A stretch of DNA of 64,000 nucleotides from an uncultured Spirochaetota bacterium (GTDB lineage: Bacteria; Spirochaetota; UBA4802; UBA5550): the NCBI GenBank assembly GCA_942493035.1, contig OW818666.1, positions 4,294,874-4,358,873 on the forward strand, read 5' to 3'. Both the position numbers and the translations under genes were made by a program. Numbering within the stretch: the stretch's first letter is position 1; every line of letters starts with the position of its first letter. This document shows, one piece after another, positions 1-64,000 of the stretch. The notes beneath the pieces are model-generated. The model did not search any database and had not been told where the DNA came from. It saw nothing but the letters and a program-made list of their open reading frames with translations.

Positions 1-22
1 AACTGCAAGGTGGTTTTAAAAA

Positions 23-1093
23 TTGTCTAAGTTGATTGAAATAAATTATAATGTATTTAAGGATTTATCGGTGAGAACAGTTTCTGTATTCAAAAGATTT
101 TACGGTGGTTTATTTTCCACAGTATTGCTATCTATTATAACCTTTATTTTAGCAGAGATTCCGGGTAAAGCCGAATTGAACGATGTCGATATGTTAAGCA
201 AAGATCAGGTCATTATCAATAATGTTAATGATGGTTCTGCGGGGAATGACTTTTTTTCTAAAGATCTGACTCGCGGGTATACCTTGGGATTACTCATACC
301 TTCAACACTATTTCTCGGCATTAAATCCTGGGATTGGGGAAAGAGTAACGATCCAAAAGTTGCTGATGAAGGATGGTTTGGCAGAGATACTACTTTCGGC
401 GGTGCGGATAAAGCCGGTCATTTTTTTGCTCATTATGCACTGCAAAGAATAACATATTCTATATTCGATTGGACAGAAAACGGTGAAGACCGCAAATGGG
501 CTTATTCGCTGGGATCATCTTTAGCTGTGGGTCTGTTTATTGAGATTGGAGATTCATTTTCAGATTACGGCTTAAGTGTTGAAGATATTGTGATGGATTG
601 CACTGGTATCTTAACAGGGGCTATGCTCGATTACTCCCCTATTCTCAATGGCCTCCTCGGATTCAGTGTGGAATACATTCCTACAAAAGGATTCATTGCA
701 AAAGCTGATAATAATGATCTGGTTAAATCCTATGTTGACTTTGTGAATGATTATAGCGGTTGGCAGTATATGCTTAATTTTAAAATTGCAGGCATCAGAA
801 ATTTAGGTTTTGATGTTCCTCTTATACTGAGATTACTCAGCGTAGACGTCGGGTGGTATACAAAAGGGTATTCGGTCAATGACGCTGGTAAATATGCAAT
901 ACCGAAGGAGGAGTGGGAAAGAAATCTTTTTGTCGGCATTTCAATCAATTCTGCTCAGGCAGTTGCCGAGATGTGGCCTTCGGAGTACAAAAATAAAGGA
1001 TACACTGTAATACATACATCACTGCAGTATTATCATCTGCCATATGAACATCTTCCCATACCGACAAGATATGTCACGGATCTCAATGAATAA
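23..1093 (+). CDS. hypothetical secreted/membrane-anchored protein
   Basis: 356-aa ORF with an N-terminal hydrophobic anchor; no family recognised; the true start may lie further downstream. Confidence 0.4.
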   Translation: MSKLIEINYNVFKDLSVRTVSVFKRFYGGLFSTVLLSIITFILAEIPGKAELNDVDMLSKDQVIINNVNDGSAGNDFFSKDLTRGYTLGLLIPSTLFLGIKSWDWGKSNDPKVADEGWFGRDTTFGGADKAGHFFAHYALQRITYSIFDWTENGEDRKWAYSLGSSLAVGLFIEIGDSFSDYGLSVEDIVMDCTGILTGAMLDYSPILNGLLGFSVEYIPTKGFIAKADNNDLVKSYVDFVNDYSGWQYMLNFKIAGIRNLGFDVPLILRLLSVDVGWYTKGYSVNDAGKYAIPKEEWERNLFVGISINSAQAVAEMWPSEYKNKGYTVIHTSLQYYHLPYEHLPIPTRYVTDLNE

Positions 1094-1096
1094 GTT

Positions 1097-1768
1097 TTAT
1101 TCAGAATATCCATTCACGCAGCGGGTGCGACCGAATACTATCCCCAGCAGGATAAATATAACTATAGAAACTAATGCATAGCCAATGATGCCAATATTCC
1201 GGACTTGCATATTTGCTAAAGGGACGCCAATCAACCCCACGAGACTCAAAATTCCACTGATAAACATTAAAATCCGAACTGCTGTTTCCAATCTGTTCCC
1301 CTTGAAAACAGGAGCAGCAAAGATCATTGAGAGAGCAAAGAACCAGTCCCATGCCAGGATATCTAATGCATAAATCACTGATGGCCACTTAAAAGAAAAT
1401 AAAAAATGAGCCCCTGCCAATCCTGAAGTTTCAATTTCATGGCTGACCGACAGAATGACAAAATGAACGCTGGATGTAATACCTGTAAGAATAATCATAA
1501 AGACAAGTGCTGTAAGGCTGTATACTTTGACCTCCGAGGATGCGTAGGCATGAACTGCTATCATGCTGAGAGTTAACAGTAGTGCTATTATGATGATTAA
1601 CAGTTCCATAATTGTGAAGTATGGATCACCGATCGGGTCCATAGGTGACTTGAGAGAGAAAAAACCAAGAATCGTAGTTACTGCGTATGCCACCAGAATA
1701 AGGGATACGGAAAAAGTTGAGACCATCCCGATTGCACGATGCTGTGGTGTGAAACTTTCATGGGACAT
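1097..1768 (-). CDS. polytopic inner-membrane protein of unknown function
   Basis: 223 aa with about 6 predicted hydrophobic helices. Confidence 0.5.
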   Translation of the reverse strand: MSHESFTPQHRAIGMVSTFSVSLILVAYAVTTILGFFSLKSPMDPIGDPYFTIMELLIIIIALLLTLSMIAVHAYASSEVKVYSLTALVFMIILTGITSSVHFVILSVSHEIETSGLAGAHFLFSFKWPSVIYALDILAWDWFFALSMIFAAPVFKGNRLETAVRILMFISGILSLVGLIGVPLANMQVRNIGIIGYALVSIVIFILLGIVFGRTRCVNGYSE

Positions 1769-2053
1769 TTTATTACTCCTTTCTTTATTAAATTACATTT
1801 AAAATTTAATTTAAGCAGGGTGTATTAAAAACTTTTTGTCAGGGAAGATATATATTTCAAATTCTGCTAATATTCATTATAATCCTTTAACTCCAGAGAG
1901 TTGAGCTTAAAACTCTCTGGAAGCTATCAAAAAATCCTATATAGAAAATTTCTGGTGTTAATCGTACTTTCCTGTATAGATACGGGTAACTCCATTTATG
2001 CAATAGTTAGTGGTTATTCTTTGCTTTTTGAATGTAGAAAAAGTTTTATCAGA

Positions 2054-2425
2054 TCAATAAGGATTTAATAGTGAATTAATATTTCTTATCCTGATTGTTT
2101 CTGGAGTTACAACTGTGAATGCGTTAAGAAGTTTATCCCCATGTTCCCTCATAACGTGGACAGCAAGAGCTGCTTTTTCGGAATTGGAAATGCCGAAAAC
2201 TCTGAACAGTACAACTCCGGTAGAAATCATTTTTTTTCTGAATACAAGTTCACCAAAATCTTTATCAGCAGTGAGTAAAAGGGCATCATTTGTATTGGCT
2301 AAAGCCAGGACTTTATCATCAGACACTCCACGCTCCATATCATGAATATACCAAATCTTATAACCTTCACCACTTAGGGCATCGGTAATTTGTCTCTCAA
2401 TACTTTCATCAAGTACAAGTTTCAA
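2054..2425 (-). CDS. DUF5615 PIN-like toxin
   Basis: Matches the DUF5615 family pattern (KDFGELVF, TADKDF); abuts a DUF433 ORF. Confidence 0.6.
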   Translation of the reverse strand: MKLVLDESIERQITDALSGEGYKIWYIHDMERGVSDDKVLALANTNDALLLTADKDFGELVFRKKMISTGVVLFRVFGISNSEKAALAVHVMREHGDKLLNAFTVVTPETIRIRNINSLLNPY

Positions 2426-2426
2426 T

Positions 2427-2654
2427 TTAAGCGCTAACCGGGTAAATGATATCTGACTTTAATGCCTTCGCGGCAAAGTTAAGAGCTGCATATATTGCTT
2501 CTTGCGTCAATTGCGGATGCGCTTCAATTATCTGATCAATAGATTCTCCATATGAAAGTTTTTCCAGTATTAATTCTACCGTAATTCTTGTACCAGAGAT
2601 TACAGGCTTCCCCATCATTATTTCCGGGTCTGATGTTATTAAATTTAAATTCAT
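2427..2654 (-). CDS. DUF433 antitoxin-like protein
   Basis: 75-aa DUF433-like sequence immediately upstream of the DUF5615 ORF, 1-bp gap. Confidence 0.6.
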   Translation of the reverse strand: MNLNLITSDPEIMMGKPVISGTRITVELILEKLSYGESIDQIIEAHPQLTQEAIYAALNFAAKALKSDIIYPVSA

Positions 2655-3082
2655 AATAATTACCTTTTTTAATAACTTAATGAACTCAATTTTCGACGCT
2701 ATGTCAACAATATTTATCTGCGCAAAATTGAATTTAAAGCATTGCGTATTGAATACTTTTTGTCAAGAATGATACATTTACAAAAAATAAGAAGGTACCC
2801 AATCTGTTCCGTTAATTTCAGTATACTGGTATAACATTCTCTTAGGTTTAAAGCTTTTTCCAAAAAAAGAAAACAGGTCTTTACTCATAAACTGGTGGTG
2901 AAATTGCTCTCCGCTGCGACTGTGGCGCGGCTGAGATAAAATACCACAGGTTTTTGAGCAGTAACGATAACAGTTACGTTTTATTGTTGAAAATAATATT
3001 TATTAATAAGCTATGGTCTACTATTGAAGTATATATAATTTCAGTAATAATTCCTTAGTTTTCATGATGAATACTTTATTCT

Positions 3083-3108
3083 CCCCGCCGCCGCCGGAGG
3101 CGGCGGGG
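3083..3108. repeat. GC-rich hairpin CCCCGCCGCC-GGA-GGCGGCGGGG
   Basis: Perfect inverted repeat in an AT-rich intergenic region; same stem as at 19011. Confidence 0.6.
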
Positions 3109-3181
3109 AGATATGATTCTTTTTTCATTAAAATATACTACAGGGGATTAACACTGATATAATTTTGAGGTTATTTTAAAA

Positions 3182-4411
3182 ATGGCAAAAATCAGAGCTT
3201 TCAAAGGGGTCAGACCGGTAAAGGATCTAGCGGATAAGATCGCAGAGCTTCCATATGATGTTGTATCTCTTCCTGAGGTTATTGAGATAGCAGGGAACAA
3301 TCCGTATAACTTTTATCATGTTACCAGATCGGAAATGGATCTTGCTCCCGGAACCGATCCTTATTCACCTGAAGTATATAAGAAAGCAAAAGAGACTTTT
3401 GATATGTTCAAGGATAAGGGATTCATGACTGTCGATAATGATCCGATTCTTTATCTCTATTCGCAGGTTATGGACGGACGTACCCAGACAGGTGTTGTTG
3501 CCTGTGCCGATGTTGATGATTACATAAAAGAGATTATCAAAAAGCATGAACTCACAAGAGAGGAAAAAGAACTCGATAGGACCAGACATGTTGATATCGT
3601 CAACGCGAATACAGGTCCTGTTTTTTTAATATACAGGGACAGTGATGAAAAACGAAAACTTATAGAGAAAGCCATGACTGCTCAGCCTGTTTACGATTTC
3701 ACAGCCTCTGACGGGATTAAACACATAGTAAGATTGATCGATGACCAGGCCCTTATTGCTGAGATAAAAAAATCATTCGAAAAGGATGAACTCTACATCG
3801 CTGACGGTCACCATAGAGCTGCCTCGGCAGTACGCGTATGCAAAATGAGAAGAGAAGCAAATCCATCATACACAGGCGATGAGGAGTTCAACGGTTTTCA
3901 GGCTGTTATCTTCCCTCATACTCAGCTGAAGATCCTTGCGTATAACAGGGTAGTGAAGGATCTTAACGGAATGACTACCGATGACTTTATGAAAAAACTT
4001 GCAGAAGATTTCAGAATTGAAAAGAGCGATGTAAAGGTTCCGGTGAAGGTAAATACCTTTGCCATGTACATCGGGAAAGAGTGGTACTCCATGAATCCTA
4101 AGTTCGAAATATCATCAGATCCTATTGAATCGCTCGATGTTACAATAATACAGAAGAGAGTGCTTGCCCCGCTTCTTGGAATTAACGATCCGCGAAAGGA
4201 TAAGCGCATAGATTTTGTCGGAGGGATAAGAGGAACAGCTGAACTTGAAAAGGTTGTTGATTCCGGAGATTTTGCAGTTGCATTCTCAATGTATCCCACT
4301 GAAATCGAACAGCTCATGAACGTTTCCGATGCAGGATTGATAATGCCTCCGAAATCCACATGGTTTGAACCGAAGCTCCGGGATGGACTTCTGGTTCACG
4401 AACTGGACTGA
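3182..4411 (+). CDS. DUF1015 family protein
   Basis: 409 aa with the conserved DUF1015 N-terminus (AFKGVRP...LPYDVVS). Confidence 0.7.
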   Translation: MAKIRAFKGVRPVKDLADKIAELPYDVVSLPEVIEIAGNNPYNFYHVTRSEMDLAPGTDPYSPEVYKKAKETFDMFKDKGFMTVDNDPILYLYSQVMDGRTQTGVVACADVDDYIKEIIKKHELTREEKELDRTRHVDIVNANTGPVFLIYRDSDEKRKLIEKAMTAQPVYDFTASDGIKHIVRLIDDQALIAEIKKSFEKDELYIADGHHRAASAVRVCKMRREANPSYTGDEEFNGFQAVIFPHTQLKILAYNRVVKDLNGMTTDDFMKKLAEDFRIEKSDVKVPVKVNTFAMYIGKEWYSMNPKFEISSDPIESLDVTIIQKRVLAPLLGINDPRKDKRIDFVGGIRGTAELEKVVDSGDFAVAFSMYPTEIEQLMNVSDAGLIMPPKSTWFEPKLRDGLLVHELD

Positions 4412-4415
4412 TCAA

Positions 4416-5357
4416 TCAGAAGGTATAGATCTCTATTTTATTGTCCCCTTTCTCACACGCAGCAGTAGTTGCAAACTCTGATCGTCTGATGAATGATTCA
4501 AGTACAAGATCGTTCATCAGGTGGTCATCCGGTTTGCCGTTCTTTTCAACATCTTCAGGATCGAGTTCCGAAATACCAATTGAAACGCATGGACTTATAT
4601 ATCTATCTTTATATTTGAATTTCTTGCTCTGAAGATTCTTTATTATTCTCTCTGCAACTTTTTCAGCTTCCTCATTTCTTGCATGAGGGAGGAATATTAC
4701 AAAACGGGATACTTCAAATCTTCCGATTTTATCATATGGTCTTATAGATTTTTTTAATCTCCCTGCGAATTCTCCGAGGAAAGCATCGAAAACTTTTGTT
4801 CCGAATTCATTGAGAAGTTCATCATAATTGTGAAGATTTATCATTATTGAACAAGTAAAATCCCCTCTTCGTGACGCCCGCCCCATTTCGCTCATCATCT
4901 CATCAAGGAGTGCTCTTCTGTTGAGGACGGATGTGATCGGATCCTCTTTGGCAAATTTAATCAGTTTCTTTTTGGTCTTAACCAGTGTACTATTCAGATC
5001 TATATTCTTTTTAACTACGCGCAGTTTGAGTTTGAGTTCATCCTTTGTGAACGGGATAGTGATATAATCATCAGCACCTGCTGTAACTCCCTCGGAAAGG
5101 TCTGCTGCTGTATCTTTTGTGCCGATGAGCAGGATAAACGGATGGCTTTTCATCCCTTTTATTTTTTTAATAGCACCGCAGATTTCGGAATTCATACCGT
5201 CAATCCAGTTTATTATAACCAATTCAGGCGTACCTGTATTCAGTACTTCGGCAACCGGCTGATTGTGAAGCTCGGTAATTTCCAGATTGAATTCTGAAGA
5301 TATCTCTTCCAGAGGTTTCAGTATTGTCTTTGTATGATTTGCCAGAGTAACTTTCAT
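4416..5357 (-). CDS. response-regulator receiver plus degenerate GGDEF domain protein
   Basis: REC-like N-terminus (GADDYITIPF) and a GGDEF-fold C-terminus whose signature is replaced by RFEVSRF. Confidence 0.6.
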   Translation of the reverse strand: MKVTLANHTKTILKPLEEISSEFNLEITELHNQPVAEVLNTGTPELVIINWIDGMNSEICGAIKKIKGMKSHPFILLIGTKDTAADLSEGVTAGADDYITIPFTKDELKLKLRVVKKNIDLNSTLVKTKKKLIKFAKEDPITSVLNRRALLDEMMSEMGRASRRGDFTCSIMINLHNYDELLNEFGTKVFDAFLGEFAGRLKKSIRPYDKIGRFEVSRFVIFLPHARNEEAEKVAERIIKNLQSKKFKYKDRYISPCVSIGISELDPEDVEKNGKPDDHLMNDLVLESFIRRSEFATTAACEKGDNKIEIYTF

Positions 5358-5542
5358 ATTAACCTGCCTGATTGCGGTATTCTTAACCCATAATCAGTAA
5401 TAATTCCTGAACATAGGTTTTAGTGTTAAAAAGAAAATATATATCCCGGACGCTTTCAGCGGCGGAGAGAATATAGCTTTTTTATGTATAAATATTACTA
5501 ATATATAATGCAAATTTAAAATTTTGTCAACAAATTTAAAGT

Positions 5543-7978
5543 TTACCTGATTTCGATTGAATATGGCTGAATGTAAAGTGTCTGTTCCTCCAGCATCCTG
5601 TATTTTTCAATATTCTGTACCAGAAATTTAAGGTGATTAATCATTACAGATAAATCACTATTGTTTAATATCCCTCTGAGAAAAGATCCATTCTCGGGAA
5701 GATTAACTATCCGGTATTCTGAATTGAGATCTGCTTTATTTTTTGCATACTCTATTGCTGCAATTAATCCGCCGGTTTCGTTTACCAGTTTATTCCCTTT
5801 TGCAGCAGAACCGGTATGAATTTTTCCCTCGGCAATTTGCGGGATTTCATTTTCAGTAATACCTCTCCCCTCCATTACTTTACCGGTAAATCTGTCGTAG
5901 ATAAAATCTATCTCCTTATGCAGTAAGACTTTATCGTTTTCAGTAAGACTTCGTGATTCCGAAAATATATCTGCAAACTCGCTCATCTTAATTGTCTCTG
6001 TGCTTATCCCGAGTTTAGAATATAACTCTTCCGCAGATATTTTTCCTGCGATAACACCAATGGAACCTGTAATTGTACCTTTACCGGCAAAGACCGGATC
6101 TCCAGTACATGCAATATAGTATCCGCCCGATGCAGCGGTATTTCCGAACGAGAATACTACAGGTTTAGGATTCATCTTTTTTGCAGAGTACAGCGCGTTC
6201 CACATGAAATCTGAAGCTGCAGCAGAACCTCCGCCTGAATCTATTCTTATGACAACAGCCTTAACGGATCGGTCACCGAATGCTTTATCTATGGAGAGTT
6301 TGTATTCATAATCTCCTGTTGAGCTCGACATTGCGGAACCTCCCCCTTTGCCGGAGACGATTGAACCTGTTACGCTGATAACTGCAATTGCCGGGAGTGT
6401 GCTCCATGAACTGACCGATTCCCCGTCACTTATATATTCAGAAAATGAAATTGTTTTTCCGTTCCCCTTGATTGAATCGACAGCTTCATTGGCGTACATT
6501 ACTTCATCAATAAATCCCTTCTCTTTGGCTTCAGCGGGAGTATATAAACCCTTTGTGAAAAGTTCGTCAACTGCATCGCGGGTCAGTTTTCTCTGTTCAA
6601 TTATTCCGCTTATAAACTGATCATTCAAGTCAGTAAGAATTGTTTTAAGATTTTCTCTGGCATGTTCTGACATATCTGATCTTGTATAAGTTTCATTGAA
6701 CGATTTGTATTTACCTTTACTGATAGATTCGAATTTGACTCCCCCTTTATCGAGCAGCCCCTTCAGGAAATATGCCTTAGCGCTGAGTCCGGTTATTTTA
6801 AATGTTGAATTAGGTGTAAAAAATATTTTATCCGATGCGGTTGCGAGATAATACTCCCTGTTCCCTGAATAGCTGAGAATAGTATAAACTTTTTTACCAT
6901 CAGAGCGGAGTCTGTTGAGCAGATCCCTTATCTCCTGAGTCTGAGCCATTCCAAATCCGGAGCTTTCGATTTCAATAATCAATCCGGTTATAGTCGGGTC
7001 ATCTCCTGCTTTTGAAATTCCCTTCAGCAGATCCCTGAATACAGATTTTCTCTTCGAAAATATTCCCGACTCTTCCCGCTCTGCAGTGTAGTCTCCGCTG
7101 ATTTTCAGAGTTACAAAATTTTCTCCGGGAGCTATGTGTATACTTTTTTTCATTCTCTTTGAACTGAATGCGATACCGGCACTTTTAAAATCTGCTGTTT
7201 CAGATTTTTCTGAACCGTATGCATCTATAGTCATCTCCATACCGCTGCCGCTTCTTAAATAAAGAGGCAAAGTCAATCCCGCGGTGATGCTTTTATCTGT
7301 TCCATATTTAAGTGTGAGAGATATATCTTTATATCCTTTAAGTTCCGCAGAGTAGTAGAATTCAGCATCTCTGTCCTTTTGTGTAATACATCCTGCAGAT
7401 AGAGTCAGGTAATCTTTCCATGGCCGCAGCGATAATGAGTAGTCAATAGATGGCGATATATGTTCCCCTCCGATCTCTCCGTTAAGATCTCTGAAGGCAG
7501 TCCCTATTGAAATAAATTTAACCGGCCTGAAGAGTAACCCTGCGCTCCAGCCTGAGTAGCTGTTGTAATATTCATCGCTGCCGCTGCTGAAGGAGTATCC
7601 GGCTCCGAATCCGAATGTATTGCCGAAAAAGAAGCCTCTATTAATACTGTAAAGATTTACTCCGGAATTCAGGATTGAATTACCATCCATGTCCGGAATT
7701 GTATTATAGCGTGAGTATATAAGATCAAATCCGAAAAGATTCAATACTGCGAAGTGGTTAGCATTATCTTCACTGTTATACATCAGATATCGGTATGCTA
7801 TGTTACTGGTGCTGTCCATGTCTGTAAAAACAGGATTCAGCATTGATGAAAATGATCCTCCGGAGTAACTTGATGATAGTGCAGATGGAGGGAGCGGAAA
7901 GGGATTTTCTGCTGAAAACAGTGCAGATACGGCAGTAAAAATTAAAAACACAACGGTAACAGCTTTTTTTCCAGACAT
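5543..7978 (-). CDS. sppA: signal peptide peptidase SppA (long form) with N-terminal beta-rich domain
   Basis: Tandem SppA/ClpP-fold motifs (GNTAASGGYYIA; GSIGVI). Confidence 0.8.
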   Translation of the reverse strand: MSGKKAVTVVFLIFTAVSALFSAENPFPLPPSALSSSYSGGSFSSMLNPVFTDMDSTSNIAYRYLMYNSEDNANHFAVLNLFGFDLIYSRYNTIPDMDGNSILNSGVNLYSINRGFFFGNTFGFGAGYSFSSGSDEYYNSYSGWSAGLLFRPVKFISIGTAFRDLNGEIGGEHISPSIDYSLSLRPWKDYLTLSAGCITQKDRDAEFYYSAELKGYKDISLTLKYGTDKSITAGLTLPLYLRSGSGMEMTIDAYGSEKSETADFKSAGIAFSSKRMKKSIHIAPGENFVTLKISGDYTAEREESGIFSKRKSVFRDLLKGISKAGDDPTITGLIIEIESSGFGMAQTQEIRDLLNRLRSDGKKVYTILSYSGNREYYLATASDKIFFTPNSTFKITGLSAKAYFLKGLLDKGGVKFESISKGKYKSFNETYTRSDMSEHARENLKTILTDLNDQFISGIIEQRKLTRDAVDELFTKGLYTPAEAKEKGFIDEVMYANEAVDSIKGNGKTISFSEYISDGESVSSWSTLPAIAVISVTGSIVSGKGGGSAMSSSTGDYEYKLSIDKAFGDRSVKAVVIRIDSGGGSAAASDFMWNALYSAKKMNPKPVVFSFGNTAASGGYYIACTGDPVFAGKGTITGSIGVIAGKISAEELYSKLGISTETIKMSEFADIFSESRSLTENDKVLLHKEIDFIYDRFTGKVMEGRGITENEIPQIAEGKIHTGSAAKGNKLVNETGGLIAAIEYAKNKADLNSEYRIVNLPENGSFLRGILNNSDLSVMINHLKFLVQNIEKYRMLEEQTLYIQPYSIEIR

Positions 7979-8036
7979 CAGTTTCTCCCTGAAGTATGAG
8001 TAATTTTATTATATAAACCGGTACTTCGAATAATTT

Positions 8037-8648
8037 TTATAGGGTATTTCCAACAAGAAGCAGATAATCATTTTTTATTATCCGGAAAATTTCATCCTCG
8101 TCAAGACTTCCGTCAATTTTAAGAAAATTGGCATCGGCCATTTGCAGAAAGTTTTTTCTTACACCTTCGAGGAAAGCTTTTTTTTCAAAGAGCTCGGTTC
8201 TCCCTGAACCGTTTCTGGCGGTAATTCTCCGTATCGCTTCAGCCGGATCAATATCGATATAGTAGACTTTGTCCGGTACCGGAAAACCTCTATCTATATT
8301 CTTTTTTATTATTTCGGATGGAGATATGAAAGATGATCCCTGGTAGGCGGCGTTTGAATAGAAGTACCTGTCCATGACAATTGTTATACCCTGATCCATA
8401 CACGGTTTTATATTAAGATCAAGGTCCTGCTGGCGGTCTTCAATGAACAGGCGGATCTGCTCATCGACTGAAGCCTGAATTTCACCCTGAAGCATTTTTC
8501 TTATCTTCTGCCCGTATTCACCTGAAGTCGGTTCGGCAAGTTTTTTTACAGCGATATTTTCAGATACAATATAATTGTAAAGCAGTGAACTTTGGGTGGA
8601 TTTGCCCGAGCCGTCGATCCCTTCAAAAACAATAAATTTATTTTTCAC
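8037..8648 (-). CDS. tmk: thymidylate kinase
   Basis: FIVFEGIDGSGKST P-loop and dTMP kinase length. Confidence 0.85.
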   Translation of the reverse strand: MKNKFIVFEGIDGSGKSTQSSLLYNYIVSENIAVKKLAEPTSGEYGQKIRKMLQGEIQASVDEQIRLFIEDRQQDLDLNIKPCMDQGITIVMDRYFYSNAAYQGSSFISPSEIIKKNIDRGFPVPDKVYYIDIDPAEAIRRITARNGSGRTELFEKKAFLEGVRKNFLQMADANFLKIDGSLDEDEIFRIIKNDYLLLVGNTL

Positions 8649-8742
8649 TAAAAAAGTTCTCCCTTTACAGCTGTATCGTTAAGCAAATCCATCCTGAACT
8701 TCATGTGCGGGATGAAAGCCGGATCCGATTTCAGTTAATTTA

Positions 8743-9537
8743 TCATAGATTTAATACAGGTTCTATATCTTCGATATATGTTACAGTCGCTCCGACAGTG
8801 CAGAGATTCAGTCCGAGAAAACCGATTACCGGGATGAATGAAACTATAAAAAAAGCAAGACCTGTACCGAATACAGACCTTTTGAATTTCCATGTTATAC
8901 GGAGTTTATCTTTAAAACTGTATCTGTCCCTTTCCAGAGGGAAATCATAAAACTGAAAACCGTAAAAGAATAGTGCCGAGAGAAAATTTAAAAAAGCATA
9001 TACAAAACTTCCGCCGGGGATCAGGTTGAGAAGCAGCAGAATAATATTTATTAATATAATCAGGACAATAAGACGTATAGAGTTTGAAAGAGCGCGCAAT
9101 ATATCAGAGATAACCTCCCTGAGCGAAAAAGCTTCTTCAGCACTTTTATTCCCGAGAACTTTTTCTGTTTTGAATGAAAGAAGATCAAGAAACGGAGCTG
9201 TAATAATTCCTCCGGCAATTGAATATACGAGTACTGTAAAAATTGACAGCATAACAAATAGTACCGGCGACACAAGAATCCGCAGAAACTGCATGTACCA
9301 CTCTTCCCCTGAAATAAAAGACTGGATAAAAGGGATCAGCGAAGTGTAGGAGTAATAAAAAATTCCGGACAGTATTAATATGTTCAGTACAAATGGAACG
9401 AGAAAATATATAAGCATACTTTTGTTGTTCTGCAGAAGTGGAAATGATCTGAAGGTGTTTATAAAACCTTTATATAGGGAATTCTGAATTTCTGTTTTCC
9501 TGAAAAGTTTATTTCCTGAAGCCATAGTCTCCTCCAT
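8743..9537 (-). CDS. EI24/CysZ-like membrane protein
   Basis: 264 aa, 4-6 TM helices, EI24-family-like loops. Confidence 0.4.
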   Translation of the reverse strand: MEETMASGNKLFRKTEIQNSLYKGFINTFRSFPLLQNNKSMLIYFLVPFVLNILILSGIFYYSYTSLIPFIQSFISGEEWYMQFLRILVSPVLFVMLSIFTVLVYSIAGGIITAPFLDLLSFKTEKVLGNKSAEEAFSLREVISDILRALSNSIRLIVLIILINIILLLLNLIPGGSFVYAFLNFLSALFFYGFQFYDFPLERDRYSFKDKLRITWKFKRSVFGTGLAFFIVSFIPVIGFLGLNLCTVGATVTYIEDIEPVLNL

Positions 9538-9542
9538 TTCAC

Positions 9543-10502
9543 TCAGATATATTTCATTGATGCTTTTTTCAGCCTGTCCATAATTGCAACTCCAAGCCCC
9601 GAGCCTTCAACTCTTTCAACGTATATTTTATCTATATCAAGCATGTCGAGCCGGTGAAGGTGCGAAAAGAGATTGGCAGCTGCCTCCCTGAGATTCCCTT
9701 TTTCGGATAGTATTTCTGATCGGTCCTCCGGGTAGGTGAAGTCCGGCTTCCGGAAAAAAAGATATCCGCTCCGATCTTCTATGTGAGTTATTTTATCTGT
9801 AAGTATTACCTGCTTTTCCGGGGAGTAGTGATATGGAAGCTGCCCCGGCGCTTCAGGTTTATTCACGGAATGACCGATGAGAATAGTCTCTCCTGTAAAA
9901 TCTTCAATATCTTCAGGAGCTGTTCCCCCCGGACGGAGCAGGTATATGCGGTTATTCATAATTTTTACTATTGTCGATTCAATCCCTATACTGCATGGAC
10001 CTCCGTCGAGAATCATATCAATAGAGTCTCCAAGCTGGCTGCTCACATGTTCTGCAGTTGTAGGGCTGAGACATCCGAACCTGTTGGCGCTTGGTGCAGC
10101 GATGGGTGTGCCCGCTGCTCTGATAAGTGCCAGTGCTGCGGGATGTACCGGCATCCGTACTGCTACAGTAGGTATCCCTGATGTAACTATGTCGGGAACT
10201 ATATCTTTTTTTTCTAAAACTATAGTGAGAGGACCCGGCCAGAATTTTTCCATTAATTTTAAAACTTTCGGATCAAGGTTGCGCGAGACCCGCTCAACAT
10301 CTGAAAGATCAGCTATGTGTACAATCAAAGGATCGAAAAAGGGTCTTTTTTTTGCTTCAAATATACCTGCAGCAGCAACGGGATTGAGAGCATCAGCACC
10401 TAGACCGTAAACTGTCTCCGTGGGGAATGCTACAAGTCCGCCGTTTTTTATAATATCAGCGGCTTTTTTTATATTCTCTTCAGTTGCTTTTACTATTTTC
10501 AT
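9543..10502 (-). CDS. tsaC: L-threonylcarbamoyladenylate synthase (Sua5/YwlC/TsaC)
   Basis: YrdC fold motif AFPTETVYGLGADA plus a Sua5 C-terminal domain. Confidence 0.85.
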   Translation of the reverse strand: MKIVKATEENIKKAADIIKNGGLVAFPTETVYGLGADALNPVAAAGIFEAKKRPFFDPLIVHIADLSDVERVSRNLDPKVLKLMEKFWPGPLTIVLEKKDIVPDIVTSGIPTVAVRMPVHPAALALIRAAGTPIAAPSANRFGCLSPTTAEHVSSQLGDSIDMILDGGPCSIGIESTIVKIMNNRIYLLRPGGTAPEDIEDFTGETILIGHSVNKPEAPGQLPYHYSPEKQVILTDKITHIEDRSGYLFFRKPDFTYPEDRSEILSEKGNLREAAANLFSHLHRLDMLDIDKIYVERVEGSGLGVAIMDRLKKASMKYI

Positions 10503-10651
10503 AATGGATATCTGATATTATAGACCCGTTTTTTTCAAGCATTTGGTGATTTTTTATTATTTTATTTCGCAAGTACTTCCGAGTCATTGCCTATAAAAAA
10601 GTCTTGATTCGATTCGGAAGTGATATAATCTGCCTATAATCTTTAATTAAA

Positions 10652-13294
10652 GTGATATCTATGAAAATAACAAAACTGTTTATATTAATAATTCCGGCAT
10701 TTATGCTTTTTGCAATATCAGCTCTCAGGGCTTCACCTGCAGGAAGTGCATTCCTCTCCGGAGGGAGCGCATATTACTCGGGCCGGGCAGGTGCTGGAAT
10801 TTCTGCAACGGGTGGTGATCTTTCACCGTACAATCCGGCCTCAACGGCAAACATTGAAAGATTCAGTATGAGTCTGAATTACGGTTCGCTCGACGGGGAT
10901 TATATCTATCCATATACTGCATTGGCTTTTCCTACTGCATACGGTGTGGTCTCCACGGGGTTCAGCTATTTTACCATCGACGGATTGCCTGTGCAGAAAG
11001 GCTATGCCGGATATCTTGGTATGTCGAAAGAGGTAACTTCAAAATTTTTATTCGGAATAGCAGCTGATGCTGCATATTCGGATTATACCGAGAAGAGTTA
11101 TTACATCGGTTTAAAACCGGGATTTATTTATAAACTGAACGGATCTTCAAGAGTAACCGGATTCGGATTTTTCGATCCTGCAGTCGGTTTTGCCCTTGAT
11201 GCAGGGTACAGTTCGGGAGATGATTCAGATCTTAACTCGGTTACCGGCGGATACAATCTGGATTTCTACAGAGACAGAGCATACAGCCTCGGATTTTATA
11301 ACGACCTCTCTCTAATTGAAGGGTACAGTAAATATGCATTTAAGTGTGGAATAGAAACGGCTGTTTTAAACTCCTTCTATCTTAGACTCGGCGCAGCTCT
11401 CCCCGACAGTTATGAGTTTATGTCATACACTGCCGGTGCCGGATTTAAATTTTCCGGTGAGACCTACAGCACGTCAATTAACTACGCTATAACATACTCC
11501 ACGGAGCAGGGTGTAAATCATACAGCAGGATTAACTCTTGAGTACGGGGCTCTTGACCGTGAACCTCCGGCATTATTGATTACTCCGGATTATACTTTTA
11601 TATCTCCGAATTATGACGGTGTGCAGGACTATCTTATATTTGATATTGGTGTACGCGATCAGAGCAGAATTCGCGGATGGAAGCTGCAGATATCCGATGA
11701 CAAGGATCTGGTTGTGAAAGAATTTAAAATGAGCGATAGGGAGATGGATGAAAGTCTTACTGTTTCTGCATTTTTCAAAAGACTCGTAAGCACAAAAGAT
11801 TCACTGGCCGTTCCGGAAAAAATACTATGGGATGGCTCCGGAATTTCAGGAGTAAAGCTTCCAGACGGAAAGTATAAATATTATTTTTATGCATGGGATT
11901 CCCGGGACAATATCGCTCCTGTGAAATCCGGTGTACTTGCAATTGACAGTACACTCCCTGAAGTCGATATTAAAACAGATTCGATAATATTCTCACCAAA
12001 TGGTGACAGGAATAAAGATACGCTGATAATTCATCAGAAGATTAAATCATCACCAGGCGACACATGGACCGGAGAGATAAAAAATTCTGAAGGTATTAAA
12101 GTGGTTTCGTATAACTGGGACGGTTCAGATGTTCCGGAAAGATTTGTCTGGGATGGCACAGATAAATCCGGTACGATTCTTCCTGACGGATTATACTATT
12201 ATTCGGTTTCATCAGTCGATAAAGCGGGAAACAGGGCATCTGCCGATCTCCGAGAGATAATACTGACCACAAAAATGGAGATTGCCGATGTCAGATTCGA
12301 AACTGAATATTTTTCATACAGCAGGAATGAACAATCAATAATAAAATTTTTTCCCGATCTTTCATCAATAAAAGGGATTGAGAGATGGGAGATACTGATA
12401 ACAGAGGCTGATGAAAAAAGTATTGTTGCATCTTTGAACGGAACGGGTATGGTTCCTGCTGCTGTTGACTGGGACTGCCGCGATATTAAAGGTAAAACAC
12501 TTGATGACGGATTATATAAAGTAAAGTTTTCGGCATGGTATACAAGCGGAAACAATCCAGTGTCGTTTTCAAAAAGTCTTATTTTTGACAGTACCAGACC
12601 GGAGATCAGCATATCGCATGAACCGGATCTTTTTTCCCCCGATGACGACGGAGAGAACGATTACCTGGAGCTGAATATGCAGGGTGATGATAACTCCGGA
12701 TTAGCATGGTGGAATATAAGTATTCTTAACGAGAGCGGTCTGCTGTTTAAAAATTTCAGAGGTAAAGGAAATATTCCAAAGCATCTGAAGTGGGACGGAG
12801 TAGGCGATAACGGTGAGCTCGTTGAGTCTGCTTCAGATTATGATGTTCAGTTTACTGCTGTTGATACTGCCGGGAATATTTCCGAAACAGCATCTGATAA
12901 AATCTCCGTTGATATACTTGTCGTTGTCACAGAGAGAGGGCTCAAAATGAGGGTCAGCAATATTGAATTCGCTTTTGGAAGCTCTACTCTTAGAAAAAGG
13001 GGGACGAAGATTCTCGACCGGGTCTATGAGATTCTTGAAAAATACCGAAGCTATGATGTAGTAGTGGAGGGTCATACTGATGATATCGGTAATGAAGAGT
13101 ATAATCTCAAACTATCGGAAAAGAGGGCGCAGGCTGTAAAAAATTATCTTACCCAAAAAGGGACAGGTGAATCGAGACTCAAGTATGTGGGGATGGGGGA
13201 GAGTCTACCGTTCTATCCTAACACAAGTGATGAAAACAGGAGAAGAAACCGTCGTGTGGAATTTCTTCTTATAAAGGATAAAGCAGTTAAATGA
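10652..13294 (+). CDS. large OmpA-domain outer-membrane/surface protein with repeated Ig-like modules
   Basis: Signal peptide, repeated FlgD-Ig-like modules, C-terminal OmpA domain (VEGHTDDIGNEEYNLKLSEKRAQAV). Confidence 0.75.
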   Translation: MISMKITKLFILIIPAFMLFAISALRASPAGSAFLSGGSAYYSGRAGAGISATGGDLSPYNPASTANIERFSMSLNYGSLDGDYIYPYTALAFPTAYGVVSTGFSYFTIDGLPVQKGYAGYLGMSKEVTSKFLFGIAADAAYSDYTEKSYYIGLKPGFIYKLNGSSRVTGFGFFDPAVGFALDAGYSSGDDSDLNSVTGGYNLDFYRDRAYSLGFYNDLSLIEGYSKYAFKCGIETAVLNSFYLRLGAALPDSYEFMSYTAGAGFKFSGETYSTSINYAITYSTEQGVNHTAGLTLEYGALDREPPALLITPDYTFISPNYDGVQDYLIFDIGVRDQSRIRGWKLQISDDKDLVVKEFKMSDREMDESLTVSAFFKRLVSTKDSLAVPEKILWDGSGISGVKLPDGKYKYYFYAWDSRDNIAPVKSGVLAIDSTLPEVDIKTDSIIFSPNGDRNKDTLIIHQKIKSSPGDTWTGEIKNSEGIKVVSYNWDGSDVPERFVWDGTDKSGTILPDGLYYYSVSSVDKAGNRASADLREIILTTKMEIADVRFETEYFSYSRNEQSIIKFFPDLSSIKGIERWEILITEADEKSIVASLNGTGMVPAAVDWDCRDIKGKTLDDGLYKVKFSAWYTSGNNPVSFSKSLIFDSTRPEISISHEPDLFSPDDDGENDYLELNMQGDDNSGLAWWNISILNESGLLFKNFRGKGNIPKHLKWDGVGDNGELVESASDYDVQFTAVDTAGNISETASDKISVDILVVVTERGLKMRVSNIEFAFGSSTLRKRGTKILDRVYEILEKYRSYDVVVEGHTDDIGNEEYNLKLSEKRAQAVKNYLTQKGTGESRLKYVGMGESLPFYPNTSDENRRRNRRVEFLLIKDKAVK

Positions 13295-14085
13295 AAGCAA
13301 TTTTTTTTACAGATATAGATGGAACATTAATAGATCATAATAATTATTGTCATGACGGATCTATCCCCGGTATGGAATTACTTAAAGAAAAATTTATCCC
13401 GCTGATCGGTGTTTCGAGCAAAACATTTGATGAAATGTCTTTTTTAATGACCAGACTCAATCTGAATTATTCATTTGCCTTTGAAAACGGTTCGGGTATT
13501 GCATACTATTCAGATGAAACCGGTGAGTACAAACTTGAATTAACAGGTCCGGGAATTGAAACTCTTGACTCGTTTATGCCTGAACTCGAAAGACTCTCCG
13601 GGAAAAATCTGAAAACAATTATTTCATTTTCAGATATTGAAATAGCAGATATGACCGGGCTTGATCTGCACTCGGCATCTCTTGCCAGGAAGCGGTTGAC
13701 CACTTTGCCGTTTATTGCAGAGGATAATAATCTTCTTACGGATATTGAAATATCTGAGCTTAATGAAATGCTCGATGAGCATAATTTTCAGGTTACGAAG
13801 GGGGGGAGGTTTAATCACCTTATCCCGTCCGGTTCAGGTAAAGGTGATGCTGTTAAAAAAATAATTGAGTTTTATAAGGATAAATTTAAGGATGAAATTC
13901 TAACCGCTGCTGCGGGGGATAGTTTAAATGATATCCCTATGCTGCATTCCGTGGATTACTCTTATGTTATAAAAAAGCCTGACGGCAGTTCTATCAATTT
14001 TATGTCAGGAAAAATTATGAATAGTTCAGGTCCGGCAGGTTTTACAGAAGCTGTAAGCGATTTTATAAAAATAATAGCAGGTTAA
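13291..14085 (+). CDS. HAD-IIB hydrolase (mannosyl-3-phosphoglycerate phosphatase-like)
   Basis: FTDIDGTL motif I and C-terminal GDSLND motif. Confidence 0.7.
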   Translation: MKAIFFTDIDGTLIDHNNYCHDGSIPGMELLKEKFIPLIGVSSKTFDEMSFLMTRLNLNYSFAFENGSGIAYYSDETGEYKLELTGPGIETLDSFMPELERLSGKNLKTIISFSDIEIADMTGLDLHSASLARKRLTTLPFIAEDNNLLTDIEISELNEMLDEHNFQVTKGGRFNHLIPSGSGKGDAVKKIIEFYKDKFKDEILTAAAGDSLNDIPMLHSVDYSYVIKKPDGSSINFMSGKIMNSSGPAGFTEAVSDFIKIIAG

Positions 14086-14088
14086 TTT

Positions 14089-14532
14089 ATGGAAGCATTG
14101 AAAGAGTTATTATATAATCTTGGTTCATATTGTGCAGGAGTCGTTAGAAAATCAATTGAGTGGTTTATGGGGCTTTCAACACTGAACAAGGTTATTGTTC
14201 TAAACACCTTTACCGCATTTCTGGCCATTATACTCCCTATCGCAAAGTATTTTATATTTGAATCCTGGTCAGATATAAACAATCCGATAGCAGTCTATCT
14301 TATATTGATTGTTATAATAATGTTCGGAACAATTTTTTTCCAAGGACAGCTTGTCCTTGCTCTGAGAGTGGTCTCTAATCTCTGGTATCTGATTTCAGTG
14401 GTAGTTCTTTATGCTACTCATTCTATTTCCCATGCTCCGTATGTTTTGAGTATAGGATTTTTCTTTAACCTGATTGCACCGGCAATTTATATTGGTGCGG
14501 CGGTAATGGCTTATATGGCGGGTGATAACTGA
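14089..14532 (+). CDS. small membrane protein
   Basis: 147 aa with 4 hydrophobic segments. Confidence 0.45.
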   Translation: MEALKELLYNLGSYCAGVVRKSIEWFMGLSTLNKVIVLNTFTAFLAIILPIAKYFIFESWSDINNPIAVYLILIVIIMFGTIFFQGQLVLALRVVSNLWYLISVVVLYATHSISHAPYVLSIGFFFNLIAPAIYIGAAVMAYMAGDN

Positions 14533-14536
14533 TTAC

Positions 14537-14667
14537 ACCCCGCCCCCTCTGGCCGTTGGCCATCTCCCCCATGGTGAGATGGTGGAGAAATATTAGTAAT
14601 CAACTTTATAATCGTTACTTCATTTCATCATGGGGATATGTCGCCTGGCGACAGTGAGGGCGGGGAG
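14537..14667. other. structured inverted-repeat element upstream of htpG
   Basis: Outer stem CCCCGCCCCCTC/GAGGGCGGGGAG encloses inner palindromes GGCCGTTGGCC and TCGCCTGGCGA. Confidence 0.5.
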
Positions 14668-14845
14668 TAAAAATTTTCTTGATTTTTTATCCATATTTTT
14701 TTTGGAATGAAATAAGAAAATGGTAACTGCTCATAAGCTGGTGATACTAAAATTCTGCCGGATTATGAAGACAAAAAATACAACAGCCTCCAATCATCTA
14801 TGATGTGCGGATGTAAATTTAATTTAAAAAAAAGGAGTTTAGTCG

Positions 14846-16717
14846 ATGAGTAAAAAACAGTTTCAGACAGAGGTTCACAGACTTTTACATCTAATTATTC
14901 ATTCACTTTATTCCCATAAGGAAATATTTCTAAGGGAACTTATTTCAAATTCATCAGACGCGCTGGATAAGCTTAAATTCCTTGCGATTACAGATGAGAA
15001 ATATAAGGGGATAAATTTTGAGCCTAGAGTGGATATCTTTTTTGATCACACAGAAAAAACTTTAACTATATCCGATACCGGAATAGGGATGAGCGAGCAG
15101 GAACTTGATGAAAATCTGGGAACTATCGCGCGTTCAGGGACACGGAATTTTGTCCACAGCATGACCGGCGATGAGAAGAAGGATTCAAATCTTATCGGAC
15201 AGTTTGGAGTAGGATTCTATTCAGGATTTATGGTCGCTGATAAAATTGAGGTTATATCGAGAAAGGCCGGTGAAGAGTCGGCAAGCAAGTGGATCAGTGA
15301 CGGTAAAGAGGAGTACAGCATTGAGAGTGCAGAGAGAGAGACTCAGGGTACAACTATTAAACTCTTCCTTAATGACGAGGGTGAGGAGTATGCCAACAGA
15401 TGGTCTATCCAGGGTATAATCAGAAAGTATTCAAATCATGTGCCTTTCCCCATCTATCTCCATTATGAAGATACAAAATCCGAAGGTGAAGGGGACGACA
15501 AGAAAGAGATTAAAGAGGAGAAAACCGAACAGATTAACTCCGCATCCGCCATCTGGAAACGTTCAAAGAACGAGCTTAAAGAAGAGGATTATAATGAGTT
15601 TTACAGACAGATCTCATTCGATATGGAGGACCCTCTTCTTTATATGCATACACAGGCAGAGGGTACACTGGATTATTCGACCCTGTTTTATATCCCTGCA
15701 AAAGCTCCAATTGATCTTTTCCGTGCGGACTATAAAGCCGGTGTGAAACTATATGTAAAACGTGTTTTCATTACCGATGATGATAAAGATCTTATGCCTA
15801 CTTATCTCCGTTTTGTAAGAGGAGTTATCGATTCAGAGGATCTTCCGCTTAATGTCAGCCGTGAGATACTTCAGCAGAACAGGGTAATGGCTAAGATCCG
15901 TTCCTCTTCAGTAAAAAAGATTCTGTCAGAGCTGGAGAGCCTTAAAACCGGCAGCAGAGAGAAGTACAATCAGTTCTGGAAAGAGTTCGGAATTCCTGTG
16001 AAAGAGGGCTTGTATCAGGATTACGAAAACAAGGATAAGCTTGTAGAACTTGTAATGTACAAATCAACTCGCGGTGAGGATTACACAACTCTCTCTGAAT
16101 ATGTTGAGAGAATGGCTCCTGATCAGAATTCTATTTTCTACATAACAGGCGGAAAGGAGGGAGTTCTTCGTAATTCTCCTCTTCTCGAAATGTACCGGAA
16201 CAGAAACATCGAGGTTCTTATACTCTCAGATGAAATTGATGAGATTGTAATTACAACAATTCCAAAATATAAAGATTTTGAACTTAAATCTGTAAACAGA
16301 AGCGATGCTGCAGATGATCTGAAAAGTGATGACGACAAAGAGAGAGAGAAGAAGATCGAACCTCTTGTTAAAAAGATCAGAGAAAAACTTGGTGAGAATG
16401 TAAAAGATGTAATTGCAAGTACACGACTAAGTGATTCTCCATCTTGTATCGTCGCTGATGAGAATGATCCTACAGTTCAGATGCAGCATATACTGAAGGC
16501 TATGGGACAGGATAATCTCCCGGAGTTTAAACCTGTACTTGAAATAAATCCTGACCACGAGATAATCAAGAAACTCGAAGGGACAGAGGATGAAGCTCTT
16601 ATCGAAGATGTAAGTTTTCTTCTCCTTGAACAGGCTATGCTTGTAGAAGGAATGGAGCTTAAAAGTCCCAATGCCTTCGTAGCAAGAATGAATAGAGTTA
16701 TGAATAAAGCGATTTAA
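14846..16717 (+). CDS. htpG: molecular chaperone HtpG (Hsp90)
   Basis: GHKL ATPase motifs (ELISNSSDALDK; IGQFGVGFYS), 623 aa. Confidence 0.9.
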   Translation: MSKKQFQTEVHRLLHLIIHSLYSHKEIFLRELISNSSDALDKLKFLAITDEKYKGINFEPRVDIFFDHTEKTLTISDTGIGMSEQELDENLGTIARSGTRNFVHSMTGDEKKDSNLIGQFGVGFYSGFMVADKIEVISRKAGEESASKWISDGKEEYSIESAERETQGTTIKLFLNDEGEEYANRWSIQGIIRKYSNHVPFPIYLHYEDTKSEGEGDDKKEIKEEKTEQINSASAIWKRSKNELKEEDYNEFYRQISFDMEDPLLYMHTQAEGTLDYSTLFYIPAKAPIDLFRADYKAGVKLYVKRVFITDDDKDLMPTYLRFVRGVIDSEDLPLNVSREILQQNRVMAKIRSSSVKKILSELESLKTGSREKYNQFWKEFGIPVKEGLYQDYENKDKLVELVMYKSTRGEDYTTLSEYVERMAPDQNSIFYITGGKEGVLRNSPLLEMYRNRNIEVLILSDEIDEIVITTIPKYKDFELKSVNRSDAADDLKSDDDKEREKKIEPLVKKIREKLGENVKDVIASTRLSDSPSCIVADENDPTVQMQHILKAMGQDNLPEFKPVLEINPDHEIIKKLEGTEDEALIEDVSFLLLEQAMLVEGMELKSPNAFVARMNRVMNKAI

Positions 16718-16773
16718 ATGAAGTCGGGTGGCGAATTATTTTCGCCGGTGCGTATGTTTTGTATACACCGGTA

Positions 16774-16812
16774 GTTGGGGGTTACGGGGGCTTCGCCCCC
16801 GTAACCCCCAAC
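16774..16812 (+). terminator. long perfect hairpin downstream of htpG
   Basis: GTTGGGGGTTACGGGGG-CTTC-GCCCCCGTAACCCCCAAC, within a run of four hairpins. Confidence 0.6.
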
Positions 16813-16891
16813 TCATTTCACAGCTCGAAGAGCTGTGCCTTCAGAAATAAATTATTACCGGTTTTTCAGCTAAATTGTAATAAATAAGCAT

Positions 16892-16919
16892 TTGACACTT
16901 GTAACTAAAAAAGTATAAT
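16892..16919 (+). promoter_or_regulatory. sigma70-consensus promoter for smpB
   Basis: TTGACA, 16-nt spacer, TATAAT, about 60 bp upstream of smpB. Confidence 0.6.
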
Positions 16920-16982
16920 CATTCAAATAGTATTGTATGCCTGCTCAGCTTATAAGCGGGATAATTTTTGCGGAGAAATTCC

Positions 16983-17441
16983 ATGTCTGATAATATAATT
17001 GAGATTCTTAGAAATAAAAAAGCCAGATTCGAGTATGAGATTCTTGATACTTATGAAGCTGGTGTAGTGCTTAAAGGTACCGAGGTTAAATCTATCCGGC
17101 AGAAGAAAGTCAATATTCAGGAATCGTACGCGTACATTAAAGACGGCGAATTGTATATTATCGGAATGAATATCTCACTATATGAGATGGGAAACTATTT
17201 CAACCACGAACCTCTCCGTGAAAGAAAACTTCTTCTTCATAAATATGAAATCAAAAAACTTGTCGGTAAACTCAAAGAGCGCGGTTACACTTTAGTTCCT
17301 TTGAGAATGTATATAAAAAACGGAAAAGTAAAACTTGAACTGGGACTTGCAAAGGGTAAGGATACTCATGATAAGCGCCGGACAATTCAGGATAGAGATA
17401 TGAAGCGCGATCTGCAGAGGGATATCCGGAAATACGTATAA
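16983..17441 (+). CDS. smpB: SsrA-binding protein SmpB
   Basis: KKARFEYEILDTYEAGVVLKGTEVKS; start placed at MSDNII. Confidence 0.9.
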   Translation: MSDNIIEILRNKKARFEYEILDTYEAGVVLKGTEVKSIRQKKVNIQESYAYIKDGELYIIGMNISLYEMGNYFNHEPLRERKLLLHKYEIKKLVGKLKERGYTLVPLRMYIKNGKVKLELGLAKGKDTHDKRRTIQDRDMKRDLQRDIRKYV

Positions 17442-17470
17442 TTTTTTTTATCAGTTAAAGCCGTAAAAGT

Positions 17471-17500
17471 AAAAAGCCCCCTTCATTAAAGGGGGCTTTT
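17471..17500. terminator. bidirectional rho-independent terminator
   Basis: AAAAGCCCCCTT-CATTAA-AGGGGGCTTTT between convergent smpB and the HDOD gene. Confidence 0.75.
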
Positions 17501-17517
17501 TACTTTTTAAAGTAATT

Positions 17518-18402
17518 TTAAGCAAGATCCCGAAGCTGCTTATCCATTTCAGGAATTTTAGCAAATAACTCTTCAAGTTCAGCGTTTGTTATTTTAAGTA
17601 TTTCAAGTGCATTGCTGCTCAGCTGATGAAATAATCCGTCACTGCCGATACCAATCCCTGCCATAATGCTTATTGTATTTGCAATATGTACTGCTGAGAC
17701 TTCAGCTTTAAACTGCTCAGGCGCATTTTCGGGTTCGGAGTAGAATCTTACAATAGCTTTAAGGACTGGAGGGAAGTTCCATTTTTCAAGGATCTTTTCG
17801 CTGATCTCCTGATGGCTGTATCCCATAATCTCTTTTTCGGCTTCGTTAAAGGTTATATTCTTTGTTTTTACTTCATTTATAATATCATTATATGTGTTCT
17901 GAACGAATATAGCAATAACGGTTTTACCCACATTATGAATGATTCCGCCGGTAAAAACGACATCGGAGATATCTTTACGGTTTTTCATAACAGCAATTTT
18001 TTTTGCAAGATTAGCAACCATCAATCCCTGTTTCCAGAGTTCACCCTTTCCAAGGTCGTAACCGATTACAAACTTATCCAGGATAGGTTTTGCTGCAATA
18101 ACCATTACAATGCTTGTTATCTCTTTAATCCCAAGAGTTACTATTGCTCTATCGATGGAGGTAATCTCTTTCCCTCTGCTGAAGTATGCGGAATTGCAGA
18201 GTTTTAGAATATTTGTAGTCATTGACTGATCTTTGGATATCTCCTCCGCTACATCTTTAAAAGATACATCGGGATTGTTTACCATGTTAAGAATCTTAGA
18301 GGCAATTTCCGGCATTGTCGGAAGTGCGGCTAGATTGTTTATTGTGCTTTCAATTCTCTGTTTTATCTGTGCGTGCATGTAAAATACCCCGGATTTTATC
18401 AA
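17518..18402 (-). CDS. HDOD domain signalling protein
   Basis: HDOD signature (ILKLCNSAYF...IDRAIVTLG). Confidence 0.75.
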   Translation of the reverse strand: MIKSGVFYMHAQIKQRIESTINNLAALPTMPEIASKILNMVNNPDVSFKDVAEEISKDQSMTTNILKLCNSAYFSRGKEITSIDRAIVTLGIKEITSIVMVIAAKPILDKFVIGYDLGKGELWKQGLMVANLAKKIAVMKNRKDISDVVFTGGIIHNVGKTVIAIFVQNTYNDIINEVKTKNITFNEAEKEIMGYSHQEISEKILEKWNFPPVLKAIVRFYSEPENAPEQFKAEVSAVHIANTISIMAGIGIGSDGLFHQLSSNALEILKITNAELEELFAKIPEMDKQLRDLA

Positions 18403-18884
18403 ACCTTATAATAAATTTTTTCCTGACCGGAAGCCTTGACTTTCAAGTGTCCATCCATCAGATAAAAGTCTATGACGCGGCCGGAATTCCCACCCGTATC
18501 CTCTTCAAGAAGCGGAATCTGAAGCTTCGCCAGCATTTTTTTTGTCTCTTCAACATTTCTGTCTCCGATCTGGCCAAGAGTCACGTTGGATTCAAATTTG
18601 AACATTGAAGCGCCACCGGCAATTTTTGCAGATAGAAATTCTTTTTTTGCACCCTCTTTCAGAAGCATCTGAACAAGAAGGGGGATAGCTGTATCCGCAT
18701 ATTTCTCAGGATTAGCTCCATTTGCGGTGTCCAGAGGGAGTAAAATATGAGCAAGCCCTCCGATTTTTTTCATTCTGTCATATATGCAAACGCCGACACA
18801 GCTTCCAAGAATAGTGCGAAGAACCGTTGGCTCTTTTGCTATCCTGACCTGCGCGACTCCTACATTTAAAAGTGTTTCACTCAT
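18399..18884 (-). CDS. cheD: chemoreceptor glutamine deamidase CheD
   Basis: CheD motifs (LAHILLP; KIAGGASMF); 4-bp overlap with the HDOD gene. Confidence 0.85.
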   Translation of the reverse strand: MSETLLNVGVAQVRIAKEPTVLRTILGSCVGVCIYDRMKKIGGLAHILLPLDTANGANPEKYADTAIPLLVQMLLKEGAKKEFLSAKIAGGASMFKFESNVTLGQIGDRNVEETKKMLAKLQIPLLEEDTGGNSGRVIDFYLMDGHLKVKASGQEKIYYKV

Positions 18885-19010
18885 ACTGTAATCTCTATTT
18901 CGGATTTTAATTCAAATATATAGATATACTTCATTCTTCTATTTGTCAATGGTTAATATTATTTTTTCAGTAATAATTCTTAAACTTTTTTTATATTGAA
19001 AAGCTCTATT

Positions 19011-19037
19011 ATTCCCGCCGCCAAAGGCGGCGGGAAT
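19011..19037. repeat. GC-rich hairpin ATTCCCGCCGCC-AAA-GGCGGCGGGAAT
   Basis: Same 9-bp stem CCCGCCGCC/GGCGGCGGG as at 3083. Confidence 0.6.
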
Positions 19038-19205
19038 AATAACCTTCAATTTAACACAAAATATACGTTAAAGGATTTGCATTACTATTTTTTTATTTTT
19101 TGTTTGATTATGATGAAAAGTATTTACAAACACGAGTGAAATAATATATAATATAAGAAGCGGTTTGAGACTTTTAAGTCTTATTGAGATTGTCAGGATA
19201 ATGAA

Positions 19206-20153
19206 ATGAAAATAAATAGCACAGACCAATCCCCGGTATCAATCATCGACCATCTGGTCAGTGAGATAAGTGAGAGCAGGAAAAATATTATATCAGGGAT
19301 TTTTCTTGATGAATCTCTTCTGGATTTTTATTCTCTCAAGGATGCAATTTTTATACCTGCTATACCGGTAGGTGAACTTGATTATAATACAGGAATTGAT
19401 ATAGTAAAAAATCTGACAAAACTGATCCCGGAATTCTTATTGAATCATACTCTTCTTGAAAAAAGAAAACCGTCATCTGAACAGCATTCACTTCAATTTA
19501 TAAAACCTATTCATGGCAAGCTGGTTGATTTTGTACACATTTTAAGATTCGATTTTAAACTTACAGGTGGTTACGGTACTATCGCCGGGAAGGGGGATAA
19601 CAGAACTTTTCCAGGATATCAGACAGATCGAATAAGATATAAATCAAGACTGGTCCCGATTATAAAAGGGAGTAATCCGTTTATGATAGATTCTTTAAGG
19701 CTCAAGTCGCAGCTGGAGGTTGATACAGACGGGAAGAGGTTTACCTCGGTATTTTTTGATGAGTACAGTACAACGGAGATATCAATAGACTTCAGTGTAA
19801 AGTCGGGTAACGATATATATTCCATACCTGCAAAGATTTACCAGTTTATTCCTTATGAATATTTTACCGCGTGTATGAGCATCCCTGATCCGACTGCTGC
19901 GAAGCTGAACCTGGGTGCAGAGTTGTTTGAACCTCTTTTCTTTTATCTTTATTTTCAATATAGAGAGAGGAATCATGAAATAGATGAGAAGCAGCTTTCT
20001 ATCTGGAGTGACTATCTTGAGGTGACCGAAACCGGCGTTACACAGAAGCAGTTTCTGCAGGAGAGACTTCGGGATTTTTTCTCTCAATATAAAATATACA
20101 GGGATGATGATATGATGCTTAACGGATTGCGCCAGATTGTCATCAATAAATGA
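19206..20153 (+). CDS. hypothetical protein
   Basis: 315-aa ORF with no recognisable family. Confidence 0.4.
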   Translation: MKINSTDQSPVSIIDHLVSEISESRKNIISGIFLDESLLDFYSLKDAIFIPAIPVGELDYNTGIDIVKNLTKLIPEFLLNHTLLEKRKPSSEQHSLQFIKPIHGKLVDFVHILRFDFKLTGGYGTIAGKGDNRTFPGYQTDRIRYKSRLVPIIKGSNPFMIDSLRLKSQLEVDTDGKRFTSVFFDEYSTTEISIDFSVKSGNDIYSIPAKIYQFIPYEYFTACMSIPDPTAAKLNLGAELFEPLFFYLYFQYRERNHEIDEKQLSIWSDYLEVTETGVTQKQFLQERLRDFFSQYKIYRDDDMMLNGLRQIVINK

Positions 20154-20162
20154 GGTCGTAAA

Positions 20163-20918
20163 ATGTTGATGGATACATCGGAAGTAAAAGTAGTAAAATA
20201 TAAAGATGGAAGTGCCGGGGATGTCTCTGACCGGATAGTGAGTGAAGATCCTTTTGAAATTTTTATCAACGGCGAAAAGAAATATTTCTGCATGAGAATG
20301 CCGGGAATGGATTATGAACTGGCAATCGGTCTTTTATTCAATGAAGGTATTATAAATTCGTTGAGTGACGTTCAGGATTTTAAACTGGATGAAAGCCGGA
20401 TCTCTCTGAATATTAAAGGCACAATTGTTCCCGGATTTAAAAAAGTTTATGCCTCATCGGGGAGTATGATTTCAGATGAACTCGTAGTTCCGGTTTCGCA
20501 GAGTGAGGGGGAGTTCCAGGCTGTAAAACTTTTTACTTTGCAGAATGAATTTTTTAAAATGCAGAAGGTATTCGATAAAACCGGAGGAGTTCATGCCTGT
20601 GCTTTTTATTCATCAGGCGGAGAGCTTATCTCTTTTGCAGAAGATGTTGGGAGGCACAATGCACTTGATAAATGCATGGGGAGTGCTCTGGCATCGGGAA
20701 AATCCGGAAGTATTTTTCTAATATTGCTCTCTTCAAGACTTAGTTTTGAAATGATCCGTAAAAGTTACAGAACCGGCGCTGTTGTCGTTGCAGGTGTATC
20801 TGCCCCCACCAGTGCAGCTGTAAGTGCCGCCGAACAGGGGGGCATGACTCTTGTAGGATTTTTGAGAGGTGAGAGGTTCAATGCTTATACTCATGCTGAG
20901 CGGGTACTGAATCTTTAG
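20163..20918 (+). CDS. fdhD: FdhD-like sulfurtransferase family protein
   Basis: FdhD-like motifs (GGVHACAF; GRHNALDK). Confidence 0.65.
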   Translation: MLMDTSEVKVVKYKDGSAGDVSDRIVSEDPFEIFINGEKKYFCMRMPGMDYELAIGLLFNEGIINSLSDVQDFKLDESRISLNIKGTIVPGFKKVYASSGSMISDELVVPVSQSEGEFQAVKLFTLQNEFFKMQKVFDKTGGVHACAFYSSGGELISFAEDVGRHNALDKCMGSALASGKSGSIFLILLSSRLSFEMIRKSYRTGAVVVAGVSAPTSAAVSAAEQGGMTLVGFLRGERFNAYTHAERVLNL

Positions 20919-21050
20919 AACAGCCTGTAATTTAATAAAAAATCCTTATCCTTCGACTCCGCTCAGTGAGCCGTTAGTACGCTGGCTGAGCGGAGACGAA
21001 GCCTGAAGGTTTACCTATTCCATTAGGGCAGTTTTATTAACTTAATCTTT

Positions 21051-21131
21051 ACAGGGTCAAAGGGGCGGTAGCCCCTTTATTAGCCCCGCAGGGCTCCCTG
21101 CGGTCCCGGAAACGGAGTTTTTGGGACCGCC
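21051..21131. repeat. about 85-bp structured intergenic repeat, copy A
   Basis: ACAGGGTCAAAGGGG...CCCGCAGGGCTCCCTGCGG...GGAAACGGAGTTTTTGGGACCGC; second copy at 23948-24052. Confidence 0.65.
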
Positions 21132-21137
21132 AATTAG

Positions 21138-23303
21138 TTAAAATTTTTCAAACCCGTCGTCATTCATAAAGTCATCAATACTTGATGACTTTTCTTTTTT
21201 AGGAGAAGTCTCTGTTCTTTTCTCTGAAGCAATGATTTCAGGTTTTTTTTCAGCAGCCTGCGGATTATATTTATGGGCTGTATCCTCTTTCTTTATTTCA
21301 GATATTTTCTTTATAGCAGTTTTTGCAGGAGTCTTCTTTGTAGATTCTATTGCAGATTCTATTACAGGTTTTGATTTGCTGTTTTTATTTCTGATTGTGA
21401 ATCTGCTCATGAGTGCAAGCATCTCCTGCGCCTGATTTGCCATCTCTTCGCTGGCTGAGGCTGTCTCTTCAACAAGTGCTGCATTCTGCTGTGTTGCAGA
21501 GTCGAGTTCAACAATGGCACGGTTGATCTGATCCATCCCCTGTCTCTGCTCATCACTTGCTGCCGCAATTTCAGATATGATATGAGCAGTTGTTTTTGCA
21601 GCATTTGCGATTTCTTTCAGGAATTCTCCCGATTGGACTACCACCTGTGTCCCTTTTTCCACTTTTTCAACAGATTCTTTAATTAAAAGTTCAATCTCTT
21701 TTGCCGCACCCCCTGAGCGCTGTGCAAGATTTCTTACCTCTCCGGCAACAACGGCAAAACCTTTACCCTGATCACCAGCCCGTGCTGCTTCAACAGCCGC
21801 ATTCAGTGCAAGCAGGTTTGTCTGGAAGGCTATTTCATTTATAACAGTAATAATTTCAGAGATTTTTTTACTGGAGTCATTGATCTCGTTTATAGACTGG
21901 ATTGCAACTACAGCCTGATCGCTTCCCAGTGCTGATTTCCGGGCACCTTCATTGGTGAGATCCTGAGCACTTTTTGAGTTCTCCGCATTGCGGTCCACTG
22001 TTGCGGTATTCTCCTCTATGGTTGCAGCAATCTCTTCAAGTGCTGAAGCCTGTTGTGTCGTCCTTTGAGAGAGATTCATATTCCCTTTACTGATCTGGTC
22101 AACAGCGGAAGTGAGATTTTCCGCAGACAATATAATATTAGTAATTAAATCTTCAAGGTTGTCGGCAGAAGAGTTTAAAGCTCTTGCCAGATCGCCTATT
22201 TCGTCCCTTTGTTCAATTTTTACTCTGTCGGTAAAATCACCCTCAGCAAGTTTATTGGCAAATTCGCTCATCGCTTTTACAGGGTTGGAAATTTTTCCTG
22301 AAATATAAAAGCTCGCAAAAAGACTTATAGCAATTGCTATTATTGCTATAAGAAGAGTAGCAAATACCATTCTGTAGAGTGGTGCATACAGTTTGCTTTC
22401 CGATACAGTGATACAGAGTATCCATCCTGTCTCTTTAACTTCACGGAAATAGACCCATTTGTCATCTCCATCGATTGTAATTTTTGCATTGCCGTTTTTC
22501 TGTTTAATAATATCTTTTCCCAGTGAGGCAAAATCTTTATCGGAGTGTTCTACAATCTTTTTTTTCATAATAAGTTCTTTATTCTGAAATGCAATGAAAG
22601 TTCCATCTGCATCAAGAAGGAATGCCTGAAGACCGGTTTTATCATCTTTAATAGATTGTACTATATTCTGCAGTTCAGCTATATCAAAATCTCCGCTTGC
22701 TATTCCCATGAAATTTTTACCGGCATCATAAAAAGGGGATACTGCTGAGATCATTGTAACGCCAGTAGCTTCATCGAAAAAAGGTACTGACCATGATATG
22801 CTGTTTTCAGGTTTTCCTACTCCCGTTTTATACCAGTCCTGATTGTGAAAATTATATTCGGCTGTTTCATAATCTGTTGTAACAATAATGTTCTCTTTAT
22901 CGCGATAAGCATATGGGCCGAAGAATCTCACCGCAGGGCTATATCTGAAGGGTTCAAACCATATGCCGAATCCGAAACTTGCCTTATTGTCTCCTGCAAG
23001 ATCTTTAAGCATATTGATGTAATTATCTCTGGGAATCGCACTCCGGTTACTCTGTGCAAGCGAGGCCAGTGAGCGTACAATTGAAGAGTGCATATTCATC
23101 TTAATATTCATCTCGCTGATTATCGCATCCATCTTTAAAGGCATCTTGCTGTTTATCTCTTCATTTATCGCATAATAAGTCATAGCAAGTGTAATGATCT
23201 GAATTGTAACTATAGCTACAATTACAATAGAAGTTATGTAGGCCATTAGTTTAAATTTAAATGAATGAATGTTCATATTTATCTCCCAATACTTAAGCTT
23301 CAT
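21138..23303 (-). CDS. methyl-accepting chemotaxis protein with dCache-like periplasmic sensor
   Basis: HAMP plus MCP signalling domain ([30 protein letters not shown]). Confidence 0.85.
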
Positions 23304-23790
23304 TTATATCTGCAAGAACTTCGAGATCTTTAACTGTGAGCATAATATCGGCATTAAGAATTATAATCAGGTTGCTGTCTTTATTGAACACGCCTTTGAT
23401 TACTTCTTTATCTATGCTTACATGAAAATTAGGTACTTCCTGAAGCTGACCAGGAGCAGTAATTACATCGGAAACGGAGTCTACTATTACACCCACAAGA
23501 AAATCTCTCATTTCAATAATGAGAATTACAGTAAAAGCATCGTACTCTTTCTCGGGAATATTAAATTTCATTCTTAAATCAATTACGGGTACAACTATAC
23601 CCCGCAGATTCATTACACCTTTCAGATATTTTTCACTATTTGGTACTGATGTAATTGTAGTCATCCCCACTATCTCTTTTACACGCAGGACTTCAATGCC
23701 GTAAGTTTCATTATTTATAAGAAAGGTAACATACTGTTCAGTAGTTGTTGTTCTGGATTCATTCATGCTGAGATCCGCCTGCATCGCCAT
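23293..23790 (-). CDS. cheW: chemotaxis coupling protein CheW
   Basis: CheW fold ([22 protein letters not shown]). Confidence 0.85.
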
Positions 23791-23947
23791 TTAAGCCCTC
23801 CGGTGAATCATTTTAAGTATCTGATTAAAGTTTTATATCTTTTAATAGATCTTATAAATATACATTATCTGATAAAAAAAGCAATATATTTCCGGTATTT
23901 ATTCTTAAACTTTTTTAAAGTAAAAAAGCTCTATTAACTCAATCATT

Positions 23948-24052
23948 ACAAGGTCAAAGGGAGGTCGGTTGGTGAGCATAGTCGAACCATAGCCCCTTTA
24001 TAAGTCCCGCAGGGCTCCTTGCGGTTCCGGAAACGGAGTTTTTGGGACCGCA
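23948..24052. repeat. about 85-bp structured intergenic repeat, copy B (with 25-bp insertion)
   Basis: Direct repeat of 21051-21131; the two copies bracket the mcp-cheW unit. Confidence 0.65.
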
Positions 24053-24119
24053 CAATATAAAATCATTGCATGGATTTTCTTAATTGTATTATATTAAAAT
24101 ATGCGTGGAGGATTATTTT

Positions 24120-25022
24120 ATGAAAATAGCTGTTGCAGGCGGACTCGGTTTTTTAGGGAGACACATTATATCGGTACTTCTTGAAGGAGGTCATGATGTA
24201 ACTCTTTTTGCAAGAAGAGAGGAAAATCTGCATGAAGGGGTGTTATTCGTAAAAGCAGATCTTATGCTTCCAGGAGAGTGGCAGGCGAGGCTTGCAGAAA
24301 ATGATATTGTCATAAATCTTGTAGGAGTTAATCTTTTTCAGAGATGGAATAAAAAGATTAAGAAATTAATATACGACAGCCGTATAATATCCACAGCCAA
24401 TATTCTTGATTCTTTCAGGTCGGGAAAGGGTGCAGGGAAGACTTTAATTAATGCTTCTGCTGTTGGATTTTACGGATTAAGCGATGATGAAGTTATTACA
24501 GAGTCACACGGAGCTGGAACGGATTTTCTTGCCAGGATATGCAGTGACTGGGAGAAAGAAGCTTTAAAGGGGGAGGCGAAAAATATGCGTGTAGTTCTTC
24601 TCCGTTTTGGTTCTGTATTCGGATCAGACGGAGGGGCTTTCCCTCTTCTTAAAAAGAATTATAGATTGATGCTCGGCGGTAAGCTCGGTAATGGCAAACA
24701 GTGGTTTCCATGGATACATATAGATGATGTTGCAGCAATAGTGTTAAGATCTGTCACTGATGAAAAAATGTCCGGAGCATATAACTGTACCGCACCTGGA
24801 ATTGTAACAAATGGGGAATTTACGAAAACAATGGCTAAAGCTGTGAATAGGCCGGTACTCATTCCTTTTGTACCCGGTTTTATTTTAAGGATTGTTCTCG
24901 GAGAGTTCGGGGCTTTTCTTACAAAGGGACAGAGGGCAGTTCCCGAAAGACTTACAAAGGAGGGATTTATTTTTAATTTCCCGGTACTGAAAGAGGCACT
25001 GGATAATCTTATAAAAAAATAA
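24120..25022 (+). CDS. TIGR01777/YfcH-like NAD-dependent epimerase family protein
   Basis: Rossmann motif MKIAVAGGLGFLGRH and DUF1731-like C-terminus. Confidence 0.7.
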   Translation: MKIAVAGGLGFLGRHIISVLLEGGHDVTLFARREENLHEGVLFVKADLMLPGEWQARLAENDIVINLVGVNLFQRWNKKIKKLIYDSRIISTANILDSFRSGKGAGKTLINASAVGFYGLSDDEVITESHGAGTDFLARICSDWEKEALKGEAKNMRVVLLRFGSVFGSDGGAFPLLKKNYRLMLGGKLGNGKQWFPWIHIDDVAAIVLRSVTDEKMSGAYNCTAPGIVTNGEFTKTMAKAVNRPVLIPFVPGFILRIVLGEFGAFLTKGQRAVPERLTKEGFIFNFPVLKEALDNLIKK

Positions 25023-25057
25023 TTCTCATGGCAGACTGTCGGGGATACTTTTTGTTT

Positions 25058-26617
25058 TCAGGCAATAATTCCTCCGGCAAGACTTTTGAGCCTTTCTGTA
25101 AGTTCATTCAATATACGTGTTGATTCATTTATTCTTCGTGAAATATTTACTATTTCACCGGCCTGATCTGCAATATCGGATGTTGTTTTACTCGATTCGC
25201 GTGTGGAAATTTTCTGTTCGTTAGTCGATTTTTCAATTGTTCTGCTGAAGTTGTGTACTCTGTCATTTAGATTCCGGATGGTTTTTATCGTTACATCTAT
25301 GTCTCCGATTTTATTTACTGCTTCATCTATCTGACTTTTTATTCCAGATACGGCTTCGTGCAGTTTCTCAGTCAGTATGGCTGATTCGCTTATGAGAGAG
25401 TTGCTCTCGTCAATTATTTTTGAATTCTCACGGACTATCCGTTCAATCTCCTTTGAGTTTGTGGAAGTTTCATCTGCAAGTTTTGATATCTGTTCTGCGA
25501 CTACGGCGAATCCTCTACCTGCATCTCCGGCACGCGCAGCTTCTATTGACGCGTTGAGCGACAGGAGGTTTACATGGTCGGCGATGTCGTTGATAATATT
25601 GATAAAGTTTGTCATCTCGTTACTCTTGTTGAGTACTGTGTTGAATCTGTCCCGTGTCATATCTATATGGGTTAATGATTCCTTTGAATGGACAAGCAGT
25701 GATCCGAGAGTCTCCTGTACATGAATTGAATCACTCTGCAGTGAATCGTTTACATCTTTAAGATCATTTATCTCTTCGAGCGTTATACTCATCTCGCTGT
25801 AAAGATTCTGGGATGTTTCTGTGACCGACTCGGCATTTACAGCAAGAGTTTCAAGTGAACTTGTTATCTCATTCAGTGCGCTTGCCTGATTTTCAGAGAT
25901 ACAGTTCATGCTGTCGGAGATCTCCTCCTGTTCGGAAATATGGTCTTTTAGAACCATTATTGAATTAAGCACAGATTTTGCAACATCTCTAAGAGATGAT
26001 AGTGACGACATAGATTCATTATGTTTTGCTACTGTAAGTTTCAGAAGCTGTCGCGCGGCCGAGGCACCCGTAGCCGCTCCAAGTCCAACCATGAGATAGA
26101 CAATATAACGTACAATAAAATTTGCAGCTGGACCTGTAGGGATAAGCTGAGGTCTAAGATAAAAAAGCGTACTCTGTGATATCAGTATAAGTATAAGACT
26201 GTATATGCTGAGCCATGGATTAAAATAAAATATACTTAGTGCAAGTGTAATATAGTTTGCAGCAAAGAGTTCCGATGAGCCATAGAAAGAGAACTGGAAA
26301 ATCCATAGACATAAGACAATTGAGGTTATCGTAACATAGCCGGAAAAAATAGTCCCTGTCCGTTTACGTATGAGAAGTTCGGTAAATGTCAGTATTGCCG
26401 CAATAGAGATAATCTGAATTACTATACTCTGGTAGGTCAGATAGGCGGAACCCTTTCCCGTATACTTAATAGCGGTAACTGCGAAGTTGGCAATGATGAG
26501 TATCAGAAGAAAAGATTTAAGCATACGTCGGTTGTTCCTGTGCATTATATCATTAAAAATGGCAGATTTTACTAATTGACCCTCTTCGCGACGTTCTATG
26601 CTAATTTTAGTATTCAC
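25058..26617 (-). CDS. methyl-accepting chemotaxis protein with multi-TM N-terminus
   Basis: MCP signalling domain ([30 protein letters not shown]) after a membrane domain. Confidence 0.8.
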
Positions 26618-26698
26618 ATTGAGCCTCCGGTAGCCTATCCATCAGAAAATTTTTTAGACCTGATGATTTAGTAACTGCTTAAAACCAGTGGTATTTTT

Positions 26699-26725
26699 CT
26701 CCGCAGCGCCACAGGCGCTGCGGAG
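26699..26725. repeat. GC-rich hairpin CTCCGCAGCGCC-ACA-GGCGCTGCGGAG
   Basis: Perfect inverted repeat in the intergenic region. Confidence 0.55.
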
Positions 26726-26969
26726 AGCAATTTTACCACCAGTTTATGAGCAGATACATGAATTATGTTATGCGGGGAATTTAATACAGGGTTATATTTT
26801 TTCAAAATAAAATGCGGGAAATTAGAGTTTTTTTTGAGCGTTTAGTTCAGGTAGTAAGTTTTTAGTCATTCCGGAATATACAAAGGATAAAAATGTAAAC
26901 CGGAATGACTGTTATTGGAATTATTAATTATCAGCAGTTATATTAGAATCGGATATTTCTTGAGTGATC

Positions 26970-28466
26970 TTAATAGTCTTCATCAGCCCAGCCAACATCA
27001 GCAAGGAATTCATCGTATGTACCGGGGTAGATGCTTATTTTATCATTATCAAAAACAACCAGTTTTGTGGCTACGCTTCGCAGGTGCATTTCATTGTGAG
27101 TTACCATTATAACTGATCCGTCAAAGTCATCTATCGCTTCTATGAGAGAGTCGCATGACTGCATGTCCAGGTGATTTGTGGGCTCATCGAGAAATAGAAG
27201 GTGACATGGAGTTACAAGGATTTTACCCAGGAGTACACGGCTCTTCTCCCCTCCGGATAAAACTTTGATTTTCTTCAGTGCATTGTCGCCGGGGAACATC
27301 AATCCCCCTGCGATGCTTCTAGCTTTGAATTCGTTGCACGATTTGTCCGCACTCTTTATCTCTTCGAAAACGGCTCTGTTTTCATTCAGATCCAGTTTAT
27401 TAGTCTGCCCGAAATAACCCTCAAGCAGTGAAGGATGTTTTTTAACACTACCGGATGTGGGCTGCAGTTCACCTGCGAGAAGTTTGATGAGAGTAGATTT
27501 TCCTTTACCATTTTTTCCGATGATACATATCCTGTCCCGTTTACCAACAGATAATGAAAAGTCTTCTATCAGGAATGGTTCTTTTCCATTGTACGAAAAA
27601 GATATATTCTCGGCGGACATCATCTGGCCAGCTGCAAAGTGTGCGCTGTTGAAGTAGAGGTCCAGGTCTTCAATGGCTTCCAGTGCTTTCATTTCACCCT
27701 GCTTTTCCAGCTTCTTTACGCGGGATTGTGTACGGCTTGCGAAACTCGCCTTGGCTTTAAACTTGGCGATGAAGATCTCCTCCTGCTTACGCTTCTTTGC
27801 TTCATTCAGACGCGTTTTTTCGTAGATCTCCTCTTCCTGATTTATCATGTTGTAGAGCTTGTCTGAATCACCTTCAACTTTTTTTGCTTTGGTCCGGTGT
27901 ATGGCTACAATGTGAGTACAGACACTATCCATAAAACTTCTATCGTGTGTAATGAGGATGAATTCACCATCCCATGATTTGAGGAAATCCTCCAGCCATC
28001 TGATTGCAACAATGTCGAGGTAGTTGTTCGGTTCATCGAGCATAAGCATGTCGGGATTTGAAACAAGAAGTTTCGCCAGATTCATACGTATCTGGTATCC
28101 TCCGGAAAATTCGTTTGGATCTCTCTCGAAATCCGTCTCCGAAAATCCAAGACCGGATAGTATTTTTTCAACTTTCCATGTCTCGTACTCCTCTCCGGCA
28201 GGGAGACCCAGTGAGCACTCTTCGAGAACTGTCGGCTTAGTAAAATGCAGGTGCTGCTCAAGATGTCCAATGGTGTAATTCTTCGGAACGATAATGCTCC
28301 CGGAATTTTTTTCTACATTACCGATAATCATCTGGAAAAGGGTCGTTTTGCCGTGGCCGTTTCTTCCGACTAAACCGATTCGCTCCCCTTTGTTTACATT
28401 AAGGTTAAGATCGTCAAAGAGAACCTGGCCACCGAAAGTCTTGTTTAATCCTGAAATCTTTATCAT
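26970..28466 (-). CDS. ABC-F family ATPase (tandem ABC domains, no TMD)
   Basis: Two Walker A motifs (GRNGHGKTT; GKNGKGKST) and two LSGG signatures. Confidence 0.85.
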
Positions 28467-28947
28467 TTGCTATTTCCTTTTCATTTTGCTGAACCGGAAT
28501 AATTAATTTCCGGTATATGCCAAAATGTTTCACAGAGAAAAAAGATCAAGCATTTTAAAGGAGAGGACAATTTCATCACAAGTTTATGAGTAGATGCTGT
28601 ATTGCTACTGTGCAAAAAACTGAAACTTTAAATTAAAAAGGTGAGTTGATAACTCTGAAAAATGAATTGACAAAATTATATCAAATTGATATATAACCAT
28701 AAGAATATCTATTTCATGATGGATGTGCTGGTGATTTTTCAGGTATCAAAATTCAGAGTCCGTAATAATCAAAATAAAATATTAATTCATATGGTGAGAA
28801 ATATTTAAAACGTGGTATCCAGGAATAGTTTTACACATATATCAGAATAATTCAGATCTAAAAAATGATGAAGATGGAAAGGCTGCAGGCGGGAAACTGC
28901 AATACTATCATGTAATATAGATACAAATTTACAGGGGGAGCTGAAAT

Positions 28948-30495
28948 ATGAGCAGATACGACACAATAATAATCGGAGCAGGTCTGGCCGGATTGACACT
29001 TGCTTCAATTTTATCATCAAGAGAGAAACAGAAAGTGCTTGTTCTTGAAAAAGAGGATTATACCGGAGGAAGGGTTGTCTCATTTACCGGTACTAATGAA
29101 GGATTTAATCTTCAAGGTAAAACAATTGATGAAGAAAGTTATAAACTTGCGTTAGGTGCTGCACACTCGCAGTTTTTTGAAAGCTCACCTGCTCTCTCTA
29201 AAATTATTGATCAGGAATTATTAAACGGATACTCCTTTGAAGCAGGTATCCATATAACTTTCTGGGGAAATAAGGGTAAACTCGCGGCATTTTTTGATTA
29301 TATGGGGAGACATGTGGATTTTCCCGGAAACGAAGGTTTCGCAGTTATTGATGCTGACACTGATACGGTCCATGAACTTGCTTCAGGATCAAAATACAGC
29401 TGGATGAATGATGAATCGATCAGGATTACCAAATCCCTTTTGAAGGAGATGGCCACTGCAAGTCAGGAACAGATTGATGAATGGCGTACAATTTCTTTTG
29501 GTGAATGGTTGCGGCAGCGGACTGGCGATCAGAAGTCCTGGGAATTCCTTGCGGCAGTTGCATCTCCGCATATGGCAATGGGGGATCCCGACATGATGAA
29601 TGCCGGAGAATTTATTCAATTCATGAGTGATGCCGGAAAGATTGGAATGAATTTTGTTTCGGGATCAACCGGAATTGTTTCTAAACCGGGTTTCATTCAT
29701 CTGGCAGATATACTCACTGAAATTATAAAAGATAATGGTGGCGAGATCAGACTCAATTCCCGGGTGAAAGAAGTGATCATTTCAGGTGGAAAAGTTTCCG
29801 GCGTAAAGTATCTGGGTCAGGATGGGGAAAATCTGGCCGAAGCAGATAATGTAGTATGCACTCTTCCACCGAGGAGAATTTTTGCTGTTCTTCCTGAAAG
29901 CGTTTTTCCTGATGAATTTGTCAGTCACATAAAAGAAGATTTCTGGAGTCCGGGTATTGTCACTTCATACACCGGTCTCAAAAATAATATATTCCAATCA
30001 GCGGGACTTAATCCTAAAAGCTGGGTAATAATTCCGGCTTATATAAAATCATCTGAAGGCTTTAAGGGGGATGTGGACTGCAGCTGCATAATTCAGTCAT
30101 CATATTCGTCATCACTCTCACCTGAAGGAAAATCTCTTCTTACAATGGGGATATGTTTAACTGAAGATGAGATATCTGATCCGGAAAAAGTAAAATATGT
30201 TTTTTCTGAGGCAGAGAAGCATTTTACTAAATGCTTTCCTTCATTTGAGAATGAGAGGGATTGGACTATTTATACAGCCGGACCCGGATGTTATGGTGAC
30301 TGGCCGCCGGTTGATTGCAAGAGACCACCGAACAGATCACCATGGATAAAAGGACTATATTTCGCCGGGGATTCATATGGAGAAAAAGTAAAAGGGAGCG
30401 GCATGGATTCGGCTCTGCATTCAGCAATTGACTGTGCTGATGAAATGACGGGCGGGAATTATCTGACAGAGATATTCCCGGAATATTTAAGATAA
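28948..30495 (+). CDS. FAD-dependent oxidoreductase (phytoene-dehydrogenase-related family)
   Basis: N-terminal DTIIIGAGLAGL FAD-binding motif, 515 aa. Confidence 0.65.
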   Translation: MSRYDTIIIGAGLAGLTLASILSSREKQKVLVLEKEDYTGGRVVSFTGTNEGFNLQGKTIDEESYKLALGAAHSQFFESSPALSKIIDQELLNGYSFEAGIHITFWGNKGKLAAFFDYMGRHVDFPGNEGFAVIDADTDTVHELASGSKYSWMNDESIRITKSLLKEMATASQEQIDEWRTISFGEWLRQRTGDQKSWEFLAAVASPHMAMGDPDMMNAGEFIQFMSDAGKIGMNFVSGSTGIVSKPGFIHLADILTEIIKDNGGEIRLNSRVKEVIISGGKVSGVKYLGQDGENLAEADNVVCTLPPRRIFAVLPESVFPDEFVSHIKEDFWSPGIVTSYTGLKNNIFQSAGLNPKSWVIIPAYIKSSEGFKGDVDCSCIIQSSYSSSLSPEGKSLLTMGICLTEDEISDPEKVKYVFSEAEKHFTKCFPSFENERDWTIYTAGPGCYGDWPPVDCKRPPNRSPWIKGLYFAGDSYGEKVKGSGMDSALHSAIDCADEMTGGNYLTEIFPEYLR

Positions 30496-30519
30496 AAATT
30501 AATTTCAAGGGGGCATGGT

Positions 30520-31308
30520 ATGTCACATGGGGACTGGCTGGTTTTTAAAAAAGAGAATAATATAGGAATCATTATCCTCAATCATCCTGAAACATTTAAT
30601 CTCGTAAATTGGGATCTGATGAGAGAGATGGAGGAGATCCAGGCTGAGATAGAAAATGATCATTCGCTTCGATGTATTGTGATACATTCACATGGTGAAC
30701 ACTTTTCAGCCGGAATTGACCTGAATTGTCTACAGGGATGTTCTTCTGAGGTAATGCTTAAGAATTTCACATGGCTGCACCGGGCTATGGGGCGCTGGCA
30801 GGATATTACAATCCCTGTAATAATTGCAGTTCATGGATATACCTTCGGCATGGCAGTGGAGCTGATGCTTTCATGCGATATCCGAATTGCGGCTAAGAAC
30901 ACACGACTGGCTTTGCCTGAATTGAAGTTCGGGCTTTCTCCTGATCAGGGGGGCACCACCAGACTTACACAGCTGGTCGGTTCCGGACAGGCTAAACGGA
31001 TAATTCTTGGAGCGGAAGAGATCGGCGCAGATGAAGCTTTCAGCATTGGTCTTGTTGAGATAGTAGTTGAAGATGATAAACTCTTAGAGAGAGCAATGAA
31101 GCTTGCTTTAAAAATTGCATCATTCCCGCCATCGGGAGTGCGATTTGCGAAAGCAGGGATTAATGTTGCAAGAGAGAGCAGTACAACTGCAAGCCTTCTT
31201 TTTGAACAGGCACAATCTGCTTACTGCTGCGGTACTTCAGATCAGGCAGAGGCAATCGTCGCTTTCCTTGAAAAGCGTAAACCGGAGCGTGCTTATACCG
31301 GATTATGA
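30520..31308 (+). CDS. enoyl-CoA hydratase/isomerase family protein
   Basis: Crotonase fold (AVHGYTFGMAVELMLSCDIRIAA). Confidence 0.8.
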   Translation: MSHGDWLVFKKENNIGIIILNHPETFNLVNWDLMREMEEIQAEIENDHSLRCIVIHSHGEHFSAGIDLNCLQGCSSEVMLKNFTWLHRAMGRWQDITIPVIIAVHGYTFGMAVELMLSCDIRIAAKNTRLALPELKFGLSPDQGGTTRLTQLVGSGQAKRIILGAEEIGADEAFSIGLVEIVVEDDKLLERAMKLALKIASFPPSGVRFAKAGINVARESSTTASLLFEQAQSAYCCGTSDQAEAIVAFLEKRKPERAYTGL

Positions 31309-31417
31309 AAAATTATCTCTTATAATATAAAATGATACTGCTGCAAATATTAAATAAATTTTCGTTTTGTAAAAAACCATTGAGATTACAATTCTAATAC
31401 TGATATCGGAGTGTAGT

Positions 31418-31864
31418 ATGAAGTTTGAAGAGCTCGCCGGACTTGAACATATAAAATGCATGATTGACGGAAGAGTGCCTCATGCTTCAATTGCAGATAC
31501 AATTCCCATGAGAATTGTATCTGCAGGCGATGGATATGCATTGATTGAAGCGCGTGCTGATAAAAGCCATCTTAATCCGCTCGGAGGAGTTCATGGGGGA
31601 TTTGCTGCCACAGTACTTGATGGAGTAACTGCAAGCGCTGTCCACACCATGATGGCTCCCGGTGAAGGTTATGCAACACTTGAAATAAGCATAAAAATGT
31701 TCAGGCCGGTACCTCTTGATGAAAAACTCTTTGCCGAAGGAAAAATAATGAATATTTCCAGGTCTGTGGCATGTTCAGAAGGATGGTTGAGAAATGGTGA
31801 AGGTAAAATCCTCGCATACGCCAATGCAACCTTTTCTATTTCAAGAAAACAGACTGCATTTTAA
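31418..31864 (+). CDS. PaaI-family hotdog thioesterase
   Basis: HotDog motif (NPLGGVHGGFAATVLD). Confidence 0.8.
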   Translation: MKFEELAGLEHIKCMIDGRVPHASIADTIPMRIVSAGDGYALIEARADKSHLNPLGGVHGGFAATVLDGVTASAVHTMMAPGEGYATLEISIKMFRPVPLDEKLFAEGKIMNISRSVACSEGWLRNGEGKILAYANATFSISRKQTAF

Positions 31865-31950
31865 ATCCTTCGCCAGCAGAATATCTCCTTGACGGATTAA
31901 TTTTAATATGTGATATATCTTTATGATATAAGAAAAAATAAGAGGTATTC

Positions 31951-32463
31951 ATGTTTGACAAGATTGTTCTCGGTTTCCTCATGGAAACAAAAATGAACGG
32001 TTATGAAATAAAGAAAACTATGGAGAAAAGTACAAACTTTTTCTTCAATACAAGTTATGGTAATATATATCCGACACTTAAAAAGCTTGAAGAGGCTGGA
32101 CATCTTACATCCGAAGAAGAGATCAAGAACGGCAAGCTGAACAAGTCATACTCGATAACCAAAAGTGGAGAGCAGGTGTTTAAACAATGGCTTGGAGAAC
32201 ATTCAGATATTGCAATGATACGTGATGAAGCACTCTGCCGTTTATTTTTTTACTCACATCTGGAAAAAGATAAAATTATAGATGAATTGCATTCATATAT
32301 CGACAGACTTGAGGCCCAGGCTGATACTATGACGAAATTAAGAAAGAAATTTCAGAATTATAAAATAGATTCCTGGAAAATGAAGTCACTCGATTTCGGA
32401 ATTGACTACTATACGTATATGCGTAAAAGCTTTCTGAAGATACTTAAAGAGATCATTGAGTAG
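31951..32463 (+). CDS. PadR family transcriptional regulator
   Basis: PadR winged HTH (GYEIKK...GNIYPTLKKLEEAGHL). Confidence 0.8.
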   Translation: MFDKIVLGFLMETKMNGYEIKKTMEKSTNFFFNTSYGNIYPTLKKLEEAGHLTSEEEIKNGKLNKSYSITKSGEQVFKQWLGEHSDIAMIRDEALCRLFFYSHLEKDKIIDELHSYIDRLEAQADTMTKLRKKFQNYKIDSWKMKSLDFGIDYYTYMRKSFLKILKEIIE

Positions 32464-32471
32464 ATATTAAT

Positions 32472-32502
32472 AATTTCCCCACCCTTGACAGGAGGGGAAA
32501 TT
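32472..32502 (+). terminator. terminator hairpin after the PadR gene
   Basis: TTTCCCCACCCTTGACAGGAGGGGAAA. Confidence 0.6.
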
Positions 32503-32628
32503 ATTAAGTTATAAAAACCATTATAATAAGCTGCTGATTTTTTATATCTTGTCAGTCTCTGCTATAGCATCTTTTTATAATCATCGTTCTGGCCTCTATC
32601 TTTAGCTCTTAACTCCATCCATTCACGT

Positions 32629-33060
32629 TCATTTTTCGGCACATAAAGAGTATCTTCGTTGTCCCGTATCCTTCATCTCTCTTATAAAAGATGCTATAGT
32701 AGTAAAATCGGGCATGCTGTCTGCTGATAAAGCTCTGAATATTATATTCTCATGGCAGGCTTTCATTATCATTCGTGATGAAATAATTCCGCGGGAATAT
32801 GCCAGCAGAATTATTTTTAATAATATTGCCGGATCGTAAGCTGGGGCGCCTGTAAAATCATTTTTGTATTTCTTTGATAATCCTGAAAGATCAATCCTGT
32901 TATCCACCATCCAGTTTATGGTATGCTCGATGGTTCCAGGAAGAATCTGTGTACTGAAATTCACAGGTATCATTACTCCCTGCTCGTATGAATAGTATTT
33001 ATATCGGGCCATTGTTCCCTCCAATGACCGACATGTAGCATAACGGTTGTTATTTTGCAA
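32629..33060 (-). pseudogene. IS1182-family transposase, N-terminal fragment (3'-truncated)
   Basis: Residues 20-140 identical to the N-terminal part of the 490-aa transposase at 40643; diverges after REMKD; terminal IR GAGCCTGTAGAAAAAG at 33061-33076. Confidence 0.8.
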
Positions 33061-33102
33061 TCATTTCATACTTTTTCTACAGGCTCGTTGTGCGCAGTAT
33101 TT

Positions 33103-33888
33103 TTATTCTATCTCAAAAGATTTTTCTGAAATCAACATAGTTGAAATCAATAATCTTCCTAATTTTGTCGGCTTATAATTATTTGTATTGCTAAAATCAT
33201 TTAATACTTTTTCTAAAGACCTAAATTTATCATTGATAAGTTCTATTTCTTTTGAGCTAGATGATTCTAAACCGTAGCGTAAAGATGTTGGTATTTTAAA
33301 TTCTTTAATAATTAATCCAGATTTACTTAGCTTTGAAACATTTAATCTGTCTTTATTTAATAGAATTTCATGTTTCTCTAAATCTTTTGATTGAAATTTA
33401 TGTATTTGAAATAACTCAGGATAATATGTATTAAACTGTTCAGCTTGGGATGCTGTCATTTTATCATGATTACAATAATGATAAAGTATTAGAATTTGTT
33501 CATAATTTAACTCATCAACAATTTGAATAATTTCATCGGCAATATGAATATCAACTTTCTCATCTAAACCATTATTTACTATATTTCCAATCCATTCACA
33601 TTTAGCTTCGAAGTTTGAATTTGTTGATGCCTTTAAACCAGTTTCAATTAATCGGATTTTATTTTGATCTTCAATAATAATTTTAGATAATTCGTTAACC
33701 TTGCTATCAATTGCTTTGAGAAATTTAACAGCTCTATCAAGTCTTTGGTTTGGTATAACGGCACAGATTATCTCACTAAGGACAGGTCCCGCGTAAGGTA
33801 TGATCCCAATAATAGCTCTATTCAAAGCAGCAAGTTTATCGGATAGATTATTATCTAATATTTTTGAATTATCCATCAGAATCCTCAA
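33103..33888 (-). CDS. hypothetical cassette protein (261 aa)
   Basis: ORF bounded by the attC at 33933-34029 and an attC R' box disrupted by the IS1182 end. Confidence 0.5.
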   Translation of the reverse strand: MRILMDNSKILDNNLSDKLAALNRAIIGIIPYAGPVLSEIICAVIPNQRLDRAVKFLKAIDSKVNELSKIIIEDQNKIRLIETGLKASTNSNFEAKCEWIGNIVNNGLDEKVDIHIADEIIQIVDELNYEQILILYHYCNHDKMTASQAEQFNTYYPELFQIHKFQSKDLEKHEILLNKDRLNVSKLSKSGLIIKEFKIPTSLRYGLESSSSKEIELINDKFRSLEKVLNDFSNTNNYKPTKLGRLLISTMLISEKSFEIE

Positions 33889-33932
33889 GAGTATTAATTT
33901 AATGAATCACAGAAATTTTTAAAAATATTGCG

Positions 33933-34029
33933 CACAACGTCTTGCTTACCCGACGTTGCGCGGTCTTTTGCGCAATGTGGCGAAGCCCAAGTGAGGTACT
34001 CCGAACGCCGCGGGTAAGCTTTGTTATCG
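33933..34029 (-). repeat. integron attC-like site (type GCTTACCCG)
   Basis: ACAAC...CTTGCTTACCCGACG...GCCACAT...CGCGGGTAAGC...GTTAT; imperfect inverted repeat with a conserved centre. Confidence 0.7.
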
Positions 34030-34039
34030 GCTGTTGCAT

Positions 34040-34444
34040 TTATTTCACGGTCCAGTTTTCAATTTTTAAATTATGAACTTTTTTGAATTCTTTTGTATTA
34101 TTTGTTACAAGAATTGCATTCTTTGCTAATACTGTCGCAGCAATTATATAATCATTAGGGCCAATAATAGTTCCTTTCAATTCCATTGATGCTCTGATTT
34201 TCGAATAAGCAATTGAGCAATCATCATCAAATGAAATAATTTCGAAGGGTTCAAGAAACCTATTTATATTAACTAAATTTTTAGTTTTATGCTGACTTTT
34301 CTCAGCACCATATAGAAGCTCGGCTTTAACAATGGATGGAATTTTTATATTATTTGGGTTTGTATTATGAATATTATCTACAATCGATTGATATAATCCT
34401 TTAAGAAAATATACGCAAATATTTGTATCTAAAAAATAAATCAT
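34040..34444 (-). CDS. vapC: PIN-domain toxin VapC
   Basis: PIN motifs (FLDTNICVY; TNNTKEF); 4-bp overlap with the antitoxin. Confidence 0.8.
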   Translation of the reverse strand: MIYFLDTNICVYFLKGLYQSIVDNIHNTNPNNIKIPSIVKAELLYGAEKSQHKTKNLVNINRFLEPFEIISFDDDCSIAYSKIRASMELKGTIIGPNDYIIAATVLAKNAILVTNNTKEFKKVHNLKIENWTVK

Positions 34445-34668
34445 AAACTTTCTCTTTTAGAATCATGCTTAAAAGATAATTGATCAATTTTAAAAGATTC
34501 GTCTGCGATAGAACCAAATAAGTCAAAGAATCCTTGTGGATAATCTTCTTTTATTACTTTTTTAATGTTTTTACCAACCCATTTAGAAATCGAAATTTTT
34601 TCTTTATTCGCAGCTTTCTCTATTTTGGTTAATGTATCTTTGTCAATGTATAATGATATTTGTGGCAT
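34441..34668 (-). CDS. vapB: VapB-like antitoxin
   Basis: 75-aa ORF translationally coupled upstream of the PIN gene. Confidence 0.65.
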   Translation of the reverse strand: MPQISLYIDKDTLTKIEKAANKEKISISKWVGKNIKKVIKEDYPQGFFDLFGSIADESFKIDQLSFKHDSKRESL

Positions 34669-34745
34669 AGGAAACCTCCTATGTAAAAGATAATAAATTG
34701 TGTGAAAATGTCAAGTATATTAACAAGTATAGTTTAAATGCAATT

Positions 34746-35843
34746 CCTGAATTCAAGTTTGAAATGCAAAAGGAAATTAAAATAGTAGCCTCATGAGAAA
34801 TCTCCATAAAGGATTGAGTCGACCAAAACCAAATCCGAGAGAGATACCCATGAGGCATTTTAAACAAGTACAGTTTGAAGAAAGATTTGTCATGCAAAAA
34901 ATGATTTATTCAGATAAGCCTGTGAAAGAAACTGCTGAATTATTAAATCGTGATAAATCAACAATTTATCGCGAAATTGATAGGAATAAAACAAAAGGCT
35001 ATCATGCACAAGAAGCTCAAGCGGAATATTTAAAGAGGAAAAATTTAAAAAAAAGAAAGCTTGATGTCAATGGCTTACTGCGTTTGATAGTTATAACCTT
35101 TTTAAGGAACGGCGATTCACCCGAATTAATTTCTCAATACCTAAAGACAATGTTTCTGGAAGATGCATCAATGCACTTATCACACGAATCTATATATCAG
35201 TGGTTGTATGCTCAAAAAAATGAAAAGGGTGAATATCGTTTTACTCAATTTTTATTTATAAAACGGAAGAAACGCCAAAATCGCTCAAATACCTATAAAA
35301 ACAGGGCAAAAGATCCTTCGAAAAAGAATATAAGGGAACGCCCTGAAGAAGCAAATGATAAAAGCGAAATAGGCCATCTTGAGGGGGATCTGATTGTAAG
35401 CTCTGGAAATGATGCATATCTTCTTACTCTTGTGGAAAGAAAAGCAGCATTTACATGGGGTATTAAATTGCCTTCAAAAGATGCGGAAACTGTTACACGA
35501 GGAATTACAGAGGCTTTGGGTTCATTACCTGATGGATTTGTTAAATCAATTACATTTGATAATGGTTCAGAATTTTGCATGCATAAGACAATTGAAAATG
35601 CTCTTAACTGTAATGTATATTTTGCTGATCCTTATTCCTCATGGCAACGAGGTCTTAATGAACATATAAATGGGCGTATCAGATATTATCTTCCAAAGAA
35701 AAAAAGTTTCGCACACTTGACAGATGAATTTATTGATGATAGTATTTTTTCTATAAACGCAAGGCCGAGAAAATCCCGTGGTTGGAAATCTCCTGCTGAT
35801 ATTTTAAACTCCCATCTTGTCGCATTTCAAACTTGAATTCAGG
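34746..35843 (+). mobile_element. IS30-family insertion sequence, copy 1 (1098 bp)
   Basis: Perfect 22-bp terminal IRs CCTGAATTCAAGTTTGAAATGC; second copy at 43766-44863. Confidence 0.85.
34793..35836 (+). CDS. IS30-family transposase
   Basis: 347 aa, HTH N-terminus and DDE core (GHLEGDLIV; FDNGSEF). Confidence 0.85.
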   Translation: MRNLHKGLSRPKPNPREIPMRHFKQVQFEERFVMQKMIYSDKPVKETAELLNRDKSTIYREIDRNKTKGYHAQEAQAEYLKRKNLKKRKLDVNGLLRLIVITFLRNGDSPELISQYLKTMFLEDASMHLSHESIYQWLYAQKNEKGEYRFTQFLFIKRKKRQNRSNTYKNRAKDPSKKNIRERPEEANDKSEIGHLEGDLIVSSGNDAYLLTLVERKAAFTWGIKLPSKDAETVTRGITEALGSLPDGFVKSITFDNGSEFCMHKTIENALNCNVYFADPYSSWQRGLNEHINGRIRYYLPKKKSFAHLTDEFIDDSIFSINARPRKSRGWKSPADILNSHLVAFQT

Positions 35844-36498
35844 TTCTACTCATACTTTGAATACATTCCCATGGTTTTAATAAATCTTTAAAATAACTAC
35901 TGGCATATTGAATGCCTCTATCTGAATGAAATATAAAACCTTTACCTGGATTTCTTCTCATGCAGGCCATATTAAAGGCATCCCCAACAAGTTCAGCCCG
36001 CATATGATTAGCCATTGACCATCCGATAATCATTCTGGAATACAAATCCATTACGATACAAAGATATAACCATCCTTCCGAAGTTCCGATATATGTTATA
36101 TCCGAAACCCAGACTCGATCTTTTTCCTCTACAATAAAATTCCGGTCCACTATATTATCAGCCACAGGAAGAGTATGGGATGAATTAGTTGTGGCCTTAA
36201 ACTTTTTAACTGTTTTTGCCTTAATTTCGTTCACATGCATCAGCCTTTCTACTCTGTTAAGGCTACAGGTGATACCTTCCTCTATTAAATCCTGATGAAT
36301 TCTGGGACTGCCATATCTCTTATCGCTTGCAATATGTGATGAAATTATTCTCTCAAGAATAATTTCATCATCAAATGATCTTTTACTTCTTGGGCATTTA
36401 AGCCATGAATAATATCCGCTTTTACTCACTTCTAATGTCTGGCATATTCTTGATACTGAAAATTCACCACTATGCGTTTTGATGAAGTCATATTTCAT
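35839..36498 (-). pseudogene. IS3-family transposase OrfB, C-terminally truncated by IS30
   Basis: Integrase-core motifs (WVSDITYI; FHSDRGIQY); the ORF ends at the IS30 junction. Confidence 0.8.
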
Positions 36499-36785
36499 TC
36501 TTGTGGTTTCGAGAATATGCCCAGAGCCTTTTTTAGAATGTCACGCTCCTGCTTCAGGATTGCCATCTCTTTCTTTAGTCGCTTTATCTCATCAATATCT
36601 TCGGGATTTATAGTGACTGTCCCGGTTTTTCTTTCTTCATATTCAAGTTCTCTATTCCGGCGTAGTAAATTATCTCTGTTAATCCCGAGATCCTTCGCTA
36701 TTTCTAGTGAGGTCTTACCGCTACTTCTTAATAATTCTACTGCTTCTTTTTTAAACTCCTGGGTAAAATTGCTTCTTCTTGACAT
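36495..36785 (-). CDS. IS3-family transposase OrfA (HTH)
   Basis: 96 aa with HTH and leucine zipper, overlapping orfB as in IS3 frameshift units; IS3 terminal IR ends near 36851. Confidence 0.8.
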   Translation of the reverse strand: MSRRSNFTQEFKKEAVELLRSSGKTSLEIAKDLGINRDNLLRRNRELEYEERKTGTVTINPEDIDEIKRLKKEMAILKQERDILKKALGIFSKPQE

Positions 36786-36851
36786 TATAAGCCTCCAATA
36801 TTATTATATTTTCGGCTTAACTTGGTGTCCGCAATATCGGGGGAAGTTCAC

Positions 36852-36905
36852 AGTACAAAATTTTTAGTAAACTTGGCAAACGTCGTTTAGCCAAGACGTT
36901 ATCCG
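36852..36905 (+). repeat. attC 3' half (R' side) interrupted by the IS3 end
   Basis: AAAATTTTTAGTAAACTTGGCAAACGTCGTTTAGCCAAGACGTTAT matches the 3' half of the attC at 63413-63568. Confidence 0.7.
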
Positions 36906-36976
36906 AAATTTCGCCCCCCTTCCTGTTTTAAAATTTATCGCTTGACATTTAATTATTATGTAATTAAATTATAATT

Positions 36977-37264
36977 ATGAAACACATTACTTTTACATGG
37001 GATACAAAAAAGAATTCCGTTAACACACAGAAACACGGAGTATCTTTTGACGAAGCTAAATCAGTATTTTATGATGATAATGCGCGATTGATGCATGATC
37101 CGGATCACTCTGAAGATGAAGAAAGATTTCTTATACTTGGATTAAGTGAACGATTAAACATTCTTATTGTTTGCCATTGTTACCGTGAAGAAAATGAAAA
37201 TATAAGAATTATTTCTGCACGAAAAGCAACTAAGAATGAAAAAAAGCAATATCAGGAGTTTTGA
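36977..37264 (+). CDS. brnT: BrnT-family (DUF497) toxin
   Basis: DUF497 pattern (FTWDTKKNSVNTQKHGVSFDEA). Confidence 0.7.
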   Translation: MKHITFTWDTKKNSVNTQKHGVSFDEAKSVFYDDNARLMHDPDHSEDEERFLILGLSERLNILIVCHCYREENENIRIISARKATKNEKKQYQEF

Positions 37265-37476
37265 AAATGAGAAAAGAATATAATTTTTCAGAATCAATAA
37301 AAAATCCATACTCCGCGAAACTTAAAAAGCAGATTACCATAAGAATCGACGAAGATACGATTGATTACTTTAAAACACTAGCTGTCGAAATAGGAATTCC
37401 TTATCAAAAGTTAATGAATCTATATCTTGCTGAATGCGCAAAGAGTCATAAAAAGTTGAAACTTAATTGGAAGTAA
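37261..37476 (+). CDS. brnA: BrnA-family antitoxin
   Basis: 71-aa ORF overlapping the brnT stop. Confidence 0.65.
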   Translation: MKMRKEYNFSESIKNPYSAKLKKQITIRIDEDTIDYFKTLAVEIGIPYQKLMNLYLAECAKSHKKLKLNWK

Positions 37477-37549
37477 AACGGGGGGGCAAAACATCGGATA
37501 ACAAAGGCTAAACGCAGCGCCGGAGTACCGGCTTGGGCTGCGCCACATT

Positions 37550-39383
37550 GTGTGTCACGCAAGGAGTATAGAAGATGAAGGAGGGCCCTTCGGAGCCGGT
37601 ATACAGGTACAGGCTTCAAACCGCCTTAAGCTGCATTGGTAAAGAGCTATTGTGGTGAGCGTTAAGGAAAAGGCGTGATAAACACGTCAGGTGCGTTACA
37701 CGGAGACAAACGCAAGTGAATCATTGATGAGGTGTCGAAAGAGCCTACAGTTGAAGTCAAAACCGGGGTACAATGTGGATTTCGGGATAAATCTGAGAGA
37801 AACCTGTCTACTGCTCAGGTGGCTTCCGGCATAAAGATGGTGTGACTGTGTAACAGGCTTTTATATTCAACGTGAGAACCTGTCGTTTTGATGTTAAGGG
37901 AGAACTTCAAGCGGAGGCCCCGCGAGAAAGAGAGTACCGAAGCAAAGCACAGGGGCGGAGTGGTTCGTAGTAGTGAAGAAGTCTCTGTAATGGAGATGGA
38001 GCGAAGGAATCACGTTGTTCAGCTTTAAAGATTGATCAACCGGAAAACGGGAGGAGTTGATTGGATAAAGCAAAACCGTATTATATTTCCAAACATAATG
38101 TCTGGGAAAGCTACAAACAGGTAAAAGCAAACAGGGGTGCTCCCGGCGTTGATGGCGTAAATCTGGCAGATTTTGAGGCAGAATTGAAAAATAATCTGTA
38201 TAAAATCTGGAACCGGATGTCATCTGGAAGTTATGTACCTTCTCCTGTGCGTCGGGTTGAGATACCGAAAAGCGATGGGAAAACCCGGACACTCGGGATT
38301 CCCACAGTGTCTGACCGGATAGCGCAGATGGTAGTCAAACGTGAGCTCGAACCGGTATTGGAAAAAGTATTTCATCACAGCTCTTACGGATATCGCCCGA
38401 TGCGGTCTGCAAAAGATGCTGTTGCAAGTGCCCGTAAAAACTGCTGGAAATACGACTGGGTGTTAGACATCGACATTAAAGGATTTTTCGATAATATCGA
38501 TCATGACCTCATGATGAAAGCAGTACGTCGGCATACAGAAAGCGGATGGGTTAGACTGTACATAGAGCGATGGCTGAAAGCACCCGTTATGACAACTGAA
38601 GAAGGCCTTCAGCAACGAACACAGGGAACACCTCAGGGCGGAGTGATAAGCCCGCTTCTTGCAAATCTGTTTCTTCATTATGCATTTGATGTCTGGATGG
38701 GGAAAAATTATCCGTCAGTATCTTTTGAAAGATATGCGGATGACTGTATCTGTCACTGCCGCACTGAAGATGAGGCAGTCAGGCTGAAGGAAGCGCTGGA
38801 AAAGAGAATGGCTGAATGCAGGCTCGAACTCCATCCGGAAAAGACAAAGATAGTATATTGTAGAGATGACGCAAGAAAGGGCAGCTACCCGGTAGAATGC
38901 TTTGATTTTCTGGGTTTTACATTTAAAGCACGAAGGTCAAAGACGAAGCATGGGAAATATTTTATCAACTTCAGTCCAGCGGCGAGTGATAAGGCATTGA
39001 AGAACATGAGAATAACCATGAAAGCGTGGAATGTTCATCAGCGAAGCAGAGAATCACTTGAGGAATTATCCTGTAGGTTCAATGCGAAAATCAGAGGATG
39101 GATCAACTATTATGGGAGTTTTTACAGATCAGCGATGTACCCGACTTTACGTAATTTTGATTTAATTCTTTCGAGATGGGCAATGAAGAAATATAAACGT
39201 TTAAGAAATCACAAACGGAGAGCCAGGCACTGGATAGAACGTATTGCGATGAAAGAGCCGTGTTTATTTTCGCATTGGAGAATTCTTTACGGTAACGGTT
39301 GAACAACAAGAGCCGGATGAATCGAGAGATTCACGTCCGGTTCCGTGAGAGCGTAGAGGGGAGGTTCCTCTGCGCCACTCGAC
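37550..39383 (+). mobile_element. group II intron (class-C-like), copy 1, 1834 bp
   Basis: Starts GTGTG; domain V GAGCCGGATGAATCGAGAGATTCACGTCCGGTTC after the ORF; ends ...CGAC; identical to copies at 51095 and 53925. Confidence 0.85.
38061..39302 (+). CDS. group II intron reverse transcriptase/maturase (no endonuclease domain)
   Basis: 413 aa, RT domains 0-7 with YADD, plus maturase X domain. Confidence 0.9.
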   Translation: MDKAKPYYISKHNVWESYKQVKANRGAPGVDGVNLADFEAELKNNLYKIWNRMSSGSYVPSPVRRVEIPKSDGKTRTLGIPTVSDRIAQMVVKRELEPVLEKVFHHSSYGYRPMRSAKDAVASARKNCWKYDWVLDIDIKGFFDNIDHDLMMKAVRRHTESGWVRLYIERWLKAPVMTTEEGLQQRTQGTPQGGVISPLLANLFLHYAFDVWMGKNYPSVSFERYADDCICHCRTEDEAVRLKEALEKRMAECRLELHPEKTKIVYCRDDARKGSYPVECFDFLGFTFKARRSKTKHGKYFINFSPAASDKALKNMRITMKAWNVHQRSRESLEELSCRFNAKIRGWINYYGSFYRSAMYPTLRNFDLILSRWAMKKYKRLRNHKRRARHWIERIAMKEPCLFSHWRILYGNG

Positions 39384-39497
39384 AGCAACCTAATGTGGCT
39401 GAATACTTTTAGAACCTGGCAAAAAGATTTTAAAAGAAAATGAATTGAAAAACTCGCTAACGTCAGTTAGCGTGAACGTTATGCGAAAGAGCGGGGG

Positions 39498-40160
39498 CTA
39501 AAACCGCACGTCCTGTGCGGTTTTAGAAAGAAAAAATTTACACTTTTTATTCAATACACATTTATAACATAAAGGATTTCTATTACAAATCAATCTAGTA
39601 ACATCTAATAGACCATAATTATAATCTCTGAATTTTCTCAGTGGTGTTAAACTATCTGATAAATCAGCAAACCATTTTTTTCTTATTGTTTCACCATCCG
39701 TATTAAACCCAAAAAATCTACCATACAAGCGAACTATGTTGCTATCAATTATATATTCACGCTTGTTTAAATGTAGTGATAAAAAAGCTGAAGCAACGTA
39801 CTCTCCTACACATGGTAATTTTAAAAGTTCTATTTTTGAATCGGGTATTTCTTTTAAAGTATTTAATTGTTCGCATAACTTTAAAAATCGTTCATACCTC
39901 CAATTTAGGCCAAGAGTAAGGAAAATATTTTTAGGTGAATCAATAAATTGTTGTGAGGCATTATATTTTTTTATAAAATCAATGTATACTGGTAAAACCT
40001 GATCAGCATTAGTTCGTTGTAATAGAATCTCTGCAGTAAGTGCATGAAACTTATTTTTTGTATTTCTCCATTCAAACGAAGTATAAAATTTTTTTCCTGC
40101 AAGTATTATTTTATTTTGAAAATACAGAATATCTTTCTTGTCCAATTTAAAATCTGTCAT
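39498..40160 (-). CDS. HhH-GPD superfamily DNA glycosylase-like protein with C-terminal 4-Cys cluster
   Basis: HhH motif LLKLPCVGEYVASAFL and cluster CX6CX2CX5C (Nth/MutY-like [4Fe-4S]). Confidence 0.6.
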   Translation of the reverse strand: MTDFKLDKKDILYFQNKIILAGKKFYTSFEWRNTKNKFHALTAEILLQRTNADQVLPVYIDFIKKYNASQQFIDSPKNIFLTLGLNWRYERFLKLCEQLNTLKEIPDSKIELLKLPCVGEYVASAFLSLHLNKREYIIDSNIVRLYGRFFGFNTDGETIRKKWFADLSDSLTPLRKFRDYNYGLLDVTRLICNRNPLCYKCVLNKKCKFFLSKTAQDVRF

Positions 40161-40696
40161 AAATGTTTTTGTTTAAGAAACTCAATATATTTTTGTAAAT
40201 TCATGATTTTAGGTATATAATCTTTGGGGAAATCTTTCCTATATTTTTCAGGGACAACAAGTCTCACATTATACTTATACATCTCATCTAATTGTGTTTT
40301 TGAAATTCCTTGTTGAAGAGTAAATAAATATTTAACTTCGATTTTATCAGCTTCGTTTAAAATTTGTCGCCATCTATCTTTACAGGTAGTTTTGACAGCA
40401 AGAAATGTCATTTCATTGCCTGGAAATAGAATTTTTTTGTATAATTCAATATTTGGAAAAATAAAATCAGGTTTTTTATTCTGTTCTGTTACTGCTTGTG
40501 CAGAAAAAGGTATATGGTTTTCATCAAACATATATGATAAATGATTCTCTAGAGAATGACCGGCCCTTGATTTTCTCCTATTTAAAATGGAGTTTGCGAC
40601 CATTACTAAATTTTCAACTGAATCAAAAGTCTTACTAATGTATTGTTTATATCTATCATTTTCAGTACACAGATTCTTCCTGGAACCATCGAGCAT
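40157..40696 (-). CDS. small nuclease-like protein, possibly PD-(D/E)XK; N-terminus fused to IS1182-derived sequence
   Basis: 179 aa, 4-bp overlap with the glycosylase gene; the first 12 codons or so lie in the IS1182 fragment. Confidence 0.35.
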   Translation of the reverse strand: MLDGSRKNLCTENDRYKQYISKTFDSVENLVMVANSILNRRKSRAGHSLENHLSYMFDENHIPFSAQAVTEQNKKPDFIFPNIELYKKILFPGNEMTFLAVKTTCKDRWRQILNEADKIEVKYLFTLQQGISKTQLDEMYKYNVRLVVPEKYRKDFPKDYIPKIMNLQKYIEFLKQKHL

Positions 40697-42115
40697 ACCA
40701 TAAACTGGATGGTGGATAACAGGATTGATCTTTCAGGATTATCAAAGAAATACAAAAATGATTTTACAGGCGCCCCAGCTTACGATCCGGCAATATTATT
40801 AAAAATAATTCTGCTGGCATATTCCCGCGGAATTATTTCATCACGAATGATAATGAAAGCCTGCCATGAGAATATAATATTCAGAGCTTTATCAGCAGAC
40901 AGCATGCCCGATTTCACTACTATAGCATCTTTTATAAGAGAGATGAAGGATGATGTAAAAACAATATTCACAAACGTGCTACTTGTATGTAATGAGATGA
41001 ATTTATTAGGCGGAACCGAGTTTGCTCTTGACGGATGCAAGATGAGTTCAAACGCAGCTAAAGAGAACAGCGGAACATTTTCTGATTTGAAGAAAAAAAA
41101 GGATAAACTTGAATCTACTGTGAGTTTTCTTTTGAAAAAGCAGATTGAAAACGACTCTGACGATTTTAACGGGAAAGAGAATAATACCGTAAATATTGAG
41201 CAGAGAGTTGAACGTCTTGTGAAAAAGGCAGACAAGATAGAAAAGTTTCTTAAAGAAAAAACACCAAAGTTAAAAACCCGAAGCGGTGAGTGCCAGAGCA
41301 ATATCACTGATAACGAGAGCGCGAAAATGAAAACATCGCATGGAGTAATTCAGGGATATAACGGTTTGGCACTGGTTGATGCAAAACATCAGGTTGTTGT
41401 TAATGCCGAAGCCTTTGGCTCGGGTCATGAGCATGATCTCCTTGTACCAATGATCGAAGGAGCAAAGAAAAATTCAGAAGCTATTGGTCTTGGCTCTAAT
41501 TATTATAAAGGGAAAAGGATTATAGCAGATACAGGTTCATTCAAGGAGGAGAATCTTGAATATCTGTCCTCGGAGGAAATAGACGCATACATTCCGGACC
41601 AGCAATTCCGCAAACGTGATCCGAGGTTTTTAACAATGAGCAGACATAAAAACCATGGTGATAAACCATACACAAAAGATGATTTTAAATATGACAAGGC
41701 ATGCGACAGTTTCACATGTCCTGCCGGTAAATTACTGAAATACTCAGTTAACCAGAAACTTGCTAACACCGAAGGGAGAAGATATATTTCATCAAGAAGC
41801 AACTGTAATGAATGCATTTTAAGGAATAAATGTCTCCGCTCTGAGAAGACACGATATAGAACTCTTTATGTAGTTGATAAATATTTTGACCGCAACTATT
41901 CCGAAGAGATGAAATTAACAATTGATACAATTGAAGGCCGTGAAATTTACAGCAGGAGGATGGGTATTGTTGAGCCTGTATTTGGCAATATCAGAAGTTG
42001 TAAAAATATCTGCAGATTTACTTTAAGGACAAAGAACAAAGTGAATATCCAATGGATTTTATATACGATTGTTCATAACATAGAAAAGATAAGCAGATAC
42101 GGAACTACTGTGTGA
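40643..42115 (+). CDS. IS1182-family DDE transposase (N-terminus replaced)
   Basis: 490 aa; shares 120 identical residues with the 32629-33060 fragment. Confidence 0.8.
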   Translation: MFISIIFSTQILPGTIEHTINWMVDNRIDLSGLSKKYKNDFTGAPAYDPAILLKIILLAYSRGIISSRMIMKACHENIIFRALSADSMPDFTTIASFIREMKDDVKTIFTNVLLVCNEMNLLGGTEFALDGCKMSSNAAKENSGTFSDLKKKKDKLESTVSFLLKKQIENDSDDFNGKENNTVNIEQRVERLVKKADKIEKFLKEKTPKLKTRSGECQSNITDNESAKMKTSHGVIQGYNGLALVDAKHQVVVNAEAFGSGHEHDLLVPMIEGAKKNSEAIGLGSNYYKGKRIIADTGSFKEENLEYLSSEEIDAYIPDQQFRKRDPRFLTMSRHKNHGDKPYTKDDFKYDKACDSFTCPAGKLLKYSVNQKLANTEGRRYISSRSNCNECILRNKCLRSEKTRYRTLYVVDKYFDRNYSEEMKLTIDTIEGREIYSRRMGIVEPVFGNIRSCKNICRFTLRTKNKVNIQWILYTIVHNIEKISRYGTTV

Positions 42116-42228
42116 TTCAGGGATAATAAGTGAAATATATACTTCCCGGATAAGAAATGTTATATAAAAATTAAGTTGATTTTTCAGAATAACAGTAGTT
42201 TAATAATTAATGCTTTTTCTACAGGCTC
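40660..42228 (+). mobile_element. IS1182-family element, 5'-truncated copy
   Basis: Right terminal IR CTTTTTCTACAGGCTC at 42213-42228; homology to the other partial copy begins near 40660. Confidence 0.75.
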
Positions 42229-42273
42229 AACAAAGGCTAAACGCGGCGCTCGGAGTACCTCGCTTGGCCTTCG
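42229..42273 (+). repeat. attC 5' half (R'' side) between IS1182 and IS110
   Basis: AACAAAGGCTAAACGCGGCGCTCGGAGTACCTCGCTTGGCC. Confidence 0.7.
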
Positions 42274-43760
42274 GTCTTACTATGTCAAGTTTTCTAAAAA
42301 AATAATCATGCAATTTTTCTTTTTTTAAGAAAAATCTCTTTATCATATACAGTTTTATCTTTCCACATTCTAAATATTATCTTAACCCATTTATTCGAAA
42401 GAGCACGAATAGCAGAAGAATGGTTACATCCTTTTTTACGTAATAGATCATAATATTCGCGAGTCCACGCTTCAAGGCTCAAACTGCAAAATGAGAATTG
42501 ATATAATGTATCCCTAAATGATTTATTACAACCTCTTCGCATTTTAATGACATGTAAATATTTCCCACTCTGAATTGTTACTGGACATGTACCGGCATAA
42601 CATTGAACAGTTTGATACGATTCAAAACGCTTTTGTACATCCCCAAAATGCATTAAAAGTCTTGGAGCTAGTCGATCAGCAGCACCCGGCAATGAAGAAA
42701 ATATTGTTGAATATTCATTCGCAGCGTACAACATTAATATTTTTTCTTCTACCTGTTTTATCGATTTCATAAGGAACAGTAATTGATCAACAATAATCAA
42801 CACTCTCAAGGAATAACATTCCTGTATAGTTTTATTAGGAGATATTGTTTGATCCTTTAATAAACAATAAAATTCTGACTTCCTTTTTTTAGTCATATAT
42901 TTAACATCTTTAATCAACTCAAGATAGTCTTCGAAAGTTGCATTTATTATCTGTTCCGGTTTATTTAAAACTTTCAATAAATTCAGTGGAACGCTCGTAA
43001 AACCGTCAAAAAAGTCTGTAAATATAGGGAAATACTGATGCAAGTCGTTCTTCAACCTGTTTTCAAAACGCGTTTTTTCTTGTAAAAGCATTTCAAGTGT
43101 TTTGCCGTGCATTTTTAACGCTTCACAATTGTTACTAGATTTTATTATCGGGGTAAAGCGATTAAAATCCTTAAAAAGTATTAGTGCAATATTGTACGCA
43201 TCAAAGTTATCATCTTTTTTTGAGGACACCGAATATCGGTCTTTAAATCTATTAACACAAAAAGGATTCAATCCATAAACCTGATAACCTAAAGCAAGAA
43301 GATAATCCGCAAGAATATTTTTATCTGTTTCAATACCGATGAAAATTTCCTCCTTTGCAGAATGTATATTTTCAATTGCATCAATCAATTTCTTAAAGCC
43401 CTGTTTCGTTACATCAAAACGAAACTTGTTGACAACTTCCTCCTTTTCATTTAAAATACATACATCATCATGTGTTGACGACCAATCAATACCAATGTAA
43501 GTTTTCATAAGTCGCTCCTTTTATAGATATTGTGGAAACCTTTTATTCCATTTCGCCTATATATCAGGAGCTCTCGATGGAGCATACTTACTATAAATGG
43601 TATTGAAAGGTTATATAATTCGGGAGAACAGAACCGCAGGAAGTCTTTGTTAGGCAGGCACATTGAGTTCTTCCCGAATTATCCAGTATAAAAAGAATAA
43701 GTATCAATTCAGATGACACAAAGAATAAAAATCTGAATTAATACAAACATAACATATAGG
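42274..43760 (-). mobile_element. IS110-family element, copy 1 (about 1487 bp), inserted in an attC centre
   Basis: Identical to 45820-47306; no terminal IRs; flanks are attC halves. Confidence 0.8.
42306..43508 (-). CDS. IS110-family (DEDD) transposase
   Basis: 400 aa; N-terminal YIGIDWS motif and C-terminal transposase_20-like domain. Confidence 0.85.
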   Translation of the reverse strand: MKTYIGIDWSSTHDDVCILNEKEEVVNKFRFDVTKQGFKKLIDAIENIHSAKEEIFIGIETDKNILADYLLALGYQVYGLNPFCVNRFKDRYSVSSKKDDNFDAYNIALILFKDFNRFTPIIKSSNNCEALKMHGKTLEMLLQEKTRFENRLKNDLHQYFPIFTDFFDGFTSVPLNLLKVLNKPEQIINATFEDYLELIKDVKYMTKKRKSEFYCLLKDQTISPNKTIQECYSLRVLIIVDQLLFLMKSIKQVEEKILMLYAANEYSTIFSSLPGAADRLAPRLLMHFGDVQKRFESYQTVQCYAGTCPVTIQSGKYLHVIKMRRGCNKSFRDTLYQFSFCSLSLEAWTREYYDLLRKKGCNHSSAIRALSNKWVKIIFRMWKDKTVYDKEIFLKKRKIA

Positions 43761-43765
43761 CACAC

Positions 43766-44863
43766 CCTGAATTCAAGTTTGAAATGCGACAAGATGGGAG
43801 TTTAAAATATCAGCAGGAGATTTCCAACCACGGGATTTTCTCGGCCTTGCGTTTATAGAAAAAATACTATCATCAATAAATTCATCTGTCAAGTGTGCGA
43901 AACTTTTTTTCTTTGGAAGATAATATCTGATACGCCCATTTATATGTTCATTAAGACCTCGTTGCCATGAGGAATAAGGATCAGCAAAATATACATTACA
44001 GTTAAGAGCATTTTCAATTGTCTTATGCATGCAAAATTCTGAACCATTATCAAATGTAATTGATTTAATAAATCCATCAGGTAATGAACCCAAAGCCTCT
44101 GTAATTCCTCGTGTAACAGTTTCCGCATCTTTTGAAGGCAATTTAATACCCCATGTAAATGCTGCTTTTCTTTCCACAAGAGTAAGAAGATATGCATCAT
44201 TTCCAGAGCTTACAATCAGATCCCCCTCAAGATGGCCTATTTCGCTTTTATCATTTGCTTCTTCAGGGCGTTCCCTTATATTCTTTTTCGAAGGATCTTT
44301 TGCCCTGTTTTTATAGGTATTTGAGCGATTTTGGCGTTTCTTCCGTTTTATAAATAAAAATTGAGTAAAACGATATTCACCCTTTTCATTTTTTTGAGCA
44401 TACAACCACTGATATATAGATTCGTGTGATAAGTGCATTGATGCATCTTCCAGAAACATTGTCTTTAGGTATTGAGAAATTAATTCGGGTGAATCGCCGT
44501 TCCTTAAAAAGGTTATAACTATCAAACGCAGTAAGCCATTGACATCAAGCTTTCTTTTTTTTAAATTTTTCCTCTTTAAATATTCCGCTTGAGCTTCTTG
44601 TGCATGATAGCCTTTTGTTTTATTCCTATCAATTTCGCGATAAACTGTTGATTTATCACGATTTAATAATTCAGCAGTTTCTTTCACAGGCTTATCTGAA
44701 TAAATCATTTTTTGCATGACAAATCTTTCTTCAAACTGTACTTGTTTAAAATGCCTCATGGGTATCTCTCTCGGATTTGGTTTTGGTCGACTCAATCCTT
44801 TATGGAGATTTCTCATGAGGCTACTATTTTAATTTCCTTTTGCATTTCAAACTTGAATTCAGG
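43766..44863 (-). mobile_element. IS30-family insertion sequence, copy 2
   Basis: Same 22-bp IRs; 2 amino-acid differences from copy 1; inserted 5 bp from the IS110 copy 1 end. Confidence 0.85.
43773..44816 (-). CDS. IS30-family transposase
   Basis: 347 aa, near-identical to 34793-35836. Confidence 0.85.
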   Translation of the reverse strand: MRNLHKGLSRPKPNPREIPMRHFKQVQFEERFVMQKMIYSDKPVKETAELLNRDKSTVYREIDRNKTKGYHAQEAQAEYLKRKNLKKRKLDVNGLLRLIVITFLRNGDSPELISQYLKTMFLEDASMHLSHESIYQWLYAQKNEKGEYRFTQFLFIKRKKRQNRSNTYKNRAKDPSKKNIRERPEEANDKSEIGHLEGDLIVSSGNDAYLLTLVERKAAFTWGIKLPSKDAETVTRGITEALGSLPDGFIKSITFDNGSEFCMHKTIENALNCNVYFADPYSSWQRGLNEHINGRIRYYLPKKKSFAHLTDEFIDDSIFSINARPRKSRGWKSPADILNSHLVAFQT

Positions 44864-44870
44864 AATTGCC

Positions 44871-45007
44871 GATAACGTCTTGGCTAACTGACGTTAGCGA
44901 GTTTTTCAACCTATTTTTTTAAAAATCTTTTTGCCAGGTACTAAAAGTATTCAGCCACATTATGTTGCTAATGTGGCCCTTAAGGCCCAAGCCGGTACTC
45001 CGGCGCC
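44871..45007 (-). repeat. attC-like site (type GGCTAAC)
   Basis: GATAACGTCTTGGCTAACTGACGTTAGCGAG...GCCACATTATGTTGCTAATGTGGC...GGTACTCCGGCGCCGCTGTTAGCCTTTGTTATGC. Confidence 0.75.
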
Positions 45008-45054
45008 GCTGTTAGCCTTTGTTATGCGAAGGTCTGCCCCCGGTTTTCAATAAT

Positions 45055-45387
45055 TTAAGTTCTCAATAATCTCCTTAAGATTATATCTTCAAAATTTCTT
45101 CTTGAGTCAATCATTGAAAGAATATATACTTTTTGTTCTTCTATTCTATAAACTATTCGCCATGGAGTTATAATCAATTCCCGATAATTAGAAATGTTAT
45201 GGAAATCAAGTTCAGGAACAGTTCTTCCTCGTTCAGGAAAATTTTCTAATTTGATTGTTTGCTTTTTAATTATTTCAAATATTTCTTCAGCCGTATTCAG
45301 GCTGTCTAATGAAATGTATTCAATTATTTCAATAAGATCATCTTGTGCAATTTTTGTCCAATATACTGTATATTTTTTTGATGTCAT
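45055..45387 (-). CDS. parE: ParE/RelE-family toxin
   Basis: 110 aa with a RelE/ParE-fold pattern; downstream of and coupled to a Phd/YefM gene. Confidence 0.7.
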   Translation of the reverse strand: MTSKKYTVYWTKIAQDDLIEIIEYISLDSLNTAEEIFEIIKKQTIKLENFPERGRTVPELDFHNISNYRELIITPWRIVYRIEEQKVYILSMIDSRRNFEDIILRRLLRT

Positions 45388-45391
45388 GTTC

Positions 45392-45670
45392 TTATCTTTT
45401 TTTTAGAATTTTATCTTCGATAGCAGAAAAGAATGAATTCTGTTCCGTGAATTTGCTATTTTTTACATCTTTTTCTCCCATGGAGATCAGTTTTAAAATT
45501 CCTATTGCGTTTTGCATTGAATCATAACTTTCTGTATCCATTAATACAGCTTTTGCTTCACCATTTTGAGTTATGATAATTGGACGATGAGTTTCGTTAA
45601 CTTGATCAAGCATGTTCGCAGCATTAGCTTTTACGAAAGAAATGGGGCGTATATCTTGTTTAGTATTCAT
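45392..45670 (-). CDS. Phd/YefM-family antitoxin
   Basis: 92 aa (PISFVKANAANMLDQV...IIITQNGEAKAVLM). Confidence 0.7.
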   Translation of the reverse strand: MNTKQDIRPISFVKANAANMLDQVNETHRPIIITQNGEAKAVLMDTESYDSMQNAIGILKLISMGEKDVKNSKFTEQNSFFSAIEDKILKKR

Positions 45671-45770
45671 TTTTTTTCCTCAAATGTGTTTGTATTGGTC
45701 TAAATATGGTACTAAATTAAGTTTTAAAGGTCAAGAATAATTTTCAAAAAACGACGGGGGCAGACTTTTG

Positions 45771-45819
45771 CATAACGCCTTGCTTACACGACGTTGCGGC
45801 GGCCGTTTGCCGCAATGTG
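45771..45819 (-). repeat. attC 3' half (R' side) abutting IS110 copy 2
   Basis: CATAACGCCTTGCTTACACGACGTTGCGGCGGCCGTTTGCCGCAATGTG. Confidence 0.7.
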
Positions 45820-47306
45820 CCTATATGTTATGTTTGTATTAATTCAGATTTTTATTCTTTGTGTCATCTGAATTGATACTTATTCTTTTTATACTGGATA
45901 ATTCGGGAAGAACTCAATGTGCCTGCCTAACAAAGACTTCCTGCGGTTCTGTTCTCCCGAATTATATAACCTTTCAATACCATTTATAGTAAGTATGCTC
46001 CATCGAGAGCTCCTGATATATAGGCGAAATGGAATAAAAGGTTTCCACAATATCTATAAAAGGAGCGACTTATGAAAACTTACATTGGTATTGATTGGTC
46101 GTCAACACATGATGATGTATGTATTTTAAATGAAAAGGAGGAAGTTGTCAACAAGTTTCGTTTTGATGTAACGAAACAGGGCTTTAAGAAATTGATTGAT
46201 GCAATTGAAAATATACATTCTGCAAAGGAGGAAATTTTCATCGGTATTGAAACAGATAAAAATATTCTTGCGGATTATCTTCTTGCTTTAGGTTATCAGG
46301 TTTATGGATTGAATCCTTTTTGTGTTAATAGATTTAAAGACCGATATTCGGTGTCCTCAAAAAAAGATGATAACTTTGATGCGTACAATATTGCACTAAT
46401 ACTTTTTAAGGATTTTAATCGCTTTACCCCGATAATAAAATCTAGTAACAATTGTGAAGCGTTAAAAATGCACGGCAAAACACTTGAAATGCTTTTACAA
46501 GAAAAAACGCGTTTTGAAAACAGGTTGAAGAACGACTTGCATCAGTATTTCCCTATATTTACAGACTTTTTTGACGGTTTTACGAGCGTTCCACTGAATT
46601 TATTGAAAGTTTTAAATAAACCGGAACAGATAATAAATGCAACTTTCGAAGACTATCTTGAGTTGATTAAAGATGTTAAATATATGACTAAAAAAAGGAA
46701 GTCAGAATTTTATTGTTTATTAAAGGATCAAACAATATCTCCTAATAAAACTATACAGGAATGTTATTCCTTGAGAGTGTTGATTATTGTTGATCAATTA
46801 CTGTTCCTTATGAAATCGATAAAACAGGTAGAAGAAAAAATATTAATGTTGTACGCTGCGAATGAATATTCAACAATATTTTCTTCATTGCCGGGTGCTG
46901 CTGATCGACTAGCTCCAAGACTTTTAATGCATTTTGGGGATGTACAAAAGCGTTTTGAATCGTATCAAACTGTTCAATGTTATGCCGGTACATGTCCAGT
47001 AACAATTCAGAGTGGGAAATATTTACATGTCATTAAAATGCGAAGAGGTTGTAATAAATCATTTAGGGATACATTATATCAATTCTCATTTTGCAGTTTG
47101 AGCCTTGAAGCGTGGACTCGCGAATATTATGATCTATTACGTAAAAAAGGATGTAACCATTCTTCTGCTATTCGTGCTCTTTCGAATAAATGGGTTAAGA
47201 TAATATTTAGAATGTGGAAAGATAAAACTGTATATGATAAAGAGATTTTTCTTAAAAAAAGAAAAATTGCATGATTATTTTTTTAGAAAACTTGACATAG
47301 TAAGAC
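45820..47306 (+). mobile_element. IS110-family element, copy 2
   Basis: Identical to copy 1; inserted between ATGTG and GCGAAG of an attC centre. Confidence 0.8.
46072..47274 (+). CDS. IS110-family (DEDD) transposase
   Basis: 400 aa, identical to 42306-43508. Confidence 0.85.
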   Translation: MKTYIGIDWSSTHDDVCILNEKEEVVNKFRFDVTKQGFKKLIDAIENIHSAKEEIFIGIETDKNILADYLLALGYQVYGLNPFCVNRFKDRYSVSSKKDDNFDAYNIALILFKDFNRFTPIIKSSNNCEALKMHGKTLEMLLQEKTRFENRLKNDLHQYFPIFTDFFDGFTSVPLNLLKVLNKPEQIINATFEDYLELIKDVKYMTKKRKSEFYCLLKDQTISPNKTIQECYSLRVLIIVDQLLFLMKSIKQVEEKILMLYAANEYSTIFSSLPGAADRLAPRLLMHFGDVQKRFESYQTVQCYAGTCPVTIQSGKYLHVIKMRRGCNKSFRDTLYQFSFCSLSLEAWTREYYDLLRKKGCNHSSAIRALSNKWVKIIFRMWKDKTVYDKEIFLKKRKIA

Positions 47307-47355
47307 CGAAGGCCAAGCGAGGTACTCCGAGCGAAGCGTATAAGCTTTGTTATAT
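47307..47355 (-). repeat. attC 5' half (R'' side) after IS110 copy 2
   Basis: CGAAGGCCAAGCGAGGTACTCCGAGCGAAGCGTATAAGCTTTGTTATAT. Confidence 0.7.
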
Positions 47356-47422
47356 GACGTTGGGCAATGCACTTAAAGTTTGTCCCTGTTGAGTCAAGGA
47401 CGACGAAACAGGTTGTAAAAGT

Positions 47423-47758
47423 TTAACCTACTAATTTATACTTTTTTAAAGATGACTTATCTTTTTTAAGTATAGAAAGCATTCTTTGCGCTGGCCCTGC
47501 AGGATGATTCTTTCCTGATTCCCACGCCTCTACAGTTTTTTTTGAAACACCTAAAACGTATGCAAAGATTGATTGTGTTAAACCTAATTCATTTCGTATT
47601 TCCTTTATTTCTTTTCCTTTATAATCTGGAAGCGGGGCAACGGTCATAGTATGAGATTTTAGTCCTTTTACTTTTTCACCCTTTTCATATTTTATAGCTT
47701 CTTCTAATGAATTGATTAAATTTTCACCAATGGTTAAATCTTTATAAGTTTTTTTCAT
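47423..47758 (-). CDS. higA: HigA-like XRE-family HTH antitoxin
   Basis: HTH (IFAYVLGVSKKTVEAWESGK). Confidence 0.65.
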   Translation of the reverse strand: MKKTYKDLTIGENLINSLEEAIKYEKGEKVKGLKSHTMTVAPLPDYKGKEIKEIRNELGLTQSIFAYVLGVSKKTVEAWESGKNHPAGPAQRMLSILKKDKSSLKKYKLVG

Positions 47759-48101
47759 CTTTTTTTCTCCTTAATTCATTTTTAAGGTCTGTAACAAGTT
47801 GTTTTATTATTTTCTTTTCTTTATCACTGATATTGTCTTTCTGATTTTTAGAGTAAGCCATCAAGAGATATATTTTTTCATACACGATAAAGTCTATGTA
47901 TAGTACCCTTATACCGCCGCTTTTGCCTCTATTTTTTAGAGCCCACCTAATTTTTCTAACTCCTCCAGTGCCTTGTATCACCGAACCAGTTTCGGGGTTG
48001 ATGATTAAATATTCTTGGAGATCTTTCAAATCATCATCTGATAATCCAAGATCGTCCCAGGTTTTATTGAAAACATCAAAACTTACAAATTCAATTTTCA
48101 T
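47742..48101 (-). CDS. higB: HigB/RelE-like toxin
   Basis: GGIRVLY...YLL pattern of HigB/RelE toxins; start placed at MKIEFVSF. Confidence 0.6.
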   Translation of the reverse strand: MKIEFVSFDVFNKTWDDLGLSDDDLKDLQEYLIINPETGSVIQGTGGVRKIRWALKNRGKSGGIRVLYIDFIVYEKIYLLMAYSKNQKDNISDKEKKIIKQLVTDLKNELRRKKDEKNL

Positions 48102-48195
48102 ATTGCAAATATATGTCCTATTAGATAGGGTGTCAAGCAAAAAGTTTCATTAAAAAACCGGGCAGGACGCCCGGCCTTAATTTTTTGCCCAATGT

Positions 48196-48301
48196 CATAT
48201 AACGTCTTGCTTAAACGACGTTTGCCAGTTTCACGGTAAATTTTGTATTGAACGAGTTTACCCAACACAAAAAATATTTGCCACTGAAAGTTGGCAAATG
48301 T
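48196..48301 (-). repeat. attC 3' half split by IS21 copy A
   Basis: CATATAACGTCTTGCTTAAACGACGTTTGCC...GCCACTGAAAGTTGGCAAATGTG; the other half lies at 56511-56567. Confidence 0.7.
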
Positions 48302-48476
48302 GCGTATTCCGGCCCAAACCTGCCACTCATTCCGGAAAATGCCTGCCACCTGTTCCGGTGCAAAGTTGCCACCCATTCCGGTTGAAACCTGCCACTTTTA
48401 GGATTTTACCGGAATAAAAAACAAACCATTTCCTTTTAAAACAGAGCCTGATTAATCTGATAAAAAATCAAATCAG

Positions 48477-50054
48477 ATGGAGTTACCGGGCATGTCACAA
48501 AGGAGAATATCGATGAAAAAAATCAGAGAAATCATGCGTCTTCACGAGCAGTCAAAACTTAGTCAGAGACAGATATCCCAAGCCCTTGGAATGTCTCGTC
48601 CGGTCGTCAGCGATTATATTAACAAGGTTAAAACATTCGGATTAACTTTTATTGATATAGAAAATATGCCGGATGAAACGCTTCTAAATATTCTACAGGG
48701 AAATAAAACAGCAGACAATAAACGACATGAAATACTTCAAAAACAATTCCTTCATTTCACGCAGGAGCTAAAACGTCTCGGAGTGACTCGCCAAACTTTG
48801 TGGGAAGAATACATAGAGGAAAATCCAGACGGATACAGTTACTCGCAGTTTTGTTATCATTTTCAGATCTGGCAGAATATGTCAGAGATTACAATGCACA
48901 TTGAACATAAAGCGGGCGACAAACTCTTTGTGGATTTTGCCGGTAAGAAACTTGCCATAACAGACCGGACGACAGGAGAGATAAGAGAGGTTGAAGTTTT
49001 TGTAGCAATCCTGGGAGCAAGCCAGCTTGTCTATGTAGAAGCTTCAATGAGCCAGAAGAAGGAGGAATGGATAAGACTAAATGAAAATGCATTAAGATAC
49101 ATCGATGGTGTTCCACTGGCTATTGTGCCAGACTGCTTAAAATCGGCAGTAACAAAAACAGACAGATACGAACCGGATATCAATCCGGAGTATCTTGATT
49201 TTGCCAGACATTACGGCACAACAATACTTCCTGCACGACCTGCAAAACCGAAAGACAAAGCTCTGGTTGAAGGAGCTGTACGAATTTCATATTCATGGAT
49301 TTACGCCAAGCTTCGTGACCGTGTATTCTTTTCACTTGAAGAACTCAACGCTGCGATCATGGAGTTGCTTGAATCATTCAATTCCCGGACAATGCAGCGA
49401 CCTGGTGTAAGTCGACGGGAACTTTTTGACAGCATTGAAAAGAGTGAACTGCAGCCTCTTCCAGAGGATCTTTATGAAATCAAGAAGTTTAAAATCCTCA
49501 CAGTTCAATTTAACTATCATATCTATCTGAGTGATGACAGTCATTACTACAGTGTGCCATATCGCTATAAAGGGCGGAAAGTAGAAGTACTTTTCACAGA
49601 AAGAGCCGTAGAAGTCTATTGTGGCAACGTAAGAGTCGCCTCACATTTTAGAAACAGGAGAAAAAACGGATACACAACACAAAGGAATCATATGCCGGAA
49701 TCACACAAATGGGAGGATAATTGGAACCCGGAAAAACTGACCAATATTGCAAAACTAAAAGGCGATGCTGTGGTAACTGTAATTGAAATAGTTCTCTCCT
49801 CCCGGCAGCATCCTGAGCAGAGTTATAAAACATGCCTCGGAATATTTGCCCTAACTAAAACATATGGAGAAATCCGACTTAACCGTGCTTGTGAATTGGC
49901 TCTCTACTATGAAAACTGCACATACAAGATGATTAAAAATATTCTAAGCAACAACATGGATCAAGCAGGTGAAGAAGATAAAGACTCGGAATTCACCCTA
50001 CCTGAACATGATAACATAAGAGGCAATCAATATTACATGGAGGAATTACAATGA
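48477..50054 (+). CDS. istA: IS21-family transposase IstA
   Basis: 525 aa; HTH N-terminus, integrase core. Confidence 0.85.
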   Translation: MELPGMSQRRISMKKIREIMRLHEQSKLSQRQISQALGMSRPVVSDYINKVKTFGLTFIDIENMPDETLLNILQGNKTADNKRHEILQKQFLHFTQELKRLGVTRQTLWEEYIEENPDGYSYSQFCYHFQIWQNMSEITMHIEHKAGDKLFVDFAGKKLAITDRTTGEIREVEVFVAILGASQLVYVEASMSQKKEEWIRLNENALRYIDGVPLAIVPDCLKSAVTKTDRYEPDINPEYLDFARHYGTTILPARPAKPKDKALVEGAVRISYSWIYAKLRDRVFFSLEELNAAIMELLESFNSRTMQRPGVSRRELFDSIEKSELQPLPEDLYEIKKFKILTVQFNYHIYLSDDSHYYSVPYRYKGRKVEVLFTERAVEVYCGNVRVASHFRNRRKNGYTTQRNHMPESHKWEDNWNPEKLTNIAKLKGDAVVTVIEIVLSSRQHPEQSYKTCLGIFALTKTYGEIRLNRACELALYYENCTYKMIKNILSNNMDQAGEEDKDSEFTLPEHDNIRGNQYYMEELQ

Positions 50055-50809
50055 ACAATCAGGGAACGATTGAAAAGATGCAGGAAATGCGTCTTCACGG
50101 AATGCTCAGTTCATTCCGTGAAACATTCTCTACAGATATGAAAAACAAGTTTACGGTTGATGAAATGGTCGCTCATCTCATCGATGCTGAATGGGATGAA
50201 AGGTATAACAGGAAATTTAAAACTCTGCTTAAAAATGCAGCCTTTAGATATAAGGCAAGTGTTGAAGAGATAGATTTCAAACCATCACGAAAAATTGACA
50301 GAAATCTGATACTCAGATTCTCGACATGTGACTGGATCAAAAAAGGAGAGAGCATTATCATCACCGGTTCTACAGGTGCAGGTAAAAGTTTTATGGCCTG
50401 CGCACTTGGTCATAAAGCATGTATTCTTCGTTATCAGGTTGGATACTACAACTGCTTGAAATTGTTTTCACATCTGAAGTACTGTAAAGTTGATGGATCA
50501 TATTTTAAAGAGATGAATAAAATTAAAAAACTGGATTTGATAATTCTTGATGACTTCGGATTAAAGCCTTTTGATTCAGACTCGCGGTTAATGTTACTTG
50601 AGATGCTTGAAGATCGCCACGGCAGCAGATCGATAATTATTAGTTCTCAAATTCCTACAGATAAGTGGTTTGATCTTATTGGGGATGCGACTATTGCGGA
50701 TGCAATCTGTGATAGACTTCTTCATACTTCACATAAAATAGACATTAAAGGAGATTCTATGAGAAAGGAAAAATCAAAAAATTCTGGACGAAACCTGCCA
50801 CTTGAGTAA
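50051..50809 (+). CDS. istB: IS21-family helper ATPase IstB
   Basis: Walker A motif GSTGAGKSF, 252 aa. Confidence 0.85.
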   Translation: MNNQGTIEKMQEMRLHGMLSSFRETFSTDMKNKFTVDEMVAHLIDAEWDERYNRKFKTLLKNAAFRYKASVEEIDFKPSRKIDRNLILRFSTCDWIKKGESIIITGSTGAGKSFMACALGHKACILRYQVGYYNCLKLFSHLKYCKVDGSYFKEMNKIKKLDLIILDDFGLKPFDSDSRLMLLEMLEDRHGSRSIIISSQIPTDKWFDLIGDATIADAICDRLLHTSHKIDIKGDSMRKEKSKNSGRNLPLE

Positions 50810-51094
50810 TGGTTAGTTCGAAAATGGAAATGGATTAAAAGTGGTAAACTTAAAACCGGAATAGGTGGCAGGTTTCACCGGAATACGTAATTTTACCAGA
50901 TAATTTAATAAAACGTCGCGATGAATTGTTAAATTTAAAAAAAACATTATTAGGTGAATCGACTCAGAAAAATAAAACCACAGATTAAAAGTACATCCGT
51001 GTACTTTTAAAAATTTATAGTAATAAACGCCAAAAACATCGTACAACAAAGGCTAACAGCAGCGCCGGAGTACCGGCTTGGGCTTCGCCACATT

Positions 51095-52928
51095 GTGTGT
51101 CACGCAAGGAGTATAGAAGATGAAGGAGGGCCCTTCGGAGCCGGTATACAGGTACAGGCTTCAAACCGCCTTAAGCTGCATTGGTAAAGAGCTATTGTGG
51201 TGAGCGTTAAGGAAAAGGCGTGATAAACACGTCAGGTGCGTTACACGGAGACAAACGCAAGTGAATCATTGATGAGGTGTCGAAAGAGCCTACAGTTGAA
51301 GTCAAAACCGGGGTACAATGTGGATTTCGGGATAAATCTGAGAGAAACCTGTCTACTGCTCAGGTGGCTTCCGGCATAAAGATGGTGTGACTGTGTAACA
51401 GGCTTTTATATTCAACGTGAGAACCTGTCGTTTTGATGTTAAGGGAGAACTTCAAGCGGAGGCCCCGCGAGAAAGAGAGTACCGAAGCAAAGCACAGGGG
51501 CGGAGTGGTTCGTAGTAGTGAAGAAGTCTCTGTAATGGAGATGGAGCGAAGGAATCACGTTGTTCAGCTTTAAAGATTGATCAACCGGAAAACGGGAGGA
51601 GTTGATTGGATAAAGCAAAACCGTATTATATTTCCAAACATAATGTCTGGGAAAGCTACAAACAGGTAAAAGCAAACAGGGGTGCTCCCGGCGTTGATGG
51701 CGTAAATCTGGCAGATTTTGAGGCAGAATTGAAAAATAATCTGTATAAAATCTGGAACCGGATGTCATCTGGAAGTTATGTACCTTCTCCTGTGCGTCGG
51801 GTTGAGATACCGAAAAGCGATGGGAAAACCCGGACACTCGGGATTCCCACAGTGTCTGACCGGATAGCGCAGATGGTAGTCAAACGTGAGCTCGAACCGG
51901 TATTGGAAAAAGTATTTCATCACAGCTCTTACGGATATCGCCCGATGCGGTCTGCAAAAGATGCTGTTGCAAGTGCCCGTAAAAACTGCTGGAAATACGA
52001 CTGGGTGTTAGACATCGACATTAAAGGATTTTTCGATAATATCGATCATGACCTCATGATGAAAGCAGTACGTCGGCATACAGAAAGCGGATGGGTTAGA
52101 CTGTACATAGAGCGATGGCTGAAAGCACCCGTTATGACAACTGAAGAAGGCCTTCAGCAACGAACACAGGGAACACCTCAGGGCGGAGTGATAAGCCCGC
52201 TTCTTGCAAATCTGTTTCTTCATTATGCATTTGATGTCTGGATGGGGAAAAATTATCCGTCAGTATCTTTTGAAAGATATGCGGATGACTGTATCTGTCA
52301 CTGCCGCACTGAAGATGAGGCAGTCAGGCTGAAGGAAGCGCTGGAAAAGAGAATGGCTGAATGCAGGCTCGAACTCCATCCGGAAAAGACAAAGATAGTA
52401 TATTGTAGAGATGACGCAAGAAAGGGCAGCTACCCGGTAGAATGCTTTGATTTTCTGGGTTTTACATTTAAAGCACGAAGGTCAAAGACGAAGCATGGGA
52501 AATATTTTATCAACTTCAGTCCAGCGGCGAGTGATAAGGCATTGAAGAACATGAGAATAACCATGAAAGCGTGGAATGTTCATCAGCGAAGCAGAGAATC
52601 ACTTGAGGAATTATCCTGTAGGTTCAATGCGAAAATCAGAGGATGGATCAACTATTATGGGAGTTTTTACAGATCAGCGATGTACCCGACTTTACGTAAT
52701 TTTGATTTAATTCTTTCGAGATGGGCAATGAAGAAATATAAACGTTTAAGAAATCACAAACGGAGAGCCAGGCACTGGATAGAACGTATTGCGATGAAAG
52801 AGCCGTGTTTATTTTCGCATTGGAGAATTCTTTACGGTAACGGTTGAACAACAAGAGCCGGATGAATCGAGAGATTCACGTCCGGTTCCGTGAGAGCGTA
52901 GAGGGGAGGTTCCTCTGCGCCACTCGAC
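51095..52928 (+). mobile_element. group II intron, copy 2
   Basis: Identical to copy 1. Confidence 0.85.
51606..52847 (+). CDS. group II intron RT/maturase
   Basis: Identical 413-aa ORF. Confidence 0.9.
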   Translation: MDKAKPYYISKHNVWESYKQVKANRGAPGVDGVNLADFEAELKNNLYKIWNRMSSGSYVPSPVRRVEIPKSDGKTRTLGIPTVSDRIAQMVVKRELEPVLEKVFHHSSYGYRPMRSAKDAVASARKNCWKYDWVLDIDIKGFFDNIDHDLMMKAVRRHTESGWVRLYIERWLKAPVMTTEEGLQQRTQGTPQGGVISPLLANLFLHYAFDVWMGKNYPSVSFERYADDCICHCRTEDEAVRLKEALEKRMAECRLELHPEKTKIVYCRDDARKGSYPVECFDFLGFTFKARRSKTKHGKYFINFSPAASDKALKNMRITMKAWNVHQRSRESLEELSCRFNAKIRGWINYYGSFYRSAMYPTLRNFDLILSRWAMKKYKRLRNHKRRARHWIERIAMKEPCLFSHWRILYGNG

Positions 52929-53092
52929 AGCAACCTAATGTGGCTGAATACTTTTTGTTTTGGGCAAACTGATTTTTAAAAAAAATGAGTTGTTAAACTC
53001 GCTAACGTCAGTTAGCCAAGACGTTATATGTAATGGCAACAAAATTTAAGACCGGGCGTCCATGCCCGGAGAGAAAAGAGGAAATTAATCCT

Positions 53093-53806
53093 ATGAATAA
53101 AATTATAACAGTCGCATTTATTCTATTATTCTTTTCAAAAAGCTATTCTGCAGATAAACACTTATTGATATTTAAACCAATTGAAAACTTGAAATATAAA
53201 ATACAGATTCAGCCTGCTCCAGAATCAGTAATATTAAATAAACTTTTTGGTGCGTATTCTTCCAATAGCATTTTTAAGATGTCTATCAAGGAAAATGATA
53301 AAAATACTTACAAAGTAACATCTTCCTTGATAATATTTAATAAATCAAGCTGTTGTAATCCACTAACTTATCCTGGTTATTTTATTACAACAGATAGAGA
53401 AATTGAAAATATCATAAGCCCTACCGGAGAATTTATTGATAATAGTAATGACTATCTATCAATGGGATGCATATTTGGCTTTAACATTTTAAAACTCAAT
53501 AATAAAGAGAAAAACATTAAACCAGTGATAATTCCTTTTTATTTCCCTGATAAAGAAATTTCAATTGGTGAATCATGGACCTGTAAATTTGAATTTGATG
53601 ATAATGTAAATGCTAACCCATTGTTCATTGATTATACAATAAAAAAAGTATCTGATAATATTGCATATATAGATGGTTACAGTTTAGATAGATTACATAT
53701 CACTGCACAATTTAATATTACAAAAGGTTGTTGGACTAACTATAAGATGTTCGTCAAAAAAGATTCAGAAGAATATTTATTTAAAAGTTTTGAGTTAATA
53801 GAATAG
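53093..53806 (+). CDS. secreted/lipoprotein-like cassette protein
   Basis: Signal peptide MNKIITVAFILLFFSKSYSA; identical to 60970-61683 on the opposite strand; the ORF-track N-terminal extension is translation of the upstream hairpin. Confidence 0.6.
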   Translation: MNKIITVAFILLFFSKSYSADKHLLIFKPIENLKYKIQIQPAPESVILNKLFGAYSSNSIFKMSIKENDKNTYKVTSSLIIFNKSSCCNPLTYPGYFITTDREIENIISPTGEFIDNSNDYLSMGCIFGFNILKLNNKEKNIKPVIIPFYFPDKEISIGESWTCKFEFDDNVNANPLFIDYTIKKVSDNIAYIDGYSLDRLHITAQFNITKGCWTNYKMFVKKDSEEYLFKSFELIE

Positions 53807-53924
53807 GCACAATGCCTTCGCCCATCCGTGGGCTACGGCAGACCGAACTTTGTGTAAATGTTGCCACTACATATAACAAAGGCTAACAGCGGCGCCGGAG
53901 TACCGGCTTGGGCTTCGCCACATT

Positions 53925-55758
53925 GTGTGTCACGCAAGGAGTATAGAAGATGAAGGAGGGCCCTTCGGAGCCGGTATACAGGTACAGGCTTCAAACCGCC
54001 TTAAGCTGCATTGGTAAAGAGCTATTGTGGTGAGCGTTAAGGAAAAGGCGTGATAAACACGTCAGGTGCGTTACACGGAGACAAACGCAAGTGAATCATT
54101 GATGAGGTGTCGAAAGAGCCTACAGTTGAAGTCAAAACCGGGGTACAATGTGGATTTCGGGATAAATCTGAGAGAAACCTGTCTACTGCTCAGGTGGCTT
54201 CCGGCATAAAGATGGTGTGACTGTGTAACAGGCTTTTATATTCAACGTGAGAACCTGTCGTTTTGATGTTAAGGGAGAACTTCAAGCGGAGGCCCCGCGA
54301 GAAAGAGAGTACCGAAGCAAAGCACAGGGGCGGAGTGGTTCGTAGTAGTGAAGAAGTCTCTGTAATGGAGATGGAGCGAAGGAATCACGTTGTTCAGCTT
54401 TAAAGATTGATCAACCGGAAAACGGGAGGAGTTGATTGGATAAAGCAAAACCGTATTATATTTCCAAACATAATGTCTGGGAAAGCTACAAACAGGTAAA
54501 AGCAAACAGGGGTGCTCCCGGCGTTGATGGCGTAAATCTGGCAGATTTTGAGGCAGAATTGAAAAATAATCTGTATAAAATCTGGAACCGGATGTCATCT
54601 GGAAGTTATGTACCTTCTCCTGTGCGTCGGGTTGAGATACCGAAAAGCGATGGGAAAACCCGGACACTCGGGATTCCCACAGTGTCTGACCGGATAGCGC
54701 AGATGGTAGTCAAACGTGAGCTCGAACCGGTATTGGAAAAAGTATTTCATCACAGCTCTTACGGATATCGCCCGATGCGGTCTGCAAAAGATGCTGTTGC
54801 AAGTGCCCGTAAAAACTGCTGGAAATACGACTGGGTGTTAGACATCGACATTAAAGGATTTTTCGATAATATCGATCATGACCTCATGATGAAAGCAGTA
54901 CGTCGGCATACAGAAAGCGGATGGGTTAGACTGTACATAGAGCGATGGCTGAAAGCACCCGTTATGACAACTGAAGAAGGCCTTCAGCAACGAACACAGG
55001 GAACACCTCAGGGCGGAGTGATAAGCCCGCTTCTTGCAAATCTGTTTCTTCATTATGCATTTGATGTCTGGATGGGGAAAAATTATCCGTCAGTATCTTT
55101 TGAAAGATATGCGGATGACTGTATCTGTCACTGCCGCACTGAAGATGAGGCAGTCAGGCTGAAGGAAGCGCTGGAAAAGAGAATGGCTGAATGCAGGCTC
55201 GAACTCCATCCGGAAAAGACAAAGATAGTATATTGTAGAGATGACGCAAGAAAGGGCAGCTACCCGGTAGAATGCTTTGATCTTCTGGGTTTTACATTTA
55301 AAGCACGAAGGTCAAAGACGAAGCATGGGAAATATTTTATCAACTTCAGTCCAGCGGCGAGTGATAAGGCATTGAAGAACATGAGAATAACCATGAAAGC
55401 GTGGAATGTTCATCAGCGAAGCAGAGAATCACTTGAGGAATTATCCTGTAGGTTCAATGCGAAAATCAGAGGATGGATCAACTATTATGGGAGTTTTTAC
55501 AGATCAGCGATGTACCCGACTTTACGTAATTTTGATTTAATTCTTTCGAGATGGGCAATGAAGAAATATAAACGTTTAAGAAATCACAAACGGAGAGCCA
55601 GGCACTGGATAGAACGTATTGCGATGAAAGAGCCGTGTTTATTTTCGCATTGGAGAATTCTTTACGGTAACGGTTGAACAACAAGAGCCGGATGAATCGA
55701 GAGATTCACGTCCGGTTCCGTGAGAGCGTAGAGGGGAGGTTCCTCTGCGCCACTCGAC
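53925..55758 (+). mobile_element. group II intron, copy 3
   Basis: Identical except for one substitution (F to L in the RT). Confidence 0.85.
54436..55677 (+). CDS. group II intron RT/maturase
   Basis: 413 aa. Confidence 0.9.
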   Translation: MDKAKPYYISKHNVWESYKQVKANRGAPGVDGVNLADFEAELKNNLYKIWNRMSSGSYVPSPVRRVEIPKSDGKTRTLGIPTVSDRIAQMVVKRELEPVLEKVFHHSSYGYRPMRSAKDAVASARKNCWKYDWVLDIDIKGFFDNIDHDLMMKAVRRHTESGWVRLYIERWLKAPVMTTEEGLQQRTQGTPQGGVISPLLANLFLHYAFDVWMGKNYPSVSFERYADDCICHCRTEDEAVRLKEALEKRMAECRLELHPEKTKIVYCRDDARKGSYPVECFDLLGFTFKARRSKTKHGKYFINFSPAASDKALKNMRITMKAWNVHQRSRESLEELSCRFNAKIRGWINYYGSFYRSAMYPTLRNFDLILSRWAMKKYKRLRNHKRRARHWIERIAMKEPCLFSHWRILYGNG

Positions 55759-55861
55759 GCGCAAAAGGCCGCGCAACGTCGGGTAAGCAAGACGTTATGT
55801 GCCATTTTTTTTCTTGACTTTACACATAGAATTGTGTAAATTATTCAGAGAGGTTATTTAT

Positions 55862-56059
55862 ATGGCTACTAATTTAAATATCGATATGAAACTGTTAGAT
55901 GAAGTTTATCAAATAGGAAATTTCAAAACAAAAAAAGAAGCAGTAAACGTCGCGCTTAAGGAATATATTCAGAAACATAGACAAAAAGACATTTTGAAAT
56001 ATCTAAATGCTGTTGATTTTGATAAAGACTATGATTACAAAAAAGCTCGAAATAGATGA
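55862..56059 (+). CDS. VapB-like antitoxin
   Basis: Small ORF (MATNLNIDMKLLDEV...) with stop/start overlap with the PIN gene. Confidence 0.55.
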   Translation: MATNLNIDMKLLDEVYQIGNFKTKKEAVNVALKEYIQKHRQKDILKYLNAVDFDKDYDYKKARNR

Positions 56060-56493
56060 CAAGATTCATTATAGATACATCCGTATGGTCAGAAGCACTT
56101 CGACGAAAGAAGAAAACTGTAAATTCGTCAGATACTATTGTTAGAAAGATTATAGAAAATGATGATGAAATTGTTGTTGTAGGCATTATCCTTCAAGAAA
56201 TTCTAACTAGCATTGCAGATGAAAAACTGTTTAGAGAAATTAAAGATATCCTGGATGATTTTTTATATTTAGATATTACAAAAAATGATTTCATTTACGC
56301 TTCCGAGTTAAATAATAAATGCAGATCTAAAGGAATTAATGCTGGATCAATTGATTTTTTAATTGCAAGCGTTGCCATCAGAAACGAACTAGAATTGGTC
56401 ACTTTCGACAAAGACTTTTTTAATATTAGCAAGTATACAGATTTAAAAATTTTAGACGTAGGCCGTTTCCTTGATAATAAAACTGAAAATTAA
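56056..56493 (+). CDS. vapC: PIN-domain toxin VapC
   Basis: IIDTSVW...TFDKDF PIN motifs. Confidence 0.75.
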   Translation: MTRFIIDTSVWSEALRRKKKTVNSSDTIVRKIIENDDEIVVVGIILQEILTSIADEKLFREIKDILDDFLYLDITKNDFIYASELNNKCRSKGINAGSIDFLIASVAIRNELELVTFDKDFFNISKYTDLKILDVGRFLDNKTEN

Positions 56494-56510
56494 ACCGAAA
56501 AAAAACGGCA

Positions 56511-56567
56511 CATAACAAAGCTTAAACGCAGCGCTCGGAGTACCTCGCTTGGTCTGCGCCACATTTA
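56511..56567 (+). repeat. attC 5' half split by IS21 copy B
   Basis: CATAACAAAGCTTAAACGCAGCGCTCGGAGTACCTCGCTTGGTCTGCGCCACATTTA. Confidence 0.7.
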
Positions 56568-56645
56568 CGTATTCCGGTGAAACCTGCCACCTATTCCGGT
56601 TTTAAGTTTACCACTTTTAATCCATTTCCATTTTCGAACTAACCA

Positions 56646-57404
56646 TTACTCAAGTGGCAGGTTTCGTCCAGAATTTTTTGATTTTTCCTTTCTCATAGAA
56701 TCTCCTTTAATGTCTATTTTATGTGAAGTATGAAGAAGTCTATCACAGATTGCATCCGCAATAGTCGCATCCCCAATAAGATCAAACCACTTATCTGTAG
56801 GAATTTGAGAACTAATAATTATCGATCTGCTGCCGTGGCGATCTTCAAGCATCTCAAGTAACATTAACCGCGAGTCTGAATCAAAAGGCTTTAATCCGAA
56901 GTCATCAAGAATTATCAAATCCAGTTTTTTAATTTTATTCATCTCTTTAAAATATGATCCATCAACTTTACAGTACTTCAGATGTGAAAACAATTTCAAG
57001 CAGTTGTAGTATCCAACCTGATAACGAAGAATACATGCTTTATGACCAAGTGCGCAGGCCATAAAACTTTTACCTGCACCTGTAGAACCGGTGATGATAA
57101 TGCTCTCTCCTTTTTTGATCCAGTCACATGTCGAGAATCTGAGTATCAGATTTCTGTCAATTTTTCGTGATGGTTTGAAATCTATCTCTTCAACACTTGC
57201 CTTATATCTAAAGGCTGCATTTTTAAGCAGAGTTTTAAATTTCCTGTTATACCTTTCATCCCATTCAGCATCGATGAGATGAGCGACCATTTCATCAACC
57301 GTAAACTTGTTTTTCATATCTGTAGAGAATGTTTCACGGAATGAACTGAGCATTCCGTGAAGACGCATTTCCTGCATCTTTTCAATCGTTCCCTGATTGT
57401 TCAT
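56646..57404 (-). CDS. istB: IstB ATPase
   Basis: Identical to 50051-50809. Confidence 0.85.
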   Translation of the reverse strand: MNNQGTIEKMQEMRLHGMLSSFRETFSTDMKNKFTVDEMVAHLIDAEWDERYNRKFKTLLKNAAFRYKASVEEIDFKPSRKIDRNLILRFSTCDWIKKGESIIITGSTGAGKSFMACALGHKACILRYQVGYYNCLKLFSHLKYCKVDGSYFKEMNKIKKLDLIILDDFGLKPFDSDSRLMLLEMLEDRHGSRSIIISSQIPTDKWFDLIGDATIADAICDRLLHTSHKIDIKGDSMRKEKSKNSGRNLPLE

Positions 57405-58978
57405 TGTAATTCCTCCATGTAATATTGATTGCCTCTTATGTTATCATGTTCAGGTAGGGTGAATTCCGAGTCTTTATCTTCTTCACCTGCTTGATCCATG
57501 TTGTTGCTTAGAATATTTTTAATCATCTTGTATGTGCAGTTTTCATAGTAGAGAGCCAATTCACAAGCACGGTTAAGTCGGATTTCTCCATATGTTTTAG
57601 TTAGGGCAAATATTCCGAGGCATGTTTTATAACTCTGCTCAGGATGCTGCCGGGAGGAGAGAACTATTTCAATTACAGTTACCACAGCATCGCCTTTTAG
57701 TTTTGCAATATTGGTCAGTTTTTCCGGGTTCCAATTATCCTCCCATTTGTGTGATTCCGGCATATGATTCCTTTGTGTTGTGTATCCGTTTTTTCTCCTG
57801 TTTCTAAAATGTGAGGCGACTCTTACGTTGCCACAATAGACTTCTACGGCTCTTTCTGTGAAAAGTACTTCTACTTTCCGCCCTTTATAGCGATATGGCA
57901 CACTGTAGTAATGACTGTCATCACTCAGATAGATATGATAGTTAAATTGAACTGTGAGGATTTTAAACTTCTTGATTTCATAAAGATCCTCTGGAAGAGG
58001 CTGCAGTTCACTCTTTTCAATGCTGTCAAAAAGTTCCCGTCGACTTACACCAGGTCGCTGCATTGTCCGGGAATTGAATGATTCAAGCAACTCCATGATC
58101 GCAGCGTTGAGTTCTTCAAGTGAAAAGAATACACGGTCACGAAGCTTGGCGTAAATCCATGAATATGAAATTCGTACAGCTCCTTCAACCAGAGCTTTGT
58201 CTTTCGGTTTTGCAGGTCGTGCAGGAAGTATTGTTGTGCCGTAATGTCTGGCAAAATCAAGATACTCCGGATTGATATCCGGTTCGTATCTGTCTGTTTT
58301 TGTTACTGCCGATTTTAAGCAGTCTGGCACAATAGCCAGTGGAACACCATCGATGTATCTTAATGCATTTTCATTTAGTCTTATCCATTCCTCCTTCTTC
58401 TGGCTCATTGAAGCTTCTACATAGACAAGCTGGCTTGCTCCCAGGATTGCTACAAAAACTTCAACCTCTCTTATCTCTCCTGTCGTCCGGTCTGTTATGG
58501 CAAGTTTCTTACCGGCAAAATCCACAAAGAGTTTGTCGCCCGCTTTATGTTCAATGTGCATTGTAATCTCTGACATATTCTGCCAGATCTGAAAATGATA
58601 ACAAAACTGCGAGTAACTGTATCCGTCTGGATTTTCCTCTATGTATTCTTCCCACAAAGTTTGGCGAGTCACTCCGAGACGTTTTAGCTCCTGCGTGAAA
58701 TGAAGGAATTGTTTTTGAAGTATTTCATGTCGTTTATTGTCTGCTGTTTTATTTCCCTGTAGAATATTTAGAAGCGTTTCATCCGGCATATTTTCTATAT
58801 CAATAAAAGTTAATCCGAATGTTTTAACCTTGTTAATATAATCGCTGACGACCGGACGAGACATTCCAAGGGCTTGGGATATCTGTCTCTGACTAAGTTT
58901 TGACTGCTCGTGAAGACGCATGATTTCTCTGATTTTTTTCATCGATATTCTCCTTTGTGACATGCCCGGTAACTCCAT
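57401..58978 (-). CDS. istA: IstA transposase
   Basis: Identical to 48477-50054. Confidence 0.85.
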   Translation of the reverse strand: MELPGMSQRRISMKKIREIMRLHEQSKLSQRQISQALGMSRPVVSDYINKVKTFGLTFIDIENMPDETLLNILQGNKTADNKRHEILQKQFLHFTQELKRLGVTRQTLWEEYIEENPDGYSYSQFCYHFQIWQNMSEITMHIEHKAGDKLFVDFAGKKLAITDRTTGEIREVEVFVAILGASQLVYVEASMSQKKEEWIRLNENALRYIDGVPLAIVPDCLKSAVTKTDRYEPDINPEYLDFARHYGTTILPARPAKPKDKALVEGAVRISYSWIYAKLRDRVFFSLEELNAAIMELLESFNSRTMQRPGVSRRELFDSIEKSELQPLPEDLYEIKKFKILTVQFNYHIYLSDDSHYYSVPYRYKGRKVEVLFTERAVEVYCGNVRVASHFRNRRKNGYTTQRNHMPESHKWEDNWNPEKLTNIAKLKGDAVVTVIEIVLSSRQHPEQSYKTCLGIFALTKTYGEIRLNRACELALYYENCTYKMIKNILSNNMDQAGEEDKDSEFTLPEHDNIRGNQYYMEELQ

Positions 58979-59069
58979 CTGATTTGATTTTTTATCAGAT
59001 TAATCAGGCTCTGTTTTAAAAGGAAATGGTTTGTTTTTTATTCCGGTAAAATCCTAAAAGTGGCAGGTT

Positions 59070-59435
59070 TCAACCGGAATGGGTGGCAACTTTGCACCGG
59101 AACAGGTGGCAGGCATTTTCCGGAATGAGTGGCAGGTTTGGGCCGGAATACGCAAAAATATAGATTTGGAATAAAACTTCAGCTATTGAGGCTAACATTA
59201 TTCTTATGTGTTTACTTTCCCATTTATCATAAGAATTTTCATGAACTTTCGAACTTGTTAATTCTTGAATGGTAATGAGTGTATCAAAATACAATGGATC
59301 AACATTGGAGAATATTTTTTTTAAAGCTTTTATTCTTGCATTATAGTCAGAACCATCAGCATTATGTTTATGTGCGAGTTCATATATTATTTTCCTGATA
59401 CAAACAGAGCTACCTGTTAAAAAATTATTTTTCAA
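59070..59435 (-). pseudogene. cassette ORF with its 3' end fused to or interrupted by the IS21 copy B terminus
   Basis: The last 25 codons or so are read from the IS21 end sequence. Confidence 0.5.
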
Positions 59436-59504
59436 ACAGCCTTCGGCTTCAAAAAATAATTCTCTTAATGATTTCGGAATGTTTTCATCTAAGACAAAGC
59501 TTGA

Positions 59505-59816
59505 TTATGGGATTGATAAAAAAATATATTTATCTAAGTCTGAAATAACCTCGTGATGTTTAGCTAATTGTGTCGCTGTAAATTTTCCATTTATATTAAA
59601 TGGTATAATCTTATCTGAAAAATGGATTGAAATTTTATTACATGAATCACATTGAATCTGATATAAATGACATTCTTTTTCATTAGTCCAATCAAATGTA
59701 AATTCATCAAGAAAAGAAAATTGAACATGCCTTCTTTTACAAAAAGGACAATTGTAGGTATGAGAATCAATAAAATACTTATTATCCAAGTTACTTTGAT
59801 CATATGTTTTTTTCAT
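59505..59816 (-). CDS. Cys-rich (CxxC...CxxC) small cassette protein
   Basis: 103 aa with CPFC...CDSC; in the same cassette as 59070-59435, with no attC between them. Confidence 0.5.
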   Translation of the reverse strand: MKKTYDQSNLDNKYFIDSHTYNCPFCKRRHVQFSFLDEFTFDWTNEKECHLYQIQCDSCNKISIHFSDKIIPFNINGKFTATQLAKHHEVISDLDKYIFLSIP

Positions 59817-59882
59817 AGTAATAATTCCTTATATTGAGCCATGGATGGCGAATCTTTTTTTAAAAGTTAAGCCAAAAATGTC

Positions 59883-59981
59883 GTACAACGTCTTGCTTAC
59901 CCGACGTCGCGCGGCCTTTTGCGCGATGTGGCGAAGCCCAAGTGAGGTACTCCGAACGCCGCGGGTAAGCTTTGTTATATG
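59883..59981 (-). repeat. attC-like site (type GCTTACCCG)
   Basis: GTACAACGTCTTGCTTACCCGACGTCGCGCGGCCTTTTGCGCGATGTGGCGAAGCCCAAGTGAGGTACTCCGAACGCCGCGGGTAAGCTTTGTTATAT. Confidence 0.75.
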
Positions 59982-60066
59982 ATGCGACGTGCGTTGATAA
60001 AAAAAGGAATTAAAAAAAAGGCATAGTTTACCTACTATGCCTTCAGAAATAGTTCAATGGGTAAGG

Positions 60067-60639
60067 TTATTTTAATTTTATAGCAATTTTCTTTTCAATT
60101 TGAGCATCAGTATATTTAGGGAATGATTTTTTAAAATTTGATATATCCACTATGGAATTGTCTGCAATATCGATTCTAGTTAAATACACCCTCGTCCCCT
60201 TATCAACTTTCTGATTAGTAAGATATGCAGTGAGCTGACCTATGTAATTTATTTTATTTTCATCTATGGTAAACTTATAGCCGTACATTGCTTTGTTGAT
60301 ATCACTTAAATTTGAAAAGTAAACTGGACCAGCTCCACTATGTAATTGTACTGAATCAAGAATGTATTCACCTTTTGGTAAATATAAGTATTGGGTATTA
60401 CCTGATAAACTGTTCCGATAATAATATGATATATTAGTTTCAGTATTTTTAATCCAAATAGTCATAGGTACTTTTGAAAAACTATTATCCCAAGAGTTTG
60501 AAAATTGGAACACTAAAATTCCAATTCCATTATTATCCTGAAGTGTGTCACTGCTTTTTAAAACATGCGGTGCAGAGCTACAGCCTATTAAAAACAAAAG
60601 CATAAGTATTGAAATAAAATAAATTTGAATTTTTTTCAC
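60067..60639 (-). CDS. lipoprotein (GTG start)
   Basis: Signal peptide with lipobox LIGCSS. Confidence 0.6.
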   Translation of the reverse strand: MKKIQIYFISILMLLFLIGCSSAPHVLKSSDTLQDNNGIGILVFQFSNSWDNSFSKVPMTIWIKNTETNISYYYRNSLSGNTQYLYLPKGEYILDSVQLHSGAGPVYFSNLSDINKAMYGYKFTIDENKINYIGQLTAYLTNQKVDKGTRVYLTRIDIADNSIVDISNFKKSFPKYTDAQIEKKIAIKLK

Positions 60640-60750
60640 GAATAGACCTCTTTTTTAAATTTTTCATAAGTATTCATTTTTTCGTATATGTCAATTACTA
60701 TTTTATAGCGTACTGTTTTTTATGGATATAGAAAGTTAAGCACGTCGTTT

Positions 60751-60906
60751 CATATAACGTCTTGGCTAACTGACGATAGCGAGTTTTACAACTAATTTTT
60801 TTTAAAATCAGTTTGCCAGGTACTAAAAGTATTCAGCCACATTAGGTTGCTAATGTGGCGAAGCCCAAGCCGGTACTCCGGCGCCGCTGTTAGCCTTTGT
60901 TATATG
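60751..60906 (-). repeat. attC-like site (type GGCTAAC)
   Basis: CATATAACGTCTTGGCTAACTGACGATAGCGAG...GCCACATTAGGTTGCTAATGTGGCGAAGCCCAAGCCGGTACTCCGGCGCCGCTGTTAGCCTTTGTTATAT. Confidence 0.75.
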
Positions 60907-60969
60907 TAGTGGCAACATTTACACAAAGTTCGGTCTGCCGTAGCCCACGGATGGGCGAAGGCATTGTGC

Positions 60970-61683
60970 CTATTCTATTAACTCAAAACTTTTAAATAAA
61001 TATTCTTCTGAATCTTTTTTGACGAACATCTTATAGTTAGTCCAACAACCTTTTGTAATATTAAATTGTGCAGTGATATGTAATCTATCTAAACTGTAAC
61101 CATCTATATATGCAATATTATCAGATACTTTTTTTATTGTATAATCAATGAACAATGGGTTAGCATTTACATTATCATCAAATTCAAATTTACAGGTCCA
61201 TGATTCACCAATTGAAATTTCTTTATCAGGGAAATAAAAAGGAATTATCACTGGTTTAATGTTTTTCTCTTTATTATTGAGTTTTAAAATGTTAAAGCCA
61301 AATATGCATCCCATTGATAGATAGTCATTACTATTATCAATAAATTCTCCGGTAGGGCTTATGATATTTTCAATTTCTCTATCTGTTGTAATAAAATAAC
61401 CAGGATAAGTTAGTGGATTACAACAGCTTGATTTATTAAATATTATCAAGGAAGATGTTACTTTGTAAGTATTTTTATCATTTTCCTTGATAGACATCTT
61501 AAAAATGCTATTGGAAGAATACGCACCAAAAAGTTTATTTAATATTACTGATTCTGGAGCAGGCTGAATCTGTATTTTATATTTCAAGTTTTCAATTGGT
61601 TTAAATATCAATAAGTGTTTATCTGCAGAATAGCTTTTTGAAAAGAATAATAGAATAAATGCGACTGTTATAATTTTATTCAT
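60970..61683 (-). CDS. secreted/lipoprotein-like cassette protein (duplicate of 53093-53806)
   Basis: Identical amino-acid sequence; start placed at MNKII after the RBS. Confidence 0.6.
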   Translation of the reverse strand: MNKIITVAFILLFFSKSYSADKHLLIFKPIENLKYKIQIQPAPESVILNKLFGAYSSNSIFKMSIKENDKNTYKVTSSLIIFNKSSCCNPLTYPGYFITTDREIENIISPTGEFIDNSNDYLSMGCIFGFNILKLNNKEKNIKPVIIPFYFPDKEISIGESWTCKFEFDDNVNANPLFIDYTIKKVSDNIAYIDGYSLDRLHITAQFNITKGCWTNYKMFVKKDSEEYLFKSFELIE

Positions 61684-61745
61684 AGGATTAATTTCCTCTT
61701 TTCTCTCCGGGCATGGACGCCCGGTCTTAAATTTTGTTGCCATTA

Positions 61746-61903
61746 CATATAACGTCTTGCTTATACGACGCTTGCCAAGTTTACTGGAAATTTTATATTC
61801 TATAAGTTTATACAAATCAAGTAGTTTTTTGCCACGACAAGTGGCAAGTGTGGCGAAGCCCAAGCGAGGTACTCCGAGCGCAGCGTATAAGCTTTGTTAT
61901 ATG
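61746..61903 (-). repeat. attC-like site (type GCTTATACG)
   Basis: CATATAACGTCTTGCTTATACGACGCTTGCC...GTGGCGAAGCCCAAGCGAGGTACTCCGAGCGCAGCGTATAAGCTTTGTTATAT. Confidence 0.75.
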
Positions 61904-61940
61904 GCGTAGCAAAAAATTGCAGAATCAATTTTCAATAAAA

Positions 61941-62315
61941 CTATAAGTATTTTTCTTCTTTACTTAAAAGCGAATTTAATTTTTTATCAAGTGACCAAAT
62001 CGGAGCATTTATTTTTCTTGCAGTAACAATTATAAAACTATCAATTATTCCAACACCAATAGAAGTGAGTTTATTTATCGAAGAATATTTACCTGCTTCA
62101 ATCCATCCATTTTCAATAATTGCTTTTGGAAGATTTTCCCAGTATAGTGAAATAATTTCTATTTCACGTTTGCTTTTTGCTCCTTGAAGTAATTCTCCAA
62201 AAATGCACTCGATAGCTAATACTTTTCGATTTTCCAACAAATCTTTAACTTTAGAATAGTATTCTGGTTTATTTTTCAAGAATTCAATCCAGATTGAGGT
62301 ATCAAGAATTATCAT
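61941..62315 (-). CDS. vapC: PIN-domain toxin VapC
   Basis: MIILDTSIWIEF...; overlaps the antitoxin gene by 4 bp. Confidence 0.75.
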   Translation of the reverse strand: MIILDTSIWIEFLKNKPEYYSKVKDLLENRKVLAIECIFGELLQGAKSKREIEIISLYWENLPKAIIENGWIEAGKYSSINKLTSIGVGIIDSFIIVTARKINAPIWSLDKKLNSLLSKEEKYL

Positions 62316-62527
62316 CTTTTCCTATTAACTTCACGTACTTTAGCAGCAGAGAAATCTTTTGAAAACTGCAATGGTTTCTTTGATATTTCATCGTTTAAGG
62401 CATGAACTTTTTTTAAAGAAAGCCATTCTTCTAGTGCAGTCACGAGACTTTCGGTAAGGTTTTTCCCACCTGCGAAATGTTTTACATCATTGACTAGTTC
62501 ATCTGGTATAAGTGCTGTTACTTTCAT
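62312..62527 (-). CDS. VapB-like antitoxin
   Basis: 71-aa ORF upstream of and coupled to the PIN gene. Confidence 0.6.
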   Translation of the reverse strand: MKVTALIPDELVNDVKHFAGGKNLTESLVTALEEWLSLKKVHALNDEISKKPLQFSKDFSAAKVREVNRKR

Positions 62528-62604
62528 GATGTAAATATACGATATTTTATCGTATATGTCAAGAGGAAATTTAAGTTTTATGGCAGATTGTTTTTTTTGC
62601 TATG

Positions 62605-62763
62605 CCATATAACGTCTTGGCTAACTGACGTTAGCGAGTTTTACAACCTATTTTTTTTAAAATCTTTTTGCCACGTACTAAAAGTGTTCAGCCACATTAG
62701 GTTGCTAATGTGGCCTCTGGCCCAAGCCGGTACTCCGGCGCCGCTGTTAGCCTTTGTTATATG
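62605..62763 (-). repeat. attC-like site (type GGCTAAC)
   Basis: R''/R' pair CATATAAC...GTTATATG flanking GGCTAAC...GTTAGCC. Confidence 0.75.
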
Positions 62764-62832
62764 ATGCGACGTGCCTTCACGCAAAGTTTTGATGGGTTAA
62801 TACACGGATGTATTAACCCAATACAAATAATT

Positions 62833-63363
62833 TTATCTTACTAAATAACCTTTATCAAACTGCTCTTTACATAAATCATCAATAAATAGTTGAGCTTGAG
62901 ACTTAAATTTATTTAATTGAATCGTATTTATATAAAAATTATAAGTATTGATTTCATTGAATGATATATCAACATCAGTAGAATTAATTTTTACTTTAAA
63001 ATTAAAATAAGTCTTAATTGGTGCAAATGAATATCTCACGTAAATAAAACTAAAAGCTGATATTTCATATAATTCTTCATCTATAATAATTTTATCAATC
63101 ATGTTTTCGGATGGATTTTTATACTTTTTATTGAAATATGATTCCATTGAATCATCAAATGATGATATTTCATAAGAAAAATTATGCTTCTTCAGTAAAA
63201 CTGGAATTTGATTTTTTAATTCTAAAAATACAGCTTCATTATTCTTAGCAATATTAATTTTATATGAAACACTGTAATTTGCTTCATCTTTTGTTAAAGA
63301 AATACATGATGTAAAAAAGAATGCAAAAATAATCACTAAATATTTTCTCATATATAAATTCAT
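62833..63363 (-). CDS. lipoprotein-like cassette protein
   Basis: Start placed at MNLYMRKYLVIIFAFFFTSC; the upstream part of the listed ORF is hairpin translation. Confidence 0.55.
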   Translation of the reverse strand: MNLYMRKYLVIIFAFFFTSCISLTKDEANYSVSYKINIAKNNEAVFLELKNQIPVLLKKHNFSYEISSFDDSMESYFNKKYKNPSENMIDKIIIDEELYEISAFSFIYVRYSFAPIKTYFNFKVKINSTDVDISFNEINTYNFYINTIQLNKFKSQAQLFIDDLCKEQFDKGYLVR

Positions 63364-63412
63364 CCTCTCCGCGCACGGACGCGCGGTCTTTAAAAGTTTG
63401 GGCACGTCGTTT

Positions 63413-63568
63413 CATATAACGTCTTGGCTAAACGACGTTTGCCAAGTTTACTAAAAATTTTATACTGAATGAGTTTATACAAATCAAGAAGTTTTTGCCA
63501 CGATTAAGTGGCAAATGTGGCGAAGCCCAAGCCGGTACTCCGGCGCCGCGTTTAGCCTTTGTTATATG
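63413..63568 (-). repeat. attC-like site
   Basis: CATATAACGTCTTGGCTAAACGACGTTTGCCAAG...GTGGCGAAGCCCAAGCCGGTACTCCGGCGCCGCGTTTAGCCTTTGTTATAT. Confidence 0.75.
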
Positions 63569-63632
63569 AAGTGACGTGCCTTACATATAAAGTTTGTCGA
63601 GTACACGGACGTACGAGACTGCTGATAATCGG

Positions 63633-63953
63633 TTATTCATACTTTCCGTAAGGTAAATTATGAAGTTCATCCCAAAAACTATTTGGGTAAATAATTCCAG
63701 TTTTTAAAAATTCTTTATAATCATTGATTCCATTTTTTAATAATGTACTATTATTATCATTAACGGATGTATGGAAACCAAGAATGTTTGCAATAACTTC
63801 AAGATCGTCAGGCGTATATGGGTGATTAAAAGTACCATCATTTTTGATTTTTTCTTTGATATCTTGTTGATAACCAATTGTCATTAAACCAAATTTATTT
63901 ATTAAACCCCAGAGAGTTGATGAATAATCATATTTAGTAAAATTGAAATACAA
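63633..63953 (-). CDS. hypothetical cassette protein
   Basis: 106-aa ORF at the window edge. Confidence 0.45.
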   Translation of the reverse strand: MYFNFTKYDYSSTLWGLINKFGLMTIGYQQDIKEKIKNDGTFNHPYTPDDLEVIANILGFHTSVNDNNSTLLKNGINDYKEFLKTGIIYPNSFWDELHNLPYGKYE

Positions 63954-64000
63954 TTCAGTTATTTTTTTAATTTCATTCTTATCAAATCCTATTTCTTCGA

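Follow-up and report, generated by a model that had tools for sequence, protein, structure and literature searches.

Why do cassettes that carry unrelated cargo genes begin with GC-rich hairpins sharing the same loop? A sequence-only reading of the window (i.e., the whole 64-kb stretch of DNA analyzed here) had interpreted four such hairpins, located in front of three different genes, as a cassette-borne regulatory RNA structure (an attenuator, a translational switch, or an insulating terminator). All four of these 5' hairpins (H5) were recovered, three on the minus strand and one (53052-53069) on the plus strand, having been quoted in the cassette orientation (Table 1). The cargoes are indeed different and mutually unrelated: a lipoprotein-like ORF (62833-63351) lies behind H5 63369-63386, a DUF6263-like secreted ORF (60970-61683) lies behind H5 61707-61724 and as a duplicate behind 53052-53069, and a RelE/HigB-HigA pair (47423-48101) lies behind 48158-48174. 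Two copies were found in the window beyond these four (39504-39520, plus strand; a weak one at 59838-59849, minus strand), and each of the first four hairpins is present in the minimum-free-energy fold. The statement that GGAGAG follows the hairpin directly is correct for 61707, its duplicate at 53052, and 63369, but not for 48158, where TTTTTT and then a promoter follow.

Table 1. Hairpins, attC sites, and extended-stem arms in the window.
Feature	Position	Strand	Context
H5 hairpin, CCGCGC-GTCCGT-GCGCGG	63369-63386	-	5' end of cassette with ORF 62833-63351; 3' end 17 nt from ATG
H5 hairpin, CCGGGC-GTCCAT-GCCCGG	61707-61724	-	5' end of cassette with ORF 60970-61683; 23 nt from ATG
H5 hairpin, duplicate copy of 60970-61683 cassette	53052-53069	+	Different attC in front
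H5 hairpin, CCGGGC-GTCCT-GCCCGG, HigB/HigA cassette	48158-48174	-	T6 after; terminator-like in both directions
Promoter TTGACA-17-TATATT, HigBA cassette	48108-48136	-	Downstream of H5 48158-48174
Extra H5 hairpin, core 39504-39520 CCGCAC-GTCCT-GTGCGG, AAAA/TTTT extension	39498-39526	+	Core sequence CCGCACGTCCTGTGCGG
Weak H5 hairpin, GCC-ATCCAT-GGC (GCCATCCATGGC)	59838-59849	-	Upstream of ORF 59505-59816
H3 hairpin, loop ATCCGT, 11-bp stem	62793-62820	-	3' UTR of ORF 62833-63351; twin of H5 63369-63386
H3 hairpin, bipartite, TGCC-TTC-GCC-CATCCGTG-GGC-TAC-GGCA	60936-60963	-	3' UTR of ORF 60970-61683; twin of H5 61707-61724
H3 hairpin of duplicate cassette copy	53813-53840	+	
H3 hairpin, GTA-CGTCCGTG-TAC, outer GTC/GAC	63601-63614	-	Cassette with ORF 63633-63953
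H3 hairpin, CCTGTT-TC-GT-CGTCCTTG-AC-TC-AACAGG	47385-47412	-	HigBA cassette; twin of H5 48158-48174
H3 hairpin, TTAAAAGTA-CATCCGTG-TACTTTTAA	50985-51010	+	Upstream of intron-interrupted attC at 51043
attC, R'' ATAACAAAG ... R' AAGACGTTAT	63416-63565	-	Precedes H5 63369
attC of cassette 62833-63351	62609-62760	-	
attC preceding H5 61707	61749-61900	-	
attC of cassette 60970-61683	60754-60903	-	
Extended stem 3' arm ATATGAAACGACGTGC, first 16 nt after GTT crossover	63402-63417	-	Pairs with 62759-62774, same cassette
Extended stem 5' arm GCACGTCGCATCATAT	62759-62774	-	Directly 5' of R'' in the attC of its own cassette
Extended stem 3' arm ATATGTAATGGCAACA, cassette 60970-61683	61735-61750	-	Pairs with 60902-60917
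Extended stem 5' arm GTTGCCACTACATAT, cassette 60970-61683	60902-60917	-	

The locus has the makeup of an integron cassette array, with tandem ORF-plus-palindrome units, AAC/GTT core triplets, and pairing between the R and L boxes; the window contains seven intact attC sites, and related loci add 224 unique sites. The units are mobile, as one cassette (52992-53924 and 60852-61784) occurs behind two different attC sites. Identity between the copies begins within AAGACGTTAT, where the boundary of the duplicate falls, as would fit a crossover at G|TT. The hairpin is present in both copies, in agreement with its proposed cassette-borne nature; H5 53052-53069 sits within an inverted segment bounded by IS21. 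The IS elements of the window resemble the IS21, IS110, IS30, IS3, and IS4 families, as judged from translations only. Three group II introns are located inside attC after ...GCCACATT and not at the TCC-loop hairpins, which thus do not serve as targets of the group IIC type. No recombinase gene was found within the 64-kb window, while in related loci a tyrosine recombinase is always adjacent to and co-oriented with the arrays. Its best solved relative is VchIntIA, to which it aligns in two blocks that skip residues 185-236. The recombinase lacks this IntI-specific additional domain (a segment of ~52 aa) and scores below the TIGR02249 cut-off. Its N-terminal region matched HARP in four diverged members, in all cases below the Pfam cut-off.

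Each of the four hairpins noted earlier follows the R' box (...AAGACGTTAT) of the attC in front of it at a distance of 21 to 26 nt. They fold on themselves outside the canonical R''-L''...L'-R' structure, which bears out the view that they are not part of the attC consensus, and they are not the L'/L'' arms of the attC fold. In addition, we found an equivalent hairpin (H3) ~43 nt ahead of the attC that belongs to the cassette itself. The two hairpins co-occur within cassettes (n = 93; both in 27, H5 only in 13, H3 only in 5, neither in 48; odds ratio, 19.9; p = 6e-9), while H5 and H3 flanking the same attC in the array show no association (odds ratio, 1.46; p = 0.22). No published description of the paired hairpins was found in the literature.

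The position of the pair becomes clear from the attC stem, in which the canonical R/L boxes are extended by 16 or more base pairs. These added pairs form between the first 16 nt of a cassette (i.e., those following GTT) and the 3' flank of the same cassette, so the attC stem of an excised circle is far longer than the canonical one. Own-own pairing is of the Watson-Crick type in 82 to 91 of the 93 unique cassettes at most of positions 1 to 16 (weaker at positions 7, 12, and 16, with 48, 78, and 76 cassettes, respectively). Over the first 22 positions, a mean of 15.3 are paired with the cassette's own tail, compared with 8.6 for array neighbors and 8.2 for random pairs. In 91/93 cassettes, position 8 carries a conserved A.C mismatch on the top strand; the bottom strand has a G.T wobble there, which points to folding of that strand. 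The L boxes of the window attC sites pair perfectly, and their asymmetry consists of a central spacer of 3 x 5 nt together with the position-8 A.C. Some of what looks like a spacer from R' to the hairpin is therefore stem extension, and the hairpins stand at its foot: the closing base of H5 is located 29 to 42 nt after GTT (mode, 32) and that of H3 39 to 46 nt before AAC (mode, 43). In a cassette family with an extended stem of ~75 nt (loci L030 and L013), the hairpins are still at the foot, ~100 nt from R'. The circular junction folds in the order H3, single-stranded linker, long attC stem, second linker, and H5, and the linkers often contain AACTT. A GC-rich stem foot was considered as compensation in the hairpin-less cassettes and failed when examined.

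The loop core that the hairpins had been said to share is invariant in H5 and H3, on the same strand and in the related arrays as well (top, C-R-TCC-(N)-T-G; bottom, C-A-(N)-GGA-Y-G; the N is missing from ~20% of the loops). Stem sequences vary freely while Watson-Crick pairing is maintained. When the cassette 5' regions were compared for covariation, as had been suggested, compensatory stem changes were found around a conserved loop: 85.7% of the H5 cells were paired, against 59.2% after shuffling (score, 0.573 versus 0.162; 0/500 shuffles as high). For H3, the values were 92.2% versus 50.1% (score, 1.008 versus 0.19; 0/500 shuffles), and its outer stem, which was not used in sequence selection, contains all four Watson-Crick types. 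With one-sided (G.U) changes almost absent, the stems are under the same regime as attC, in which structure is retained with few fixed bases. G.T and A.C counts in the hairpin stems show no strand preference. Both hairpins are retained in homologous cassettes with cargo only 55% identical, and their stems differ (the window has CCGGGC/GCCCGG, loci L153 and L155 have CGGCC/GGCCG). Since the hairpins lie outside the canonical attC and are kept in homologues elsewhere, neither of the two findings that the sequence-only reading had named as damaging to it was made.

In 252 kb (the window and related loci), the motif of loop core plus stem was counted 84 times, compared with 3 to 12 times in 20 shuffles, and a chance origin is excluded. 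The half of the window that lies outside the array has no convincing copy, and across the sequence examined the element was found in cassette arrays only. Over 782 kb of related arrays, H5 is present in 38% of the cassette 5' ends (78 of 206 downstream flanks among 224 unique attC contexts), and the reversed hairpin is present in 0/206 downstream and 0/210 upstream flanks; these sequences were drawn from related metagenomes, and the counts are therefore not fully independent. The hairpin strand is the cassette strand throughout, and the polarity is set by attC even where the cargo is reversed (window position 39473; locus L060). In the cassette of H5 39498-39526, the genes (39498-40696) are on the opposite strand, the hairpin keeps the attC polarity, and it probably serves as the terminator of these genes. 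Among 40 H5-bearing cassettes, 36 unrelated cargo families were counted. In 11 of the 40, H5 lies upstream of the cassette's own sigma-70 promoter (odds ratio, 0.96) and therefore outside the mRNA of that promoter; the hairpin is independent of expression signals.

The reading that we prefer, although we hold it tentatively and rate it as somewhat short of probable, is that the hairpin serves the recombination module as an accessory element of single-stranded DNA and also acts as a terminator in some cassettes. Being one of a strand-specific pair at the foot of the long attC stem, it would belong to that module and not to a gene switch. H5 may represent the 5'-side member of an accessory hairpin pair in a spirochaete-type integron-like cassette array. 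We infer the level of action (i.e., DNA as opposed to RNA): in the course of recombination, the pair would be recognized once folded in single-stranded DNA, probably that of the bottom strand, like attC itself. It may define a forked foot of the attC stem and insulate this foot from the cargo, with the conserved loop as the putative recognition point for a trans-acting factor. Canonical IntI reads extrahelical bases via the insertion that is absent from the linked recombinase. The most obvious candidate factor would be the HARP-like N-terminal domain of this recombinase; this link is a guess. The hairpin is called accessory because ~60% of the cassettes are without it, and hairpins are thus not required for recombination, which counts against the reading. 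It is probably not a gene-specific riboregulator, and the T-run copies (48158 and 39504) may have been co-opted as intrinsic terminators insulating a promoter-bearing or a reverse-oriented cassette.

A rather less likely possibility, yet the strongest of the alternatives, is that H5 and H3 are RNA boundary elements bracketing each cargo on read-through array transcripts. There they would protect both the 5' and the 3' end of processed mRNA, keep the Shine-Dalgarno (SD) region away from the attC arms, terminate at a U-run, and bind an RNA-binding protein through the loop. Consistent with this, conservation of the loop is restricted to the sense strand, H5 and H3 tend to occur together on either side of one cargo, some H5 copies with T-runs precede promoters in an insulation-like manner, and hairpin-bearing cassettes are longer and non-TA. 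H3 begins ~10 to 25 nt after stop codons and H5 ends 17 to 30 nt before start codons in promoter-less cassettes, positions also expected of mRNA-end hairpins and thus a point against the DNA-level reading. The same can be said of the UCCG sequence of half of the loops, which belongs to the UNCG family, specially stable as RNA and not as DNA. However, the polarity follows attC and not the cargo direction, a transcript from the cassette's own promoter would not include the 11 of 40 H5 copies that precede it, most copies have no U-run, and the distance of the hairpins to attC is tighter than that to the ORF. One-sided (G.U) changes are nearly absent from the stems among ~500 pair cells. Of the Rfam covariance models, only group II intron domains reached the threshold, and an E-value scan of 59400-64000 gave nothing credible. 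What stands of the regulatory-RNA proposal is a conserved, cassette-borne structure; control of the downstream gene is not borne out in general, the position being set by attC and not by the start codon.

It is improbable that the hairpins are a trace or an active part of cargo loading, marking the joint between cargo and a premade attC chassis that copy choice, or a nuclease or transposase guided by hairpins, would produce. The 36 families are tightly bracketed by the same hairpins next to a conserved attC side, and two hairpins on one strand, each with a short conserved single-stranded box on its outer side, are reminiscent of the end geometry of IS200/IS605. Against such loading, no HUH or other candidate loading enzyme was found in the window ORFs or beside the recombinase, and the short cassettes included no empty chassis bearing the two hairpins. 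The H5 and H3 stems of one cassette are unrelated to each other, and the AACTT boxes are not target-site duplications (similarity, 8.5 own-own versus 8.2 cross-cassette).

We consider an attenuator or translational switch that serves the individual cargo gene from its 5' UTR, as originally proposed, very improbable. In its favor, the 61707 hairpin ends 23 nt before ATG and the last two stem bases at 63369 belong to GGAGAGGA, 11 nt before ATG. However, these two G residues of GGAGAGG are the only overlap with a stem there; elsewhere the SD normally lies 5 to 15 nt past the stem, or a promoter intervenes, and in most copies the SD is not enclosed. There is no conserved alternative pairing and no Rfam match, and the same hairpin, with its twin at the 3' end, is found in front of promoters, of reversed genes, and of cargoes from 36 unrelated families. 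As a general explanation, the switch is not supported, given the 11/40 copies before the cassette's own promoter, the polarity that follows attC, and the 3' twin. A plain intrinsic terminator, sense or antisense, is equally hard to sustain: a terminator consensus scan marked 48158, 53069, and 61707 on the antisense strand, but the antisense tail TCTTAAATTT is interrupted. On the sense side, a U-run follows only 48158 and 39504 in the window, AGAG follows at 61707, 53052, and 63369, and only ~7/40 H5 copies are followed by 5 or more T within 8 nt. An invariant loop and a fixed attC distance would be needless for such a terminator, and an insulating role fits only this minority of copies. Least probable of all are CsrA/Rsm-binding hairpins on antisense RNA, for although the bottom loop C-A-N-GGA-Y-G equals the consensus (A/U)CANGGANG(U/A) (PMC6849547), exactly so in hexaloop copies, the GGA loop is opposite to the strand of nearly all cargo genes (UCC on the sense strand), no antisense promoter or transcript is known, the N is not always present, and the pair flanking the H5 loop is more often G-C than A-U.

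Among known systems, the DUF1874 motif (Weinberg et al. 2017, PMC5737381) is a structured element of consecutive intergenic regions for which an unusual attC-like role in single-stranded DNA is suspected. It is multistem, unlike the simple hairpin pair around a recognizable attC described here, and neither it nor any other Rfam family apart from group II intron domains matched the window at gathering or E-value thresholds. CsrA/RsmE hairpins resemble the bottom-strand loop and closing pair, with the candidate site antisense to the cargo. REP/BIME elements and mRNA-stabilizing 3' hairpins are similarly GC-rich and located in intercistronic regions or 3' UTRs, and some are terminators or insulators. 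In REP elements, the stem sequence and a 5' GTAG are conserved, whereas here the stem is variable, the loop invariant, and the position locked to attC. The freely varying stems and the lack of an HUH transposase ORF in the window also set the hairpins apart from IS200/IS605 and REP/RAYT systems. The arm-type sites of lambda attP are likewise accessory elements flanking a core at fixed distance and polarity, and the additional N-terminal domain of the recombinase could read such elements (binding is putative). Unlike those duplex repeats, the present elements are folded hairpins with covarying stems and are optional (~40% of cassettes). The likeness to the integron attC (59-base element) and its cassettes consists of tandem cassettes, imperfect palindromes R''(..AAC)-L''...L'-R'(GTT..), structure kept while sequence varies, a crossover compatible with G|TT, and, in related loci, an array-adjacent tyrosine recombinase with VchIntIA as its closest solved relative. 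The recombinase differs from that of canonical integrons in lacking the IntI insertion, in its extra N-terminal domain, and in being co-oriented with the cassettes. The attC differs in its stem of at least 16 bp past the crossover, with a fixed A.C/G.T position, and in the two extra invariant-loop hairpins that stand outside R''-R' at the foot of this stem.

The GC-rich hairpins with a TCC loop at the cassette 5' end (here H5) were recovered at exactly the positions given by the sequence-only reading (see the table), upstream of three unrelated cargo genes and 21 to 26 nt 3' of the R' box. The claim that GGAGAG follows directly holds for the copies at 61707/53052 and 63369, while at 48158 the hairpin is followed by T6 and then by a TTGACA-17-TATATT promoter. 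The hairpin is cassette borne, as had been proposed: a 933-bp duplicate (52992-53924 and 60852-61784) represents one cassette placed behind two different attC sites (i.e., after ...CAGTTAGCC and after ...CGTATAAGC, then AAGACGTTAT), with the hairpin in both. Two homologues of its DUF6263-like cargo (55 to 56% amino acid identity), one in L153 (a 4.27-Mb genome) and one in L155 (a JGI contig), have the hairpin at the matching place with the loop core kept and the stem changed, and it is also kept in HigBA cassette homologues at ~90% identity. Since the hairpin lies outside the canonical attC fold and is kept in the duplicate and the homologous cassettes, it is neither the L'/L'' arms of that fold nor absent from cassette homologues, the two objections that the sequence-only reading had raised against itself. 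Where the cargo is on the opposite strand (window 39473-42229; locus L060), the hairpin still follows the attC polarity. The last seven codons (…AQDVRF*) of the 220-aa ORF at 39498-40160 (minus strand) traverse the hairpin at 39498-39526, and the listed C terminus may be an accident of the palindrome; the same hairpin forms a bidirectional terminator for the reverse-oriented EcoRII-C/HhH gene pair.

These hairpins belong to the distal part of a chromosomal gene cassette array that occupies ~32.5 to 64 kb of the window. Its attC repeats are laid out, in cassette orientation, as R'' ATAAC-AAAG, L'' GCTAAACG ... L' CGTTTAGC, and CAAGAC-GTTAT R', and the sites most closely related to them come not from Treponema denticola but from groundwater and anaerobic-digester MAGs of Spirochaetota. 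The cargo is typical of cassettes (PIN/VapBC, RelE/HigBA, EcoRII-C nuclease, lipoproteins, and unknowns) and is mostly read on the minus strand. The array is interrupted by inverted IS pairs, because of which some cassettes, including that with the hairpin at 53052, lie on the plus strand, and by three near-identical group II introns. All three introns are inserted inside attC after ...GCCACATT and oriented as the cassettes are. The intron at 53925-55758 is flanked by the 5' half of a long-type attC and the 3' half of a short-type attC with mismatched L boxes, which suggests recombination between intron copies.

We fetched 152 related loci (L001 to L152) by means of an attC 3'-end pattern that did not include the hairpin; the loci came from related environments, and duplicates were removed by exact sequence only. 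Across 224 unique attC contexts, H5 was present in 78 of 206 downstream flanks and in none of the 206 reversed ones. The shared loop core noticed in the window (CGTCC-TG) proved to be a family-wide feature of the form C-[A/G/T]-TCC-[N or nothing]-T-G, and the motif count in the window and genome loci was 84 (3 to 12 in shuffles). Strong copies first filtered as "other" were nearly all downstream of divergent attC variants. Covariance models, whose training sets included the window copies except those at 48158, 39504, and 50985, gave significant window matches in the array only and on the cassette strand only; in the 32 kb of the window outside the array, the best E value was 0.17 and scores were equal on both strands. 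Covariation of the stem, which the sequence-only reading had proposed to test, was present: 85.7% of cells were paired versus 59.2% in shuffles, in a set whose selection included the first two stem pairs. The covariation score was 0.573 versus 0.162 (slid controls, ≤0.136); in the underlying alignment, pentaloop copies carried N as a placeholder in the loop. The cargo of 40 cassettes with the hairpin falls into 36 unrelated families, and hairpins are optional, as ~60% of cassettes have none. H5 was associated neither with attC length class nor with the presence of a cassette promoter (odds ratio, 0.96), and G.T versus A.C mismatches in the hairpin stems revealed no strand asymmetry. A plasmid BLAST search with the module for clinical cassettes with Spirochaetes-type attC returned no match.

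A twin hairpin (H3), which shares the loop core and strand of H5, was detected at the cassette 3' end in 76 of 210 upstream flanks. Its closing base is located 39 to 46 nt before the AAC of R'', in the 3' untranslated region and typically 10 to 25 nt past the stop codon. H3 is usually bipartite, with a 5-bp outer stem, a symmetric, pyrimidine-rich internal loop of 2 to 3 nt, a 3-bp inner stem, and the loop. The outer stem, which was not used in sequence selection, has 87.5% of its cells paired and shows all four Watson-Crick types, and the overall covariation score (1.008 versus 0.19) was reached by 0 of 500 shuffles. Within single cassettes, the two hairpins co-occur strongly (27 with both, 13 with H5 only, 5 with H3 only, and 48 with neither; odds ratio, 19.9; p = 6e-9), whereas across the same attC in the array they do not (odds ratio, 1.46; p = 0.22). 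The loop variants of the two hairpins in one cassette match in only 3 of 27 cases. Locus L008 (minus strand; reverse complement of ~5790-5880) contains a degenerate H3 (loop CATTCGTG), CACAAAACTTATTGTAATC, and then directly H5 (GCCCATCCGTGGGC) with no attC between them, which represents either an attC deletion or an attC-less junction.

The apparent spacer between R' and H5 is itself attC stem. In 93 unique cassettes, positions 1 to 16 after GTT are mostly Watson-Crick complementary to the last 16 nt before AAC of the same cassette (i.e., an "own-own" comparison of 5' start and 3' flank), with 82 to 91 of the 93 paired at most positions and fewer at positions 7 (48/93), 12 (78/93), and 16 (76/93). 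Over the first 22 positions, mean own-own pairing was 15.3, whereas array neighbors gave 8.6 and random pairs 8.2. At position 5 the pair is always G-C, and position 8 is a top-strand A.C mismatch in 91 of 93 cassettes, equivalent to a bottom-strand G.T wobble, an asymmetry that favors folding of the bottom strand. This extension of at least 16 bp past the GTT/AAC core triplets is general across the 152 loci. Because its arms are the cassette's own 5' start and own 3' flank, the long stem exists only in the excised circular cassette, and folds of circular junctions placed the long stem between two single-stranded linkers, with H3 ahead of the first linker and H5 behind the second. In a family with ~75-nt own-own stems (…CCCCATGCCCC…), the hairpins are ~100 nt from the core sites and still at the stem foot. 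This family (L001 5024-5146, L030, L013, L034, L060, L096, L110, and L125) has a leader of ~100 nt (…TTGAAAAAATAAAATCCCCATGCCCC…AAGAA) whose reverse complement occurs in the tails, and its cargo includes defense-type genes. An effect by which a GC-rich stem foot compensates in hairpin-less cassettes was rejected (4.1 versus 4.8 GC pairs; wrong direction; p = 0.09).

The linkers carry an AACTT(T) box on the same strand on both sides of the stem, ~17 to 30 nt after GTT in leaders and ~20 to 35 nt before AAC in tails. AACTT occurs in 55% of leaders with H5 and 28% of those without, and in 50% of tails with H3 and 25% of those without, against a background of 5%. The boxes are not target site duplications (own-own similarity, 8.5; cross, 8.2; interior control, 8.4), and pairing between the two linkers was supported neither by per-position counts (positions 17 to 30) nor by folds. 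Other conserved noncoding cassette parts lack the TCC-loop hairpin, namely, a leader family with GCCGGAGACATCGGTA (L025 1573, L030 6450, and L012 3430) and ORF-less cassettes of 172 nt (L034 3754-3925 and 5074-5245) and ~260 nt (L029 1008-1267 and L051 97-360), which recur in several metagenomes.

A recombinase gene is absent from the window. In seven related loci, a tyrosine recombinase gene in the same orientation ends 100 to 300 nt before the start of the array and, in L005, adjoins rnpA-yidD-yidC. This family is large, and most of its members are annotated as XerD. Among proteins of solved structure, the recombinase is closest to the Vibrio integron integrase (2a3v), in an alignment that omits residues 185 to 236 (i.e., the IntI-specific insertion of ~52 aa), and it scores under the cutoff of the integron integrase model and over that of the XerA/"integron integrase" model. 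An extra N-terminal region of ~90 aa gave near-threshold matches to HARP in four diverged members; in annealing helicases, HARP domains bind forks.

Coordinates of hairpins, stem arms, linkers, mobile elements, and linked recombinases (window positions unless a related locus, L, is named)
Feature	Location	Strand	Remark
H5	48158-48174
H5	53052-53069	+
H5	61707-61724
H5	63369-63386
H5, further copy	39504-39520	+
H5, further copy	59838-59849	-	weak
H5 of DUF6263-like cassette	window		CCGGGC-GTCCAT-GCCCGG
H5 of DUF6263-like cassette	L155		CGGCC-GTCCGT-GGCCG
H5 of DUF6263-like cassette	L153		CGGCC-ATCCGT-GGCCG
H3	63601-63614, 62793-62820, 60936-60963, 53813-53840, 50985-51010, 47385-47412
Extended-stem arms	62759-62774 with 63402-63417
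Extended-stem arms	60902-60917 with 61735-61750
AACTT(T) linkers, examples	63387-63401, 62775-62792
IS21-like inverted pair	48301-50890 / 56565-59154		525 + 252 aa; ORF translations only
IS110-like inverted pair	42229-43764 / 45816-47351		400 aa; inside attC; ORF translations only
IS30-like inverted pair	34740-35854 / 43755-44869		347 aa; ORF translations only
Group II introns	37550-39383, 51095-52928, 53925-55758	+	413-aa RT; Rfam D1-D4 and D5-D6
Recombinase	L005 3361-4518	-
Recombinase	L139, L090, L001, L085, L002/L041, L150

The hairpin pair follows rules of architecture, strand, and position, its stems covary, and its two members are inherited together, independently of cargo and expression signals. 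We tentatively favor, at somewhat short of even confidence, the reading that the pair is an accessory part of the recombination module acting on folded single-stranded cassette DNA. The pair would mark off the fork at the foot of the attC stem and offer its invariant loop to a factor, possibly the extra domain of the recombinase, and the copies with T-runs would have been co-opted as terminators. The hairpins evolve as attC does, with the structure kept, few bases fixed, and wobble pairs almost absent. In the main rival reading, somewhat less probable in our estimate, the hairpins act in read-through transcripts as RNA elements that mark boundaries and confer stability. This reading accounts equally well for the close fit of the hairpins around ORFs, for the UCCG loops, and for the joint presence of H5 and H3 but less well for the polarity locked to attC, the copies outside cassette transcripts, and the scarcity of G.U pairs. 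Roughly one in two top-strand loops reads UCCG, a loop of the UNCG type, with A-U as the closing pair. The terminator function suggested by the sequence-only reading may apply to the ~7 of 40 copies with a T-run, and the others do not fit a plain terminator; a consensus terminator scan found the window copies terminator-like on the antisense strand only, with an interrupted tail, and 11 of 40 copies of H5 lie upstream of the cassette's own promoter.

Very improbable, in our view, is a second, nested layer of mobility with the two same-strand hairpins as its active ends, at which ready-made attC "chassis" would receive cargo or exchange it with one another; no "empty" cassette with H5 directly beside H3 was present among cassettes of <420 nt. 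Less radically, the hairpins may be arm-type sites of a distinct class of integron-like recombinases with a HARP-like N-terminal domain and without the IntI insertion. The bottom-strand loop (C-A-N-GGA-Y-G; e.g., window 61712-61719) equals the CsrA/RsmE (Rsm) consensus CANGGANG; because the loop is antisense to the cargo, a functional match has a low probability, and the coincidence is unexplained. A translational switch is contradicted by the Shine-Dalgarno sequence, which normally lies 5 to 15 nt beyond the stem and is not sequestered. A known RNA family was ruled out by an Rfam search, in which only group II intron domains passed the gathering and E-value thresholds.

Searches of the literature on Treponema/Spirochaetes integrons, cassette stem-loops or terminators, and structured motifs retrieved no description of these hairpins. 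We therefore regard the accessory motif, which is well defined, as new, together with the enlarged attC architecture of this variant integron-like system. Whichever reading holds, the motif provides a precise, testable handle, and metagenomes can be searched with it for cassettes of this family. As accessory recognition sites, the hairpins would represent a new way to set the polarity and efficiency of single-stranded DNA recombination, and current attC/IntI detectors would misplace the limits of these arrays or overlook them. Should they act on RNA instead, they would be the first conserved transcript boundary elements of cassettes. The nested-mobility reading, if true, would be relevant to the origin of integron cassettes, a problem still unsolved. 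An attC site is usually described as a self-contained hairpin with 7-bp core sites, in which IntI reads extrahelical bases. In contrast, the module of this spirochete and anaerobic-digester lineage is much larger, with a stem that extends at least 16 bp past the crossover in the excised cassette only and with two strand-specific, invariant-loop hairpins flanking the stem foot. Unlike IntI, the linked recombinase lacks the hallmark insertion and carries a different extra domain.

Follow-up and report, generated by a model that had tools for sequence, protein, structure and literature searches.

What placed 5.7 kb of cassettes and introns on the strand opposite to the rest of the gene-cassette array in this window, the whole stretch of 64,000 nucleotides analysed here? 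The block lies between two inverted copies of an IS21-family element, and a first-pass annotation, quoting flanking sequences that are found as written in the window, proposed that an inversion between the copies had flipped it. The observation is real and the interpretation as an inversion is supported, with corrections to the duplication, to the limits of the segment and to the number of insertion sites.

About 15 attC sites, with paired covarying arms and ATAAC / GTTAT cores, lie between single-gene cassettes from 33.9 to 63.6 kb, and 21-32.5 kb is occupied by ordinary chromosomal genes. No tyrosine-recombinase match (intI) was obtained among the ORFs scanned with Pfam and NCBIfam, a scan in which 1-21 kb was only sampled. 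Within the window the array is an attC cluster without integrase, and intI, if present, lies beyond position 64000.

Two identical IS21-family copies in opposite orientation

The arms of an inverted repeat (48301-50890 and 56565-59154; 2,590 nt, 100% complementary, 5,674 nt apart) contain two IS21-family copies of 2,589 bp each, 100% identical and oppositely oriented inside the cassette array (Table 1). IstA is a member of NCBIfam NF033546 (transpos_IS21; 249 bits, cut-off 160) and also matches Pfam rve and Mu-transpos_C_2, and IstB belongs to PF01695 (IstB_IS21; 211 bits). The istB gene lies directly downstream of istA, its start (50051) overlapping the end of the istA ORF (50054), and the terminal inverted repeats, TGCGTATTCCGG and TACGTATTCCGG, carry repeated ATTCCGG...CTGCCAC units.

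The ends of both window copies were set from an independent copy of the element in a JGI metagenome contig (L001), which is 97% identical, likewise 2,589 bp long, reads TGCG...ACGCA and has its own 4-bp duplication, AGAG; the independent duplication length comes from this copy only. A genome scan with the right-end 24-mer gave 13 matches in MAGs, mostly at contig ends, two of which reach both IS ends (L005, L010) and show no clean duplication; the window's genome is absent from the GTDB representatives carrying this IS in that scan. The left end of the element is TG. Both window copies end in TA; of the 14 related copies, 13 end in CA and one in CG. The terminal base of the window copies is derived and common to the two (...ACGTA versus ...ACGCA or ...ACGCG). 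Direct target duplications in the IS21 family are 4-8 bp long. For IS5376, a duplication of 5 bp and a reactive CA at the terminus are reported (PMC10122671). The overlapping istA and istB genes, multi-repeat terminal inverted repeats, TG left end and short duplications are those of the family (IS21, IS5376), whereas the TA terminus departs from the usual CA, with which the Spirochaetota MAG relatives end.

Table 1 Coordinates of the IS21-family copies, the split targets and the flipped segment.
Feature	Position	Strand	Remarks
Half of split attC	48198-48300	-	Arm ATAACGTCTTGCTTAAACG as read on +; cassette with RelE-like/HTH gene pair 47423-48140
Target-site duplication 1, copy a (AATG)	48297-48300	+	Adjoins left end of copy A
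IS21-family copy A	48301-50889	+	istA 48477-50054, istB 50051-50809; termini TG...TA
Target-site duplication 2, copy a (ATTTT)	50890-50894	+	Adjoins right end of copy A
Inverted segment	50890-56565	+	5,676 bp; cassette genes, attCs and two group II introns now on +
3' part of 251-aa cassette gene	50890-50988	+	Last 32 codons and stop; split off by IS insertion and inversion
attC of 251-aa gene cassette, interrupted by group II intron	51036-53033	+	Intron 51096-52928, RT/maturase 51606-52847
257-aa cassette ORF	53033-53806	+	Weak DUF6263 match
attC interrupted by group II intron	53865-55805	+	Intron 53926-55758
vapB-vapC toxin-antitoxin cassette	55799-56493	+	
Other half of split attC	56505-56561	+	Arm CGTTTAAGC on reverse complement
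Target-site duplication 1, copy b (AATG on minus; CATT on +)	56562-56565	-	Adjoins right end of copy B
IS21-family copy B, identical to copy A	56566-59154	-	istB 56646-57404, istA 57401-58978
Target-site duplication 2, copy b (ATTTT on minus)	59155-59159	-	Adjoins left end of copy B
5' part of 251-aa cassette gene	59155-59816	-	Codons 1-220; in-frame TAA at 59505-59507

Target-site duplications are crossed between the copies

Read in element orientation, copy A is flanked in the present order by AATG on its left and ATTTT on its right, and copy B by ATTTT on its left and AATG on its right. The first-pass annotation had named clean duplication pairs in the present orientation as speaking against its own proposal, and neither copy turns out to be bounded by one; both crossed pairs of flanks match. 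Crosswise-matching repeats, with no direct repeat belonging to either copy, are the textbook signature of IS-mediated inversion, and compared with classical IS-mediated inversions with exchanged target-site duplications the locus shows the same signature without essential difference, here with duplications of unequal length (AATG, 4 bp; ATTTT, 5 bp). The probability of a fixed-register match in the window is 0.0057 for the 4-mer and 0.0015 for the 5-mer, and the joint probability of about 9e-6 excludes chance; the complementarity of the attC arms and the continuity of the interrupted gene, described below, are independent of these short matches.

Besides the exact IS ends, three details of the original proposal change. 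The 7-bp repeat AAATGTG that it reported is a mis-parse, in which AATG is the duplication and the rest consists of the first TG and the last A of the IS. The flipped segment, given as 50887-56567, becomes 50890-56565. Finally, in place of the one inserted IS there are two target sites, the second being in the ORF of a 251-aa cassette gene, where the ATTTT pair had been overlooked.

The flanks also bear on whether the IS21 copies and the 5.7 kb between them moved in together as a composite transposon, or whether the integron integrase inverted the segment between opposed attCs. Two IS copies do bracket the segment, and the array is rich in attCs. The outer flanks, however, which on the plus strand read AAATG (left) and AAAAT (right), are not a direct repeat, which rejects the composite transposon, and insertion as a unit is rejected by the attC and the 251-aa gene, each split between the inside and the outside of the segment. 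Breakpoints at the IS ends, and not at the GTT cores of attCs, reject an integrase-mediated inversion. We give either origin almost no credence.

Both interrupted targets can be rebuilt

Position 48300 joined to the reverse complement from 56561 gives GGCAAATGTGGCGCAGACC, a junction motif also present in an intact attC at 63412-63572 (GGCAAATGTGGCG), and the contiguous site across the junction contains GTTGGCAAATGTGGCGCAGACC. The arms GCTTAAACG (48201) and CGTTTAAGC (56513) each occur only once in the window, and their complementarity to one another is exact. At 163 nt the rebuilt attC is of normal length; its alignment to five of the window's intact attCs has no gap at the junction, and the whole site folds from one end to the other. 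A scan with the attC arm found one metagenome contig (L016) in which a natural attC with these arms stands uninterrupted beside different cassettes; since the attC is homologous but the cassettes are others, this contig backs the reconstruction without showing the ancestral order. The proposal that the left flank of copy A and the flank of copy B rejoin into one attC is borne out by three mutually independent features of the site: its arms, its normal length and fold, and its natural counterpart. A 24-mer across the rebuilt junction had 0 matches in the metagenome contigs scanned.

At the second junction, the reverse complement of the sequence from 59155 followed by the sequence from 50895 rebuilds a protein of 251 aa (junction region CAAATCTATATTTTACCAGAT), the removal of exactly 5 bp preserving the reading frame. 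The protein aligns with homologues of about 250 aa over 94-100% of its length and across the junction, the best of them with 73% identity and 100% coverage. Conserved residues flank the junction on both sides, with the invariant residues P222 and R229 beyond it. No Pfam domain was found in the rebuilt protein, the expected DUF4145 match being absent. The rebuilt gene is the strongest evidence for the proposed reading.

Origin of the flipped segment

It is fairly probable that the two inverted IS21 copies inserted separately, and that reciprocal homologous recombination then flipped 50890-56565. Within a cassette array on the minus strand, an IS21-family element would have come to occupy two oppositely oriented positions separated by 5.7 kb: an attC, at GGCA[AATG]TGGCG, and codons 220-221 of the 251-aa cassette gene, at TAT[ATTTT]ACC. 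A reciprocal exchange between the identical inverted copies would have inverted the sequence between them, such that each IS retained its own left flank and gained the right flank of the other copy. Carried to the plus strand would be two cassettes (vapBC and the DUF6263-like one), the 3' part of the interrupted gene, and a pair of group II introns, each lodged in an attC. The sequence itself shows the pair of copies with their ends, the crossing of the duplications and the two targets once rebuilt; we infer this order of events and an exchange of the RecA type. When the inversion is undone and the IS copies are removed, the attC array is uniformly oriented from 44 to 64 kb; the inversion, with its crossed duplications and two rebuilt targets, accounts for the plus-strand block as originally suggested. 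Against this account stand the unequal lengths of the two duplications and the outcome of the genome and metagenome scans, in which neither the un-inverted nor the IS-free order was found in any related genome or metagenome contig; because the copies are 100% identical, moreover, the point of crossover is invisible. Given perfect inverted homology over 2.6 kb, the segment probably still flips in the population at low frequency.

The same product could arise in a single step, if a single IS21, or a tandem (IS21)2 whose ends abut, sitting at one of the two sites had attacked the other on the same chromosome. IS21 is known to act via tandem copies handled by a cointegrase isoform, as is also mentioned in PMC10122671. 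Such an intramolecular transposition would create the inverted second copy at the same time as it flipped the segment, with a new 4- or 5-bp duplication inverted at the two new junctions, and it predicts what is observed, namely the old duplication split between the left of copy A and the right of copy B, and the new one between the left of copy B and the right of copy A. Complete identity of the copies and the derived ...ACGTA end that they have in common would likewise be expected of a direct product, but both fit two recent insertions from one source copy equally well. Moreover, the single step needs replicative transposition or an earlier tandem dimer, and there is no trace of either. No sequence feature separates it from recombination, as the final structure is the same. 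Two insertions and a RecA-type recombination are favoured over this route, which we regard as possible though rather unlikely. If true, a one-event origin would make the locus a naturally occurring record of inversion coupled to transposition, by an element whose right terminus, TA, is non-canonical and whose family is usually said to move via tandem intermediates or ones with abutted ends.

Short reads cannot settle how a segment is oriented when it lies between perfect 2.6-kb inverted repeats, which raises the question of an assembly artefact or a mixed population, with a true or majority order that is un-inverted and in which each IS has its own duplication. In that order both insertions would be quite ordinary, each with a direct duplication (4 and 5 bp), as a mis-oriented scaffold would show. 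The contig, however, crosses intron, IS110, IS30-like and duplicated-cassette repeats at which a short-read assembly would break, and its continuity through them points to long reads, which would easily span 2.6 kb. We consider this explanation improbable.

Comparison with known inversions and context of the array

In the chromosomal integron of Vibrio cholerae, two IS3 copies were shown experimentally to have inverted 79 kb (PMC11023631). As in that case, an inverted IS pair lies here in a chromosomal cassette array, with at least one copy in a cassette coding sequence, and recombination would flip the cassettes in between, toxin-antitoxin ones included. In contrast to V. cholerae, the element is of the IS21 family, the flip covers only 5.7 kb, the host is apparently spirochaete-like, and the flip was deduced from crossed duplications rather than observed. 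In chromosomal integrons, how attCs fold and how fast excision proceeds depend on the orientation of cassettes relative to replication (PMC11023631), and IS-bounded flips are thus one way in which arrays are reshaped. In this array an effect on cassette excision is doubtful, since introns or the IS already break up all three attCs of the flipped block, and the functional consequence of the flip is probably small. The events have inactivated the 251-aa cassette gene and one attC, and the flip explains why cassettes and introns over 5.7 kb face the other way. The locus is a clean but ordinary instance of a well-known type of bacterial rearrangement, and a compact case found in nature, in a spirochaete-like lineage that has been little studied.

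The array hosts four kinds of mobile element. The contig contains three 1.8-kb introns (98-99% identical over the aligned 300 nt), a 1.5-kb IS110 pair (100%), a 1.1-kb IS30-like pair and a 0.9-kb duplicated cassette; the IS30-like pair has no crossed duplications in either configuration. The 257-aa cassette ORF has a 99% identical copy in opposite orientation at 60852-61784. The attC at 53865-55805 is chimeric, combining arms of two different attC types. Exact-protein look-ups of vapC, a 103-aa ORF, the RelE-like ORF and HtpG returned no entry on record. The flanks of IS copies outside the window contain no attC motifs and give no sign that the element targets attCs. A weak hint may lie in an AATGT / ATGTA / TGTAA motif, which stands at the start of, or within, three of the 14 outside right-end flanks (L002, L004, L008), as in the right flank of copy B, AATGTGG.

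Two inverted IS21-family copies and a flipped segment

A repeat search identified a perfect inverted repeat (arms of 2,590 nt, 100% complementary, spaced 5,674 nt apart). Each arm carries two ORFs overlapping by 4 nt, of 525 aa (249 bits against the NCBIfam IS21-family transposase model, cut-off 160) and 252 aa (211 bits against Pfam IstB_IS21), with repeated ATTCCGG…CTGCCAC units at the ends. Judged by these matches, the repeat is an IS21-family insertion sequence in two copies of opposite orientation, A and B. The IS ends were set with L001, a JGI metagenome contig reached by exact-protein look-up using IstB; its related copy (97% DNA identity) reads TGCGTATTCC…GGAATACGCA over 2,589 bp with direct AGAG on both sides. 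These ends and flanks delimit the window elements as tabulated, the 2,590th identical base of the repeat reading as flank, not IS.

Scanning representative genomes for the right-end 24-mer of the IS recovered 13 further copies, ten in Spirochaetota/Leptospirales MAGs and the rest in an Armatimonadota, an unclassified and a Hyphomicrobiales bin. All terminate in …ACGCA bar one (…ACGCG), while copies A and B end in …ACGTA (TA at 50888-50889 and 56566-56567). Thirteen of 14 related copies have a reactive CA terminus and the other CG. The content of the left part of the window and the predominance of Spirochaetota/Leptospirales among the IS relatives suggest a Leptospirales-like host.

Coordinates of features in the window
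Feature	Coordinates	Strand	Remarks
Ordinary chromosome	1-32500		HtpG, SppA, chemotaxis receptors, Lsa66-like OmpA adhesin
DUF772 transposase fragment	32629-33060		truncated
303-nt inverted repeat	32668-32970 / 40649-40951		98%
IS30-like pair	34740-35843; 43766-44869	+; -	99% identical
Group II introns	37551-39383; 51096-52928; 53926-55758		98-99% over aligned 300 nt
DDE transposase gene	40643-42115		full, 490 aa
IS110-family elements	42229-43764; 45816-47351	-; +	in 100% identical repeat arms; 400-aa DEDD transposase
attC motifs, one direction	44994; 47321; 59946-63534		
attC motifs, opposite direction	51066; 53896; 56536		
IS21 repeat arms	48301-50890 / 56565-59154		
IS21-family copy A	48301-50889	+	flanks, own orientation: left …GGCAAATG; right ATTTTACCAG…
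IS21-family copy B	56566-59154	-	flanks, own orientation: left …CTATATTTT; right AATGTGGCGCAG…
Flipped segment	50890-56565		3' end of broken gene, DUF6263-like cassette, vapBC cassette, two group II introns
DUF6263-like cassette with attC	52992-53924; 60852-61784		99% identity
Chimeric attC	53865-53925 (5'); 55759-55805 (3')		GGCTAACAG type, 150-nt attC; GCTTACCCG type, 90-nt attC

Crossed target duplications

The first-pass annotation had proposed an IS21-mediated inversion and held that duplications proper to each copy in the present orientation would speak against it; comparison of both flank pairs found no direct repeat around copy A or copy B. Instead, the flanks match crosswise: AATG is common to A-left and B-right, and ATTTT to B-left and A-right. 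In this AT-rich window, the chance of a match at fixed register is 0.0057 for the 4-mer and 0.0015 for the 5-mer, together ~9e-6. The duplications differ in length (4 vs 5 bp), both inside the range of the IS21 family, and the AGAG of L001 is likewise of 4 bp. A 5-bp duplication is recorded for IS5376 (PMC10122671).

With both crossed pairs matching and both targets rebuilt, the proposed inversion is supported, although several details of that annotation change. Its 7-bp repeat AAATGTG is a real match that parses as AATG plus the first bases (TG) and last base (A) of the IS; its flipped interval, 50887-56567, is corrected by the L001-derived ends; and its attC target stands, but a second target, a cassette gene with the ATTTT duplication, had been overlooked.

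Two rebuilt targets

When 48300 is joined to 56561 in reverse complement, the product is a 163-nt site that aligns gap-free at the junction with five intact attCs from the window; the junction, GGCAAATGTGGCG, exactly matches site 63412-63572, and both ends pair in the fold. The variable arms are stronger evidence than alignment or fold. In every intact attC of the array the two arms complement each other, and their sequences differ by type (GGCTAACTG/CTGTTAGCC; GCTTACCCG/CGGGTAAGC; GCTTATACG/CGTATAAGC), and arms GCTTAAACG at 48201 and CGTTTAAGC at 56513 are exact complements, each occurring once in the window. In metagenome contig L016 the same pair of arms belongs to an uninterrupted attC, whose contiguous left and right parts align to 48200-48303 and 56566-56509, bearing out the earlier claim that the split halves rejoin as one attC.

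At the second junction, a minus-strand ORF starting at 59816 enters copy B at 59155. Joined to 50895 onward with one ATTTT removed, its frame stays open through a further 30 codons until the stop at 50986-50988, beyond which lie a hairpin and an attC. Full-length homologues of the rebuilt 251-aa protein, ~250 aa long, number in the hundreds (best, 73% identity at 100% coverage). Nine aligned sequences show no indel at the junction, with invariant residues before (Y219) and after it (P222, R229). This is independent proof that both gene parts originally adjoined each other and that the duplication is of exactly 5 bp. The gene also contains an in-frame TAA (59505-59507) at a position occupied by Ser or Thr in the eight homologues aligned, and was therefore either inactivated twice or is affected by a sequencing error.

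Origin of the inversion

By attC direction, the segment between the copies is inverted relative to both flanks. In-silico un-inversion and IS removal give an array of uniform orientation from 44 to 64 kb, accounting, as had been suggested, for the plus-strand cassettes and introns. Neither a composite transposon nor an integrase-mediated inversion is compatible with the splitting of the attC and of the gene.

Two IS21 insertions would have come first, and the inverted copies would then have recombined with each other in a reciprocal homologous exchange; this course of events is the standard reading and, we consider, the probable one. The same process was seen experimentally in the chromosomal integron of Vibrio cholerae, between two IS3 copies (PMC11023631). 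Alternatively, the element at one site may have transposed intramolecularly into the other, creating the second inverted copy and the inversion in a single step. This route is expected to give an identical product, and the perfect copy identity and common unusual TA terminus are compatible with either process; we regard the single-step route as rather unlikely. Mis-oriented assembly of the segment is more doubtful still: the contig crosses several other long near-identical repeats, arguing for long-read data. Exact-protein look-ups and genome and metagenome 24-mer scans found no relative with the ancestral or an IS-free order.

Since each of the three attC sites in the flipped block is already interrupted, the flip probably has little functional impact. 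The two copies of the DUF6263-like cassette now lie in opposite orientations; in the un-inverted order they would have formed direct repeats.

Other mobile elements in the array

The locus is a well-supported yet ordinary IS-mediated inversion, a process already known, and the surrounding array holds more unusual features, among them the introns, IS110 and IS30-like elements and a chimeric attC. No intI was detected among window ORFs scanned with Pfam/NCBIfam (1-21 kb sampled only).

Each of the three near-identical group II introns lies inside an attC, inserted after GCCACATT. Published group IIC-attC introns are antisense to cassettes (PMC3001079), whereas the two in the flipped segment share the strand of the adjoining cassette ORFs and could splice out of cassette transcripts. 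The second intron interrupts an attC of chimeric make-up, suggesting a deletion via recombination between two intron copies. Both IS110-family elements lie inside an attC near AATGTGG, antisense to cassettes, resembling the IS1111-attC group. The IS21 copy, introns and IS110-family elements are inserted at the same few attC bases.

The inverted IS30-like pair flanks 35.8-43.8 kb. Here, too, the attC sites run opposite to those on either side, making this interval a candidate for a second inversion; neither configuration of the pair shows a target duplication. The 303-nt repeat joins the DUF772 fragment and the DDE transposase gene, which represent a further IS family in the array.

Follow-up and report, generated by a model that had tools for sequence, protein, structure and literature searches.

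A chimeric attC site at a group II intron copy, with a duplicated cassette and an IS21-bounded inversion, in a chromosomal integron array of an uncultured Spirochaetota bacterium

The window, by which we mean the whole stretch of 64,000 nucleotides analysed here from the genome of an uncultured Spirochaetota bacterium, covers at 32.5-64 kb the distal part of the cassette array of a chromosomal integron. The cassettes are short, mostly promoterless single-gene or toxin-antitoxin (TA) units, co-oriented and each followed by an attC site. Both ends of every attC carry the R''/R' core pattern RYYYAAC...GTTRRRY, as ATATAAC...GTTATAT and variants of it, and all eight uninterrupted attCs (one of them rebuilt by taking out an IS21 element) have 7-9 contiguous L''/L' pairs. 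This complementarity is kept by compensatory change, with five covarying L-box sequences among the eight sites. We infer the polarity of the array from the ORFs, which lie immediately 5' of the R''-side attC half in 12 of 12 cassettes, and from the asymmetry of the spacers; no intI or tyrosine recombinase gene was found among the scanned ORFs of the window, and the array continues past the window end at 64000. The features on which the argument mainly turns are the following.

37491-37549 and 39384-39476, + strand: 5' half (L'' GGCTAAACG) and 3' half (AGCAACC...CAGTTAGCG) of the attC that holds intron copy 1; 0 contiguous pairs, 6 of 9 in all
37550-39383, + strand: group II intron copy 1 (Rfam), in the second mismatched attC
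51036-51094, + strand: 5' half of the intron 2 attC, L'' GGCTAAC, ending in ...CGCCACATT; 7 contiguous L-box pairs with its own 3' half
51095-52928, + strand: group II intron copy 2 (RF01999, RF00029), with an RT/maturase ORF (RVT_1 + GIIM) at 51606-52847 and a candidate EBS1, AATGTGG, at 51317-51323
52929-53023, + strand: 3' half of the intron 2 attC, AGCAACC...GTTAGCCAAGACG, ending at the R' G, next to the first base of cassette copy A (attC comparison)
53024-53924, + strand: cassette copy A, consisting of the 5' UTR, an ORF at 53093-53806 (237 aa) and an attC 5' half at 53866-53924; 0 mismatches to 61752-60852 (-)
53925-55758, + strand: group II intron copy 3 (Rfam), first bases GTGTG at 53925, RT ORF at 54436-55677
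55759-55800, + strand: foreign 3' half of the chimeric attC, short class, GCGCAAAAGGCCGCGCAACGTCGGGTAAGCAAGACGTTATGT, with the R' crossover between 55794 and 55795 (attC comparison and L-box pairing)
55862-56493, + strand: VapBC TA cassette, VapB at 55862-56059 and VapC/PIN at 56056-56493 (Pfam), joined to copy A via the chimeric site
59874-59981, - strand: intact short-class attC, L'' GCTTACCCG and L' CGGGTAAGC, 9 of 9 pairs; the reference for the foreign 3' half
60067-60639, - strand: 190-aa lipoprotein cassette (lipobox LIGC, no Pfam match), between copy B and the short attC
60748-60911, - strand: native full attC of copy B, 5' half 60911-60852 (equal to 53865-53924) and 3' half 60851-60758; 7 contiguous pairs, 8 of 9 in all
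60758-61752, - strand: cassette copy B, complete, 995 nt, ORF at 61683-60970 (alignment to copy A)

Rfam matches at three places, to RF01999 (117 bits) and RF00029 (56 bits), cover D1-D4 and DV/DVI; together with the ends GTGTG...CGAC and an RVT_1 + GIIM ORF for the RT/maturase in domain IV, they identify the three elements as group II introns. The boundaries of copy 3 were set by comparison with uninterrupted attCs. Between copies 1 and 2 there is no difference, and copy 3 departs from them by one SNP in 1,834 nt (55282 T>C, F283L), which on its own gives no crossover position. Pfam detects no En domain in the intron-encoded RT/maturase, whose closest solved relatives are group IIC RTs (~1e-53, versus ~1e-35 for IIB and IIA RTs). 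A search of plasmids with this RT returned generic matches only, at no more than 64%, and in the genome collection even its best relatives share no more than 67% identity with it and lie at other targets.

All three introns lie in sense with the cassette genes. Within its attC, each has the conserved 5' module on one side and the variable centre on the other, and the insertion point is always right after ...CCACATT. A GC mini-hairpin precedes CCACATT at the intron sites, where RNAalifold gave no compensatory pairs. The CCACATT motif could pair with AATGTGG at intron position 223, and this candidate IBS1-EBS1 pairing of 7 bp is longer than is usual for IIC. The target apparently needs only the 5' module and CCACATT, followed by A or G. 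In a related genome (L083), an RT with 77% identity occupies the same GCCACATT|GCGCAAAAG junction, again in sense with the neighbouring ORFs.

The segment 53017-53924 (+) equals 61759-60852 (-) with 0 mismatches over 908 nt in pairwise alignment (an earlier, looser call of this repeat had given 933 nt at 99%), and an earlier note on this DNA was thus right to describe the cassettes with ORFs at 53093-53806 (+) and 60970-61683 (-) as identical, including the 5' UTR and the attC 5' half. The name "lipoprotein" that it gave them finds no support, since the 237-aa product of ORF 53093-53806 has a signal peptide but lacks a lipobox cysteine, and its match to DUF6263 in Pfam is sub-threshold. The left edge of the identity is the R' crossover G|TT, inside the CAAGACG|TT common to all attCs; in copy A the R' G is at 53023 and the first cassette base at 53024, and the first base of copy B is 61752. 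Because the repeat begins at this crossover, the duplication looks like the work of the integron integrase. When both copies are aligned with their flanks, as had been proposed, the match stops precisely at 53924/60852, where intron 3 is inserted. Past 60852, the attC of copy B continues as AGCAACCTAATGTGGC...GTTAGCCAAGACG (60851-60758).

Copy A takes a different course. The sequence right after intron 3, GCGCAAAAGGCCGCGCAACGTCGGGTAAGCAAGACG (55759-55794), is the 3' half of a short attC class that occurs intact at 59981-59874 and 34036-33935; the foreign half differs from the latter site at one position and matches the former at 35 of 38. Two attC classes are combined in the attC around intron 3, a chimera, as the earlier note had recognised: only 5 of its 9 L''/L' positions pair and no more than 1 pair is contiguous, whereas 8 of 8 uninterrupted attCs form 7-9 contiguous pairs. 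The 3' half expected for copy A is absent from the window, where the best matches reach 86/95 and 82/95, as a deletion between intron copies predicts. The 3' half of the intron 2 attC was considered as the missing half and ruled out, matching the 3' half of the copy B attC at 86 of 95 positions. The claim that the breakpoint coincides with the intron holds in so far as the breakpoint interval is almost entirely intron; the interval also takes in 18 nt of shared attC sequence (53907-53924) beside the 1,834 nt of the intron.

The chimera is most economically, and most probably, explained by recombination between near-identical intron copies of 1,834 nt, since the copies differ by no more than 1 nt in 1,834 and the attC of intron 1 is mismatched as well; the same cause had been put forward in the earlier note, and our comparison speaks for it. 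Mismatched attCs are found at 2 of the 3 intron sites and at 0 of the 8 intact ones (hand-calculated Fisher p = 3/55 = 0.055). For group II introns, deletion through homologous recombination of one copy with another is on record (PMC4424553). Neither the deleted segment nor a parental short attC bearing an intron was seen in the analysed sequence.

The 18-nt stretch CTTGGGCTTCGCCACATT, which is common to all attC 5' halves and lies directly 5' of the insertion point, suggests another order of events, in which a short-homology or slippage deletion made the chimeric attC first and the intron homed in later. Such a deletion would leave the same final sequence, and the chimeric site would still be a target for an intron that appears to need only the 5' module, CCACATT and A/G. 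We nevertheless regard this order as unlikely: chimeras are absent among the 8 intron-free attCs, a second intron-bearing attC (that of intron 1) is also mismatched, and recombination would act very poorly on 18 nt by comparison with 1,834 identical nt.

An artefact of assembly, through wrong entry to or exit from a collapsed intron repeat and/or an arbitrary orientation between inverted IS21 copies, is quite improbable. The window is rich in near-identical repeats (three of 1.8 kb and two each of 2.6 kb, 1.5 kb and 1.1 kb), and to judge from sequence alone a wrong path via the 1.8-kb repeat could have been taken; in a short-read assembly of another run, moreover, the intron RT stands alone on a 1.4-kb contig. 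The source of the present sequence, however, is a single 4.95-Mb contig, which was probably built from long reads spanning such repeats, and intron copy 3 retains its private SNP. The 5' intron flanks in the window carry GGCTAAACG, GGCTAAC and GGCTAAC, the 3' flanks are two of the AGCAACC type and one short, and no other way of combining these flanks lets all attCs pair correctly.

The earlier note had also considered intron-assisted cassette formation. In the corresponding model of Leon and Roy, splicing of a gene-intron-attC transcript is followed by its reverse transcription into DNA; the introns here, being in sense, are predicted to be spliceable from cassette transcripts, and a joint of just this kind is what the recombination step of the model would give (summary in PMC7923331). 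As the origin of the cassette or of its second copy, this route is nonetheless very improbable. The cassette already possesses, in copy B, a native and complete attC that pairs, and it is the 5' half of this attC, rather than a terminator, that serves intron 3 as 5' exon. The intron is still in place, no spliced cDNA product was seen, and the left edge of the repeat is the integrase crossover. Recombination between intron copies that were already resident in attCs thus stays the preferred reading of the chimera, to be distinguished from the process that turned the two cassette copies against each other. That process can be followed through the remaining features of the window.

48196-48300, - strand: 3' half of the VapBC cassette attC (L' CGTTTAAGC, R' GTTATAT), cut from its 5' half by the IS21 insertion and the inversion
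48301-50890, + strand: IS21-family copy 1, istA at 48477-50054 and istB at 50051-50809 (IstB_IS21, rve and Mu-transpos_C_2 domains)
50895-50988, + strand: C-terminal 31 codons and stop of a 251-aa cassette ORF (ORF rejoining)
56506-56564, + strand: 5' half of the VapBC cassette attC (L'' GCTTAAACG), with the IS21 element directly after ...CCACATT (L-box pairing)
56565-59154, - strand: IS21-family copy 2, 2,590 nt, 100% identical to copy 1 and inverted
59155-59816, - strand: N-terminal part of the 251-aa cassette ORF, with a TAA nonsense codon at residue 104, cut by the IS21 element (ORF rejoining)

Identical inverted IS copies, with their target duplications arranged crosswise on either side of an inverted segment, belong to ordinary IS biology. 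The two elements, whose ends read TGCGTATTCCGG / CCGGAATACGTA, have the features of the IS21 family: IstA (DDE) and IstB (AAA+), terminal inverted repeats and target duplications within the 4-8 bp expected of the family. Their flanks match crosswise, AATG (48297-48300) with CATT (56561-56564), a duplication of 4 bp, and ATTTT at 59159-59155 (-) with the same 5 bp at 50890-50894 (+), so that AATG/CATT and ATTTT/AAAAT are recovered as duplications only after the segment is un-inverted. The lengths of the two duplications are unequal (4 and 5 bp), a point against this explanation. When the halves of the VapBC attC are rejoined without the element, 9 of 9 contiguous L-box pairs form. The rejoined ORF aligns gap-free with protein P0001 over 251 of 251 residues at 73% identity, across the junction ...FQIYI|LPDNL..., and its 468 homologues, most of them ~250 aa long, cover 93-100% of it. 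Because the swapped duplications, the attC and the 251-aa ORF are all restored together, we can trace the opposite orientation of the cassette copies to an inversion of 50891-56564 between the IS21 copies, an event separate from the introns. The suggestion that both the duplication and the inverted orientation were products of the introns is accordingly to be given up, the left edge of the repeat being the IntI crossover G|TT and the orientation following from the IS21 inversion.

Taken together, the finding is probably explained by four separate events. The integron integrase would have duplicated the 995-nt unit in cassette form. A group II intron that lacks En and resembles IIC would recently have spread to at least three attCs, at the positions given above and presumably by retrohoming, with the conserved module of the attC 5' half as its likely target, that is, the mini-hairpin and then CCACATT, which might pair with AAUGUGG in domain I. 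RecA-type recombination between two co-oriented intron copies, one in the attC of copy A and the other in a short-class attC just 5' of the VapBC cassette, may then have deleted the DNA between them, leaving the observed chimera, a single intron flanked by a 5' half from one attC and a 3' half from the other. Copy A is now joined to VapBC in one unit, which is beyond excision by the integrase. Finally, two identical IS21 copies inserted into the attC after VapBC and into the 251-aa cassette ORF, and recombination between them, legible in the crosswise flanks, inverted 50891-56564, such that the cassette copies now stand as inverted repeats.

The practical effect here is modest, with several cassettes locked into an immobile block. 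A natural chimera with its breakpoint in an intron nonetheless indicates that intron copies can link the halves of different recombination sites, a step that is assumed in the intron model of cassette genesis and undocumented in nature. It bears on the origin of gene-attC linkage and on the remodelling of large chromosomal cassette arrays without the integrase. The sense-strand target in the middle of the attC broadens the known use of integrons by introns. Since 2 of the 3 copies lie in non-pairing attCs, it might be speculated, tentatively and against the odds, that the Spirochaetota harbour a separate lineage of sense introns that home to a top-strand module in mid-attC, can be spliced from transcripts, and through their copies routinely fuse, delete and reshuffle cassettes. 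If true, the lineage would exemplify in nature the recombination step on which the Leon-Roy model depends for new gene-attC combinations.

Among known systems, the group IIC-attC introns (S.ma.I2 and its relatives) are similar in that they are En-less, encode an RT/maturase and occur in several copies specifically in attC sites. The insertion site of canonical members is R'' (TTGT/T) on the bottom strand, where the intron runs antisense to the cassettes (PMC3001079, PMC7923331), whereas the introns described here lie in sense at the attC centre, after a conserved module ending in CCACATT; none of the three copies, nor the L083 relative, is at the bottom strand of R'' or antisense. A group IIC intron of an Enterobacter cloacae integron is closer in this respect, being in the top strand of the attC and in the orientation of the cassettes, but it is a single case from a mobile class 1 integron, and the likeness is one of description, as cited in PMC7923331. 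In the Leon and Roy 2009 model, as far as it is outlined in PMC7923331 and PMC3001079, recombination between introns likewise joins a 5' flank to the 3' attC part of another site. Here both partners would be the attCs of existing cassettes, and the outcome a fusion with deletion rather than a new gene-attC link; intron 3 has as its 5' exon a sequence 100% identical to the 5' half of the copy B attC, where the intermediate of that model would have the transcriptional terminator of a gene, with part of an attC as 3' exon. In nested group II intron arrays (PMC4424553), too, repeated introns serve as portable homology and recombination removes the intervening DNA, but there the introns lie within introns, whereas here integron sites form the flanks and the scar is a non-pairing attC. 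The 5.7-kb inverted segment between identical inverted IS21 copies resembles IS-mediated inversions in general, and differs from them in that one IS21 copy lies at the same attC position that is used by the intron.

From the start of the window to 32.5 kb lie ordinary chromosomal genes (Sua5, GGDEF, MCP, ABC ATPase, ECH, PadR), and the nearest named relatives of the 880-aa OmpA-family protein encoded in the window are Spirochaetota MAGs. An array of short cassettes extends from ~32.5 kb to the window end, with toxin-antitoxin pairs frequent among them (VapBC, PIN, RelE/HTH, ParE, BrnT/BrnA) and attC sites of 100-165 nt in between; exact-protein look-ups of the duplicated cassette protein (two starts), the copy-3 RT, VapC and Sua5 gave no match. 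No integrase gene occurs within the 64-kb window, and in 12 of 12 cassettes the ORF precedes the R''-side half of its own attC, from which we infer that the intI end of the array is to be expected beyond position 64000. Mobile elements crowd the array: besides the introns and IS21 copies listed here, there are two IS110-family copies, two IS30-family copies, one IS3-family element and IS1182-like pieces, among them an inverted 303-nt fragment (32668-32970) that marks the chromosomal end of the array. An EcoRII-C-like restriction-enzyme cassette at 40157-40696 (-), on the strand opposite to the attC of intron 1, adjoins and overlaps (40643-40696) an IS1182-like element at 40643-42115 (+), the element from which the 303-nt fragment derives.

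Features of the array, in window positions
37550-39383, group II intron 1, inside an attC
48301-50890 (+), IS21 copy
51095-52928, group II intron 2, inside an attC, without any difference from intron 1
53024-53924 (+), integron cassette, copy A
53925-55758, group II intron 3, inside an attC, with one substitution relative to introns 1 and 2 (55282, F283L)
56565-59154 (-), IS21 copy, 100% identical to the first and inverted
61752-60758 (-), integron cassette, copy B

The two cassette copies are identical, as the earlier note had claimed: on alignment, 53017-53924 (+) matches 61759-60852 (-) at 908/908 positions. The right edge of identity is exactly 53924, the next base opening the GTGTG of intron 3, which was identified by its matches to Rfam RF01999 and RF00029 and by its RT/maturase. 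Since the attC of copy B is uninterrupted (...CGCCACATT/AGCAACCTAATGTGGC...GTTAGCCAAGACG), it fixes the intron boundaries and the sequence expected in copy A after the intron. Copy A reads GCGCAAAAGGCCGCGCAACGTCGGGTAAGCAAGACG there instead of the 3' half of copy B, and this is the 3' half of a class of short attCs that is intact at 59981-59874 and 34036-33935.

Folding of whole attCs by MFE with DNA parameters was not diagnostic, and was replaced by explicit counts of L''/L' pairing (the boxes expected to pair) for every attC because sites of 160 nt often fold into local hairpins. The uninterrupted attCs (n = 8, seven native and one restored by removal of IS21) have 7-9 contiguous Watson-Crick pairs. 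Their L boxes comprise five different sequences (GGCTAAACG, GGCTAAC, GCTTATACG, GCTTACCCG and GCTTAAACG), all of which pair, so that compensatory change keeps the pairing intact. The intron-2 attC is normal, with 7 contiguous pairs, and the intron-3 attC has one contiguous pair and 5/9 overall. The claim that this site is a chimera broken at the intron is thus sustained, the breakpoint being confined either to 18 nt common to both parental classes (53907-53924) or to the 1,834-nt intron. The intron-1 attC (37491-37549 / 39384-39476) has no contiguous pair and 6/9 overall; its 5' half, of GGCTAAACG type, is followed by an AGCAACC...CAGTTAGCG 3' half whose TGAAC spacer is unusual, a combination suggestive of a second rearrangement associated with an intron. 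Over the three intron sites, the association between chimeras and introns gives a Fisher p of 0.055 by hand, a mismatched site in a related genome (L083) being left uncounted because its break is not at the intron. We consider the chimera and its tie to the intron well founded.

The chimera probably arose by recombination between introns. The intron would have spread recently into several attCs, after which two co-oriented copies, located in the attC of copy A and in a short-class attC ahead of VapBC, would have recombined, deleting the DNA between them and leaving the chimeric site. There is precedent for deletions caused by group II intron copies recombining homologously with each other (PMC4424553), and the expected 3' half of the copy A attC is absent from the window (best matches 86/95 and 82/95), which fits a deletion. 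A deletion through short homology within the shared 18 nt, before the intron entered, would end in the identical sequence, but this homology is ~100 times shorter than the intron and there are no chimeric attCs that lack one. Mis-assembly through the intron repeat is a less probable explanation; against it, the source is a single 4.95-Mb contig, copy 3 retains a private SNP, and no re-pairing of the three intron flanks within the window abolishes the chimeras. Searches of the genome collection and metagenomes yielded nothing usable on parental or reciprocal arrangements. The earlier note had also offered intron-assisted cassette formation. Cassette formation through reverse transcription lacks support: half of the cassette's native attC serves as the 5' exon, and the intron remains present.

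Recombination between introns, although the probable source of the chimera, does not extend to the duplication or to the inverted orientation of the copies. The left edge of identity falls inside CAAGACG/TT, a sequence common to all attCs, and is compatible with an integrase crossover between G (53023) and TT. Because of this crossover-type edge and the complete attC of copy B, we infer that the cassette was doubled as a first step, through integrase-mediated excision and re-insertion. Unequal crossing-over between introns was rejected as the origin of the duplication: it predicts that the 3' exon of intron 2 is TGCCACTT...CGTATAAGC, as in the 3' half of the attC that precedes copy B, but what is observed is AGCAACC...GTTAGCC. 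The duplicated protein was described as a lipoprotein, and it does have a signal peptide (53093-53170; MNKIITVAFILLFFSKSYSA), yet without a lipobox cysteine; two other cassette proteins, each of 190 aa, at 60639-60067 (LIGC) and 63405-62833 (FTSC), are, unlike it, lipoprotein-like.

For the orientation, the IS21 copies are responsible, and the introns played no part. The flanks of IS21 do not match within a copy but match crosswise: AATG (48297-48300) with CATT (56561-56564), and ATTTT (50890-50894) with 59155-59159 read on the opposite strand. Reading IS21-segment-IS21 as a composite transposon was rejected, since its outer flanks have no duplication in common and the duplications are shared crosswise. 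When the reverse complement of 59155-59880 is continued into 50895 onward, the result is a 251-aa ORF that aligns with its homologue P0001 without gaps, over the full length and at 73% identity, through the junction ...FQIYI/LPDNLIKRR...; 468 more homologues, most of ~250 aa, cover 93-100% of it. Likewise, 56506-56564 joined to the reverse complement of 48196-48296 makes an attC with 9/9 L-box pairs. From the crosswise flanks and these two rejoinings, the 5.7-kb segment 50891-56564 was inverted when the two IS21 copies recombined; two IS21 insertions, followed by this inversion, would be the last step of the history. In the pre-inversion arrangement, the cassette copies are direct repeats in one array, with a lipoprotein cassette and the 251-aa cassette between them. 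The 251-aa ORF carries a TAA at 59507-59505 (-) where P0001 has Ser104, and so was a pseudogene beforehand or turned into one later, independently of the IS21 insertion. One IS21 lies directly after attC ...CCACATT (56561-56565 / 48297-48301), at the phosphodiester position of all three introns, with the duplication CATT.

An identical IS110-family pair, 42229-43764 (-) and 45816-47351 (+), with a DEDD transposase of 400 aa, also occupies attCs, two different ones, and at the same position within their conserved 5' module (...CTTGGCCTTCGG/TCTTAC...); the attC halves around copy 2 form 8/9 pairs, with one T-G. An inverted IS30-family pair, 34740-35854 (+) and 43755-44869 (-), encloses the one further part of the array that runs in plus orientation (the BrnT/BrnA cassette, intron 1 and the attC at 42252). 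From these orientations a second inversion, between the IS30 copies, is plausible; the target duplications there are of 2-3 bp.

The sequence ...CCACATT stands immediately 5' of all three introns, and AATGTGG at intron position 223 is a candidate EBS1, complementary to CCACATT as IBS1. A specific hairpin in the conserved 5' module gained zero compensatory pairs in RNAalifold, and we make no claim there beyond the sequence itself. In the related 4.27-Mb genome (L083), an intron whose RT is 77% identical has the same junction (GCCACATT/GCGCAAAAG), keeps AATGTGG and lies in the sense of the neighboring ORFs, as in the window. Its attC (9430-9490 / 11323-11365) is short-class on either side of the intron; L' CGTATAGCC fails to pair with L'' GCTTACCCG, a mismatch that does not break at the intron, and no other attC of this family occurs within 10 kb. 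An RT 100% identical to that in the window (P0121) led solely to a 1.4-kb Logan contig. In a scan of the genome collection the best RT relative was 67% identical, with flanks that represent other targets and are uninformative on the frequency of hybrids. Extraction of flanks places RT relatives in hairpins and at the point where other RT genes code for YADD; many of the closest (55-67% identity, other phyla) are nested inside the YADD-encoding sequence of another group II intron RT.

Nested-intron loci
L002, L003, L011, L014, L017, L019, L041-L047, L050, L065, L070, L072

A metagenome scan for GCCACATTGTGTGTCACG gave 42 loci, none in an attC. Most of them, some 30 soil-metagenome contigs among L086-L127, have the junction GCCACATT/GTGTGTCACG and one conserved non-attC flank, ...GATGATTGTGCCACATT, and related introns thus share the CCACATT IBS1 in a different target.

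Against solved structures the intron RT is closest to group IIC (~1e-53, vs ~1e-35 for IIB and IIA), which by RT similarity makes the intron putatively IIC-like. Canonical IIC-attC introns target R'' (TTGT/T) on the bottom strand and run antisense to cassettes (PMC3001079, PMC7923331). The present intron, in contrast, is sense-oriented and lies mid-attC, and therefore lacks the defining target feature of that group. The IS110-family pair, for its part, resembles the IS1111-attC group in its site-specific targeting of attCs. For the duplication and the inverted orientation, the causes are other than the introns and ordinary.
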